Shown here in pieces: positions 1 through 64,000 of a DNA stretch of 64,000 nucleotides. Under the pieces are notes generated by a model. The model was not told where the DNA came from, ran no database searches, and was given only the letters and a program-made list of their open reading frames with translations. Source of the stretch: Malacoraja senta. Taxonomy: Eukaryota. The position numbers were made by a program, and so were the translations under genes. The DNA lies in the NCBI GenBank assembly GCA_038087875.1, contig CM075994.1, positions 6,448,001 to 6,512,000 on the forward strand, given 5' to 3'. The stretch's first letter is position 1. Every line of letters begins with the position of its first letter.

Positions 1-32
1 TGTGGTTGTAATGTAATGTACTTCTAATAAAT

Positions 33-64
<32 letters not shown>

Positions 65-1010
65 GAAACATGACCTCTTTCAATAAAGTTCATGAAGTTA
101 TTAAATTTAAGGGCAGAGCAGTGGTGCAGCTGGTAGAGCCGCTGCCTCGCAGCATCAGAGAACGGAGTTCGATTCTGACCTCTGGTACTCTCTGTGTGCA
201 GTTTGCATGTTGTTGGGTAGTTTTCCTCCGGGTGCTCCGGTTTCCACCCTTGTAGGTTAATTGGCCCTCAGTAAATTGTCCCTAGTGTATACGGGATGGG
301 TGAGATAACCGGATAACATAGAACTGGCGTTTGAAGGCACTGGGCCTGTACTCGATGGAGTTTAGAAGGATGAGGGGGGACCTCATTGAAACTTACCGAA
401 CAGTGAAAGGCCTGGATAGAGTGGATGCGGAGAGGATGTTCTCTTTAGAAAAGGGATGAGAAGGAATTTATTTAGTCTGAAGGTGGTGGAACTCATTGCC
501 ACAGATGGCTGTGGAGGCCAAGTCAATGGATATTTTTAAGGCGGAGATTGACTGATTCTTGATTAATGAGTGTGTCAGGGGTTATGGGAAGAAGGGAGGA
601 GAATATTGTTGAGAGGGAAAGACAGATCAGCCATGATTGAATGGCGGAGTAGACTTGATTCAGCCTTATTCTGCTTCTAGAACTTATGGATTTATGGACT
701 AGTGAGAACGGATGATCGATGGTCGACGTGGTCGACGTGGTTACGGTGGGCCGAAGGACATGTTTCCGTGCTGTATCTGTAAATTAAACCAAACAAAAAC
801 ATTGACCCAGTTTCTGTCTCTACTGCGACGTTTGTGGTTATGTCCATTATTAAAACCATTTGCTGATCCCCAAGTTCTGACTTCGAGCATTTACTTTCGC
901 CTCTGCATCATTGAACTATTAACTTGATCGGCACCATTCCCGGATTCCTATTAGCCTATTAAACACTACAACAACGTCCAAATAAACCCTGAACTACACA
1001 GACTATTGAG

Positions 1011-1315
1011 GGCGGCATGATAGTGCAACGGTATAGTTGCTGCCTTACAGCGCTAGAGGCCCGCGTTCGATCCTGACTGCGGGTGCTGTTTGTACGGAGT
1101 TTGTAAGTTCTCCCTATGACCTGCGTGGGTTTTCCCGGGTGCTCCGGTTCCCTCCCACATTCCAAAGAGATACAGATTTGTAGGTTAATTAGCTTAGGTA
1201 AAATTGTAAATTATCCCTCATGTGTGTATGATAGTGTTAGTGTGTGGGATAACTGGTCGGTGCGGACTAGATTAGCCGAAGGTCCTGTTTCCGCGCTGTA
1301 TTTCTAAACTACACT
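1011..1315 (+). mobile_element. HE1-like tRNA-derived SINE (also at 25668-25972)
   Basis: A-box/B-box-like head (ggttcgatcc-type), conserved body tttgtacgttctcccc...taggttaattgg, tail gtttccgcgctgtat-ctaaa. Confidence 0.8.
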
Positions 1316-1464
1316 ATACTATTATTGTTATTATTGCATTATTATTGTTTGTTTATATGTACATATATGCGTATTATGTGCGTATGTGCGCGTATATATA
1401 TATATTCAATATTTGCGCACTTATATTCATAAGCGCACATTTTATATATATATATGTGCGTGCA

Positions 1465-1495
<31 letters not shown>

Positions 1496-1499
1496 AGAA

Positions 1500-1660
1500 A
1501 ATAGACACAAAATGCTGGAGTAACTCAGCGGAACAGGCAGAATCTCTGGACAGAAGGAATGGGTAACGTTTCGGGTCGAGACCCTTCTTCAGACTGTCCA
1601 GCTGAGTTACTTCAGCATTTCGTGTCTATATTCAGTGTAAACCAGCATCTGCAGTTCCTT
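1500..1660. mobile_element. Penelope-like-derived short repeat, inverted pair, with hammerhead-like core
   Basis: gacacaaaatgctggagtaactcagcgg...cgtttcgggtcgagacccttcttcagac followed by its inverse. The family recurs many times in the window. Confidence 0.6.
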
Positions 1661-1933
1661 AATTTTCTTATATATACACATATAAACACACACACATACA
1701 CACACGCATATATTTTAATATATATATACACATATACGCACACATACGCACATAATACGTATGTGTACATAAAAACAAACAATAACAATGCAATAACAAT
1801 AATAGTATATGTATATATCTGTGTGTGCGTTTATTATATTGTTTACAGTGTACTATATTTACATATTTTGTTGTGCTGCTGCATGTAAGAATTTCATTTT
1901 TCTATCTGGGTCATTTGATAATAAAACATTCTT

Positions 1934-3896
1934 TTTTGTAATAAAAAATTTTATTGGAGGTAAATACATATCATATTAAAATCGTTACCAGTCTTTCATT
2001 TCTAAATTAATAATATTGTCAAACATTATTCACATTGTCTCCAATGATTTTTTTTTAAAGTAGAAATAAAAAGATAGATGAAAGAAAGAGAGAAAAGAGA
2101 GAAAATAAAATTTAAAAAAAAAAGAAAGAAAGAGATAATAAAGAAGAATGGAATAACTTACTAAAAAAAACTTCATTCGAGATATATTCGTACATTTCAG
2201 AGTATAACATTTCATCTATTCCTTGGCTCGAGTGCTAGTCAGGTTCCCGTGCTGAACCATTCTGACCCTTTAGATAATCAATAAATGGAGACCATGTTCC
2301 AACAAATAATTCTTGTTGGTCCAAGTCTAATTCTTTCCAAGTGTAAGGTCTCCGTCATTTCTATACTCCACATTTTAATTGTGGGGGTTATAGGACCTTT
2401 CCAAAATGTTAGAATTAATTTTTTCCCAGTTATTATACTATAATCAATAAAGTTTCTTTGAGTTGTTGTAAATGTTTGATTTGGTTCTAATATTCCTAGT
2501 ATTATTAATCTTGGACCGGGTCCAATTGAGTGCTGGTAACTATAGATATCATTTTAAAAATATTTGCCCAGAATTTTTTAATTTTTATACAATTCGCAAA
2601 CGTATGAGTTAAGTTAGCATCTAAATGTTGACATTTATCACATATAGGGGAAAATGTGGGAAGATTTTATTTAATTTTGTTTTAGAATAATGTAACCTAT
2701 GTAGTACTTTGAATTGTATTAGAGAGTGTCTGGCATTTAATGAACATTGATGTATGTGTTGTAAACTTTCTTCCCAAGTATCTTTCGTTATTATTTGATT
2801 TAGTTCTTTTTCCCATGTTTGTCTGTGTAAATCCGTCGATGGAATCTCGCTATCTAATAAAATATTATATATGTAAGATATTAATTTTTCTGTATTAGGG
2901 TGTTTATTCCAACAGTCATCAAGAATTTCTGAATTTCTAATTCTAAAGTTTTGAGTACTTGCTTTTACATAATCTCTAAGTTGAAGATATCTGAAAAAAT
3001 CATTTACTTGAAGTCCATAAGTCTGTTGCAGCTCCTGAAATGAAAGAAAAGTGCCTTCTTTGTAAAGTTGTCCCATCATTTTAATTCCATAATTTTTCCA
3101 TTGTGTGAAACCTTTATCCAACCATGAGGGGTTAAATAAAGGGTTATTCACAATTGGAAGAAAAAGTGATAAATTATCTAATTTTAATGTCTTTTTTAAT
3201 TGTTTCCAAATTCGCATAGCACTATATATTATAGGATTTTCCCTATACATTTTTTTGTTTAATTTAGAAGTAGCAAATAGTATCGTGCCGATTTCAAAAG
3301 GTAAACAATCTTCCTATTCAATTTTTAACCAATCTGGTTGTTGATCTATTTCTTCCAACCAAAAATTCATATTTTTAATGTTAACTGCCCAAAAATAAAA
3401 CAAAAAGTTTGGTAGAACTAAACCTCCATTTATTTTTGATTTGCACAGATGTTTTTTGCTTATCCTATGATTCTTATAATCCCAGATAAAGTCACTGATA
3501 ACGGAATAAAACTTTTTGAAAATGTTTTTTGACAAGTATATCGGAATTGTTTGAAAAAGGTATAATATTTGTGGTAAGAAAATCATTTTTATGGCATTAA
3601 TTTTACCAACCATTGAGATAGGAAGTGTTTTCCAGTACTGAATATTCTTATGTAGTTTATTCAGTAATGAGGGGAAATTTGATTTAAATAATGATGTATA
3701 TGTCTTAGTGACATAAATTCCTAGGTATTTAAATTTTTCATTTACTATTTTAAACGGGAATTGTTGTAGTATATGTTTATTATGTTCCCTTATTGGCATA
3801 ATTTCACTTTTATTCCAATTTATTCTGTATCCAGAGAGTGAACCAAATTGGGTTATTAGCTTTAATAAATTTGTAATACTAATTTCTGGTTTTGTA
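1934..3896 (-). mobile_element. L1-clade LINE 3' portion (copy of the 26591 element, cut by the gap)
   Basis: ORF2 C-terminal fragments 2621-3250 and 3314-3896. 3' tail adjacent to AAAACATTCTT at 1923-1933. Confidence 0.9.
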
Positions 3897-4096
3897 NNNN
3901 NNNNNNNNNNNNNNNNNNNNNNNNNNNNNNNNNNNNNNNNNNNNNNNNNNNNNNNNNNNNNNNNNNNNNNNNNNNNNNNNNNNNNNNNNNNNNNNNNNNN
4001 NNNNNNNNNNNNNNNNNNNNNNNNNNNNNNNNNNNNNNNNNNNNNNNNNNNNNNNNNNNNNNNNNNNNNNNNNNNNNNNNNNNNNNNNNNNNNNNN
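3897..4096. other. Assembly gap (200 N)
   Basis: Run of N. Confidence 1.
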
Positions 4097-4352
4097 GAGA
4101 TGGACAGATAGATCGGCCAAGATTGAAAGGCGGAGTAGACTGGACGGGCTGAACAGTTTAATTCTGCTCCTATGACTTATGGACATGAACTACCTTTTCT
4201 CTGCACTCTGCGGTTCTTGTCCAGCATTTCTTTGCCTCCACAAATGCTGCTCGAACTGCTGAGATCCTCTAACAGGTTATTGTTTTCTTGCTACAGATTG
4301 CAGTATCTGCAGTCTCTTGTATCTCAATAACAACCTGCTCTTCAGAGAAGAC

Positions 4353-4422
4353 ATGTACAGGAGAATTCCTGGGATTCACTCCCTCATCGGGATACTTTGG
4401 CTGCTGTTGAGCGACTCTGGAG
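4353..4422 (+). CDS. Gene A exon 1, signal peptide [23 protein letters not shown]
   Basis: ATG, hydrophobic core, phase-1 donor G|GTGAGT. A 70-nt exon conserved at 33478 and 48952. Confidence 0.8.
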
Positions 4423-4883
4423 GTGAGTCCATGCCTTGAGCTCGGGGTGCGGGTGGCGGTAGGGTGGACGAAGGTGTGTTATAGAGAACAGTACAGCACA
4501 TGAACAGGCCATTTAGCCCACAACATCCATGCCGAACATGATGCCAAGTTAAAGTAAACTCCTCTGCCCGCACATAATCCATATCTATGCATTCCCTGTA
4601 TATCAATGTGCCTTTCCAAAAGCCACATAAACCCCCGCTATCGTATCTTCCGTCCACCGCCACTTCCAGCAGCGCATTCCAGACACCCACCACTCTTGGT
4701 GTAAACAAAAACTTGTGGTGCCCCAGTCCCCTCCCACATCCCGAAGACGTGCAGGTTTGTAGTTTAATTGCCCGCAGTGGCGTCTGGAGTGGGTGCGAAA
4801 GTGGAATAATATAGAAGTTGTGTGATCGGGTGATCCATGGTTGACATGAGCTCTGAGTAATGAGTACCCTTTTTCCATGCTCG

Positions 4884-4935
<52 letters not shown>

Positions 4936-5014
4936 GGTCTGTCTGTCTGGTCTGCCTGGTCTGTCTGGTCTGTCTGTCTGTCCTGTCTGTCTGTCCTGTC
5001 TGTCTGTCCTGTCC

Positions 5015-5109
<95 letters not shown>

Positions 5110-8100
5110 ATTTATCCATCCACCTACCCAGGGACTATAAATGCCTGTGAGTGTACCAGGACAGTAAACTGGACTGGTCCAGGAACACTAAGGCCTTGCA
5201 TAAGAAGGGGGAGAACCGTCTGCTCCGCAACTTCAACGTCCGTAGTGAGATGCAGCAAATGTTCTACCAACCGGTGGTAGCCAGTGCCATCTTCGTTGCT
5301 GCTGTGTGCTGTGGCAGCGGGGCGAAGGCTGCGGACTGCAACAGGATCAACAAACTCATCAGGAAGGCTGGCCCCATTCTGGGGGTGGAGTTGGATTCAT
5401 GGGAGGTGGTCTTGGAGGGGATGATGCTTCGCAAACTGCGGAGCATCCTGGACAATACAGCTCACCCACCCATGACACACTGGTCAACCTGAGTAGTACC
5501 TTCAGTAACAGACTGCTTCCACCAAGATGCAGGACAGAACGCCACAGGAGACCCTTCTTCCCTGTGGCTATCGAACTTTACAACTCCTCCCCCCTCTAAT
5601 GGGGTAGACTGAGACTGAGACTGACCCACCCCCCATCCTCATTCTGTGCACATTCCCAAAGCCATACCACTCTCACTTTATTTTCATGTTTCATGTTTCA
5701 TGTTTTTTTTTATGACTGTTGGCAAATTAATTTCCTTCCTGCGTAAATAAAGTTCTAGTGTATCGGATCGGATCTATCGAAACGCGTTACAATGTACCTC
5801 TGTACATGTGACAATAAACTAAACTAAACTATCTATCTTCTAATCTATCTAAATAATCTATCTATACAATCTATCAATATATCTAATCTATCTAATATAT
5901 CAATCTAATCTATCTAGTTTATCTATCTATTTAATTTATCAATCTAATCTATCCATCCAGACTGGGTTCAATAACAACCTCCAGAAATGTCTGTGTGGAA
6001 TTTACAAATTCTCCCTCTGACTGACCCTTGCAAACTTCAAATTGAATATGTGACGTGATGCCATATTCTGAATATGTGAATAAGTAAGTAAGTAACTAAG
6101 CAAGTAAGTACGTTTATTGGCCATGTATTCACATACAAGGAATTTGCCTTGGTGCCCCGCCCACAAATAACAACATGACATACAGTGACAGTTACGAATG
6201 ACTCAGAAAACACTAAATATTAATAATAATAAGAGATTAATGATAAAACACCATTGATCAAGCATGTGAACCAACAAAATACCAGATCAAAGGGAGGCTA
6301 CATTTTTTGACTGTTGAGTAGAGCAACTACTCGTGGATAAATACTGTTTTTATGTCTGGCTGTGGCAGCTTTGACAATCTGGAGTCGCCTTCCAGAGGGA
6401 AGTGATTCAAAGACTTTGTGGCCAGGGTGAGAGGGGTCAGAGATGATCTTGCCCGCTCGCTTCCTGGCCCTTGCAGTGCACAGTTCATCAATGGAGGGAA
6501 GGTTGCAGCCAATAACCTTCTCTGCTGATCGGACGATTCGCTGCAGCCTCCAGGTGTCGTGCTTGGTGGCTGAGCCAAACCAGACCATGATGGAGAAGAT
6601 GAGAACAGACTCTACGATGGCCATGTAGAATTGGACCATCATTGCCTGTGGCAGATTGTGCTTCCTCAGCTGCCGTAGGAAGTACATCCTCTGGTGTGCC
6701 TTTTTGACTGTGGAGTCGATAGTGCTGCTGGCAGAATATGCCATATTCTGAATATGTGGAAGGAAAACGGCGCACCCGGAGAAAACCCACGCGGTCACGG
6801 GGCGAACGCAGAAAATCCGTACAGACAGCAGCCGTTGTCAGGATCAAACCCGGGTCTCTGTCGCTGCAAGGCAACAAGTCTACCGCTGCTGTTTTAAATA
6901 CTGTGGGGGTTTTTTGTTAATCTGCTTTTCTTGAAACAGAACATGTGTCATTAACGGTGATAAATATCAGTGAGACCTTCACTGTAGAGGTGTGTAACGT
7001 TAGCTTGGTATGTTCACTGAAGCACGGCACCGAGCCAATATATCCAATCTATCTAATATATCAATCTATCTAATGTATCTAGTTTATCTACCTATTTAAT
7101 TTATCAATCTAATCTATCCATCTAGACTGGGTTCAATCACAACCTCCAGAAATGTATGTGTGGAGTTTGCATATCTCCCTGTGACTTACCCTTGCTAACT
7201 CCAAATTGAAGATGTGAGATGCTGCCATGGGTAGACCTGCTGCCCTTGCCATTAGGGTTGGGGCAACTCACTGCTGTGCTGGGAAACTATGAACACCAAC
7301 ACACCAGAGCTTATGGCACTAATACCTTGTCCTTCTGTTTCAAGTCTGGGACAGACTGCTGGGAAACCAGGCACTCGTCGCTTGGTGAATGGGACACTGG
7401 GACATGTCAGTCACATTACCAGGATGTATCTCAGGAGAAAACATTTCAATCCTCACTTGGGATTACCAAAGTTCACCAACAACAGGAAATATCCCATTAT
7501 GTACGAAAACTCAAAACAGTCCAACAAAATATGGCAAACAGCGAATCAGATTAAACTTAAAAGACTAGTCTGCAAATACAGAACCTACAGCCCTGTCCCA
7601 CGGTGCGAGTTCGTTCCAAGAGCTCTCCCGAGTTTTGAAAAAATCAACCTCGTGGTAAGCACGGAGAATGAACATAGCGGGTACGTCGAAGCTCGGGGAC
7701 GTCACTTAGCGCTAACGGCGGGTAAGCATGGGAAGACTCGTGAAGATTTTTCAACATGATGAGAAATGTCCACGAGAGCCCCGAGTACCGACGAGTGGCC
7801 ATTATCGTAAATCTCCGAGTTCGAATCAGGGCATACTCGGGAGAACTCTTGGAATGAACTCGGACCGTGGGACAGGGGACAGTTTGCTTTTCATTGAAAC
7901 AGAACGTGTATTATTACCGGTGATAACTATCTGTGAAACCTTCACTGAAGAGGTGTGTAACGTTAGCTTGGTATGTTCACTGGAGCACGGTACCGAGCCA
8001 GTCTACACTTGGTGGTCAGGAGACGCAAGGTCACGGCAGATGGATCGCACATACTGATTGACGAAGGGAGAATGCTGGCAATATCCATAGCTCTACCGAA

Positions 8101-11100
8101 CAACAACAGCGTGTACAACTGCACCGTGGGGAACCCTGTTAGTGAGGAACCCTGTTAGTGATGAGACGCTGAGCGTGGATCTCACAGAGCTCTGACCTGC
8201 CCATGAAGGTTTGGGGCTTTATCTTTTCACACTAAGCACACTTCTCAAATAAAATAAGGGCTATTTATTATGTACCTAAACAAATCCAAAATCCTTCCGA
8301 TGGAAGAAATCAGGTAATAAATTTAGTTTAAACAGGCACAAAATGCTGCCAGTGGGATTCTATGCCATAGAAGGCAGTGGAGTCTAATTCAATGGATGTA
8401 TTCAAGAGAGAGAGTTAGATAAAGCTCTTGGGGTTAACGGAATCAAGAGATATGAAGTAAAAGCAGGAACAGGGTACCGATTGTGGATAATCAGCCACGG
8501 TCATATTGTATGGCTCGAAGGGCTGAATGGCCTATTCCTGCACGTACTTTCTATGTTTCTAAGATTATTCATTCAGAGCCTCATCTGTATGGGTGGTGGA
8601 ATACTCATGTGCCTGCTGCCCTTGTCCATTAGGGTTGGGACAACTCACTGCTGTGCTGGGAAACTATGGACAACAACACACCAGAGCTGATGGCACTAAT
8701 ATCTTGTCCTTGTGTTTCAGGTCTGGGACAGACTGCTGGGAAACCAGGCACTCGTCGCTTGGTGAATGGGACACTGGGACAGTCAGTCACGTTACCAGGA
8801 TGTATCTCAGGAGAAAACATTTCAATTCTCACTTGGGATTACCGCAATTCACCAACAACAGGAAAGGTTAAATTATGTATGAAAACTGAAAACAAGCCAA
8901 TACAATGTAACAAACAGGGAATTAGGTTAAACCTGAAGGACTGTAGTCTGCAAATACAGAACCTAACAGAACATGATCAAGGTCTATATGAAATGAACTT
9001 ATGGACGACTTTGGCTGTCCATCTACAAGTGACAGAACTGACGATTTATGGTAATCTATTTCAATTTTTTAAACGATACATTTTCCAATCTAACAATCTT
9101 TAAGAACTTAAAGATGTAAGGGGAGATGCTTTCGATGTGAGTCCATGTCTGTGGGTTATACGGGCAGGGTGAATACTGAAACATTGCGTGGGTTGGAGTC
9201 CTTGCTTATTTAGGAACCCATCCTCAGTATTTGCCGTTTGAACATTAATGGCAGTGTATTAGGATGGGTTCTTGAAGGGAGGTCTCTCCAAGCCATCTGA
9301 CTTCTCTGTACTATGGTAGGTCCACAGACATTAAACTTTCTCTGCTAATAACGAGTTTACTTGTGATCCAGTTTTGGTGGCAAAGTGTAACCTGGACGAT
9401 TCGTTTTTGTAAACTCACGGGAAGGATTTTGAACTAAAACTACGGGTGCTTGTCTGTACACAGTTTGTGAATTGTCTGTAGTGTGTGTAGGATAGTGCTA
9501 ATGTGCGGGGATCGCTGGTGGGCGCGGACTGGGTGGGGCGAGGGCTTGTTTACGCTGTATCTCTTAATGTTCTCGTGGGAAACTCATGGCGAGCAGCTTC
9601 TGGTTGTTATTATTCCATCGCTTGTATTTGTGCTTTTCTTTGAAACAGAACGAGTGTCATTACCAGTAATAAATATCAGTGAAGCCTTCAATGACGGGGT
9701 GTGTAACGTTAGCTTGCTATGTTCATTGGAGCACGGCACCGAGCCAGTCTACACTTGGTGGTCAGGAGATGGCAAGGTCACGGCAGATGGGTCCCACATA
9801 CTGACTAACGAAGGGAGAAGGCTGGCACTATCCATAGCTCTACCCAACAACAACAGCGTGTATAACTGCACCGTGGGGAACCCTGTCAGTGAGGAGACGC
9901 GGAGCGTGGATCTCACAGAGCTCTGTCCTGCCCATGAAGGTCTGTGGCTTTATCTTTTCACACTAAGCACACTTCTCAAATAAAATAAGGGCTATTTATT
10001 TCGTTCCTATCCAAATCGGAGGGAAAGGCAGCATCTCTGGAGAGAAGGAATGCTTGACGTTTTGGGTCGAGAAGAAGGGCCTCGACCCAAAACATCGCCC
10101 ATTCATTTTGTCCAGAGAAACTTTCGGTTTGAACCAGCATCTGCAGTTCCTTCCTATACAATAGCTTTAGTTTAGTTTAGGTTAGAGATACAGCATGCAA
10201 ACAGCCTTCGGCCCACCGAGTCCGCGCCGACCATCGATCACCCGTACACTAATTCTATCCTACACGTTAGGGACAATTTACAGAAGCCAATTAACCTACA
10301 AACCTGCACGTCTTGGGGATGTGGGAGGAAACCGGAGCACCCGGACAAAACGCACGCGGTCTCAGGGAGAACGTACAAACTCCGTACAGACAGCATAGGT
10401 AGTCAAGATCGACCAGGGTCTCTGGCGTTGGGAGGTAGCAATACCACCGCTGAGTTACTCCAGCATTGTGTGTCTATCTTCGGTGTAAATCGGCATCTGC
10501 AGTTCCTTCCTACGCCAAACGAAAAATAAGCTGTGAGCAAAAAACCCAGACATGAATGCAGAAATACAGAATCAGTAAACAATTCCATGGTAGTGCAAGT
10601 GATGGTCCCTAGTCTTCCATTGGCGAGGTTGGACTTGAATTATGCAAGTTGGTTCAAGACCCTGATGGTTGCATGAAAGTACATTTAACTAGAGAACGAC
10701 TGCAGATGTTGGAACCTTGAGCAAAAGTCAGTGCTGAAGAAACTCAGCGGGTCAGGCAGCTTCTGTAGAGGGAATGATCTAAAGAATGATATATTTCATT
10801 CCTGAGATACAGCCAGACCCATCGATTTCCTCCGGTGCGTTGTTTTTTTACCTTTAACCATAGCTGCTTCTCCCTAACTTTGCCTTACAGCGTTTACAGC
10901 GCTTGAAGCGCCAGAAACCCAGGTTCGATCCCGACTACAGGTGCTGTCTGTACGGAGTTTGTACGTTCTCTCCGTGACCGCGTGGGATTTCTCCGAGATA
11001 TTCGGTTTCTTCCCACACTCCAAAGACATACAAGCTTGTAGGTTAATTGGCTTCTGTATACGTGTGATTTGTCCCTCGTGTGTGTAGGATAGTGTACGTG

Positions 11101-12383
11101 TGCGGGGATCGCTGGTAGGTGCAGACTCGGTGGGCCGAATGGCCTGTTCTTGGGCTGTATCTCTAAAAATAAAACTAACATAGCTCAGCCTCTCCAGTCT
11201 AAACTTGGAAGCTGAATTTTCCATTTTAAGCAAAGATTATTGAACAGGCGACTAAAACCATGTGAGGAAAAGTTAGGGTGAATACACAGTCGTCTACCCG
11301 GTGTAGGGGAATGGAGAACCAGAGGACATAGGTTTAAGCTGAAAGGGAAGGGATTGATAAGGAAACCGAGGGGCAATGTTTCCCACAGAGGGTGGGTGGT
11401 ACATGAATGAGGAGGGGAGGTACTTGAGGCAGGTACTATAACATAATTTAAAGCTACATGTACATGGATAGTAAAGGTTTAGAAGGAGAAATGCCAAATG
11501 CGGGAATATGGGACTAGCTTAGATGGGACATCTTGGGCGTCATGGACAAGTGGGGCTGAAGGGCACTATTATCTTCTTGCATGACACGTAAGCAATTGCA
11601 GCGAATTTTAGACGCAACCCCGCACGTCACACAAACCAACCTCCCTTCTATCGATTCCATTTATACCTCACGCATAATCAAGGACAAGTCGTACCGTGCC
11701 CACTCCCTCTTCTCCCCTCTCCCTTCAGGCAAAAGTTATAGAAGTGTGAAACTGCACACCTCTAGATTCAGGAACAGTTCCTACTCAGCTGTTATCAGGC
11801 AACTGAATCATCCTACCACAACCAGAGAGCAGTGCTGAACTACTATCTATCTCTTTGATGTCCCTCGGTCTATCCTTGACCGGACTTTACCTTGCACGAA
11901 ATGTTATTCCCTTATCATGTATCTATACATTATAAATGGATTGATTGTAATCATGTATTGTCTTTCTGTTGACTCGATAGCACACAACAAAAAGCTTTTC
12001 ATTGCAGCTCGGTACACGTGACAATAAACTAAGCTGAACTGAACTGATCTCCATCATCCTGTTCCTGTTCATCAACAAGTCATTAGATTGGCAATTGAAA
12101 TATTGATTTATCTTCAGGTTATAAGCCACTGAGAATCTCAAGCCGTGTACTTTTTACAGCCGCCTCAATCATCTTCATCTCAGCTATCTTTTGCTACATG
12201 TATTGCAAGAGGACAAGCTCAGCACAAGTCAGTACCTTAGAATATTTTTTCTTCGTCCAATTCCAGGTAATAATCTGTAACCCACCCACCCCTCTCTCCC
12301 TCTCTCTATTCCCTCTGCCTTACCAGTTAGTGCGCCCATTTCTCCCACTATCCCATCCGTCCCCTTACCCTTCAACGATTTGA
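4353..12383 (+). CDS. CD2/SLAM-family-like Ig receptor, gene A (spliced model, about 285 aa, short cytoplasmic tail)
   Basis: Exons 4353-4422 (leader), 8721-9050 (IgV), 9649-9939 (IgC2), 12118-12227 (TM), 12327-12383 (stop TGA). All junctions are GT-AG and phase-compatible (1,1,1,0). Homologous exons recur in genes B and C. Confidence 0.72.
4884..5108. repeat. (TGTC)n microsatellite in gene A intron 1
   Basis: Direct tandem tetranucleotide with a degenerate middle. Confidence 0.97.
5120..5820 (+). mobile_element. Rex1/Babar-like LINE 3' fragment (homologues about 34020-34730 and 49995-50690)
   Basis: RT C-terminal peptide [21 protein letters not shown]...INKLIRKAG. Present in intron 1 of all three genes, so it predates the duplications. 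Confidence 0.7.
6079..6737 (-). mobile_element. 5'-truncated Rex1/Babar-like LINE with 21-bp TSD
   Basis: ORF 6298-6798 (KKAHQRMYFLRQLRK...LQRIVRSAEKVIG...SLPSGRR), (TTAC)n tail, TSD ATGCCATATTCTGAATATGTG at 6058-6078 and 6738-6758. Confidence 0.85.
6940..7037 (+). pseudogene. Truncated IgC2 pseudo-exon (cassette 1 of locus A; V exon deleted)
   Basis: gaaacag|aacatgtgtcatt...cacggcaccgagcca matches the first third of the C2 exon, then joins the pre-V intron sequence. Confidence 0.8.
7344..7589 (+). pseudogene. IgV pseudo-exon (cassette 2 of locus A)
   Basis: Acceptor AG mutated to AA (tttcaa), +1 insertion (ggacatgtcag), 3' end removed at a MITE. Confidence 0.85.
7591..7877. mobile_element. 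MITE with about 43-bp terminal inverted repeats
   Basis: Left ccctgtcccacggtgcgagttcgttccaagagctctcccgagt matches the reverse complement of the right end with few mismatches. Confidence 0.85.
7903..8208 (+). pseudogene. IgC2 pseudo-exon (cassette 2 of locus A)
   Basis: 1-nt deletion (ggagacgcaagg) giving a stop at 8055-8057, plus a 16-bp internal tandem duplication (gaaccctgttagtga). Splice sites intact. Confidence 0.85.
8721..9050 (+). CDS. Gene A IgV exon (CD2/SLAM N-terminal domain)
   Basis: Acceptor tgtttcag|, donor TATG|gtaatc, 330 nt open. Motifs [13 protein letters not shown] in C strand, [17 protein letters not shown]. Confidence 0.85.
9649..9939 (+). CDS. Gene A IgC2 exon
   Basis: Acceptor gaaacag|, donor GAAG|gtctgt, 291 nt. 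SLAM-type four-Cys pattern [22 protein letters not shown]. Confidence 0.88.
10180..10450 (-). mobile_element. HE1-like SINE (orthologous copies about 38160-38440 and 52500-52780)
   Basis: Reverse-complement SINE body, at the same position in intron 3 of all three genes. Confidence 0.75.
10885..11175 (+). mobile_element. HE1-like SINE (orthologous copies about 38875-39135 and 53250-53510)
   Basis: SINE head and body motifs. Confidence 0.75.
12118..12227 (+). CDS. Gene A transmembrane exon [37 protein letters not shown]
   Basis: Acceptor tcttcag|, donor CAA|gtcagt. About 20 hydrophobic residues followed by a KR stop-transfer. Conserved in B and C. Confidence 0.8.
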
Positions 12384-12413
12384 CCGTGGATGGAATGCGC
12401 CAAGAATTAATTG
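12327..12413 (+). CDS. Gene A cytoplasmic exon 1 (87 nt; frameshifted relative to B/C, stop at 12381-12383)
   Basis: Polypyrimidine acceptor ccttaccag|, donor ATTG|gtgaaa. Paralogues are 88 and 82 nt. Confidence 0.65.
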
Positions 12414-12429
12414 GTGAAACTGTGGATAT

Positions 12430-12790
12430 GCGAGAGACTTGGATGTGGATGTGGAGAGGATTTTTCCAATAGTGGGAGACACTAGGACTAGAGGTCATAG
12501 CCTCAGATTTAAAGGACGGTTTTTTAGGAAGGAGATCAGGAGGAATGTATTTTGTCAGAGGGTGGTGAATCTGTGGAATTCTTTGCCATAGAAGGCTGTG
12601 GAGGACGTCAATGGATATTTTTGTGGCAGACGGAGATAGATTCTTGATTAGTACAGGTGTCAGGCGTTACAGGGAGCAGGTAGGATAATAAGGTTAAGAG
12701 GGAGATACAGATCAGCCATGATTCAATGGCGGGGTAGACTTGATGGGCCGAATGGCCTAATTCTGCTCCTATCACTTATGACCTTATGTG
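12430..12790 (+). mobile_element. CR1 3' fragment in the last intron (also about 40400-40760 and 58890-59250)
   Basis: gatgtggagaggat...ggtggtgaatctgtggaattc...gatcagccatgat CR1 3' sequence. Confidence 0.75.
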
Positions 12791-12913
12791 GGGCCAAAGA
12801 TGACGGTTTCTGCGGGGATTATAGGGATGATTGAAACAATATGCTGGCATCGCGCTAGATTGGGATGGGACATTAAAGTAATTTTAAAATACACCAAAGA
12901 AACGTCCCATTAG

Positions 12914-13041
12914 CGAGGCGAGCTGCAGATAGTTCAACCCATGTGGTTTGGACCCTGGCTGCAGATGCTGTCGCATTCTATCGCCCACTGCGGTCCCAGA
13001 CCACACGTAGCGTGAACAAAAATACGCGTGTGATCGGATAA
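12914..13041 (+). other. Gene A homologue of cytoplasmic exon 2 (predicted 3'UTR in A because of the upstream stop)
   Basis: Close match to 40884-41005 and 59377-59504. The ancestral frame is still open to TAA 13039-13041. Confidence 0.55.
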
Positions 13042-13827
13042 ACAGATGGGGCTTGGAACAAGGTGCAGCAGAGAGGACAGTCCGTGCTTAAAGGTGATAA
13101 CCGCACCGTATTTAAGTTGACAAACCCACAGTAACATCCTCTGACAACACCATTCTGCCTTTTTTTTTGTATGTAATTCTCTAAAGTGAAAAGTCATGGC
13201 GGTGACCGATAAGGCATAATCAGAAAAGGACACAACGTGCTGGAGTAACTCAGCGGGTCTGGCTGGATCTCTGGAGAGCACGGAAAGGCGACACAGCTTC
13301 GAGTCACAGCTCCATCCAAGACCGCAAGAAATTGCAGCGAATTGTAGACGCAGCCCAGACCATCACACAAACCGACCTCCCTTCCATTGATTCCATCTAC
13401 ACCTCACGCTGCCTTCGCAAGGCCAGCAGCATAATCAAAGAGGAGTTACACCCTGTCCACTCTCTCTTCTCCCCTCTCCTATCAGACAAAGGTACATTGC
13501 AGACATCCATATTCAAGGACAGTTTATTCCCAGCTGTTATCAGGCAACTGAATCATCCAGCCACAACCAGAGAGAAGTGCTGAACTACTATCCCCCCCTC
13601 ATTGGCGACCCGCAGACTATCCTTGATTGGACTTTGCTGGTTTTACCTTGCGCTAAATGTTATTCCCTTATCACTGTAAGTGGCTTGATTGTAATCATGT
13701 GTTGTCTTACCGCTGACTGGGTAGCACTCAACAAAAGTTTTTCACTGTACCTCGGTGCAGGTAACAATAAAGAAAACTGTAAACCAAATTGTACTATACC
13801 TTCTTCAAACTGATTTGGTGGAAGTTG

Positions 13828-15696
13828 CGGAGAAGAAGGCTGGAAAAGGGGGAGAGGCATGCCAAAACGTGGCAGGTAATAGTGAGACAGGTGAATGGGG
13901 AGCTTGATAGGCAGGTAGTGTCATGGAAACATACAGCGTGGAAACAGGCTCTTCGGCCCAACTTGCCCACACCGACCAACATGCCCCATCTACACTCGTC
14001 AGACCTGCCTGCATTTGGCCCATATTCTTCCAAACCTATCATATCCATGTACCTGTCTAATTGTTTCTTGAACGTTGCAATGATCCCTGCCTCAACGCTC
14101 ACTACTGGAAATATATATTTGAAGGAACTGCAGATGCTCGTTTAAACGAAAGATAGACACAAAATGCTGGAGTAACCGAGCGGGACAGGCAACAACTCTG
14201 GAGAGAAGGAATGCGTGACGTTTCAGGTCGAGACCCTTCTTCTACTGCTGGAAAGATCCTCTCCACGTCCGTTCTATCTCGAACTTTCATTGTCTGGCAA
14301 GTTTCAATGAAATCCCCATCATCCTTCTAAACTCCAGCGAGTACAGGCCCAGAGTCTTCAAATGCTCCTCATACATTAACCCGATCATCCCTGGGATCAT
14401 TCTCGTAAACCTCCTCTAGACCCTCTGCAATGCCACCACATCCTGCACATCCTTCCTCAGTTATGGGACCCAACACTGCTCACAGTATTGCAAATGTGGC
14501 CTCACCAACACCTTATAAGTTATTGTGCTTGGAATTAAATCCTCTCCACTGTAAGTCTCGGCTGATACTTTAACTGAACGTATTTTTATACTTTAGTGAT
14601 ACAGTGTGGAAACAGGCCCTTCGGCGCATTGAGTCCGCGCCGATCAGTGATCATCCCGTACACAGTAGCATTATCCTACACACTTGGGACAATTTACAAT
14701 TTTACTGGAGCCAATTAATCTACAAATCTGTACATCTTTGGGAGGAAACCGGAGCACCCGGAGAAGAAGGCTGGAAAAGGGGGAGAGGCATGCCAAAACG
14801 TGGCAGGTAATAGTGAGACAGGTGAATGGGGAGCTTGATAGGCAGGTAGTGTCATGGAAACATACAGCGTGGAAACAGGCTCTTCGGCCCAACTTGCCCA
14901 CACCGACCAACATGCCCCATCTACACTCGTCAGACCTGCCTGCATTTGGCCCATATTCTTCCAAACCTATCATATCCATGTACCTGTCTAATTGTTTCTT
15001 GAACGTTGCAATGATCCCTGCCTCAACGCTCACTACTGGAAATATATATTTGAAGGAACTGCAGATGCTCGTTTAAACGAAAGATAGACACAAAATGCTG
15101 GAGTAACCGAGCGGGACAGGCAACAACTCTGGAGAGAAGGAATGCGTGACGTTTCAGGTCGAGACCCTTCTTCTACTGCTGGAAAGATCCTCTCCACGTC
15201 CGTTCTATCTCGAACTTTCATTGTCTGGCAAGTTTCAATGAAATCCCCATCATCCTTCTAAACTCCAGCGAGTACAGGCCCAGAGTCTTCAAATGCTCCT
15301 CATACATTAACCCGATCATCCCTGGGATCATTCTCGTAAACCTCCTCTAGACCCTCTGCAATGCCACCACATCCTGCACATCCTTCCTCAGTTATGGGAC
15401 CCAACACTGCTCACAGTATTGCAAATGTGGCCTCACCAACACCTTATAAGTTATTGTGCTTGGAATTAAATCCTCTCCACTGTAAGTCTCGGCTGATACT
15501 TTAACTGAACGTATTTTTATACTTTAGTGATACAGTGTGGAAACAGGCCCTTCGGCGCATTGAGTCCGCGCCGATCAGTGATCATCCCGTACACAGTAGC
15601 ATTATCCTACACACTTGGGACAATTTACAATTTTACTGGAGCCAATTAATCTACAAATCTGTACATCTTTGGGAGGAAACCGGAGCACCCGGAGAA
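13828..15696. repeat. 931-bp direct tandem duplication
   Basis: Identical ORFs at offset 931. CGGAGAA at 13828, 14759 and 15690. Confidence 0.95.
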
Positions 15697-16099
15697 AACC
15701 CACATGATCCCACAAACCCACAGGGAGAACGTGCAAACTCCGTAAATACAGCAGCCGTGGTCAGGATCGAACCCGGGTCTCTGGCGCTGTAAGGCAGCAA
15801 GTCTACGGCTGTGCCACCGTGCGACTTACAGCACAGAAATAGGCCCTTCGGCCCAATTGCCCAGGTCATCTAACGCTCCTCCTATGTTAACCCAATCATC
15901 ACCAGGTCCATTCAAGTAAACCTTGCTCTGTGCGTTACAAGCCTGAGTCACATAAACACAAGGTCTAAATACATGGTCCACTGACAAGCTGCGGCGAGGA
16001 AGAGACCATGCGAGAAGCTGCAGCCCCTGTACCACTATCTGAAGGGGATGCTCCTCAAGTTTTGGTTATATTTTAGTCCCACGATTTTGGTATTTGGGC

Positions 16100-16480
16100 A
16101 CAAGGCAGGGAGTGGGGAGGGTCGATCGTGAGGGTGGGATCTCCCTGTCAGTCAGCTCCTGGGCCTGACCAAGATGGCCATCCAGGTGTCCAGACAGCGG
16201 GCGGTCGATGGTCACACCAGGGTCAGCTGTCCGACCTCTTCTGGGTCTACGTCCGTTCCTGCGTGTCCCCAGAGAGGGAACACACACGCGGTGTCCACGG
16301 GGACTCTGGGGGCCTTCCGTGTACGCCGGTCGCCGCGGGGGACGGGGGGGGGGGTGAATTGCAGACAAGGATGGTACAATTGTATCACAATGACTGCCTG
16401 ATGGAATGTGACTATTGAAATCGTGTACTATCTTGTCCAGTGTAAACACTGAATAAAGCTCCATGAAAGAAGGGGGGGGG
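16100..16480 (+). mobile_element. Tx1-like LINE 3' end fragment
   Basis: Peptide LTKMAIQVSRQRAVDG...HAVSTGTLGAF resembles a Tx1 ORF2 C-terminus, followed by AATAAA. Confidence 0.6.
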
Positions 16481-17477
16481 GGGGGAATGGCCCACTGACA
16501 TTCTCCCCTTTCAAGCCACAGAGAGATTTGTGTGAACTGGATGCCAGTGGAGGAGAGGAAACATAGAAACGTAGAAAATATGTGCTGGAGTAGGCCTTTC
16601 CGTCCTTCGAGCCAGCACCGCTGTTCAATATGATCATGGCTGATCATCCAAAATCAGTGCCCCGTTCCTGCTTTTTTCCCCCATATCCCTCGATTCCTTT
16701 GGCCCTAAGAGCTAAATCTAACTCTCTTGAATACATCCAATTAATTGGCCTCCACTGTCTTCTGTGGCAGGGAATTCCACTGGTTCGCAACTCTCTGGGT
16801 GAAAATGTTTTTCCTCATCTCAATCCTAAATGGCCTACCCCTTATTCTTAAACTGTGACCCCTGGTTCTGGACTCCCCCAACATCGGGAACATGAGGAAA
16901 AGTTTTCCTGCATCGGAAAGCACAGCTCACCACGATTTACGATGAGATAAAATTCTATCCCGATCTGGACACTGCAGGCAAGAACGACCGAGGGAAAGGC
17001 ATCAAATCTAACCACCTGCTTGAATTGTGCCTTGAATTTAGATTAGTTTAGAGATACAAATGGTGGCGCAGCGGTAGAGTTGCCACCTTACAGCGCTAAC
17101 AGCGCCAGAGACCCTGGTTCGATCCTGACTACGGGTGCTGTTTTGTACGCAGTTTATAAGTTAGCACGTCACCTGTGTGTCTCCTCCCAGTTTCCTCGTT
17201 AATTGGCTTCATTTATGGTAACCGCTGCGATAGCGTGCAACAGCCGTAAGTGGGTCTCACCGTGAGGAGCCTGTGTCGCGTCCTTGGCGTTGATGAGAGC
17301 GGATCACCGCGATCAGCTTCTCGATTGAGTTTCTTCTCTTGGCCTGAGGTTGGCCTCCAGGATCTGCACCACCCCCTGGGACTCGTGGCCCCGCCGCTCC
17401 CGCAGGCCGTTCTCCTGCTCCCGTGCATGGTGCCGAACTGCCCCTCAATGCCGGGAGAGTGGGTGAAGGGGTGACTC

Positions 17478-17642
17478 NNNNNNNNNNNNNNNNNNNNNNN
17501 NNNNNNNNNNNNNNNNNNNNNNNNNNNNNNNNNNNNNNNNNNNNNNNNNNNNNNNNNNNNNNNNNNNNNNNNNNNNNNNNNNNNNNNNNNNNNNNNNNNN
17601 NNNNNNNNNNNNNNNNNNNNNNNNNNNNNNNNNNNNNNNNNN
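17478..17642. other. Assembly gap (165 N)
   Basis: Run of N. Confidence 1.
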
Positions 17643-18320
17643 ACTGACACACACATACAGACACGAACACGCATACACACAAATAAACCTCAAGCACATG
17701 CTGACACACATACAGACGAACACATACAGACACACCCACACGCACACACGCACAAGCACACAGATAATCCCAAAACCGTACAGGTTTGTAGGTTAATTGG
17801 CTTGGTAAATTTAAAAATTCTCCCGAGTGTGTGTAGGATAGTGTTAGTGTGCAGGGATCGCTGGTCGGCGCGGACATGGAGGTCCGAAAGGCCTGTTACC
17901 GCACCGTATCTCTAAACTAAACATACACATACAGACACACTCAAAGATACGTACACACACACAGATAAACATACACATACAGACATCTACACAGACACAC
18001 ATACACACATACAGACAAACACCAATAAACATACACAAACAGACACATGCGCACACGCAGGTAAACACGGGAGGGCGGGGCTATTTCCGCGATGAAGAAG
18101 GGTCTCGACCCGAAAATCACCCATTCCTTCTCTCCAGAGATACTGGGTTACTCCAGCATTTTGTGTCTATCTTCTGCTACCTACAGTCTGAAGACTCTCC
18201 CCTCGCTTGATTCTACCAGTTCACCTTCCCGCTGTTGTATCACCCCACCCCCTGAACTTCCTCAACGCGGTCCCGTCCCTTTTACATTCACAGATACTGC
18301 TTGATCACGCTGAGTTCTGA

Positions 18321-18612
18321 GGACGGCACGGTGGCGCAGCGGTAGAGTTGCTGCCTTAGAGCACCAGAAATCCGGGTTCGATCCTGACCACGGGTGCTGT
18401 CTGCACGGAGTTTGTACGTTCTCCCCGTGACATGCGTGGGTTTTCTACGAGATCTTCAGTTTCCTCCCACATACAAGTTTGTACGTGAACCGGCTTGGCA
18501 TAAGTGTAAATTGTCCATAGTATGTTTAGGATAGAGTAAATGTGCGGGGATCGCTGGTCGGTGCGGATTCGGTGGGCCGAAGGGCCTGTTTCCGCGCTGT
18601 ATCACTAAACTA
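18321..18612 (+). mobile_element. HE1-like SINE, nearly complete
   Basis: ggcacggtggcgcagcggtagagttgctgcc...gggttcgatcc head, full body and tail. Confidence 0.85.
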
Positions 18613-19039
18613 AGCAGTTTATATATTTGTGAATTTTTGTGATGTTGGCGAATATCGTGAGAGGTACTAACACTACTGATTAAGACGCTATTGAACGTAG
18701 ATATACATATATATTTCTTATAAATAATATTTTGTATATATTTCTTATTTTCTTATATAAATATATATATATTTTAATTGTTTTACATTTTAAACACGGC
18801 AGATCGTCGTCCTAGGAAACTGTTTAAACTTTTTAAATCATTTGTGCCCCATAAACCTTTTAAGGGTCAGGCCACCTAATTTAATTAACACGTTTTAATT
18901 GTTAAACGACGATTCTTTTGTAATATTGAAAGTCTGAAACATGTAAAAGTCTAGTTTTTAAGTTTTAGATTGCTGGCACACAAAAAAGAATGATTGATTC
19001 TTGCATCTTGTTTGGTAAGCAACCTTTTCTGTTCGCTAG

Positions 19040-20135
19040 AACAAAGACCAGCAGACAATAGGCAATAGGTACAGGACTAGGCCATTCGGCCCTTCGAGCC
19101 ATTCAATGTGATCATGGCTGATCATCCCCAATCAGTACCCCGTTCCTGCCTTCTCCCCATATCCCCTGACTCCGCTATCTTTAAGAGCCCTATCTAGCTC
19201 TAGAAACATAGAAACATAGAAACATAGAAAATAGGTGCAGGAGGAGGCCATTCGGCCCTTCGAGCCAGCACTGCCATTCACTGTGATCATGGCTGATCGT
19301 CCCCTATCAATAACCCTTGCCTGCCTTCTCCCCATATCCCTCGACTCCACTAGCCCCTGGAGCTCTACCAAACTCTCTCTTAAATCCATCCAGTGACTTG
19401 GCCTCCACTGCCCTCTGTGGTAGGGAATTCCATAAATTCACAACTCTCTGGGTGAAAAAAAAAATTCTCACCTCAGTCTGAAATGACGTCCCATTTATTC
19501 TATTCTAAGACTGTGGCCCCTGGTTTATGGACTCGCCCCACATTGGGAACATTTTTCCTGCATCTAGCTTGTCCAGTCCTTTTATAATTTTATATGTTTC
19601 TATAAGATCCCCCCTCATCTTTTATATTTCTATAAGATCCCCCCTCTAAACTCCGGTGAATACAAGCCTAGTCTTTTCAATCTTTCCTCATATGACAGTC
19701 CCGCCATCCCAGGGATCAATCTCGTGAACCTACGCTGCACTGCCTCAATCACAAGGATGTCCTTCCTCAAATTAGGAGACCAAAACGGTACACAATACTC
19801 CAGATGTGGTCTCACCAGAGCCCTATACAACTGCAGAAGAACCTCTTTACTCCTCTACTGAAATCCTCTTGTTATGAAGGCCAACATTCAATTAGCTTTC
19901 TTCACTGCCTGCTGTACCTGCACGCCAACTTCAGTGACACCCAGGTCTCGCTGTAAGCCAACTTTCAGTGACCGGTGTACAAGGACGCCCAGGTCTTGCT
20001 GCACCTCCCCCTTACCTAACCTAACCCCATTGAGATAATAATCTCCCGCCTTGTTTTTGCCGCCAAAGTGGATAACCTCACATTTATCTATATTATACTG
20101 CATCTGCCACGCATCTACCCACTCACTCAACCTGG
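19040..20135 (-). mobile_element. Stacked CR1 3' fragments
   Basis: (TTTCTATG)n tail seen as agaaacat repeats at 19201-19230. RT C-terminal ORFs [19 protein letters not shown]. Confidence 0.85.
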
Positions 20136-20164
20136 CAACCTTTCTCTTAAAACCCCACTCAACC

Positions 20165-23100
20165 TATCTCTTAGAAGTGTCCAGAAAACCGGCCTCCACC
20201 GCCCTCTGAGGCAGAGAATTCCACAGACTCACACTCTGTGTGAGAAAAAGTGTTTCCTTGTCTCCGTTCTAAATGGCTTACCCCGTATCCTTAAACTGTG
20301 GCCCCTGGTTCTGGACTCCCCCAACATCGGGAACATGTTACCTGCCTCTAGCGTGTCCAAACCCTCTCATCCTTCTAAACTCCAGAGTGTACAACCCAGC
20401 TGCTCAATTTTCTCAGCATATGACAGTCCCGCCATCCCGGGAATTAACCTTGTAAACCTACGCTGCACTCCCTCAATAGCAATAATGTCCTTCCTCAAAT
20501 TAGGGGACCAAAACTGCACACAATAATGCAGGTGTGGTCTCACTAGGGCCCTGTATAACTGCAGAAGGACCTCTTTGCACCTATGCTCGACTCCTCTTGT
20601 TATGCAGGCCAACATTCGCTTTCATCACTGCCTGCTGTACCTGCATGCTTACTTTCATACTAATGAACAAGGGCCCCTAGATTCTGTTGTAGTTCCCCAT
20701 TTCCCAACTCAACGCCATTTAGATAGTAATCTGCCTTTCTGTTTTTGATACCAAAGTTGATAACCTCACATTTGTCCACATTAAACTTCATCTGCCATGC
20801 ATCTGGCCACTCCCCCAACCTGTCCAAGTCACCCTGCATTCTCATAGTATCCTCCTCGCAGTTCACACTGCCACCCGGCTTTGTGTTATCTGCAAATTTG
20901 CTAATGTTACTTTGAATCACTTCATCCAAATCATTGATGCATATTGTAAATAGCTGCAGTCTCAGCACCGAGCCTTGCAGTACCCCACTAGTCACGGCCT
21001 GCCATTCTGAAAGGGACCCGTTAATCCCTACTCTTTGTTTACTGGCTGCCAACCAATTTTCTATCCATGTCAACACTCAACCCCCAATACCATGTGCCCT
21101 AATTTTCCCCGCTAATATCCTATGTGGGACCTTATCAAATGCTTTCTGAAAGTCCAGGTACACTACATCCACTGGTTCTCCCTTGTCCATTTTCCTAGTT
21201 ACATCCTCAAAAAATTCCAGAAGATTAATCAGGCATGATTTCCCGTTCGTAAATCCATGCAGACTCGGACCGATCCTTTTACTGCCATCCAAATGTGTGC
21301 CTATTTCATCTTTTATAATTGACTCCAGCATCTTCCCCACCACCGATGTCAGGCTAACTGGTCTATAATTCCCAGTTTTCTCTCTCCCGCCTTTCTTTAA
21401 AAATGGGATAACATTAACTACCCTCCAATCCACTGGAACTGGTCCTGAGTCTATAGAACATTGGAAAATTATCACCAATGCATCTACCATTTCTAGAGCC
21501 ACCTCCTTAAGTACCCTGGGATAGAGACCATCAGGCCCTGGGGATTTATCAGCCTTCTGTCCCATCAGTCCACCCAACACCATTTCCGGCCTAATGTGGA
21601 TTTCCTTCAGTTCCTCCGTCACCCTAGATCCTCTGGCCACTACTATATCAGGAAGATTGTTTGTGTCCTCCTTAGTGAAGACAGATCCAAAGTACCTGTT
21701 CATCTGCCATTTCCTTGTTCCCCATAATAAATTCACCTTTTTCGGTCTTCAAGGGTCCAACTTTGGTCTTAACTACTTTTTTCCTCTTCACATACCTAAA
21801 GAAGCTTTTACTATCCTCCTTTATATTCTTGGCTAGCTTACCTTCGTACCTCATCTTTTCTCCCCGTATTGTGTTTTTAGTTATCTTCCATTGCTCTTTA
21901 AACATTACCCAATCCTCTTTCTTCCCGCTCATCTTTGCTATGTTGTACTTCTCCTCGTCTATTTTTATACTGTTCCTGACGTCCCTTGTCAGCCACGGTC
22001 GCCCCTTGCTCCCCTTGGAATCTTTCTTCCTCAACAGAATGAACAGATCCTGCACCTTCTGTATTATTCCTAGAAATACCTGCCATTTTTTGTTCCACTG
22101 TCATCCCTGCTAGTGTATCTTTCCAGTCAACTTTGGCCAGGTCCTCCCTTATGGCCCCAGAGTCCCCTTTATTCAACTGTAACACTGATACCTCCGATCT
22201 ACCCTTCACCCTCTCCAATTGTAGATTAAACCTGACCATATTTTGGTCACTACCTCCTAATGGCTCATTAACCTCGTACATTTCATAACACTAAATCCAG
22301 AATTGCATTCTCCCTGGCAGGCTCTAATACAAGCTGCTCTAAGATTCCATCATAAAGACACTCTACAACGTCCCTTTCTTGGGGTCCAGTACCAACCTGA
22401 TTTCCCCAGTCTACTTGCATGTTGAAATCTCCCATAACAACCACAGCATTAACTTTGCTACATGCCAATTTGAACTCCTGATTCAACTTGCACCCTATGT
22501 CCAGGCTACTGTTTGGGGGCTTGTAGATAAATCCCATTAGTGTCTTTTTACCCATACAATTCCTTAGTTCTATCCATACTGACTCCACATCTACTGTTTT
22601 GTCACCCCTTGCAATGGAGTGAATTTCATTCCTCAGCAACAGAGCTACCCTACCCCCTCTACCCACCTGTCTGTCTTTTCGGTAGGAGGTATACCCTTGG
22701 ATATTCAGTTTCCAGCCCTGGCCCTCTTGCAGCCATGTCTCTTAAATTCCCACAACATCATACTTGCCAATTTCTAACTGAACCTCAAACTCGTCCACTT
22801 TATTTCTTATACTTTGCGCATTCATATGCAACACTCTGACCTCCTTATTCACGTCCCCGCGCGCACTGCTCGCAATTGGCCCTGGCCTTTTCTCTTTTAT
22901 CCCTTCTCGAACTTTCCTTCCCATTAATTCGAGAATCTTTTGTAATTTTTCCTGTACTCACTTCCCCTTCAACTCCATCTTTATACTCCCAATTTGTCAA
23001 TCCCCCACTATTTAGTTTAAACCCACACGTGTAGCCCTAGCTAACCTGCCTGCCAGAATGTCGGTCCCCCTCCAGTTAAGGTGTAATCCGTCCCTTTTGT

Positions 23101-23390
23101 ACAGGTCACCCCAAACCCAGAAAAGATCCCATTAAATCTAAATCCTTGCTCCCTGCACCAGCCCCTCAGCCACACATTCAGATCCCCTATCTCCCTGTTC
23201 CTGTCCTCACTAGCACGAGGTACTGGAAGCAATCCAGAGGTAACCACCCTAGAGGTCCTGCTTTTCAGTCTTCTTCCTAACTCTCTGAACTCACGTTGGA
23301 GAACCACTTTCCTCTTCTTCCCGATGTCGTTTGTGCCTACATGCACAACTACTGCCGGCTGTTCACCTTCTCTCTCAAGGATGTTCTGAA
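20165..23390 (-). mobile_element. CR1 LINE, long degenerate copy (ORF1 esterase part, APE endonuclease, RT)
   Basis: HVGTNDIG esterase 23041-23346; NAQSIRNKVDE endonuclease about 22830; KSPGPDGLYP, NYRPVSLTSVVGK, YLDFQKAFDKVPH, GVLQGSVL, KFADNTK RT motifs in broken frames. Confidence 0.92.
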
Positions 23391-23517
23391 CAGATGTTTG
23401 TTAATGCACCAGGGTGACAACAGATGTTTGTTAATACACAACATTACACAAAATGTTGTCAGGCATCGGATCATGTTTTACGGTGGCACTGCAAAATCCC
23501 ATAAGAAACATGACCTC

Positions 23518-24688
23518 CTCTCTCCAATGAAACTGAATAACATAAATTATAATAAGAACCCAATTATTCATAGTACAATCCGTATTTGGAAACAAATAAA
23601 ACAAAATTTAAAATTAAGAAACTTATCACTTTTATTACCTATAGTCAATAACCCTTCGTTTAGTCCTTCTATTATAGATAAAGCTTATACACAATGGGAT
23701 AGACTAGGAATTAAAACGCTTGGTGACTTGTATGAAACTGGAAAATTACTTTCATTTCAACAATTACAAATAAAATATAAACTCGGAAATAATCAATATT
23801 TTAAATATTTTCAAATATGCGACTATTTAATACAATTTAAAATTTTACATAGATTATATTATTCGAAAACTAAAATTCATAAAATTTTCCCAAACGTATC
23901 ATCTATTTGTGATAAATGTCAATCCCAAGAAGCAACTATAGCGCACTCATTCGTCTTCTGTACAAAAATTCAAAAATTTTGGAATGAAATTTTTGAAATC
24001 TTTACAAAGTTATTTAAAACAAGACTGATACCCAAAGCAGAATGGATTATCTTCGGAATAACGGAAGATGATCCAGAACTAAATGTGTTTCAAAAGAAAT
24101 TAATGGACTATGGGTTAATAACTGGAAAAAAGCTAATTCTAAAATTTTGGAAGAAGGCTCCAATACCAACTATAAATATGTGGATTTCAAATATGTTTGA
24201 AACATTACACCTAGAAGAGATAAGACTCCTCCTAGCAGGTAAACCAGATCACTTCCACCTGACGTGGTCTGCATTTATAGAATTATTACAAACATAGGGT
24301 GCAAAAGTACTTTAAAAAAATAAAAAAAATTGAGGTCAGGTAAGGGGGGATGATAGTTGAAGAGTTGGTATGTCCTATTTACGTGATGCTCAAAAAAAAA
24401 CATTTGTTTTTCTTTTTTTCTCTTTCTCTTTTCTTTTCTTAGGGCCTATTTCTTAACTCTTTTTCTTTTTGTTTTTAATTTCGCTCTTATAGGGTCTTCG
24501 TCCTTTTTTGTTGTTACATTTTCTACACTTTTCTACACTTGCACTTTTTCCTTCACTTTCTTCTTTCTTTCAATCTTTTCCTTTTCTAGTGTAAAAAAAT
24601 AAATAAAGGGAGTACATTAATTGTAAGAAGATATAAATGACGAGTATTAATGTATGTGGTTGTAATGTAATGTACTTCTAATAAATAA

Positions 24689-24719
<31 letters not shown>
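23518..24719 (+). mobile_element. 5'-truncated L1-clade LINE with poly(A) and 15-bp TSD
   Basis: ORF2 C-terminus with CDKC...HSFVFC zinc-knuckle, AATAAA plus poly(A). TSD AAGAAACATGACCTC at 23503-23517 and 24720-24734. Confidence 0.9.
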
Positions 24720-24722
<3 letters not shown>

Positions 24723-26121
24723 AAACATGACCTCTTTCAATAAAGTTCATGAAGTTATTAAATTTAAGGGCAGAGCAGTGGTGCAGCTGGTAGAGCCGCT
24801 GCCTCGCAGCATCAGAGAACGGAGTTCGATTCTGACCTCTGGTACTCTCTGTGTGCAGTTTGCATGTTGTTGGGTAGTTTTCCTCCGGGTGCTCCGGTTT
24901 CCACCCTTGTAGGTTAATTGGCCCTCAGTAAATTGTCCCTAGTGTATACGGGATGGGTGAGATAACCGGATAACATAGAACTAGCGTTTGAAGGCACTGG
25001 GCCTGTACTCGATGGAGTTTAGAAGGATGAGGGGGGACCTCATTGAAACTTACCGAACAGTGAAAGGCCTGGATAGAGTGGATGCGGAGAGGATGTTCTC
25101 TTTAGAAAAGGGATGAGAAGGAATTTATTTAGTCTGAAGGTGGTGGAACTCATTGCCACAGATGGCTGTGGAGGCCAAGTCAATGGATATTTTTAAGGCG
25201 GAGATTGACTGATTCTTGATTAATGAGTGTGTCAGGGGTTATGGGAAGAAGGGAGGAGAATATTGTTGAGAGGGAAAGACAGATCAGCCATGATTGAATG
25301 GCGGAGTAGACTTGATTCAGCCTTATTCTGCTTCTAGAACTTATGGATTTATGGACTAGTGAGAACGGATGATCGATGGTCGACGTGGTCGACGTGGTTA
25401 CGGTGGGCCGAAGGACATGTTTCCGTGCTGTATCTGTAAATTAAACCAAACAAAAACATTGACCCAGTTTCTGTCTCTACTGCGACGTTTGTGGTTATGT
25501 CCATTATTAAAACCATTTGCTGATCCCCAAGTTCTGACTTCGAGCATTTACTTTCGCCTCTGCATCATTGAACTATTAACTTGATCGGCACCATTCCCGG
25601 ATTCCTATTAGCCTATTAAACACTACAACAACGTCCAAATAAACCCTGAACTACACAGACTATTGAGGGCGGCATGATAGTGCAACGGTATAGTTGCTGC
25701 CTTACAGCGCTAGAGGCCCGCGTTCGATCCTGACTGCGGGTGCTGTTTGTACGGAGTTTGTAAGTTCTCCCTATGACCTGCGTGGGTTTTCCCGGGTGCT
25801 CCGGTTCCCTCCCACATTCCAAAGAGATACAGATTTGTAGGTTAATTAGCTTAGGTAAAATTGTAAATTATCCCTCATGTGTGTATGATAGTGTTAGTGT
25901 GTGGGATAACTGGTCGGTGCGGACTAGATTAGCCGAAGGTCCTGTTTCCGCGCTGTATTTCTAAACTACACTATACTATTATTGTTATTATTGCATTATT
26001 ATTGTTTGTTTATATGTACATATATGCGTATTATGTGCGTATGTGCGCGTATATATATATATTCAATATTTGCGCACTTATATTCATAAGCGCACATTTT
26101 ATATATATATATGTGCGTGCA

Positions 26122-26152
<31 letters not shown>

Positions 26153-26590
26153 AGAAAATAGACACAAAATGCTGGAGTAACTCAGCGGAACAGGCAGAAT
26201 CTCTGGACAGAAGGAATGGGTAACGTTTCGGGTCGAGACCCTTCTTCAGACTGTCCAGCTGAGTTACTTCAGCATTTCGTGTCTATATTCAGTGTAAACC
26301 AGCATCTGCAGTTCCTTAATTTTCTTATATATACACATATAAACACACACACATACACACACGCATATATTTTAATATATATATACACATATACGCACAC
26401 ATACGCACATAATACGTATGTGTACATAAAAACAAACAATAACAATGCAATAACAATAATAGTATATGTATATATCTGTGTGTGCGTTTATTATATTGTT
26501 TACAGTGTACTATATTTACATATTTTGTTGTGCTGCTGCATGTAAGAATTTCATTTTTCTATCTGGGTCATTTGATAATAAAACATTCTT

Positions 26591-29500
26591 TTTTGTAATA
26601 AAAAATTTTATTGGAGGTAAATACATATCATATTAAAATCGTTACCAGTCTTTCATTTCTAAATTAATAATATTGTCAAACATTATTCACATTGTCTCCA
26701 ATGATTTTTTTTTAAAGTAGAAATAAAAAGATAGATGAAAGAAAGAGAGAAAAGAGAGAAAATAAAATTTAAAAAAAAAAGAAAGAAAGAGATAATAAAG
26801 AAGAATGGAATAACTTACTAAAAAAAACTTCATTCGAGATATATTCGTACATTTCAGAGTATAACATTTCATCTATTCCTTGGCTCGAGTGCTAGTCAGG
26901 TTCCCGTGCTGAACCATTCTGACCCTTTAGATAATCAATAAATGGAGACCATGTTCCAACAAATAATTCTTGTTGGTCCAAGTCTAATTCTTTCCAAGTG
27001 TAAGGTCTCCGTCATTTCTATACTCCACATTTTAATTGTGGGGGTTATAGGACCTTTCCAAAATGTTAGAATTAATTTTTTCCCAGTTATTATACTATAA
27101 TCAATAAAGTTTCTTTGAGTTGTTGTAAATGTTTGATTTGGTTCTAATATTCCTAGTATTATTAATCTTGGACCGGGTCCAATTGAGTGCTGGTAACTAT
27201 AGATATTATTCTAAAAATATTTGCCCAGAATTTTTTAATTTTTATACAATTCGCAAACGTACGAGTTAAGTTAGCATCTAAATGTTGACATTTATCACAT
27301 ATAGGGGAAAATGTGGGAAGATTTTATTTAATTTTGTTTTAGAATAATGTAACCTATGTAGTACTTTGAATTGTATTAGAGAGTGTCTGGCATTTAATGA
27401 ACATTGATGTATGTGTTGTAAACTTTCTTCCCAAGTATCTTTCGTTATTATTTGATTTAGTTCTTTTTCCCATGTTTGTCTGTGTAAATCCGTCGATGGA
27501 ATCTCGCTATCTAATAAAATATTATATATGTAAGATATTAATTTTTCTGTATTAGGGTGTTTATTCCAACAGTCATCAAGAATTTCTGAATTTCTAATTC
27601 TAAAGTTTTGAGTACTTGCTTTTACATAATCTCTAAATTGAAGATATCTGAAAAAATCATTTACTTGAAGTCCATAAGTCTGTTGCAGCTCCTGAAATGA
27701 AAGAAAAGTGCCTTCTTTGTAAAGTTGTCCCATCATTTTAATTCCATAAATTTTCCATTGTGTGAAACCTTTATCCAACCATGAGGGTTTAAATAAAGGG
27801 TTATTCACAATTGGAAGAAAAAGTGATAAATTATCTAATTTTAATGTCTTTTTTAATTGTTTCCAAATTCGCATAGCACTATATATTATAGGATTTTCCC
27901 TATACATTTTTTTGTTTAATTTAGAAGTAGCAAATAGTATCGAGCCGATTTCAAAAGGTAAACAATCTTCCTATTCAATTTTTAACCAATCTGGTTGTTG
28001 ATCTATTTCTTCCAACCAAAAATTCATATTTTTAATGTTAACTGCCCAAAAATAAAACAAAAAGTTTGGTAGAACTAAACCTCCATTTATTTTTGATTTG
28101 CACAGATGTTTTTTGCTTATCCTATGATTCTTATAATCCCAGATAAAGTCACTGATAACGGAATCAAACTTTTTGAAAATGTTTTTTGACAAGTATATCG
28201 GAATTGTTTGAAAAGGGTATAATATTTGTGGTAAGAAAATCATTTTTATGGCATTAATTTTACCAACCATTGAGATAGGAAGTGTTTTCCAGTACTGAAT
28301 ATTCTTATGTAGTTTATTCAGTAATGGGGGGAAATTTGATTTAAATAATGATGTATATGTCTTAGTGACATAAATTCCTAGGTATTTAAATTTTTCATTT
28401 ACTATTTTAAACGGGAATTGTTGTAGTATATGTTTATTATGTTCCCTTATTGGCATAATTTCACTTTTATTCCAATTTATTCTGTATCCAGAGAGTGAAC
28501 CAAATTGGGTTATTAGCTTTAATAAATTTGTAATACTAATTTCTGGTTTTGTAATGTAAATTAATACATCATCTGCGTATAGAGAAATTGTATTCACTGT
28601 GTCCTTTGTATTATACCCATATATTTCCGGGTGGGTCCTAACTCTTTCTGCGAGTGGCTCAATAGCAAGCGCAAATAATAATGGAGACAACGGGCATCCT
28701 TGTCTGCAACCTCTAGATAGGTTAAATTTAGATGATAACCTTTGGTTTGTTAATATTCTAGTCGTTGGGTTAGTATATAACAGTTTTATCCATGCGCAGA
28801 ATTTCTCGCCCAGTTGCAATTTTTCCATCACCGAAAATAAATAGGGCCATTCAACCTGATCAAAAGCTTTTTCGGCATCAAGTGAGATTATTGCTAGATC
28901 TTCATTAGTAATTCTCTTTGAGTATATTATATTAAATAATCATCTCAAAATAAAATATGTATACCGTTTCTGAATAAAGCCTGTTTGGTCAGGGTGTATT
29001 AATTTATTCATCACTGTACTTAATCAGTGCGCTAGAATTTTAGTTAGTATTTTCTGATCTGTATTTAAAAGTGCAATTGCTCTATATGATCCTGGATCTT
29101 CAGGATCCTTATCAGCCTTTGGTATGAGTGTTATTATAGATTTGTTTAAGGTATCTGGGAGTTTCTGTTGAGTATAAATATACTCATACAGTATTTGTAA
29201 ACGTGGAGAGAGCAAATCGTAAATTTTTGTATAAAATTCAGAGCCTAAACCATCTGGACCTACTGCTTTACCATTTTTTAAAGATCTGATAGACTCTTCA
29301 ATATCTTTTATCGTAATTTCAGCTTCTAATAATTCTCTATCTTTTGAGTCTAAACCTTTTAAATTACATTTTTGTAAAAATTCTGCTATTCCTTCCGGTT
29401 GTTCTACAGTTTTAGTTGAATAAAGATTATGATAGTATTGGAGAAATCTCCCGTTTATATCCTTGGGCAGTTTTAATAATTCTCCCGTATCTGATCTAAT

Positions 29501-32500
29501 TTTATGAATAATTTTTTCCCCCTCCAATTTTCGGAGCTGACGTGCTAATAGTTTTTGTGGTTTGTCTCCGAATTCGAATTGTAATTGTTTAGTGTGTTGA
29601 TAAAGTTTTATTACTTGTTCTGAATACATTTTGTTTAATTTATATTTCAATACAGCGATTTTATTATGTTTTAACATAGATGTCGCATTTTCTATATCTA
29701 GTTGCTTTATTTCCCTTTCCAATGTCTGTTGTTTAATCCGGTTCTCTTTGTTATAAAATACTTGGGAGGAAATTAATGCACCTCGTACAAACGCTTTAAA
29801 TGTTTCCCAAATAAGAGAAACAGATGTGCCAGGGGTGTCATTAGTCTCGAAAAATGTTTGAATCTGTTTAATAAGATATTCCTGACATGATCTTTCATTC
29901 AAGATTTGTGGATTAAGTCTCCAATATGTTTGTTTCTCGGCCATTCCATTTAATTTAATCATAAATGTTAAAGGTGCATGGTGTGAGATTATAATATTAT
30001 GGTATTTTGAATTATAAGTAAAAGGGATAAACGTTGAGTCAACTAAAAAATAGTCTATTCTTGAGTATGTTTTATGTACCGGTGAATAAAATGAGTATTC
30101 CCGTCCAGTTGGATTTTCAATTCTCCAGACATCCTTAATATTAGTGGTATAAATAAATGAGTTTAGAAATACACTTGATTGAGATTTTACTTTTTTTTGC
30201 CTTGATGATCTATCTAAATAAGGGTCTAATGTACAATTTAAGTCTCCTCCAATTATTAATTAATATTGTGTAAATTCTGGGATTATATTAAATGTTTTAT
30301 TAAAAAACATAGGATTATCAAAATTTGGTCCGTATACATTAAGAAGAATCACTTTTTTTCCATTTAACTCTCCAACTAATAAAATATATCTACCATCAAT
30401 ATCCGCTATTGTTGATGAATGAGTAAAAGATATCCCTTTACGAATTAATATTGCAACTCCTCTGGACTTGTGTGAAAAAGAGGAATGGTACGTTTCAGCA
30501 ATTAGCTAATATTCCTTTTTAAGGTGTGTTTCTTGGAGGAATATTATATCTGTCTTGAGTGAATTTAAATGTGCTAAAACTTTACCTCTCTTAATTGGTT
30601 CATTAATTCCCTTAACATTCAAACTACAAAACGTTATTCCTTCACCCCCTCTTGTCATATTACCATCTTGCATATTGTTTCTAGGGTGGTCTATAGCCAA
30701 GCAGAAGGTACAACACACAAGACCTGATCCTGTCCCCGAACCTCAGATAGATGAATTTTAAATTACGTACATCGCTCTTCCGAACACATCTCCTTGAATT
30801 AATCTTGTAGTTCCATTCAAACTTAAAATTATAACAATATTTAAAGTGAAAGAAGTAATATAATTGGTTAGTATAGTGAGAGAAAAGAAACTACATCTAC
30901 AATTAGTGTAGTTAGTGATAGCCACACTAGCGTGGCTAGAATTCTAAAGACTTCCGTAGCCTTTGTAAAAGAAAAAATCCTAGCTCCGTGCTTTTCAAAA
31001 AAAGAATTAAAAATATTTTTAACAATAAAATAATTTCTTCGGGAGTAACAAAAAAAATTAAACAAAAGGATTTCTTAATTCCTTAGTTAACAACATTATT
31101 GTTCTCTAAATACCGTGTTAATATCCTCTTTAAGTATGTATTTTTAATTTTTAGTTGAAAAATAAAGAGAAAAACCATCAAGCCTTATTAATACATGGGC
31201 TAAATTAACTCTTACTTATAATCATATAACATATATAAACTATTTCTACGTTAACCAGAAACTGTTAGTTATTAATCATTGTTAGTAATCATATGCAATA
31301 GTAAATATTTATGAATAATATAAATGTTAATAATTTTAGTAGTAATATTGATATTTAATACGTATTAGTAGTTAAATGAATGGTTAAATATGAATATACT
31401 AAATAATAATAGTGATTAGTAACAATTAACAATAACTGTGATATTATTGTTCTTGGAATTTATACTAAACACAAAAGATGAATATAAAAATGGAGAAATT
31501 AAGAGAGAAAAAAAAAACCAGGTTTTCTCCAACGTCCATTTCAATTTTCAGTAGTCCTTAAAGTTCTTAAAAGTACTTTAAAGTTCCTTTTAGACCTGGC
31601 AAGGTCCCGTTGCTCCTTGACTCCTGGGGAGTGATGTATATTGTTCAGTCTGTGTTCACATTCCCGATGCCTTTGGCGTATTCCAGTGCTTTTTCATGGT
31701 CTATAAAAAGTTGCTCCTTCTCTTTGTAGGTGACTCTTAGTGTTGCGGGATAAATCAAGCCGTATCTCAAATCAGGTATGTTCCTCAGTATTCTTTTTGT
31801 CTCAGTAAACAGCGCTCTCTTCTTGAACACCTTCGGGTAGTCTCTGTAGATACTTATCCTCTCTCCTTCAAAAGAGAGCTCTCTGCTACAGACAATTTTC
31901 TTCATTATATCATCAAATTCGTGATCAAGTTGCACCTTTACTATAATTTGTCTTGGGTGAGCATCATCTCGTGTACGACGCCCCTGCGCTCTATGTGCTC
32001 GACCAAGTAAAGGTTTTTGATCCAATTTTAGGGCTTTTTGTAGTAAATCTGCCGCAAAATCCCGAGGGCCAATACCCCTCTCTCTTCCTTCTTTAACACC
32101 TACAATTCTTAAGTTCTGGCGTCTTTGACGCCCCTCCAGGTCAGTACACTTTCCACTTAGTTTAGTCACCATTTCAGAGAGGCGTTGATTTTCGGTAAGG
32201 AGTCGATTTACAGTTTCCGCACTTGTCACAGCACATTTCTCTAGTTCAGTTATTGCTGTATTTTGTTGATCCAATATCAGATGGATGGGGTCCACCTTTT
32301 CATTAAGGTTCGATTCCACCGAAGTGATCCTGACTTCCACCTCTTCCATCTGACCCTTGACCTCTTCTTCCATCGAACTCTTCCAATCCTCCAGTATGCC
32401 TTGGACGGTAGAAATCATTTCTGCTTTAAAATCTACCTTAAAAGCGTTGTTCCTCATTAAAATTCAGCTTTTCCTCAAAGGCTTTCAACTGTACTTGAAT

Positions 32501-32845
32501 ATTTTTAATTTCAATGGTGAGAAAGTTTTTAAGTTCTTCAACTTCCGATTATTTTTGCCTTGTTTCTTCAATGTGTCTTCCTGGGACATCGTTGCACCTG
32601 AGGCCGAGGCTTCGGTTAGGCCTACCTCTTCCGTCGGTTGTTTTGCTTTACCGGCCTTTTTTGTCCCCCTGGGGGGGAATGTTATATCGACACACCGGTA
32701 GAGTCGCGCGCCTGATGACGTCACTCGCAGCAGGCAGCCGTTCAAATCACAGTCGCCACAGGTAAGTCCCGATTTTTCTCCCGTTTTCAGATTTTCAGCA
32801 CGGAGCTAGTTGACGCTGGGCTTTATGCCTCCATAGCGCCACCGG
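26591..32845 (-). mobile_element. Full-length L1-clade LINE (about 6.25 kb, ORFs disrupted) with 11-bp TSD
   Basis: ORF1 31645-32457 (coiled coil, LEGRQRRQNLRIVG); ORF2 endonuclease (SLNVKGIN..FLQETHL) near 30630 and RT (GCRQGCPLSP, YADD) fragments. TSD AAAACATTCTT at 26580-26590 and 32846-32856. Confidence 0.95.
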
Positions 32846-33477
32846 AAAACATTCTTGACTTGAATCTTGAGATGATACCTGAGGGAGAAGGAAACATGAA
32901 TTGTTGTTGGTTGGTTGAAATAATGGTTGGATTCCATAAAATGAATCATACTTTTGAGTTCAGCAATACAGCATTTTAAAGACATTTTAATAGAATGATC
33001 CCGGGGATGAGTGGGTTAACGTAAGATTAGCGTTTGGTGGCATTGGGCCAGTACGCGTTGGAGTTTAGAAGGACGAGTGGGAATCTCACTGAAACTTAAC
33101 GGATAGTGAAAGGCCTGAATAGAGTGGATGTGGAGAGGATGTTTCCACTAGTGGAAGAGTCTAGGATCAGCGTACGGGTGTCAGCTTTTACGAGGAAAAG
33201 GCAGTAGAATGGGGTTAAGATGGAAAGATAGATCAGCCAAGATTGAATGGCAGAGTAGACTCGAAGGGCTGAATAGCCTAATTCTGCTCCTATGACATGA
33301 ACATTAACTACCTTTCCTCGGCACTAAATTCTGATGCGGGTCTTGTCCAGCATTTCTTTGCCACCACAAATGCTGCTCGAACTGCTGAGATCCTCTAACA
33401 GTTTATTTTTTTCTTGCTACAAATCCAGTATCTGCAGTCTCTTGTGTCTCAATAACAACCTGCCCTTCAGCGAAGAC

Positions 33478-33547
33478 ATGGCGAGGAGAGTTCCTGGGAT
33501 TCACTCCCTCATCGGAATAATTTGGCTACTGTTGAGCGACTCTGGAG
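33478..33547 (+). CDS. Gene B leader exon [23 protein letters not shown]
   Basis: ATG, hydrophobic core, donor G|GTGAGT. Confidence 0.8.
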
Positions 33548-36500
33548 GTGAGTCCATGCCTTGAGCTAGGGATGGGGGTAGCGGTAGGGTGGAAGAAGGT
33601 GTGATACATAGAACAGTACAGCACATGAACAGGCCATTCAGTCCACAACAACCATGCCGAACATTATGCCAAGTTAAAGTAAACCCCTCGCCTGCATATA
33701 ATCCATATGTATTAATTCCCTCTACATCCATGCGCCTTTCGAAAAGCCACTTAAACCCCACTATCGTATCTGCCCTCCACGCATTCCAGCCACCCACCAC
33801 TCGGTGTAAAAGGAATCATGTGGTTCCCCAGTCCCTTCCCCCATCCCGAAGGCGTGCAGGGTTGGAGGTTAATTGCCCGCACTGCGGACGGAGCGGATAC
33901 GAAAGTGGAATATTATAGAACTTGTATGATCGGGAGATCGATGGTTGACATGAATTTGGTGGGCTGAAGGGCCTGTTTCCATGATGTGTCTGTCTGTCTC
34001 CATTTATCTATCTACCTATCCAGGGAGTACAAATACCTGGGTATGTATTCAGGACAGCAAATTGGACTGGTCAATGAACGCTGAGGCCTTGTACAATAAG
34101 CCTGTGCATTTAGAGAAGGCTCAGCCCCTTCACCATCTGCAAGGAGCTGCAGCAGATGTTCTACCAACCGCTGGTATCCAGTGGCATCTTCTTCGCTGCC
34201 ATGTGCTGGGGGAGTCGGGCGATGGCTGCGGACGCCAACAGTATCAACAAATTCATCAGGAAGGCTGGCTCCATCCTGGGGGCAGAGTTGGATTCATGGG
34301 AGGTGGTCTTGGAGGGGAGGATGCTCCTAAAACTGCGGGGCATCCTGGACAACACAGCTCACCCACTCTATGACGCACTGGTCAACCTGAGGCTCACCGT
34401 CAGCAACAGACTGGTTCCACCAAGATGCAGCACAGAACGTCACAGGAGATCCTTCTTCCCTGTGGCTATCAAACTTTACAACTCCTCCCCTTCTGTCGTG
34501 GGGTAGACTGAGACTGAGACCCCCCCCCCCCCACCGACCTCCTCAATCTTTGCACATCCCCAAAGCCTTACCACTTGTCACTTTATCTTCATGATTTGTG
34601 TTCTTTGTGTTTTTATGACTGTTGGCAAATTAATTTCCCTCCTGGGATAAATAAAGTTATATCATATCGTATCGTAACTAAAAGCTTTTCACTGTAGCTC
34701 GGTACATGTGACAATAAACTAAACTATCTTTCTTATCTTCTCATCTATCTATATACAGTTCATTCAGAAAGTATTCAGACCCCTTCACTTTTTCCACATT
34801 TTATTACGTTGCAGCCTTATTCCAAAATTATTTTCTTTTTTTATCATCAATCTACACACAATACCCCATAATAAAAAAGCGAAAACAGGTGTTTAGAAAT
34901 TTTGGAAAGAAATAACTGAAATATCACGTTTACATAAGTATTCAGACCCTTTACTCGGTATTTTGTTGAGGCATCTTTGGCAGCGATTATAGCCTCAAGT
35001 CTTCTTGGGTATGACGCTACATGCTTGGCACATCTGTATTTGGGCAATTTCTCCCATTCTTCTGAGCAGATCTTCTCAAGCTCTGTCAGGTTGGATGTGG
35101 AGTGTCGATCAACAGCTATTTTCAGGTCCCTCCAGAGATGTTCGATCGGGTTCGAGTCCGGGCTCTGGCTGGGCCACTCAAGGACATTCACAGACTTGTC
35201 ACAAAGCCACTCCTGTGTTGTCTTGGCTGTGTGCTCAGGGTCGTTGTCCTGTTGAAAGGTAAACCTCCATCCCAGTCTGAGGTCCTGAATGCTCTGAAGC
35301 AGGTTTTCATTGAGGATCTCTCTGTACTTTGCTCCATTCATCTTTCCCTCGATTCTGACTGGTCTCCCAGTTCCTGCCGCTGATAAACATCCCCACAGCA
35401 TGATGCTGCCACCAGCATGCTTCACCCTAGGTATGGTATTGGCCGGGTGATGAGCGGTGCCTGGTTTCCTCCAGACGTGACACTTGGCATTCAGGCCAAA
35501 GAGTTCAATCTTGGTTTCATCAGACCAGGGAGGTGCCTTTTTGCAAACTCCAAGCGGGCTGTCATGTGCCTTTTACTGAGGAGTGGCTTCCGTCTGGCCA
35601 CTCTATCATAAAGGCCTGATTGATGGAGCGCTGCAGATATAGTTGTCCTTCTTGGAGATTCTCCCATCTTCACAGAGGAACTCTGGAGCTCTGTCAGAGT
35701 GACCATTGGGTTCTTGGTCACCTCCCTGACCAAGGCCCTTATGAAGAGTCCTGGTGGTTCCAAATTTCTTCCATTTAAGAGTGACGAAGCCCACTGTGCT
35801 CTTCGGGACCTGCAATGCTGCAGAAATTGTTTTATACCCTTCTTTAGATCTGTGTATCGATACAATCGTGTGTCTGAGGTCTACGGACAGTTTCTTTGAC
35901 TTCATAGTTCAGTTTTTGCTCTGACATGCACTGTCAACTGTTGGACCTTATATAGACAGGTGTGTGCCTTTCCAAATCATGTCCAATCAATTTAATTTAC
36001 CACTGGTGGACTCCAATCAAGTTGTAGAAACATCTCAAGGGTAATCAATGAAAACAGGTTGCGTCTAAGCTCAATTTTGAGTGTCATAGCAAAGGGTCTG
36101 AATACTTATGTAAATGTGATATTTCAGTTACTTATTTTTAATTACTTAGCAAAAATTTCTAAACACCTGTTTTCGATTTTTTATTATGTGGCATTGTGTG
36201 TAGATTGATGATAATAAAATGAATTCAATCCATTTTAGAATAAGGCTGCAACGTAATAAAATGTGGAAAAGTGAAGGTGTCAGAATACTTTCTGAATGCA
36301 CTGTAATCTATCCATGTAATCTATCAATATATCTAATCTATTTTATATAGCAATCTATAATCTATCTAGTTTATCTAGTTTATCTATCTACGTATTTATC
36401 AATCTAATCTATCCATCCACACTGGGTTCAATCACAACCTCCAAAGATGTCTATGTAGAGTGCATATTCTCCCTGTGACTGACCCTTGCTAACTCCAAAT

Positions 36501-39500
36501 TGAAGATGTGAGGTGATGTCATTGGTAGACCTGCTGTCATTGTCCATTAGGGTTTGGACAACTCACTTCGTGCTGGGAAACTATGAACACCAATACACCA
36601 GAGCTGGTGGCACTAATACCTTGTTCTTGTGTTTCAGGTCTGGGACAGACGGCTGGGAAACCAGACATCCGTCGCGTGGTGAATGGGACACTGGGACAGT
36701 CAGTCACATTACCAGGATGTATCTCAGGAGAAAACATTTTGATCTTAGTTTGGGATTACAAAAGTTCACCAACAACAGAAAAGGGTCAATTATGTGTGAA
36801 AATTCAAAACAATCCAATACAATATAACAAACAGCGAATTAGGTTAAACCTGAAGGACTGTAGTCTGGAAATACAGAACCTAACAGAACATGATCAAGGT
36901 CTATATGAAATGAACTTAAGGACGACTCTGGCTGTCCATGACCAAGTGACAGAACTGAAGATTTATGGTAATCTATTTCAATTTTAAAAACAGTACATTT
37001 TCCAATCTAACAATCTTTAAGGGGGGATGCTTTCGATGTGAGTCCATGTCTGTGGGTTATACGGGCAGGGTGAATACTGAAATATTACATGGGTTGGAGC
37101 CCTTGCTTATTTAGGAACCCATCCTCAGTATTTGCCGTTTGAATATTAATGGCAGTGCATTATGATGGGTTCTTGAAAGGAGGTCTCTCCAAGCCATCTA
37201 ACTTTTCTTTATGATGATAGGGGCCACAGGCATTAAACTTTCTCTGCTAATAACAAGTTTACTTATGAACCAGTTTTGGTGGCAAAGTATAACCTGGACG
37301 ATTCGTTATTGTAAACTCACGGGAAGGATTTTGAACTAAAACTACGGGTGCTTGTCTGTACACAGTTCGTGAATTGTCTGTAGTGTGTGTAGGATAGTGC
37401 TAATGTACGGCGATCGATGGTGGGCGCGGACTGGGTGGGCCGAGGGCTTGTTAACGCTGTATCTCTTGATGTTCTTGTGGGAAACTCATTCTTGTGGGAA
37501 ACTCATAACAGCAGCTTCTGGTTGTTATTATTGCATGGCTTGTATTTGTGCTTTTCTTTGAAACAGAACGAGTGTCATTACCAGTAATAAATATCAGTGA
37601 AGCCTTCAATGACGGGGTGTGTAACGTTAGCTTGCTACGTTCACTGGAGCACGGCACCGAGCCAGTCTACACTTGGTGGTCAGGAGATGGCAAGGTCACG
37701 GCAGATGGGTCCCACATACTGACTGACGAAGGGAGAAGGCTGGGACTATCCATAGCTCTACCCAACAACAACAGCGTGTATAACTGCACCGTGGGGAACC
37801 CTGTTAGTGAGGAGACGCGGAGCGTGGATCTCACAAATCTCTGTCCTGCCCATGAAGGTTTGTGGCTTTATCTTTTCACACTAAGCACACTTCTCAAATA
37901 AAATAAGCGCTATTTATTTCGTTCCTATCCAAATCTCCAAATCCTTCCGATGGAATAAATCAGGTAATATATTTAGTTTAAACAGGCATAACATGATGGA
38001 GTAACTCGACGGGAAAGGCAGCATCTCTGGAGAGAAGGAATGGTTGACGTTTCGGGTCGAGAAGAAGGGCCTCGACCCAAAACGTCGCCCATTCCTTTTG
38101 TCCAGAGAAACCTTCGGTTTAAACCAGCACCTGCAGTTCCTTCCTACACAATAGATTTAGTTTAGTTTAGTTTAGAGATACAGCATGCAAACAGCCTTCG
38201 GCCCACTGAGTCCGCGCCGACCATCGGTCACCCGTACACTAATTCTATCCTACACGTTAGGGACAATTTACAGAAGCCAATTAACCTGCAAACCTGCACG
38301 TCTTGGGGATGTGGGTGGAAATCGGAGCACCCGGACAAAACGCACGCGGTCTCAGGGAGAACGTACAAAATCCGTACAGACAGCACAGGTTGTCAAGATC
38401 GACCTGTCTCTGGCGTTGGGAGGTAGCAACACCACCGCTGAGTTACTCCAGCATTGTGTCTATCTTCGGTGTAAATCAGCATCTGCAGTTCCTTCCTACG
38501 CCAAACGAAAAATAAGCTGTGAGCAGAAAAACCAGACATGAATGCAGAAATACAGAATCAGTAAACAAGTCCATGGTAGTGCAAGTGATGGTCCCTAGTC
38601 TTCCATTGGCGAGGTTGGACTTGAATGATGCAAGTTGGTTCAAGACCCTGATGGTTGCAGGAAAATACATTTAACTAGAGAGAGACAGGAGGCGCTGGAA
38701 TCTTGAGCAAAAATCAGTGCAGAAAGAACTCAGCGGGTCAGGCAGCTTCTGTGGAGGGAATGGTCTGAAGAAGGATCCATTTCCCTCCCGGTATAGAGCC
38801 TGACCTACCGAATTCCTACCGTACGTTTTTTTAAAAACCAATAGCTCTAGCTGCATGTCCCTAAGTTTGCCTTGGAGCGCATGCAGCGCCAGAAAACCAG
38901 GTTCGATCCCGACCCACGGGTGCTGTCAGTCCGGAGTTTCTACGTTCTCCTCGTGACCACGTGGGTTTTCTCCGAGATATTTGGTTTCCTCCTGCACTCC
39001 AAAGATGTACAGGTCTCTAGGTTAATTGGCTTCTGTATACGTGTGAATTGTCCATAGTGTGTGTAGGATTGTATACGTGTGCGGGGATCGCTGTTCGGTG
39101 CAGACGGTGGGCCGAAGGGCCTGTTTCCAGGCTGTATCTCTACAAAGAAAACTAACAGAGCTCAGCCTCTCCAGTCTAAACTAGAAGCACCATTTTCCAT
39201 TTTAAGCAAAGATTATTGAACAGGCGTCTAAAACCATGAGAGGAATAGACAGGGTGAATGCATAGTCGTCTACCCAGTGTAGGGGAATGGAGAACCAGAG
39301 GACATCGGTTTAAGCTGAAAGGGAAAAGATTTATAAGGAACCCGCGGGGCAACATTTCCCACAGAGGGTGGCAGGTACATGAATGGGCAGGGGAGGTAGT
39401 TGGGGCAGGTACTGTAACATAATTTAAAGCCATTTGGACAGGTACATGGATAGGACCGGTTTAGGATATAGGCCAAAGGCGGGCATATGGGACTAGCTTA

Positions 39501-41005
39501 GATGGGACATCTTGGGCAGCATGGACAAGTAAGGCTGAAGGGCAGTATTTCCTTCTTGCATGACCCGTGAACGCAACCCAGGCCGTCACACAAACCAACC
39601 TCCTATAGATTCCATTTATACCTCACGCTGCCTCGGCAAGACCAGCAGCATAATCAAGGACGAGTCGCACCCTGGCCACTCCCTCTTCTCCCGTCTCCCT
39701 TCAGGCAAAAGGTATAGAAGTGTGAAAACGCACACCTCCAGATTCAGGGAAAGTTTCTTCCCAGCTGTTATCAGGCAACTGAATCATCCTACCACAACCA
39801 GATAGCAGTGCTGAACTACTATCTACCTCTTTGATGTCCCGCGGTCTATCCTTGACCGGACTACCTTCCACGAAATGTTATTCTCTTATCATTTATCTAT
39901 ACACTAGAAATGGATTGATTGTAATCATGTATTGTCTTTCTGCTGACTTGATAGCACGCAACAAAAAAGCTTTTCACTGTAGCTCAGTACACGTGACAAT
40001 AAACTAAACTGAACTCTCTGATTCTGTTCCTATGCACCAACAAATCAATAGATTGGCAACTGAAAATTGATCTCTCTTCAGGTTATAAGCCACTAAGAGT
40101 CTCAAGCCGTGTACTTTTTACAGCCGCCACAATCATCTTCATCTCAGCTATCGTTTGCTACATGTATTACAAGAGGACAAGCTCAGCACAGGTCAGTAAC
40201 TTTGAATATTTTCCCTTAGTCCAATTCCAGGTAATAATCTGTAACCCATCTCCCCCACCCCCCCCCGTCTCTCTCTCTTCCCTCTGCCTTCCCAGTTTGT
40301 GCGCCGATGTCTCCCACTATCCCACCCCGTCCCCTTACCCTTCAAGGATTTGAACGTGGATGGAATGGGCCAAGAATTAATTGGTGAAATTGTGGATATG
40401 CGAGAGGCTTGGATAGAGTGGATGTGGGGCGGATGCTTCCAATAGTGGGAGACACTAGGATTCGAGGTCATCGCCTCAGAATTAAAGGACGATCTTTTAG
40501 GAAGGAGTTGAGGAGAAATGTAGTTTGTCAGAGGGTGGTGAGTCTGTGGAATTCTTTGTCATAGAAGGCTATGGAGGACGTCAATGGATATTTTTATGGC
40601 AGAGGGAGATAGATTCTTGATTATTACAGGTGTCAGGGGTTATGGGGAGCAGGTGGGATAATGTTTAAGAGGGAGATATAGATCAGCCATGATTCAATGG
40701 CGGAGTACAGATGATGGGCCGAATGGCCTCATTCTGCTCCTATCTCATGACCTTATATGAGGCCAAAGATGACGGTTTATGTGGGGATTAAAGGGATGAT
40801 AGAAACAATAGGCAGACAGGGGCTAGACTGGGATGGGACATAAAAGTGATTTAAAATACACCAAAGAAACGTTGTCCCTTTAGCGAGGCGATCTGCAGAT
40901 AGTTCAACTCATGTGGTTTGGACCCTGGCTGCAGATGCTGTCGCATTCTATCGTCCACTGCGGTCCCAGACCACACGTAGATTGAACAAAAATACGCGTG
41001 AGTGA
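33478..41005 (+). CDS. CD2/SLAM-family-like Ig receptor, gene B (spliced model, 336 aa)
   Basis: Exons 33478-33547, 36638-36967, 37567-37857, 40082-40191, 40296-40383, 40884-41005 total 1011 nt, open and GT-AG throughout. Confidence 0.8.
34756..36303 (-). mobile_element. Tc1-family DNA transposon (IR/DR type), degenerate transposase
   Basis: TA target duplications, about 200-bp inverted repeats with inner gtattcagacc direct repeats. Transposase fragments KHAGGSIMLWGC, QQDNDPEH, WPSQSPDSNPIEHLW. Confidence 0.95.
36638..36967 (+). CDS. Gene B IgV exon
   Basis: tttcag| acceptor, |gtaatc donor, 330 nt open. Contained in track ORF 36583-36987. Confidence 0.85.
37567..37857 (+). CDS. Gene B IgC2 exon (B-strand Cys replaced by Arg)
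   Basis: 291 nt, acceptor aaacag|, donor |gtttgt. CNVSLLRS at the position of CNVSLLCS. Confidence 0.85.
40082..40191 (+). CDS. Gene B TM exon [37 protein letters not shown]
   Basis: 110 nt, cttcag| acceptor, CAG|gtcagt donor. Confidence 0.8.
40296..40383 (+). CDS. Gene B cytoplasmic exon 1 FVRRCLPLSHPVPLPFKDLNVDGMGQELI
   Basis: 88 nt, phase 0 to 1, with a strong polypyrimidine tract upstream. Confidence 0.68.
40884..41005 (+). CDS. Gene B cytoplasmic exon 2 [40 protein letters not shown]
   Basis: Acceptor ccctttag|. Differences from the paralogues (ACT/ACC, CGT/CGC) are synonymous in this frame. Confidence 0.62.
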
Positions 41006-42993
41006 TCAGATAAACAGGTGGGACTGGAACAAGATGCAGCGAAGAGGGCAGTCAGTGCTGAAAGTTACCAACCACATCGTATTTAAGTTGACAAACCCAC
41101 AGTAACATCCTCTGACTACACTATTCTGCCTTTTTTCTGTCTGTAATTCTCTAAAGTGAAATGTCGTGGTATGACACAAAGTGCTGGAGTAACTCCGCGG
41201 GTCTGGCAGCATCTATGGAGAGCACGGAAAGGAGGCACAGTTTCAAGTCACAGCTTGGTTTGGGAACAGCTCCATCCAAGACCGCAGGAAATTGCAGCGA
41301 ATTGTGGACGCAGCCCAGACCATCACACAAACCGACCTCCCTTCCATTGACTCCATCTACACCTCACGCTGCCTCGGCAAGGCCAGCAGCATCATCAAAG
41401 GAGGAGTTACACCCTGTCCCTCTTCTCCCTCTCCTATCAGGCAAAAGGTACAGAAGTGTGAAAACGCACACATCCAGATTTAAGGATAGTTTCTTCCCAG
41501 CTGTAATCAGGCAACTGAATCATCCTATCACAACCAGAGAGCAGCGCTGAACTACTACCTCCCTCATTGGTGACCCTCGGACTATCCTTGCTCGGACTTT
41601 GCTGGCTTTACTTTGCACTGAACTTTATTCTCTTGTCACTGTAAATGGCTCAATTGTAATCGTTTATTGTCTTTCCGCTGGTTAGCACGCAACAAAAGCT
41701 TTTCACTGTACCTCGGTGCACATGACAATAAATGAAACTGTAAACTAAACCGTACTGCACTGGGTTGAGACCATTTTTCAAACTGATTTGCTGGAGGTGG
41801 GGGAGAGAATAAGGCTGGAAAAGGCGGAGAGGCAAGACAAAGCGTGGGAGGTAATAGTGAGAGGTAGAGTCATCGAGACAGGCTGCGTTGAAAAAGGCCC
41901 TTCGGCCCAACTTGCCCACACCGACCAACATGCCCCATCTGCACTAGTCCGACCTGCCTGCATTTGGCCCATATCCTTCCAAACCTGTATTATCCATGTA
42001 CCTGTCTAATTGTTTCTTGAACGTTGCAATGGTCCCTGCCTCAACGTTCACCACAGGAAATATGTATTTGAAGGAACTGCAGATGCTGGTTTAAACCAAT
42101 TAGACACAAAATGCTGGAGTACCTCAGCGGGACCGGCAGAATATCTGGAAAGAAGGCTTGAATGACGTTTCTGATCGAGGCCCTTCTTCAGACTGTCCCG
42201 CTGAGTTACTCAAGCGTTTTGTGTCTATATTCGGTTTAAACCAGCATCTGCAGTTCCTTGATATTCACACACACACACGCACACACACACACGCACGCAT
42301 ACACGCACGCACACACACACGCGCACACACACACACACACACACACACATAGCACAGACACACACGCACACATAGGCACGTAATACGCAGATGTTCATAA
42401 AAACAAACAATAACAATGCAATAATAACAATAACAGTATACAGAAAATATGTACGTGTGTGTATACGTGCGTTTATTATATCGTTTACAGAGCACTATGT
42501 CTACATATTTTGTTGTGCTGCTGCAAGTAAGAATCACATTCTTCTATCTGGGACATATGACAATAAAACACTATTGACTCTTGACTCTTGAGGGAGAAGG
42601 AAACATGAATTGTTGTTGGTTGGTTGAAATGAATGGTTGGATTCCATGAAAAGGAATCATACATATGAGTTCAGAAATAACAGCATTAAAAATACATTGT
42701 AATAGAATGATCCCGGGGATGTGGGTTAACATAAGATGAGCGTTTGATGGCACTGGGCCTGAACACTCGCTGGAGTTTAGAAGGATGAGGGAGGATCTCA
42801 CTGAAACTTAACGGATAGTGAAAGGCCTGGATAGAGTGGATGTGGGGAGGATGTTTCTAGTAGTGGGAGAGTCTAGGATCAGATTGCGGGTGTCAGGGAT
42901 TATGGAGAGAAGGCAGGAGAATGGGGTTGAGAGGGAAAGATAGATCAGCCAAGATTGAATGGCAGAGTAGACTCAATTGGCTGAATAGCCTAA

Positions 42994-45900
42994 TTTTACT
43001 TCGGAGTCACGTTAGTGACTACGTGAAGAACCCCGCCAGTGCGCCTGCGCGTCATTACGTCAGACGCCTTGGCGCAAACGGACGCGAGGAGCAGAGCTCC
43101 TCTAGGAATTGTAGTTTTAACTACAAGGTAAGTATAAAACTTTTTGGAAATATTTCTGTGCCCGTTTGCTGTTGGTCTGTGGGGTTTTTCCACAGGCATC
43201 ATGGAAAAAACGGGCAAGTGGAGGAGGCGAGCGTCACAGCCGGTATAGGGAGGTTTCACGGCAGTCGGGTCACGACCCCATGACCCGTACTGTTGCTACG
43301 CTACGCCAAATGGATTACACGCGATGAACTGTAGGTAAGTACTTAGAGATTAGAGATTCCTTTATTTGTCATTCAGACCTTTCGGTCTGAACGAAATTTC
43401 GTTGCCTGCAGTCATACATATAATAATAAATAACAAAACACACAATAAACACAAATTAACATCCACCACAGTGAGTTCACCAGGCACCTCCTCACTGTGA
43501 TGGAGGCAAAAGTCTTAAAGTCTCTTTGGAAACAATGGTAAGTCTTAAACTTACCATTGTTTCCAGCGTAGCGGGCCCGTTAAAACCCGCCGAAATTGTC
43601 AATTTTTGCGCTGTAAATAATTATGGAAATCGGGATAAGCGTGGGAGACATTTAGCCAACTTCAGAATTCAAAAAGTGAGGAGAAATGACGGTAGATTGA
43701 AGCGAGAGCTGAAAGGAACAACAACAGCCAGAGTGCTTGGCGAACATTGGCCGTTTGCTCGCTGCATTTCATCAACTAAGGCATTATTTGTGTTTTTTCT
43801 TGATTCCTTTGGCATCTAAAAAGTTTCAGAAGTGATAATCGCCCCTGTTTCTCGTGGGTTTTTACGTACAAAAATAAAACGTCTCTGAAGCAAAATTTAC
43901 AACCAGATTTACCACTTATGAGACTTTTTAGATACCAAAGAAATAAAAAACAAAACAAATAATGCCTTACCGTTAATGAAATGCAGCGAACAAACGCGAT
44001 AAATCCCGATATTTTCAATTCCGATATCTGCACGGCCAATGTTCACCAAGCACTTTAGCTGTTGTTGTCCCTTCAGCTCTCGCTTCTCTTTACCTTCATT
44101 TCGCTTCACGTTTGGAATTCTGAAGTTGGGTACATGTCTCTCACACTTACCCCGACTTCCACAATTTTTTACAGCGAAAAAATTCAACATTTTGGCGTTT
44201 TTTAACAGGTAGGAATGTACGCGTTTCTTGCATTAATAACATATACCGGAAGTTACGGATGTCTTCCAGATGGATTGAGCGGCTCCGTGCGTCAAGCCCT
44301 ATGACCCGGTGACCTTACGTGCAACCTCCCTATAAAGTCGCAATATTGCGGTCGGCGACCAGCCGCCTTTGACCACGGTACAGTCGACAGCATAGCGACT
44401 GTGGATATTGGGGCTGAAGGAATAGTGGGGCACCAGTGGGGCAAAGCCGATAAAAAGCTGCGGGAATGCGGTCGGTAAAGGACTGCCTCATACCCTACAA
44501 CAGTCGCCGGCTGGGAGTAGGGAGAACTGTGGACTTGTGCATTAAAGAACGGAGCCAGCGTCAGTTGGGTGCTAGGCACCATACAAGTCAGGGTCATGGA
44601 GCAAGAGTCAGTTTAGGATTCACCTCCAAGGCTGGATACCACTTTCTGAAGTGGATATTCCAAATGGAGAACCTGTACACAGGTTGCTCCAACGAAACAT
44701 ACTCCAGGAGGAGTGATGTCAGAACCAGGCTCCAGAAGCCAGGTCAGTAGCACCTAGTATAGGGCTGCTTGATAGCACCCTCATTGATGAGGCGCGTGCA
44801 CAGGGTCAGCAGAGTTTCCAAAATAAGCGAAGATGGCAGCTGCCAGATGGGCTATTCCTGGCAGTACGATTTGCTGCTCTGTGAGAGGTCTGACGGTGAG
44901 GCCGATACAAGCGAAGACGGTAGCTGCCAGATGTTTTATTCCTGGTAGTACGATTCGCTGCCCCGTCAGAGTCAAGAGAGCCACTGGAAAGGACGTGGTC
45001 TCTGTGATCAACTATTGTGTCTACCATCAGCTCTAGTAGTTTACGATGGATGAAAATGCCAATAAAGCACGAGATCCCAAGGAACTGTGTATTGCTGAAA
45101 GTACTAGCAGTGAACCAAGTTAAGGGGTCAGATGGGCGAAGGCATGTAAGCCTAAGGAAAGTAAACTGCAGAGAATATTGAAGCTGCTCGGTTGATGAAC
45201 AACTGCAATTTGCAAAACAATGGATGGAGGCCATGGATGGAGATGCATCAAGTGGCACTAAGGTTGCTATGTAGCGTCCACTTCAAGATGAATTGTTTCA
45301 GGAAGTATGCCATTCGGTTCAACATCAACCCAAAGTTGCAGCAACTCTGTAAAGCCCAGCAATGTGCAGTCATTCAACTTATTCTTCATGAATCGTGGAA
45401 AAGAGTTGGATAATGAGGCAAAAACAGCAAAGTTGATCACAACCTCAATGGTCGTCAAGTCTACAAAGAGGACGTATCCTTTCAGACATCATACAAAATC
45501 CTGGACCGACATCAGGAGCAAATCGACCATTGAAGCAAGTACTCAGTTGATGTCCTGCAGCAGGTCACTCAGATGACAAAGAAGGTAGGTGGACCTGGTT
45601 CTTATGGGAACATATTAAGGCAAAAACAGCCAAATATTGGAAGCAAATTACTTCAGTTATTATTCTGAGTATTATAGAAAGGTTTCTAATTGATTCGATT
45701 CAAATACTGATGTTCCAGCATGTTCCAAGCAGAACACTCCAATTTCACATAAAAATAATTGATGGAGGTTCAAGCTGAATTGAAAACTTGTTTATAAACA
45801 AGTAATTGAAAGGTCGGTTTATCAAAACCACCAAATTGTGTTTAAAATTTCTCAACCTAAAAAGGTGAGGAGTATTTTAGATCTGACAAGTCTTTAAAAT

Positions 45901-48749
45901 TTTGTGAAGTATAGACACTTCAAAATAGAGAATTTGAGACTACCAAACAATTTATTTTTAAAAATATGTTTTATGGCACTTATAGATCTGAAAGAGGTAT
46001 ATTACTTAATGTTTGTTCATTTATAAGATAAAATTATCTAAAGGAACAATTATGGCAATTCAAAGTTCTGTCTAACGGGTTGACTTCAGTCCATAGAAAT
46101 TCACTAAATTGGTAAAACCAATTTTGCGGCTAATTAGAGTCCAAGGACAGATGTGGATGGCTTAACTGGATGATGTCCTAATTAGGACGAACAAGAGAAT
46201 TCGTGAGTTATCTCTCTCAAATTATTCAAACCACTTTTGAAAGTTGGGTTTAATTCATCCAGAGAGAAATTAAGTTAACGATACTTACAACAATTGATTA
46301 TTTGATTCAATTGAAAAGGTAGTAATTTACCCAGGGTAAAGGATAAAGCTAATTGATGATTGTATTAAGCAGTTGTAAAAGCAACAATCTTCAATTAAGA
46401 CAGGTGGCCAGTTTGTTAGGAGAATTAGTGTTATTTTCAGCAATACAATATGGGCCATTGGACTACCAGCAGCTGCAGACTGCAAAAAGAAAAAAACACT
46501 AAGATGCATGATGGCCATTTTTGATAGGCCATGCAATTAAACAATAAATGCTCCTCTTCTGATTGCAGTAGTGGATTTAACATGTCTTCAGTAGTTCAAG
46601 CAAGATACGGATTGAACAGCCTTCCATGGTCTTAACAGACTGATATCAGTGTACTAGGATTGGTGCCACTGAAAAGGTATCCATCTGTGGACAGATGGAA
46701 TATGGAAGAAGTATTAATTTACAGACATGGAGAATTGACGTTTTAAAGTCTATTGGAAGGCTTATGAGCTACAAGCTTGTTGTTAAATACAACTAATCTG
46801 CATGTTCAGTTTAAAATTAGCAACACTACAGCAATGGCATGTATTAATTGTATGGGTGGAATTTCCATGATAACAAAGAATGGATGTTTATCCTTAAATT
46901 TTTTTAATGATATAATAGTCAGATTTGGGAAGCCAGATATGACTTGTTTCCATCCAGACTCAATCACCAGTTACAGAGATATGTGTTATGGGACTACATC
47001 GGGAGACAGTAGCGATGGATGTTTCTCGCTATATTAGGATGGTATGTTGTTGTATGCATTTTACTTCATCCTGTCTCATAAATCAGTGTCTGCTTAAAAC
47101 AAAGCAGTATGCTGCCTCTGGGGTATTTGTGGTACCAGACGGGTCTACGCAGCTATGGTGCCCTTTGATATTGAAATTTATGACAGTTTCTGATAAATGT
47201 TCCCAAAAGAAGGAAGTTACTGGTGTATTCGATAATTGGAGAGTAACATCCGTCATATGCCTGTATGGATGCAGGGTTTAAAAAAGAGGATTGTCTGGGC
47301 ATGCTGTGGACATGTTTATAGCAGTCTGGCGGAAGAGTACTCAAAAGCAATACATTTGTGAATCTGAGTTGTGACTCTGTAAATACTGCTTTCCCATTAG
47401 CTAAAGAATGAGGGGAAAAAATGTCTGTGTATAAAAGAATATTGAATGTTGTACGGCACATGTCTCAAATATCTTGGATTGACCTCTATTTAATGGGTTG
47501 AGGTATAGTGCGATTTATTCACACAGAAGTATATTATTCCTCGGTTTTATTTGATGAGGTTGGAAAGACATCCTGTTGAGTCTCGATCTTTTATTTCCAG
47601 ATTAATGAAAGGAATTTTAATTCCAGACCTTCTAAACCTAGGAGGGAATCTGGAATGTAGAATTGTTTTAAGCTACTTCAGCAAAGGAGTCTTGGTACGA
47701 TTCTGATTTGGCCAAGTTCAGCATGAAGGTACTCATGTTTATGCCACTTGTAACATTGCAAAGTTACAGATTCACAGAAGTACCTCAGGATTATGTTATG
47801 TTTTACATTTTATGAACTACTCAAATGAAGTAGGATCAGGCGTGATAGGATTCAAGAGGGTTTTATTAGCATATTCTATGGATCCATATCTATATGTTAA
47901 GACATATTTGTTGCAATACATTGAGACTACAAAGGTCTTATGAAATATGAAAACAAGATTGTTTATCATTCACGAAAAACCATACAAGATAGTGTCAGTT
48001 CAGACTATTTTAAGATGGTTAAAAACAAGTTTTGGTTGCTGCAGGTGTGAACATTGATGGTTTTACAATCCATTCAGTTTAGCAGCAACACTGACGACTA
48101 GGGCGAAGGACGTCCCGTCGACCATATTTCGCAGCCGCCGGGTGATCTAATAAGTTGGTGTTTCAACACTTTTACCATCGGCCTATTGCCAATACGGGGC
48201 CTTTTGCAGATACTATATTAAGTTCTGCTTAAATTTCCCTGGGTTAAAGGGGATACTGTTAATTCTTTTATTCAAATAAATGAATTACTGCATTTGTGGT
48301 ACAAATGTTATTATTAATGCATTATTGATTATTCTCGTTCCGAGTCAATCAATGCAGTGAGAAGCCGGGATTGATCTACGGCATGAAATCACAAAGCTTT
48401 AAAATCTTCACGTAGTCACTCACGTGACTCCGAAGTAAAATAGTAAGATTAAACGAGAACTTACCTAAGTTTGAAGTTTGATCTTTATTTTATGAGGAGT
48501 TACGTTGGTGATTACGTGCCCACCACGACCCAACCCTCTATCATAAAGGTCAGATGGAAGTTCTTGTATTACTCGTTTTATTATGATACTATATTACTTC
48601 TCTTGTTGTTTTTTGTGATTTCACACCGCTGCTTCGAAGATTGACGCGCAGGCGCACTGGCGGGGTTCTTCACGTAATCACCAACGTAACTCCTCATAAA
48701 AATAAAGATCAAACTTCAAACTTAGGTAAGTTCTCGTTTAATCTTACTA
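42994..48749 (+). mobile_element. DIRS1-type tyrosine-recombinase retrotransposon (degenerate gag, RT/RNase H, methylase-like, YR)
   Basis: ITRs 43003-43054 and 48642-48693; ICR 48406-48518 complementary to both termini; no TSD. Remnant motifs IDLKE-YY, QFK-L-NG, LDD, VVPD and a HS-type YR C-terminus. Confidence 0.9.
43549..44236. mobile_element. Foldback non-autonomous element with THAP-domain-like sequence in both arms (Kolobok-like?)
   Basis: Inverted arms about 43570-43800 and 43955-44215. Peptide MLNFFAVKNC...NFRIP...RVCSLHFING on the minus arm; NFCAVNN on the plus arm. Confidence 0.6.
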
Positions 48750-48951
48750 TTCTGCTCCTATGACTTATGAACATGAATTATCTTTCCTCTGCCCTCTGAG
48801 TTCTGATGAGGGTCATGTCCAACATTTCTTTGCCTTCCACAAATGCTGCTCGAACTGCTGAGATCCTCTAACAGGTTATTGTTTTCTTACTACAGATTCC
48901 AATATCTGCAGTCTCTTGTGGCTCAATAACAACCTACTCTTCAGAGAAGAC

Positions 48952-49021
48952 ATGACCAGGAGAGTCCCTGGGATTCTCTCCCTCATCAGGATACTTTGGC
49001 TGCTGTTGAGTGACTCTGGAG
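48952..49021 (+). CDS. Gene C leader exon [23 protein letters not shown]
   Basis: ATG, hydrophobic core, donor G|GTGAGT. Confidence 0.8.
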
Positions 49022-52000
49022 GTGAGTCCATGCCTTGAGCTAGGGGTGGGGATGGCGGTAGGGTGGAAGGAGATGTGCTATATAGAACAGTACAGCACTC
49101 GAACAGGCCATTCAGCCTACAACATCCATGCCGATCATGATGCCAAGTTAAATAAATTCCTCTGCCCGCACATAATCCGTATCTATGCATTCCCTTTATA
49201 TCCATGTGCCTCTCTGAAAGCCCCTTAAACCCCACTATCGTATCTGCCCTCCGCCACCACTTCTAGCTGCGCATTCCAGATACCCACCACTCTCTTCCAG
49301 CTTCAGACGAGTTAAAATAAAACTATTCCTCCAGTTTGACGACCTCGAAAAGATCATCTACACATTTATCTCCTCCCGCCTCGATTACTGCAACTCCCTT
49401 TACACTTGCATCAGCCAATCTTCCCTGTCCCGCCTGCAACTGGTCCAAAACGAGACTCCTGACGCGCACCCGAAAAAGGGACCACATCACCCTGATTCTG
49501 GCCTCTCTCCACTGGCTCCCTGTGCGGTTCCGAATAAATTTCAAGATCCTTCTTTATGTTTACAAAGCCATTAATGGGCTTTCCCCCACCTACATCAAAA
49601 GTCTGCTTACCCACCACACCACCTCCAGGTCCCTCAGATCGGCCGACTTGGGGTTACAGTACATCCCACAGTCTAGGCATAAGCTCAGGGGCGACCGTGC
49701 CTTTGCGGTTGCAGCTCCTAGACTGGAACAGCATCCATCTTCCCATCAGAACTGCCCCCTCCATCGACTCTTTTAAGTCGAGACTTAAAACTCATCTTTA
49801 CTCTCAAGCCTTTCTTGCTGTCCTCTGAGGGAGGGCTAAATGTGTGTATTTATGTATGTACTTAATCTATGAACCAATGTTGGATAACGTTAGTACCTCC
49901 ACCAATGTAAAGCACTTTGGTCAACAAGAGTTTTTTTAAATGTGCTATAGAAATAAAAGTGACTTGACTCGGTGTAATAAAACATGTGGTGTCCCATGCC
50001 GACTGGACTGGTCCAGGAACGCTGGGGCCCTCTACAAGAAGGGACCAGTAATTTTTGAGAAGGCTCTGCTCCTTCAACGTCTGCAGTGAGATGCTACAGA
50101 TGTTCGACCAACCGGTGGTAGCCAGTGCCATCTTCTTCGTTGCCATGTGTTAGGGCAGCGGGGCGAAGGCTGCGGACGGCACCAGGATCAACAAACTCAT
50201 CAGGAAGGCTGGCTACGTCCTGGGGGCGGAGTTGGATACATGGGAGGTGGTCTTTGAGTGGACGATGCCCCTCAAACTGCAGAGTACCCAGGACAATACA
50301 GCTCACCTGCTCCATGACACACTGGTCAACCTGAGGAGCACCTTCAGCAACAGACTGGTTCCACCATGATGCAGGACAGAACGCCATAGGAGATCCTTCT
50401 TCCCTGTGCCTATCAAACTTTACAACTCCTCCCCCTCAGTCATGGGGAAGAATGTGACTGAGACCGAGACTGACCCTAACCACCCCCCTCCCCCCCCTCC
50501 TCAATCTTTGCACATCCACAAAGCCTTACAACTCGTCCGTTTATTTTCATGTTTCATGTTTAATTTTTTTGTTTTAATGTTGGCAAATAAATTTCCTTCC
50601 TGCGATAAATAAAGTTCCATCGTATGGTATCGTATCTATCTAAAAGCTTTTCACTGAACCTCGGCACATGTGACAATAAACTAAACTATCTATCTATATC
50701 CTAATCTATCTATATAATCTATCAATATATCTAGTCTATCTAATACAGGTATATCAATCTATCTAGTTTATCTACCTATCTATCCATCTATTTAATTTAT
50801 CAATCTAATCTATCCATCCAGACTGTGTTCAATCACAACCTCCAGAAATGACTGTGTGGAGTTTGCATATCTCCCTGTGACTAACCCTTGCTAACTTCAA
50901 ATTGAAGATGTGAGGTGATGCCATGGGTAGACCTGCTGCCCTTGTCCATTGGGTTGGGACAACTCACTGCCGTGCTGGGAAACTATGAACACCAACACAC
51001 CAGAGCTGATAGCACTAAAACCTTGTCCTTGTGTTTCAGGTCTGGGACAGACTGCTGGGAAACCAGGCACTCGTCGCTTGGTGAATGGGACACTGGGACA
51101 GTCAGTCACGTTACCAGGATGTATCTCGGGAGAATACATTTCGATCCTCACTTGGGATTACCACAGTTCACCAACAACAGAAAAGGTTCAATTATGTATG
51201 AAAACTCAAAACAGTCCAATACAATATGACAAACAGGGAATCAGGTTAAACTTACAGGACTGTAGTCTGGAAATAGAGAACCTAACAGAACATGATCAAG
51301 GTCTATATGAAATGAACTTAAGGACGAATGAGTGGCTCCATGTACAAGTGATGGAACTGAAAGTTTATGGTAATCTAGTTTCATTTTTTCAAACGGTACA
51401 TTTTCCGATCTAATAACCTTCACGAAGTTAAAGATGTAAGAGGAGATGCTTGTGAGCCAAAATCTGTGGGGCCCTTGCTTGTTCAAGAACCAGTCCTCAG
51501 AATTTGCTTTTTATATATTAATGGAGGAGCACTTGGATGGGTTCTTGAAGGGAGCTCTCGTCAAGCCATCTGACTTTTCAGAAAGATGATAGGGCCACAG
51601 AAATTAACGAGAATAACGAGTTTACTTGTGATCCAGTTTTGGTGGCAAAGTATAAACTGGACAATTCATTTTTGTAAACTCACGGGAAGGATTTTCCACT
51701 AAAACTACGGGTGCTTGCACAGAGTTTGTAAATTGTCCGTAGTGTGTGTAGGTTAGTGCTAATGTGCGGGGATGGGCGCGGACCTGGTGGGCTGAAGGGC
51801 TTGTATCTCTAAACAGTCTTCTACTCTTAATGTTCTTGTGGGGAAACTCATAGCTAGCACCAGCTGGTTGTTATTATTGCATGGCTTGTATTTGTGCTTT
51901 TCTTTGAAACAGAACGAGTGTCATTACCAGTAATAAATATCAGCAAAGCCTTCACTGACGGGGTGTGTAACGTTAGCTTGCTATGTTCACTGGAGCACGG

Positions 52001-55000
52001 CACCAAGCCAGTCTACACTTGGTGGTCAGGAGATGGCAAGGTCGCGGCAGATGGGTCGCACATACTGACTAACGAAGGGAGAGGGCTGGCACTATCCATA
52101 GCTCTACCCAACAACAACAGCGTGTATAACTGCACTGTGGGGAACCCTGTTAGTGAGGAGACGCGGAGCGTGGATATAACACAACTCTGTCCTGCCCATG
52201 AAGGTTTGTGGCTTTATCTTTTCACACTTCTCAAATAAAATAAGGGCTATTTATTTCGTTCCTATCCAAATCCCCAAATCCTTCCGATGGAAGAAATAAG
52301 GTAATATATTTAGTTTGAACAGGCACAAAGTGCTGGAGTAAATGTCTCAGCGGGACAGGCAGCATCTCTGGAGAGAAGGAATGGGCGTTTCGGGTCGAGA
52401 AGAAGGCGTAGACCCGAAACGTCGCCCATTCCTTCTTTCCAGAGATACAATTTTCGGAAAAAAACCCACATCTGCAGTTCCTTCCTACAAGATAGATTTA
52501 GTTTCGTTTAGAGATTCAGCATTGAAACAGTCCCTTCGGCCCACCGAGTCCGCGCCGACCATCGATCACCCGTACACTGATTCTATCCTACACGTTAGGG
52601 ACAATTTACAGAAGCCAATTAACCTGCAAACCTGCACGTCTTTGGGATGTGGGAGGAAACCGGAGCACCCGGACATAACGCACGCGGTCACAGGGAGAAC
52701 GTACAAACTCCGTACAGACAGCATCCGTAGTCAAGATCGACCCGGGTCTGTGGCGATGTGAGGTAGCAACGCTACCGCTGAGTTACTCTAGCATTGTGTG
52801 TCTATCTTTGGTGTAAACCAGCATTTGCAGTTCCTTCCTGCGCAAAAGGAAAAATAAGCTGTGTGCAAAAAAAACAACCAGACATGAATGCAGAAATACA
52901 CAATCAGAAAACAAGTCCATGGTAGTCCATAGCCTTCCATTGGCGAGGTTGGGACTTGAATTATGCAGGTTGGTTCAAGACCCTGATGGTTTCAGAAAAG
53001 TACATTTAACTATAGAGAGACTGGAGGCGCTGGAATCTTGAGCAAAAATCTGTGCTGAAAGAACTCAGCGGGTCAGGCAGCTTCTGTGGAGGGAATGGTC
53101 TGAAGAAGGATCTATTTCCCTCCCGAGATACTGCCTGACCCACCTCGATTTCCTCCGGTACGTTTTTTTCAAACCTTTAACTCACTTCTAATAAAATAAA
53201 ATTTAAAAAAAAAATAAAAACTATAGCTGATTCTCCCTAAGTTTCCCTAACAGCGCTTGTAGCGCCAGAAACCCTGGTTCGATCCTGACGGCGGGTGCTG
53301 CCTGTACGGAGTTTGTACGTTCTGCCCGTGACCGCGTGGGTTTTCTCCGAGATCTTCGGTTTACTCCCACATTCCAAACTTGCACACACAGGCTTGTAGG
53401 TTAATTGGCATCTGTATATGCGTGCATTGTCCCTAGTGTGTGTAGGATCGTATATGTGTGCAGGGATCGCTGGTCGGTGCAGACTCAATGGGCCGAGGGG
53501 CCTGTTTCTCAACAAAGAAAACTAACAGAGCTCAGCCTCTCCAGTCTAAACTAGAAGCACCATTTTCCATTTTAAGCAAAGATTATTGAACAGGCGTCTA
53601 AAACCATGAGAGGAATAGATATGGTGAATGCATAGTCGTCTACCCAGTGTAGGGAAATGGAGAACCGGAGGACATAGGTTTAAGCTGAAAGGGAAGGGAT
53701 TTATAAGGAAACCGGAGGGGCAACGTTTCCCACAGAGGCTGTCAGGTACAAGAATGAGCACAGGAGGTAGTTGGGGCAGGTGCTATAACATAATTTAAAG
53801 CCATTTGCACAGGTACATGGATAGGAAAGGTGTAGAAAGATAAAGGCCAAATGCGGACATATGGGACTAGCTTAAATGGGACATCTTGGGCGGCATGGAC
53901 AAGTTGGGCTGAAGGGCACATTTTCCTTCTTGAATGACACATAGGCAATTGCAGCGAATTGTGGACGCAGCCAAGGCCGGCACACAAACCGACCTCCCTT
54001 ACATTGACCCCATCTACATAGCAATGTTACAAAATTTTGAGATTTTAAAAATCAAGTCTGTAATTTATCCCATCAGATAAAGCATAAAAAGAAGTTTAAT
54101 TTGACATCTAATTCACTTTCATATCTTCAGTATTAAAATAGTTATGGCCATTTTCATACTTGGAAATTAGCATCTTGTTCCCTATTGCTTTTCCATTGAC
54201 TTAACACAAAAGCTGTGATCGAGGACAGTCGAAAGCCCATAACTTTCTTAAAAATTAAGAGAACTGAAAGAAATTTTCAGTTATTACAGATTGAAGCTTT
54301 CTGAAACAAATATGAAACAATCTTACTTAGATGACATGAAATTAAAGCATATAATTACAGGGCTGCCAACATTGGGTGAGAGTTGAGAGTGAGAAATTGC
54401 GAGGGAGTGCAGCGGCCGGGGGGGGGGGGGGGGGGAAAGGGGGTGTTCCCCCTCCCACAGTAGGGAGCTTTTGCATTGTCCAGCTTGAAATTGTGCAATC
54501 TGGAGCATACTGTAGCGAGTCTTTCAACTTGCATTTGAATGCAACATTTATGTCTTAAATTGGATTAGGTATGAATAAGGTTAGGCTATATTACATTCCT
54601 AATTACATTCCACAATAGAGCCAGGCTCTGATCAACAGGTGCAGCACATGAATGACTGTATTCATATATGGAAATCAGATTATATTCATGCTGTTATATA
54701 TATAGAGAGAGAAAACTCAGAGAAACAAAGCAAAAGTCGGACTTCCATCACTGTTCTGCACAAATAAATCAACCAACCTTGTTCAAGAAGGAACTACAGA
54801 TGCTGGAGAATCGAAGGTTACACAATAATGCTGGAGAAACTCAGCGTGTGCAGCAGCATCTATGGAGCGAAGGAAATAGGCAACATTTCGGGCCGAAACC
54901 CTTCTTCAGACGGTTTCAACCTTCCCCTTTGAATATAGAAACAAGATGAAAATAATGCCACATATTCAATCATATATTGTTCAATGAAATTAAGATATAT

Positions 55001-56515
55001 ATGTAAAAATATATATGGAAACAGGCCCTTCCGCCCACAAAGTCCACACAGACCAGCAATCTATCATACACCAATTCCATCCATCACGCCAAAGACAATT
55101 TACAGAAGCCAATTAACCTACAAACCTGCACTTCTTTCGGATATGGGAGAAACCGGAATATCCAGAGAAAACCCATGTGGTGGTAAGGCAGCAACTCTAC
55201 CACTGCACCACCGTGCCACCCCATTACATTATTTTTTCTGTAATATATTTATTATGGTGTCACGTGAATAAAGATGAACACATGATTCTGATTTCTGCCC
55301 TTAGTTGGATAACACACATGTCCAGTCATTGTGTTTTATGGCTGGTTTTCAACCTCTTCAGGCTGAAGGTCTCGACTCGAAACATCACCCATTCTTTCTC
55401 TCCAGAGATGCTGCCTGTCCTGCTGAGTTTTTCTAGTTTTTAGTGTCTATCTTCAGTTTAAACCAGCATCTGCAATCCCTTCCTACACTATTTGTTAAGC
55501 AAAACGGGTCCTATTCTCATTATATAATTTTGCGATCAGCGTGAGAGCATGAGAGTTTTGTGAAATGCGTGAGTCTCACGCTCAATGCGTGAAGGTTGGC
55601 AGCCCTGCTAATAATGCAAACATTTTATGCAAGTTCAAATTGTTTGGACAAAAATCACTTATTACTGCTTTATAACAGTTAAGTTACATCAAGACCATTT
55701 CAGAAATTATGGCAGTCAACAAAAAAATCAACTAACAAATTAAAGCAAACTAAAAGAAAATAACATGTTCCCTTTCTTGACTCTACCTCATAAGTACTTT
55801 AACGCTGTTAACAGAGCAAAGGGATATTAATCTCAAGAATCAAAATGTGGAAAGTGAGGGCAATTTTGCTTAAATGGTCATTCTAAGCCCATTCAGATCT
55901 GCATTGTCAGAGTTATACAACATGTACATGGCTGGCCCAATTTGTCCATAATGATCAAGTTGGCATTCTGCGTGCCCAGGGACTGGCTGCCATTCCCAGA
56001 TCAGCTCGCGTCCCAGGGACTGGCTGCAGTTCTCAGGTTGGCTTGCCTGCCCCGACCCCGTGAAAATGAATTGAAAAACCCCCCGCGGTTTTTCGGGTTA
56101 CGGGCTGGATTCGCCCCGTGTGCCGTAGGTTGCCGAACCCTGTCCTAGATGTTTGGCCTCATTGTGGTCCCCCCCCCCCCCCCATGTTTTACAACCAATT
56201 CACCTGGTTAGTTCTATCTCCAGCTGCTTCATGTTGTCGGCGACTGCACATCCAACCAAGAAAGAAGAGAAGAGAAGAGATGCGACGTCACTCACAGCCG
56301 CCAACTGACGCGCATCCCCAGACTGCAGAGATTGCTGTGATGTGGCGCAAAAGAGACAAACTGTGCAGGGACTGAACACAGCGTGAGAATTCTGTCGTCA
56401 GCGTGAACATTGGCTGAAATGCGTGACTCTCACGCTCAAAGAACGAGAGTTGGCAGCCCTGTCTAAAGCCAGGATGTGACAACAGACACACAGGGAGACA
56501 CATACACAATGGAAG

Positions 56516-56546
<31 letters not shown>

Positions 56547-59504
56547 GAGACGGACACACACACACAGGGAGACAGACAGACACACACACAGGAAGACACA
56601 CAGACACGCACACACACAGGGAGACACACACACACACAGGGAAACACACAGACACACACACACACACACGGAGACACACACACACACACAGGGAGACACA
56701 CAGACAAGCACACACAGGGACACACACACACACAGGGAGACACACACAGGGAGGCACACACACACACAGGGAGACACACACACACAAGGAGACACACACA
56801 GGGAGGCACACACACACACACAAGGAGACACACACAGGGAGACAGACACACAAGCGCACACCTTTTCTTCCCCCTCCCTCCATCCACCCCTTCCTCCCTC
56901 CTGCCCCCATCCTTCCCTCTTTCCTCCCCCTCCCTCTTTCTCCACTTTCTCCTTTCCTTCCTTCATCCCCTTTCTACATTCCCTCCCCTTGTCTCGCTTT
57001 GCCTCCATCCCTCCCTTTTTTTCTTTCCCTCTCTCTCTTTCCCCCCTCCCTCTCTCTCACCGGCCGCCCAATGGGGAGTCTGGCGGGCACAGTGCAGGGT
57101 GGATTGGCGGCGCTGGCGCTGCAGAGTGAGTTGAAGGGCAGGAGGGAGGGAGGGAGGGAGGGAGCGAGGCTGCAGCAGCGGCCGGCAGCACAGCGCTCAC
57201 AGCCGGCACAGAGAGCTGCTGACACCCGGCGGCTGCACATCCAACCAAGAGAGAAGAGACACGACGTCACTCACAGCGTCAAGTGACGCGTACCCCAGAC
57301 CGTGCAGATCCCTGGAACGCGGCGCAAAGGGACAAACTATGCAGGGACTGAACTCAGCGTGATAACTCGGTCATGAGCGTGAGGACGTGAGAATTTGCTC
57401 CAAGGCATGATTCTCACGCTGAAAGCGTGAGAGTTGGCAGCCCTGTAATTAGTTAGTTACCTAATTGTAGCTAATTACAAAATTCAATTACTAGATCTAA
57501 ACATCTATCAATTTCTTAAGAATAGATTAACATTTTTAAATAGCCTAAGTGTCCAAATAACATTCACACAAGAATTCACAATATAACATAATTTTTAAAT
57601 CTCATTGTCATGGATTTATAGGCCAAATGGAAGGAACTTAATGTTTAATACCTGTAAATTAATGGCCATTTAAATCATCTTGCGAGTGGGTTTTTGTGGA
57701 ACCCGATCATTTGGAATGTTGCAGTTGCGGTGAATTTAAACCCGTATCGGCATGAAAAATACTGCCGGTTCGTTCGGGGGGAAAAAATCACCGTTTCGCA
57801 ACTTAAAATGTGAATTAAAGACATCTTAAGGAGCACTTTTATACATAAAATAGACAGCTTTCGTTTACCTGTCCCGTGCATGAAATCCGTCCCCATTGTC
57901 GGCGTTGACGGCTTTAGAAGCTGATTTTAAAATAACTCCAGCGCTGAACTCGTCGGGTGATTAAAAAATAAAACGATTCTTCAGCAAAAGCTTGCACTCC
58001 AACGAAATATAATCCAGGACAAGGTAGGAGAACCCCCCACCCCCCCATCAAAGGCACCAAAATCACGCACACGGCCAGTGGCAGAATTGCAGCGCCGCTG
58101 AAGGTAAGTATTGTAACATACCTAATCTACACATCACGCTGCCTCGGCAAGGCCAGCAGCATAATCAAGGGGGAATTATACCCTGTCCACTCCCTCTTCT
58201 CCCCTCTCCTATCAGGCAAAAGGGATAGAAGGTGAAAACCTATACATCCAGATTCAGGGACACTTTCTTCCCAGCAGTTATCAGGCAACTGAATCATCCT
58301 ACCACAACCAGAGAGCAGAGATTAACTACTATCTACCTCTTTGATGTCCCTCGGTCTATCCTTGACCGGACTTAACCTTATCCTGTATCTAAACACTATA
58401 AATGGATTAATTGTAATCATGTATTGTCTTTCTGCCGACTCGATAGCACGCAACAAAAAAGCTTTCCACTGTAGCTCGGTACACGTGACAATAAACTAAA
58501 CTGAACTGAACTGAACTCTCTGATTCTGTTCCTGTGCACCAACAAATCAATAGGTTGGAAACTGAAATATTGATCTCTCTTCAGGTTATAAACCACTAAG
58601 AGTCTCAAGCCGTGTACGTTTTACAGCCGCCACAATCATCTTCATCTCAGCTATCATTTGCTACATGTATTGTAAGAGGACAAGCTCAGCACAGGTCAGT
58701 ACCTTTGAATATTTTTCTTCGTACAATACCAGGTAATAATCTGTAACCCATCTCCCCCCACCTCTCTCTCTCTTCCCTCTGCCTTACCAGTTTGTGCGCC
58801 CATTTCTCCCACTATCCGTCCCCTTACCCTTCAACGATTTGACCGTGGATGGAATGCGCCAAGAATTAATTGGTGAAACTGTGGATATGCGAGAGGCTTG
58901 GATAGAGTGGATGTGGAGAGGATGTTTCCAATAGTGGGAGACACTAGGACTCGAGGTCATAGCCTCAAAATTAAAGGACGATCTTTTAGGAAGGAGATGA
59001 GGAGGAATGTATTTTGTCAGAGGGTGGTGAGTCTGTGGAATTCTTTGCCACAGAAGGCTGTGGAGGCGGTCAATGGATATTTTATGGCAGAGGGAGAGAG
59101 AGTTTTGATTAGTACAGGTGTCTGGGGTTATGGGGAGCAGGTAGGATAATTAGGTTAACTGGGAGATTTCGATCAGCCATGATTCAATGGCGGAGTAGAC
59201 TTGATGGGACGAATGGCGTAATTCTACTCCTATCACTTATGACCTTATGTGAGGCCAAAGCTGACGGTTTCTGCGGGGATTATAGGGCTGTTTGAAACAA
59301 TAGGCAGGCATGGGGCTAGATTGGGATGGGACATTAAAGTGATTTTAAAATACACCAAAGATACTTGTCCCATTAGCGAGGCGAGCTGCAGATAGTTCAA
59401 CCCATGTGGTTTGGACCCTGGCTGCAGATGCTGTCGCATTCTATCGCCCACTGCGGTCCCAGACCACACGTAGATTGAACAAAAATACGCGTGTGATCGG
59501 ATAA
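48952..59504 (+). CDS. CD2/SLAM-family-like Ig receptor, gene C (spliced model, 336 aa)
   Basis: Exons 48952-49021, 51040-51369, 51913-52203, 58585-58694, 58791-58872, 59377-59504 total 1011 nt, open and GT-AG throughout. Confidence 0.82.
49295..49968 (+). mobile_element. L2 LINE 3' fragment specific to gene C intron 1
   Basis: SRLDYCNS...LQLVQN...[25 protein letters not shown]. Absent at the matching site of A and B. Confidence 0.85.
51040..51369 (+). CDS. Gene C IgV exon
   Basis: 330 nt open, canonical splice sites. Contained in track ORF 50949-51413. Confidence 0.87.
51913..52203 (+). CDS. Gene C IgC2 exon
   Basis: 291 nt, four-Cys SLAM-type C2 pattern intact. Confidence 0.88.
54358..57445. 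mobile_element. Nested element with perfect 13-bp TIR CAGGGCTGCCAAC and TAATTA target duplication
   Basis: TIRs 54358-54370 and 57433-57445. Extra right ends at 55595-55607 and 56449-56461. Confidence 0.72.
56480..56860. repeat. (CA)n / CACAGGGAGA compound repeat followed by a pyrimidine-rich tract to about 57060
   Basis: Directly visible low-complexity tandem sequence. Confidence 0.95.
58585..58694 (+). CDS. Gene C TM exon [37 protein letters not shown]
   Basis: 110 nt, canonical splice sites. CTT to CGT (Leu to Arg) at 58617-58619. Confidence 0.8.
58791..58872 (+). CDS. Gene C cytoplasmic exon 1 [27 protein letters not shown]
   Basis: 82 nt. A frame-preserving 6-nt indel versus gene B supports coding status. 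Confidence 0.68.
59377..59504 (+). CDS. Gene C cytoplasmic exon 2 [42 protein letters not shown]
   Basis: Acceptor cccattag|, stop TAA 59502-59504. Confidence 0.62.
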
Positions 59505-61746
59505 ACAGATGGGACTGGAACAAGATGCAGCAGAGAGGACAGTCCGTGCATAAAGGTACCAACCACGACGTATTCACGTTGACAAACCCACAGTAACATC
59601 CTCTGACAACACTATTCTGCCTTTTATCTGTCTGTAATTCTCTAAAGTGAAAAGTCGTGGCAGTGTTGGTGTAACTCAGCGGGTCTGGCTGGATCTCTGG
59701 AGAGCACGGAAAGGCAACACAGCTTCGAGTCACAGCTCCATCCAAGACCGCAAGAAATTGCAGCGAATTGTGGACGCAGCCCAGATCATCACACAAACCG
59801 ACCTCCCTTCCATTGATACCATCTACACCTCACGCTGCCTCGGCAAGGCCAGCAGCATTATGAAGGAGGAGTTACACATTGTCCACTCTCTCTTCTCCCC
59901 TCTCCTATCAGGCAAAAGATATAGAAGTGTGAAAACGCACACATCCAGATTCAAGGACAGTTTCTTCATAGCTGTTATCAGGCACCTGAATCATCCAGCC
60001 ACAACCAGAGAACAGTGCTGATCTACTATCCCCCTCGGTGGCGACCATCAGACTATCCTTGATTGGACTTTGCTGGTTTTACCATGCGCTAAATGTTATT
60101 TCCATGTCACTGTTAATGGCTCGATTGTAATCGTGTATTGTCTTTCCGCTGACTGGTTAGCATGCAACAAAAGCTTTTCACTGTACCTCGGTGCAGGTGA
60201 CAATAAACAAAACTGTAAACCAAACTGTACTATACTGGGCCGAGACCCTTCTTCAAACTGCTTTGGTGGAGGTGGTGGGAGAAGAAGGATGGAAAAGGGG
60301 GAGAGGCACGACAAAGCGTGGCAGGTAATAGACACGGGTGAGTGGGGACCTTGATAGGCAGGTAGAGTCATAGAGACATACCAGCGTTGAAACAGGCCTT
60401 CGGCCACAACTTGCCCACACACCGACCAACATGCCCCACCTACACTCGTCCAACTTGCCTGCATTTGGCCCATATTTTTCCAAACCTTTCATATCCATGT
60501 ACCTGCCTAATTGTTTCTTGACCGTTGCAATGGTCCATGCCTCAACGTTCTGACAATAGACAATAGGTGTAGGAGTAGGGCCATTTGGCCCTTCGAGCCA
60601 GCACTGCCATTCAATGTGATCATGGCTGATCATCCACAATCAGTACCCGTTCCTGCTTCTCCCCATATCCCCTGACTCCGCTATTTTTAAAAGCCATATC
60701 TAGCTCTCTCATGAAAGCATCCAGAGAAACTGCCTCCACCGCCCTCTATGAGAAAAAGTGTTTCCTCGTCTTCGTTCTAAATGGCTTACTCCTTATTCTT
60801 AAACTGTGGCCCTACTGGAAACTGTGTTCACTACTGGAAATATGTATTTGAAGGAACTGCAGATGCTGGTTTAAACCAAAGATAGACACAAAATGCTGGA
60901 GTATCTCAGCGGACTGGCAACATCTCTGTGATGGGTGACGTTTTGGGTCGAGGCCGTTCTTCTACTACTGAAAAGATCCTCTGCACATCCGTTCTATCGT
61001 GGCCTTTCATTGTCTGTAAGTTTCAATGAAATCCCCCATCATCCTTCTAAACTCCAGTGAGTACAGGCCCAGAGTCTTCAAATGCTCCTCATACATTAAC
61101 CCAATCATCCCTGGATCATTCTCGTAAACCTCCTCTAGACCCTCTGCAATGCTAGCACATTCTGCACCTCCTTCCTCAGTTGTGGGACCCCAAACTGCTC
61201 ACAATATTGCAAATGTGGCCTCACCAATACCTTAGAAGTTATTGTGCTTGGAATTAAGTTTCCAAATTCTCGGCTGATACTTTAACTGAACGTCTTTTTA
61301 TACTTTAGTGATACAGTGCGGAAACAGGCCCTTCGGTGCAAGTTTCCGCACTGCATCAGTGATCACCCCGTACACAGTAGCATTATCCAACACACTTGGA
61401 CAATTTACAATTTTACTGGAGCCAATTAACCTACAAACCTGTACATCTTTGTAGTGCGGGAGGAAACCGGAGCACCCGGAAGAAACCCGCATGATCACAG
61501 GGAGAACGTCAAACTCCGTAAATACAGCAGCCGTGGGCAGGATCGAAACCCGGTCTCTGGCGCTGTAAGGCAGCAAGTCTATGGCTGTGCCACCGTGCGA
61601 CTTACAGCACAGAAACAGGCCCTTCGGCCCAATTGTCTGTCTATGTTTTCTAATTGCCCATGTCATCAAACGCTCCTCATACTTTAACCCAATCATCACC
61701 AGGGCCATTCTCGTAAACCTTGCTCTGTGCATTACAAGCCTGAGTC

Positions 61747-62430
61747 CAGGGCTCTCGCTTAACTTTTTTTCTCTGTTGCCAGCCGGGCAACCTTGGCAGC
61801 TTTTTATGTTGCCAAATGACAGTTTAGGTGGTCATTTAAGATGGCTTGCATGACGCGTGCGATAATGTGCTCGGACGAAGTGAGTAGTTACCAGTCGGAA
61901 TTATACTCAATGAAGCATTCACATATTATTTCTGCTTCAAATAAAGTCACAAACTAAACATATTCACCAATCAAGACATGATATATCCACAATGACATGC
62001 AGCAAAATTATAAGACAGTATCTCAACTCTTTTTACACATTGCAATTAATGCAATTTCTATTAGTTCTTCCACTTCCAAACAACAATGTGGTTGGATTAT
62101 TCAGCGTATGATCAACCTGTGTCAATAAATCTGGACCATGGTAACATATATGCGTACGTATAGTTGTGAATGTTGTTCATTAAATAACTACAGTACTGAT
62201 ACTCCATATTAAGAGCATTGATTTGTCGTTAAAATGAATTCTGTAATAACGTGTCAATGGTAGCAGTGACAATCGAACACTGCGGTTTTAATGTTTCACG
62301 TGTTCACAATTTAATTAATCCATCTTTATGGATTAAAACAAATAACATCATTGGGAATTAAACACATTTGATTGCATTCCGTTATCAAACATAGTCAATG
62401 TTCGCTCTGAAGACATTTCCAGCACAATAG
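61747..62430. mobile_element. hAT-like element left end (CAGGGCTCTCGC), extent uncertain
   Basis: Starts exactly where homology with the gene A downstream region (about 15950) stops. No matching right end found in the window. Confidence 0.45.
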
Positions 62431-63260
62431 GGTCAGGGAGGGGGGTGTGTTTGAATCAGTGCGGGGTGGATAGATGGCGGGGGTGGGGTGGGGGGGGGGG
62501 GGGGTTAGAAGGCAGTCGGTGCAGAATGGATGGATTGTGGAAGGTGAATTAGTACGTGTTGGTTGGAGTAGGTAAAATTGTGAGGGGAGAGCACAGGGGG
62601 ATGTCAGTGGTGTTGAATGGGGGGGTTCAGTACGGGATGGATGGGGGTAGACAAAAGTGCTGGAGAAACTCAGCGGGTGAGCAGCATCTATGGAGCGAAG
62701 GAAATAGGCAACGTTTCGGGTCGAGACCCTTCTTCAGACTGTTCCCCCCATTCTTCTTGAATGGGAGGATCAGTACAGGATGGATGGGGGGGGAGATCAG
62801 CGCAGGATGATTGGGGGGGGGGGTCAGTACAGTGTGGATCAGAGGGTCTGTGCAGGATGAATGGGGGATCACTACAGGATGAATGAGGGGAAGGGGGGAA
62901 GGTGCAGGGTAAATGGAGGGTTGGGTCAGTACGGGATGAATGCGTGGATTAGTACAGGATGGATGGGGGATCAGTACAGGGTGGATGGAGGAGAAGTGCA
63001 GGATGGATGGGAAAGGGGTAAGTACAGGGTGAATTGGGGAGCCAGTGTAGAATGGATGGGGGGGGGGGGTGGCAGGAGAATCAATGCAAGGTGGATAGGG
63101 TGATCAGCGCAGGATGAATAGATGGGGAGGGGGTAGATGGGGAGAGGAGCACTGGGGATGTCAGTGAGGACTGAATAGACGTGGGAATGGGGATCAGTGC
63201 GGGATGGAGTGGAGGGGTCCCAGGATAAGGGGGGGGGCGTACAAGAGAGAGAGAAAGAAA
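62430..63260 (+). repeat. G-rich degenerate minisatellite (TCAGTACRGGATGGATGGGGG-like units)
   Basis: About 9 imperfect copies with G-runs. Confidence 0.8.
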
Positions 63261-63359
63261 GGGGGGCGAGGTGGGGAGGAAGGAAGGTCAGCGCTCCTCG
63301 GACAACATCGCCCCCGCTGCCTTGGCCGTTGGGAACTCCTCGCCACCACCTCCCTCCTC

Positions 63360-63839
63360 CGCCAGCCAACAGCAAGGTGCGGGGCCGAGCGGTGCAGCTC
63401 AGAGATCCTATAGCTATAAGATCTTTGGTGCAGCTGCTTCAGAAGGGTCGGAGCGAATGACGGGCCTCGTACAGCGGCAGCAGCGGCCGTGATAGCGGCA
63501 CCATCTCCTCCTCCTCCTGCCGCCTGCCCGCCCTGATAAGGGCCGCTGCTTTGCAAACCCCGCTAACGGCGATAACCGCTTTCGAAACAAACCCTCCCTC
63601 CCGCCACGCCGAGGCCTCCTCCCTCCCTGCCTCAGCGGTTATCGCCGTTACCGGAGTGGCAGGCAGCGGCCCTTATCAGGGCGGGAGGAGGACATGGAGC
63701 CGCTATCGCGGCCCGCTGCTGCCGCTGTGCGAAGCCCGTCATTCGCTCCGACCCTTCTGAAGCAGCTGCACCAAAGATCTTATAGCTATAGGATCTCTGA
63801 GCTGCACCGCTCGGCCCCGCACCTTGCTGTTGGCTGGCG
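63360..63839. repeat. GC-rich foldback with perfect 106-bp outer arms
   Basis: 63360-63465 is the exact reverse complement of 63734-63839, with further imperfect inner pairing. Confidence 0.92.
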
Positions 63840-64000
63840 AAAATAGACCCCTTCCTCTTCGGGGCCCGTCATTCGCTCAGACCCCTTCGTCACCCCGCAC
63901 CTAGTATCTTTGACCCACACAGCCGCCGCCGACACAACACGTCACGTTCCTTCTCTCCAGAGATGCTGCCTGACCCGCGGAGTTACTCCAGTTTTTTGTG

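Follow-up and report, generated by a model that had tools for sequence, protein, structure and literature searches.

Three tandem SLAM/CD2-type genes, probably of a skate-specific tail-less branch derived from ITSM-bearing receptors

The 64-kb window, that is, the whole stretch of DNA analysed, contains three intact tandem paralogues that probably belong to a skate-specific, tail-less branch (type A) of the SLAM/CD2 family, derived from ITSM-bearing genes. The three units lie on the + strand (~4098-16000, 33218-42189 and 48749-61746), share 83-91% nucleotide identity, and each contain exons for a leader, a V-set Ig domain that lacks the F-strand Cys, a C2 domain and a transmembrane (TM) segment. 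With canonical splice sites and open frames, these units confirmed the three tandem genes proposed in a preliminary description, whose start, 4353, coincides exactly with the gene 1 leader ATG; its attribution to a cartilaginous-fish genome also held, the best relatives being skates at 84-94% identity. Each gene would comprise five exons: those for leader, V, C2 and stalk/TM, and a terminal one whose only coding contribution is the stop codon. The predicted product is a type I membrane glycoprotein of 267 aa, in which a signal peptide precedes a V domain without a disulfide, a C2 domain and one TM helix, and which carries 6-7 N-glycosylation sequons. LINE, Tc1 and other repeats are abundant across the locus, and no flanking non-repeat gene for comparison with the SLAM neighbourhood at human 1q23 was found within the window. 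Gene 1 stands alone on a contig of 13.4 kb with an assembly gap at either end, one at 3897-4096, 257 nt upstream of its leader, and one at 17478-17642, between the gene 1 relic exon (end ~17018) and the gene 2 leader (33478); therefore, its order, orientation and distance relative to genes 2 and 3 come from scaffolding only. The latter gap is intergenic and adjoins a degenerate CA-rich repeat; since it falls outside every exon, it interrupts no reading frame.

All exons and relics described here are on the + strand. The gene 1 leader (4353-4422) consists of 23 codons plus 1 nt with a phase-1 GTGAGT donor; R. longicauda P0168 and L. erinacea P0167 have matching leaders. The gene 1 leader is followed by the V-set exon (8721-9050, 330 nt), where DQGLYEM replaces the F-strand Cys, the C2 exon with four Cys (9649-9939, 291 nt) and the stalk/TM exon (12118-12227, 110 nt), which encodes 37 residues and ends in phase 0. 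The corresponding exons of gene 2 are the leader (33478-33547), V (36638-36967, 330 nt), C2 (37567-37857, 291 nt), in which the predicted B-strand Cys is changed to Arg (LLRSLEHG), and TM (40082-40191, 110 nt). Those of gene 3 are the leader (48952-49021), V (51040-51369, 330 nt), C2 (51913-52203, 291 nt) and TM (58585-58694, 110 nt), the last with one extra Arg; both leaders have an ATG start and a GTGAGT donor. The AG/GT splice sites are canonical in all three copies (24 of 24 kept) with compatible phases (1-1-1-0), and the joined exons give an open 267-codon frame in each.

The exon chain was further supported by transcripts and annotations of related species. A 1063-nt transcript contig of a related skate (L001, P0169) has the order V, C2, TM and terminal exon and maps to 8628-9050, 9648-9941, 12116-12226 and 13182-13421. 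In addition, two more runs (X10 and X16), from another relative, contain spliced V-to-C2 contigs that join 9049/9050 to 9648/9649, and the L. erinacea RefSeq model P0167 shows the same exon chain within its own genome. Support for the leader-to-V junction comes only from annotated relatives and from contigs whose alignment to the genome breaks off at 8719-8721. A search for RNA runs of the species that the window comes from yielded none with a high word share, so the evidence for splicing comes from relatives and homology. The annotated relatives that have leader, V, C2 and TM exons in common with the window genes are L. erinacea P0167 ("signaling lymphocytic activation molecule-like isoform X1"), with 88-92% amino-acid identity, and R. 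longicauda "SLAM family member 9-like" (XP_078272144.1 and XP_078272149.1); the window genes differ from the annotated genes of both species in copy number and in V-face residues.

The TM exon is spliced to the terminal exon in both the related-skate transcript and the little-skate RefSeq model. In the window, the terminal exons of genes 1, 2 and 3 (13187-13421, 41157-41381 and 59648-59847) all open with a homologous TGA (13187-13189, 41157-41159 and 59648-59650), giving 267-aa proteins that end in ...KRTSSAQ; in gene 1 the remainder of the exon is 3'UTR including an interspersed repeat, with a provisional 3' boundary. L. erinacea P0167, in contrast, retains a 10-aa tail, GNVVAVTDKA, beginning at the codon that is TGA in the window copies. 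The cytoplasmic stub reads ...C-Y-M-Y-C/Y-K-R-T-S-S-A-Q, and no ITSM (T-x-Y-x-x-[V/I]), ITIM or tyrosine motif is present in the tail of any of the three supported models.

These models differ from the preliminary description, which assigned each gene six exons and a 336-aa receptor with a non-standard signalling tail of ~70 aa, varying in length among paralogues. Its end point, 59504, closes an in-frame TAA (59502-59504) that is reached through an open frame in an exon homologous to 12965-13015, an alternative tail exon of gene 1. Moreover, the R. longicauda Gnomon model P0152 uses the homologue of this exon for its tail, although in another frame. However, the frame leading to the TAA needs an extra exon that occurs in no relative's protein or transcript, the P0152 frame stops after 16 codons in gene 1 and likewise in its gene 2 and gene 3 counterparts, and the transcript-supported terminal exon opens with TGA in every copy. 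The 336-aa structure is thus very unlikely, and the proposed fifth and sixth cytoplasmic exons and signalling tails are replaced by essentially tail-less models. The R. longicauda Gnomon models have varied 3' ends, P0004 and P0151 reading through after C2, P0152 having a tail of 57 aa and P0168 a different TM, so the genes may have alternative isoforms.

The assignment to the SLAM/CD2 family was evaluated using sequence, profile and fold searches, which agreed with one another and with the NCBI names of relatives, in line with the CD2/SLAM-type architecture described earlier. Pfam called a V-set domain on the V exon (E = 1.3e-7) and an Ig/I-set domain on the C2 exon. The F-strand motif D-x-G-x-Y-E-M, with Met in place of Cys, is found in all three copies; both this V-domain feature and the ten-residue C2 motif reported previously were recovered. 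The four-Cys C2 reported previously is found in genes 1 and 3 (Cys152, 158, 207 and 226), but gene 2 has Arg158. With the orthologue P0167 and the family profile A3, rather than a window protein, as queries, the best PDB match over both domains was SLAMF6 (phmmer 1.5e-14; profile 3.5e-20, profile positions 36-226), and the only PDB matches covering the V domain were SLAMF6, CD2, CD48, CD84, SLAMF1 and CD58. The fold search used an AlphaFold model of P0167, which is 88-92% identical to the window copies and has pLDDT > 80 over most of the Ig domains. The top 12 Foldseek matches in Swiss-Prot were all CD2/SLAM members (SLAMF1, SLAMF9, SLAMF8, 2B4, Ly-9, SLAMF5, CD48 and SLAMF6), as were the top 8 in PDB (NTB-A, CD2, CD48 and CD58; target-normalised TM 0.72-0.79).

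Membership of another V-C2 immunoglobulin family (CEACAM, HEPACAM or CLMP/CAR-like) was also considered, since CEA and CEACAM1 scored near SLAMF6 (1.9e-14 and 2.2e-19), CEACAM N domains lack the disulfide too, and HEPACAM and CLMP appeared in the fold search between ranks 13 and 22. However, the CEACAM matches begin at profile position 97 and so cover only the V end and C2, whereas every match covering the V domain is a CD2/SLAM member. C2 domains have four Cys in CD2/SLAM and two in CEACAM A/B domains, and the skate C2 domain is of the four-Cys type. Together with the TxYxxI motif carried by sister paralogues at the SLAM-typical position, these findings make another immunoglobulin family highly improbable, and the predicted SLAM/CD2 membership of the window genes is supported by both sequence and structural models.

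The preliminary description had suggested that the family might be undescribed. Relatives in >15 cartilaginous-fish genomes already carry the NCBI names "SLAM family member 9-like" or "signaling lymphocytic activation molecule-like" (among others in Rhinoraja, Leucoraja, Amblyraja, Pristis, Mobula, Hypanus, Narcine, Callorhinchus, Heptranchias, Scyliorhinus and Heterodontus), and a 2023 map of the elasmobranch MHC includes slamf genes (PMC10751288). The family is therefore known already, and the window adds three intact skate copies to it.

Homologue searches gave chondrichthyan sequences only. In the tree, the skate clade (100/100) splits into type B and type A (100/99), the latter containing the three genes of the window; the R. 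longicauda copies form their own clade. Type B is ~80% identical to type A across V-C2, and the TM regions of the two types can be aligned. The skate type-B proteins P0173, P0170 and P0172 carry LTTIYDEI and an ITIM-like PLYAVI, neither of which occurs in the window genes, and LTTIYDEI tails were also found in other batoids, sharks and chimaera. SLAM receptors proper have switch motifs of the form TxYxx[VI], which the window genes lack; only a dead relic at 16516-17018 remains. This relic consists of a penultimate exon of the ITSM-type tail (16516-16570; PQRDLCELDASGGEET*), with an in-frame TAG at 16564-16566, and an ITSM exon (16918-17018; AQLTTIYDEIKFYPDLDTAG...), which contains the sole ITSM of the window, TTIYDEI, at 16929-16949. 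A TM exon joined to these exons would stop at the TAG of the upstream one. Furthermore, the L. erinacea type-A gene is also trailed by a homologous degenerate relic (TTI*DEM).

Judged from these sequences, the window genes form part of a skate-specific tail-less type-A clade that appears to descend from ITSM-bearing ancestors. Type A probably arose from type B-like genes through divergence of the TM exon and a change of splicing to the present, partly repeat-derived terminal exon, with the former ITSM exons persisting behind gene 1 as a decaying relic; type-B genes persist in skates and in all other cartilaginous fishes sampled.

The locus also contains dead cassettes upstream of the gene 1 V exon. 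Tblastn and alignment identified a C2'' fragment (6939-7043) corresponding to the first ~105 nt of a C2 exon. The V' exon (7344-7637), the positional counterpart of the gene 2 and gene 3 V exons, has an acceptor changed from CAG to CAA, a +1 insertion after 7404 and a disrupted 3' third, and the C2' exon (7903-8208) has a 1-nt deletion after 8023 and a 16-nt insertion after 8146. The three genes themselves might be duplicates that are decaying or have no function, on the way to becoming unitary pseudogenes and still open only because they are young. The whole-gene dN/dS of 0.57-0.79, the dead cassettes and relic exons, and the richness of the locus in LINE, Tc1 and other repeats would fit such decay, and the loss of the short tail through the shared TGA and of a conserved C2 Cys in gene 2 could be signs of it. 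However, the four exons remain open in all three copies despite 6-8% amino-acid-changing divergence, whereas the adjoining dead cassettes are frameshifted. In addition, all splice sites are intact, orthologous type-A genes are transcribed in relatives, and the half of the V domain away from the ligand face shows dN/dS of 0.25-0.42, significantly below 1 for one pair (p = 0.02). Decay is thus a rather unlikely explanation of the three genes.

The copies differ at 30 of 110 V positions and 10 of 98 C2 positions, and 23 of the 30 variable V positions lie on the C-C'-C''-F-G half. The dN/dS was 0.73-0.92 for the whole V domain and 0.30-0.88 for C2; on the ligand-face (GFCC'C'') half of V it reached 1.15-1.6, a non-significant excess (Fisher p of at least 0.6), so the earlier term "diversifying" is suggestive only. 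Divergence mainly on the GFCC'C'' face is consistent, at the sequence level, with diversified binding specificity. Of the paralogue differences proposed previously, those in the ligand face and in TM charge were thus found, but a difference in tail length was not. In every copy the hydrophobic core is preceded by Arg240, to which gene 3 adds another Arg (L242R); both residues are at the N-terminal edge of the predicted TM helix.

The ectodomain fold is shared with the ITSM-bearing SLAMF1/CD150, SLAMF6/NTB-A, CD84, Ly-9 and 2B4. The closer parallel is with mammalian SLAMF8, SLAMF9 and GPI-anchored CD48, which also combine a CD2/SLAM-type V-C2 ectodomain with the lack of a SAP-binding motif and occur in a tandem cluster. 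Identity between these proteins and the skate genes is only ~21-24%, and the skate tail is even shorter than those of the short-tailed, ITSM-free SLAMF8 and SLAMF9; because relic exons remain, the skate branch lost its ITSM independently of them. By analogy with these mammalian family members, from which binding partners and function are purely inferred, type-A proteins may act at the cell surface through homophilic or heterophilic binding of the V domain to SLAM/CD2-type partners, among which the ~80%-identical type-B receptors are the most plausible. In that case the type-A proteins would serve as ligands, decoys or modulators with no SAP/EAT-2 coupling of their own.

In the paired families KIR, LILR, PILR and SIRP, tail-less or activating forms are derived from inhibitory ones. 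Activating receptors that couple to an adaptor have a Lys or Arg within the TM helix for pairing with DAP12, FcR-gamma or CD3-zeta. Types A and B resemble the paired families in having ectodomains of high similarity with differing TM and tail, and type A also resembles them in the relic motif-coding sequence downstream of the derived form and in ligand-face variation. On this analogy, type A (tail-less, Arg-edged TM) and type B (ITIM-like motif plus ITSM) might constitute a true paired-receptor system, in which a SAP-type switch receptor was converted to an adaptor-coupled activating or decoy form, with pathogens or co-evolving self ligands driving both a lineage-specific expansion in tandem and positive selection of the GFCC'C'' face. 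We regard this as unlikely; if true, it would mean that paired SLAM receptors were invented independently and long ago, possibly within the MHC of elasmobranchs. In contrast to the paired families, the Arg residues noted in the window genes lie at the edge of the predicted TM helix, and no charged residue was seen in mid-membrane.

Self-comparison of the window resolved three tandem units on the + strand (~4098-16000, 33218-42189, and 48749-61746; 83-91% identity), and a motif search of the window recovered DQGLYEM and the second diagnostic motif once each per unit, together with an extra frameshifted motif pair at 8001-8114. Reading of the DNA revealed four coding exons with canonical splice sites in each of the three units: a 70-nt leader from the ATG to a GTGAGT donor (4353-4422, 33478-33547, and 48952-49021 for genes 1, 2, and 3, respectively), a 330-nt V exon (8721-9050, 36638-36967, and 51040-51369), a 291-nt C2 exon (9649-9939, 37567-37857, and 51913-52203), and a 110-nt stalk/transmembrane (TM) exon (12118-12227, 40082-40191, and 58585-58694). 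The leader, V, and C2 exons end in phase 1 and the TM exon in phase 0, and joining them gives a 267-codon open frame in every unit, which confirmed the tandem cluster of three CD2/SLAM-like genes proposed in the preliminary description. Pfam matched V-set on the V exon and Ig/I-set on the C2 exon.

The splice junctions were evaluated against sequencing runs. The run search found no same-species RNA run with a high word share; RNA runs were low-share and came from relatives, and two high-share runs belonged to a further organism and were of unknown kind, probably DNA. In a relative, contigs from runs X10 and X16 connect 9049/9050 exactly to 9648/9649 and extend past both exons, and a contig from run X1 that is nearly identical (1 mismatch over 123 nt) departs from the genome at the V acceptor. 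For the leader-to-V junction, support comes from homologous annotated relatives (...SDSGG/LGQTAGKP in the Rhinoraja longicauda model P0168). Reads over 11900-17470 were swamped by interspersed repeats and are uninformative on the TM, tail, and ITSM exons. In addition, an in-frame ORF runs from an ATG in intron 1 directly into the V exons (8666-8720, 36583-36637, and 50985-51039) and into the dead V' exon of gene 1 (7289-7343), and the same start occurs in P0169, a Logan product from a related skate; this ORF may reflect intron retention or the use of another first exon.

Queried with the C2 exon, a set of 1.8 billion representative proteins yielded relatives of 297-421 aa through a single-domain match, all from cartilaginous fishes and all named SLAM-family-like by NCBI. 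Models from Leucoraja, Amblyraja, and Rhinoraja came from further searches, as did a 272-aa protein encoded by a Logan contig of 1063 nt (P0169/L001, SRR24105893). L001 is a spliced transcript that aligns to gene 1 at 8628-9050, 9648-9941, 12116-12226, and 13182-13421, and the RefSeq protein P0167 is encoded by the same series of exons in the little-skate genome. The terminal exon in those relatives contributes GN(A/V)VAVTDKA. In all three window copies, TGA is the first codon past the conserved acceptor CTAAAG (13187, 41157, and 59648), and therefore the supported proteins end in ...KRTSSAQ; the remainder of this exon holds an interspersed repeat with 12 copies in the window. One R. longicauda Gnomon model (P0152) takes its tail from a different candidate exon (12965 onward in gene 1, with counterparts in genes 2 and 3); in all three window copies this exon runs into a stop after 16 codons. 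Position 59504, where the preliminary description ended the cluster, is a TAA in a third frame of this exon, and the extra exon needed to reach that frame is present in none of the relatives. Given the terminal-exon TGA, the 16-codon stop, and a 59504 frame that needs an extra exon, the previously proposed 336-aa models are unsupported, as are the non-standard signalling tails and differing tail lengths attributed to these genes. When the C2 donor is read through, all three copies gain a short hydrophobic C-terminus (9940-9983, 37858-37901, and 52204-52238), an ending shared by P0004 and P0151, two Gnomon models of R. longicauda; this form could represent an isoform that is soluble or lipid-anchored, or no more than a retained intron.

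Family membership was assessed using the Leucoraja erinacea orthologue P0167 and the 21-sequence profile A3 as queries. SLAMF6 ranked first in the PDB over both domains (phmmer with P0167, 1.5e-14; profile A3, 3.5e-20), the matches covering the V domain were otherwise limited to CD2, CD48, CD84, SLAMF1, and CD58, and CEACAM matches were confined to the end of V and C2. The AlphaFold model of P0167 had a mean pLDDT of 78, with values >80 over most of the two Ig domains. In fold searches with this model, the top 12 Swiss-Prot matches comprised SLAMF1, SLAMF9, SLAMF8, 2B4, Ly-9, SLAMF5, CD48, and SLAMF6, and the top 8 PDB matches comprised NTB-A, CD2, CD48, and CD58, with target-normalised TM-scores of 0.72-0.79. 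The CD2/SLAM pattern recognised in the preliminary description is thus well supported by sequence and profile searches together with the fold match of the P0167 model. The matches listed for the profile search of a 5.8-billion-protein collection were chondrichthyan relatives and one weak teleost match. NCBIfam holds no model for the family, as expected of a prokaryote-oriented library.

In the maximum-likelihood tree, the skate sequences formed a single clade (100/100), which divides into type A (100/99), including all three window genes, and type B. Among skate relatives, type A has the leader MARRVPGIHSLIG..., its own TM sequence, and a minimal tail, and type B is distinguished by another leader, by the TM sequence ...ALHIGLITAGIVVGAIIL..., and by a tail that carries PLYAVI together with the canonical ITSM LTTIYDEI. 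Other rays, sharks, and chimaera carry LTTIYDEI-type tails, indicating that type A is the derived state; TM-A is still alignable to TM-B. Behind gene 1 lie two relic exons, homologous to the penultimate type-B exon (16516-16570; PQRDLCELDASGGEET followed by a stop) and to the last type-B exon (16918-17018; AQLTTIYDEIKFYPDLDTAG...), the first with TAG in place of the relatives' sense codon. A splice from the TM-A exon into these exons, which would restore the ITSM, was rejected, as the phase-0 frame hits the TAG at 16564-16566. The same relic is present at the L. erinacea type-A locus, ~3 kb downstream of the gene (contig L002, JAMYXN010000212.1, 20965-21486, - strand), as degenerate ITSM-tail exons (PQRDLRQLDASGGEE; QLTTI, a stop, and DEMKFYPDLDTAG) in which the ITSM tyrosine codon itself has become a stop (TTI-stop-DEM). 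The relic lies on the strand opposite to the gene in L. erinacea and in direct orientation in the window. The relic exons are fossils of a lost signalling tail. Using tblastn and fuzzy regex, we found in the window no type-B TM exon (ALHIGLITAG...), no ITIM exon (APNTE...LYAVI), and no further ITSM exon besides the relic at 16516-17018, and genes 2 and 3 have no ITSM relic within the window. Between the gene 1 terminal exon and the relic lies a tandem duplication with a period of 931 bp whose two copies are 100% identical (13828-14765 and 14759-15696), which may be an assembly artefact.

Divergence among the three proteins is concentrated in the V domain, with 30 of 110 positions variable compared with 10 of 98 in C2 (Fisher p = 0.002). 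The C-C'-C''-F-G half, delimited on the AlphaFold model, contains 23 of the 30 variable V positions (p = 0.002). Nei-Gojobori dN/dS was 0.73-0.92 over the V exon as a whole, 0.25-0.42 in V outside the ligand-face half, and 0.30-0.88 in C2; in the ligand-face half it reached 1.15-1.59, a value not significantly >1 and obtained with a post hoc partition. The changes cluster on the V face, consistent with the paralogues having been called diversifying, but because the face-half ratio is not significantly >1 and the partition is post hoc, diversifying selection is plausible but unproven. In gene 2, Arg replaces the conserved C2 Cys158 (the predicted B-strand Cys) and Tyr replaces a juxtamembrane Cys, and the L242R change gives gene 3 an additional Arg at the TM edge. 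The paralogues do differ in ligand face and TM charge (gene 3 L242R), as previously claimed; a difference in tail length is unsupported.

In mammals, receptors of the SLAM/CD2 family modulate the responses of lymphocytes and NK cells. The window proteins combine a SLAM/CD2 ectodomain with a single TM and lack a motif-bearing tail, and on this basis would most likely act, by analogy, like SLAMF8, SLAMF9, or CD48. Through the V domain, type-A proteins may engage SLAM-type partners at the cell surface as ligands, decoys, or modulators, and the partners could plausibly be the 80%-identical, ITSM-carrying type-B receptors. An adaptor-coupled activating role via the TM-edge Arg residues seems improbable.

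The deep history of SLAM/CD2 receptors is poorly documented in the literature searched; the SLAM-family literature on sharks, cartilaginous fishes, and teleosts yielded no paper analysing cartilaginous-fish SLAM-like genes, and the only mention was an elasmobranch MHC map that draws slamf genes (PMC10751288). The NCBI pipeline labels close relatives SLAM-family-like in >15 cartilaginous-fish genomes. Given these labels and that map, the suggestion of an undescribed family does not hold, and the window genes are a lineage-specific expansion within an already known family. As automated annotation already recognises the family in many cartilaginous-fish genomes, the value of the present analysis is incremental and lies in correcting the gene models, separating types A and B, and identifying the relic ITSM exons, which record the route of signalling-tail loss. 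Skates keep an expanded, lineage-specific tail-less SLAM/CD2 branch alongside the ancestral ITSM-bearing type, a clear case, within the oldest jawed-vertebrate lineage, of receptor birth via exon replacement and of divergence at the ligand face.

Gene 1 carries, ahead of its live V exon, a degenerate C2 fragment (6939-7043), the dead V' exon (7344-7637; acceptor CAG changed to CAA, +1 insertion after 7404, and 3' third disrupted), and a dead C2' exon (7903-8208; 1-nt deletion and 16-nt insertion). Self-comparison identified V' as the positional counterpart of the gene 2 and gene 3 V exons, and therefore the live V-C2 pair of gene 1 derives from an internal cassette duplication. Two assembly gaps flank gene 1, leaving it alone on a 13.4-kb contig: one (3897-4096) is 257 nt upstream of leader 1, and the other (17478-17642), adjoined by a degenerate CA-rich repeat, lies 3' of all gene 1-associated sequence and 15.8 kb upstream of leader 2. 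No exon or reading frame spans the gap at 17478-17642. In self-comparison, the DNA left of gap 3897-4096 (1-3896) matches 24655-28553 at 99.6% identity, and the DNA right of this gap shares only 84% identity with its counterpart. Gene 1 is a genuine paralogue, because it differs from genes 2 and 3 by 8-15% and has its own internal duplication; its position in the cluster depends on scaffolding.

The 3.9-kb duplicate (1-3896 and 24655-28553) consists of a LINE 3' part and low-complexity flank, with the second copy upstream of gene 2. Identity between the genes next to these copies is only 84-91%, compared with 99.6% for the copies themselves, and the duplicate could have arisen by recent segmental duplication, by gene conversion, or as an artefact of scaffolding. 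LINE-type retrotransposons with RVT_1 reverse-transcriptase ORFs (27278-32457, 2621-4186, and 19888-23346, all on the - strand) were also identified; LINE-type elements occupy much of the interval between genes 1 and 2, and their long ORFs suggest young elements. Moreover, gene 2 intron 1 contains a Tc1/mariner-type transposase (34847-35905, - strand; HTH_Tnp_Tc3_2 8e-24, DDE_3 4e-12).
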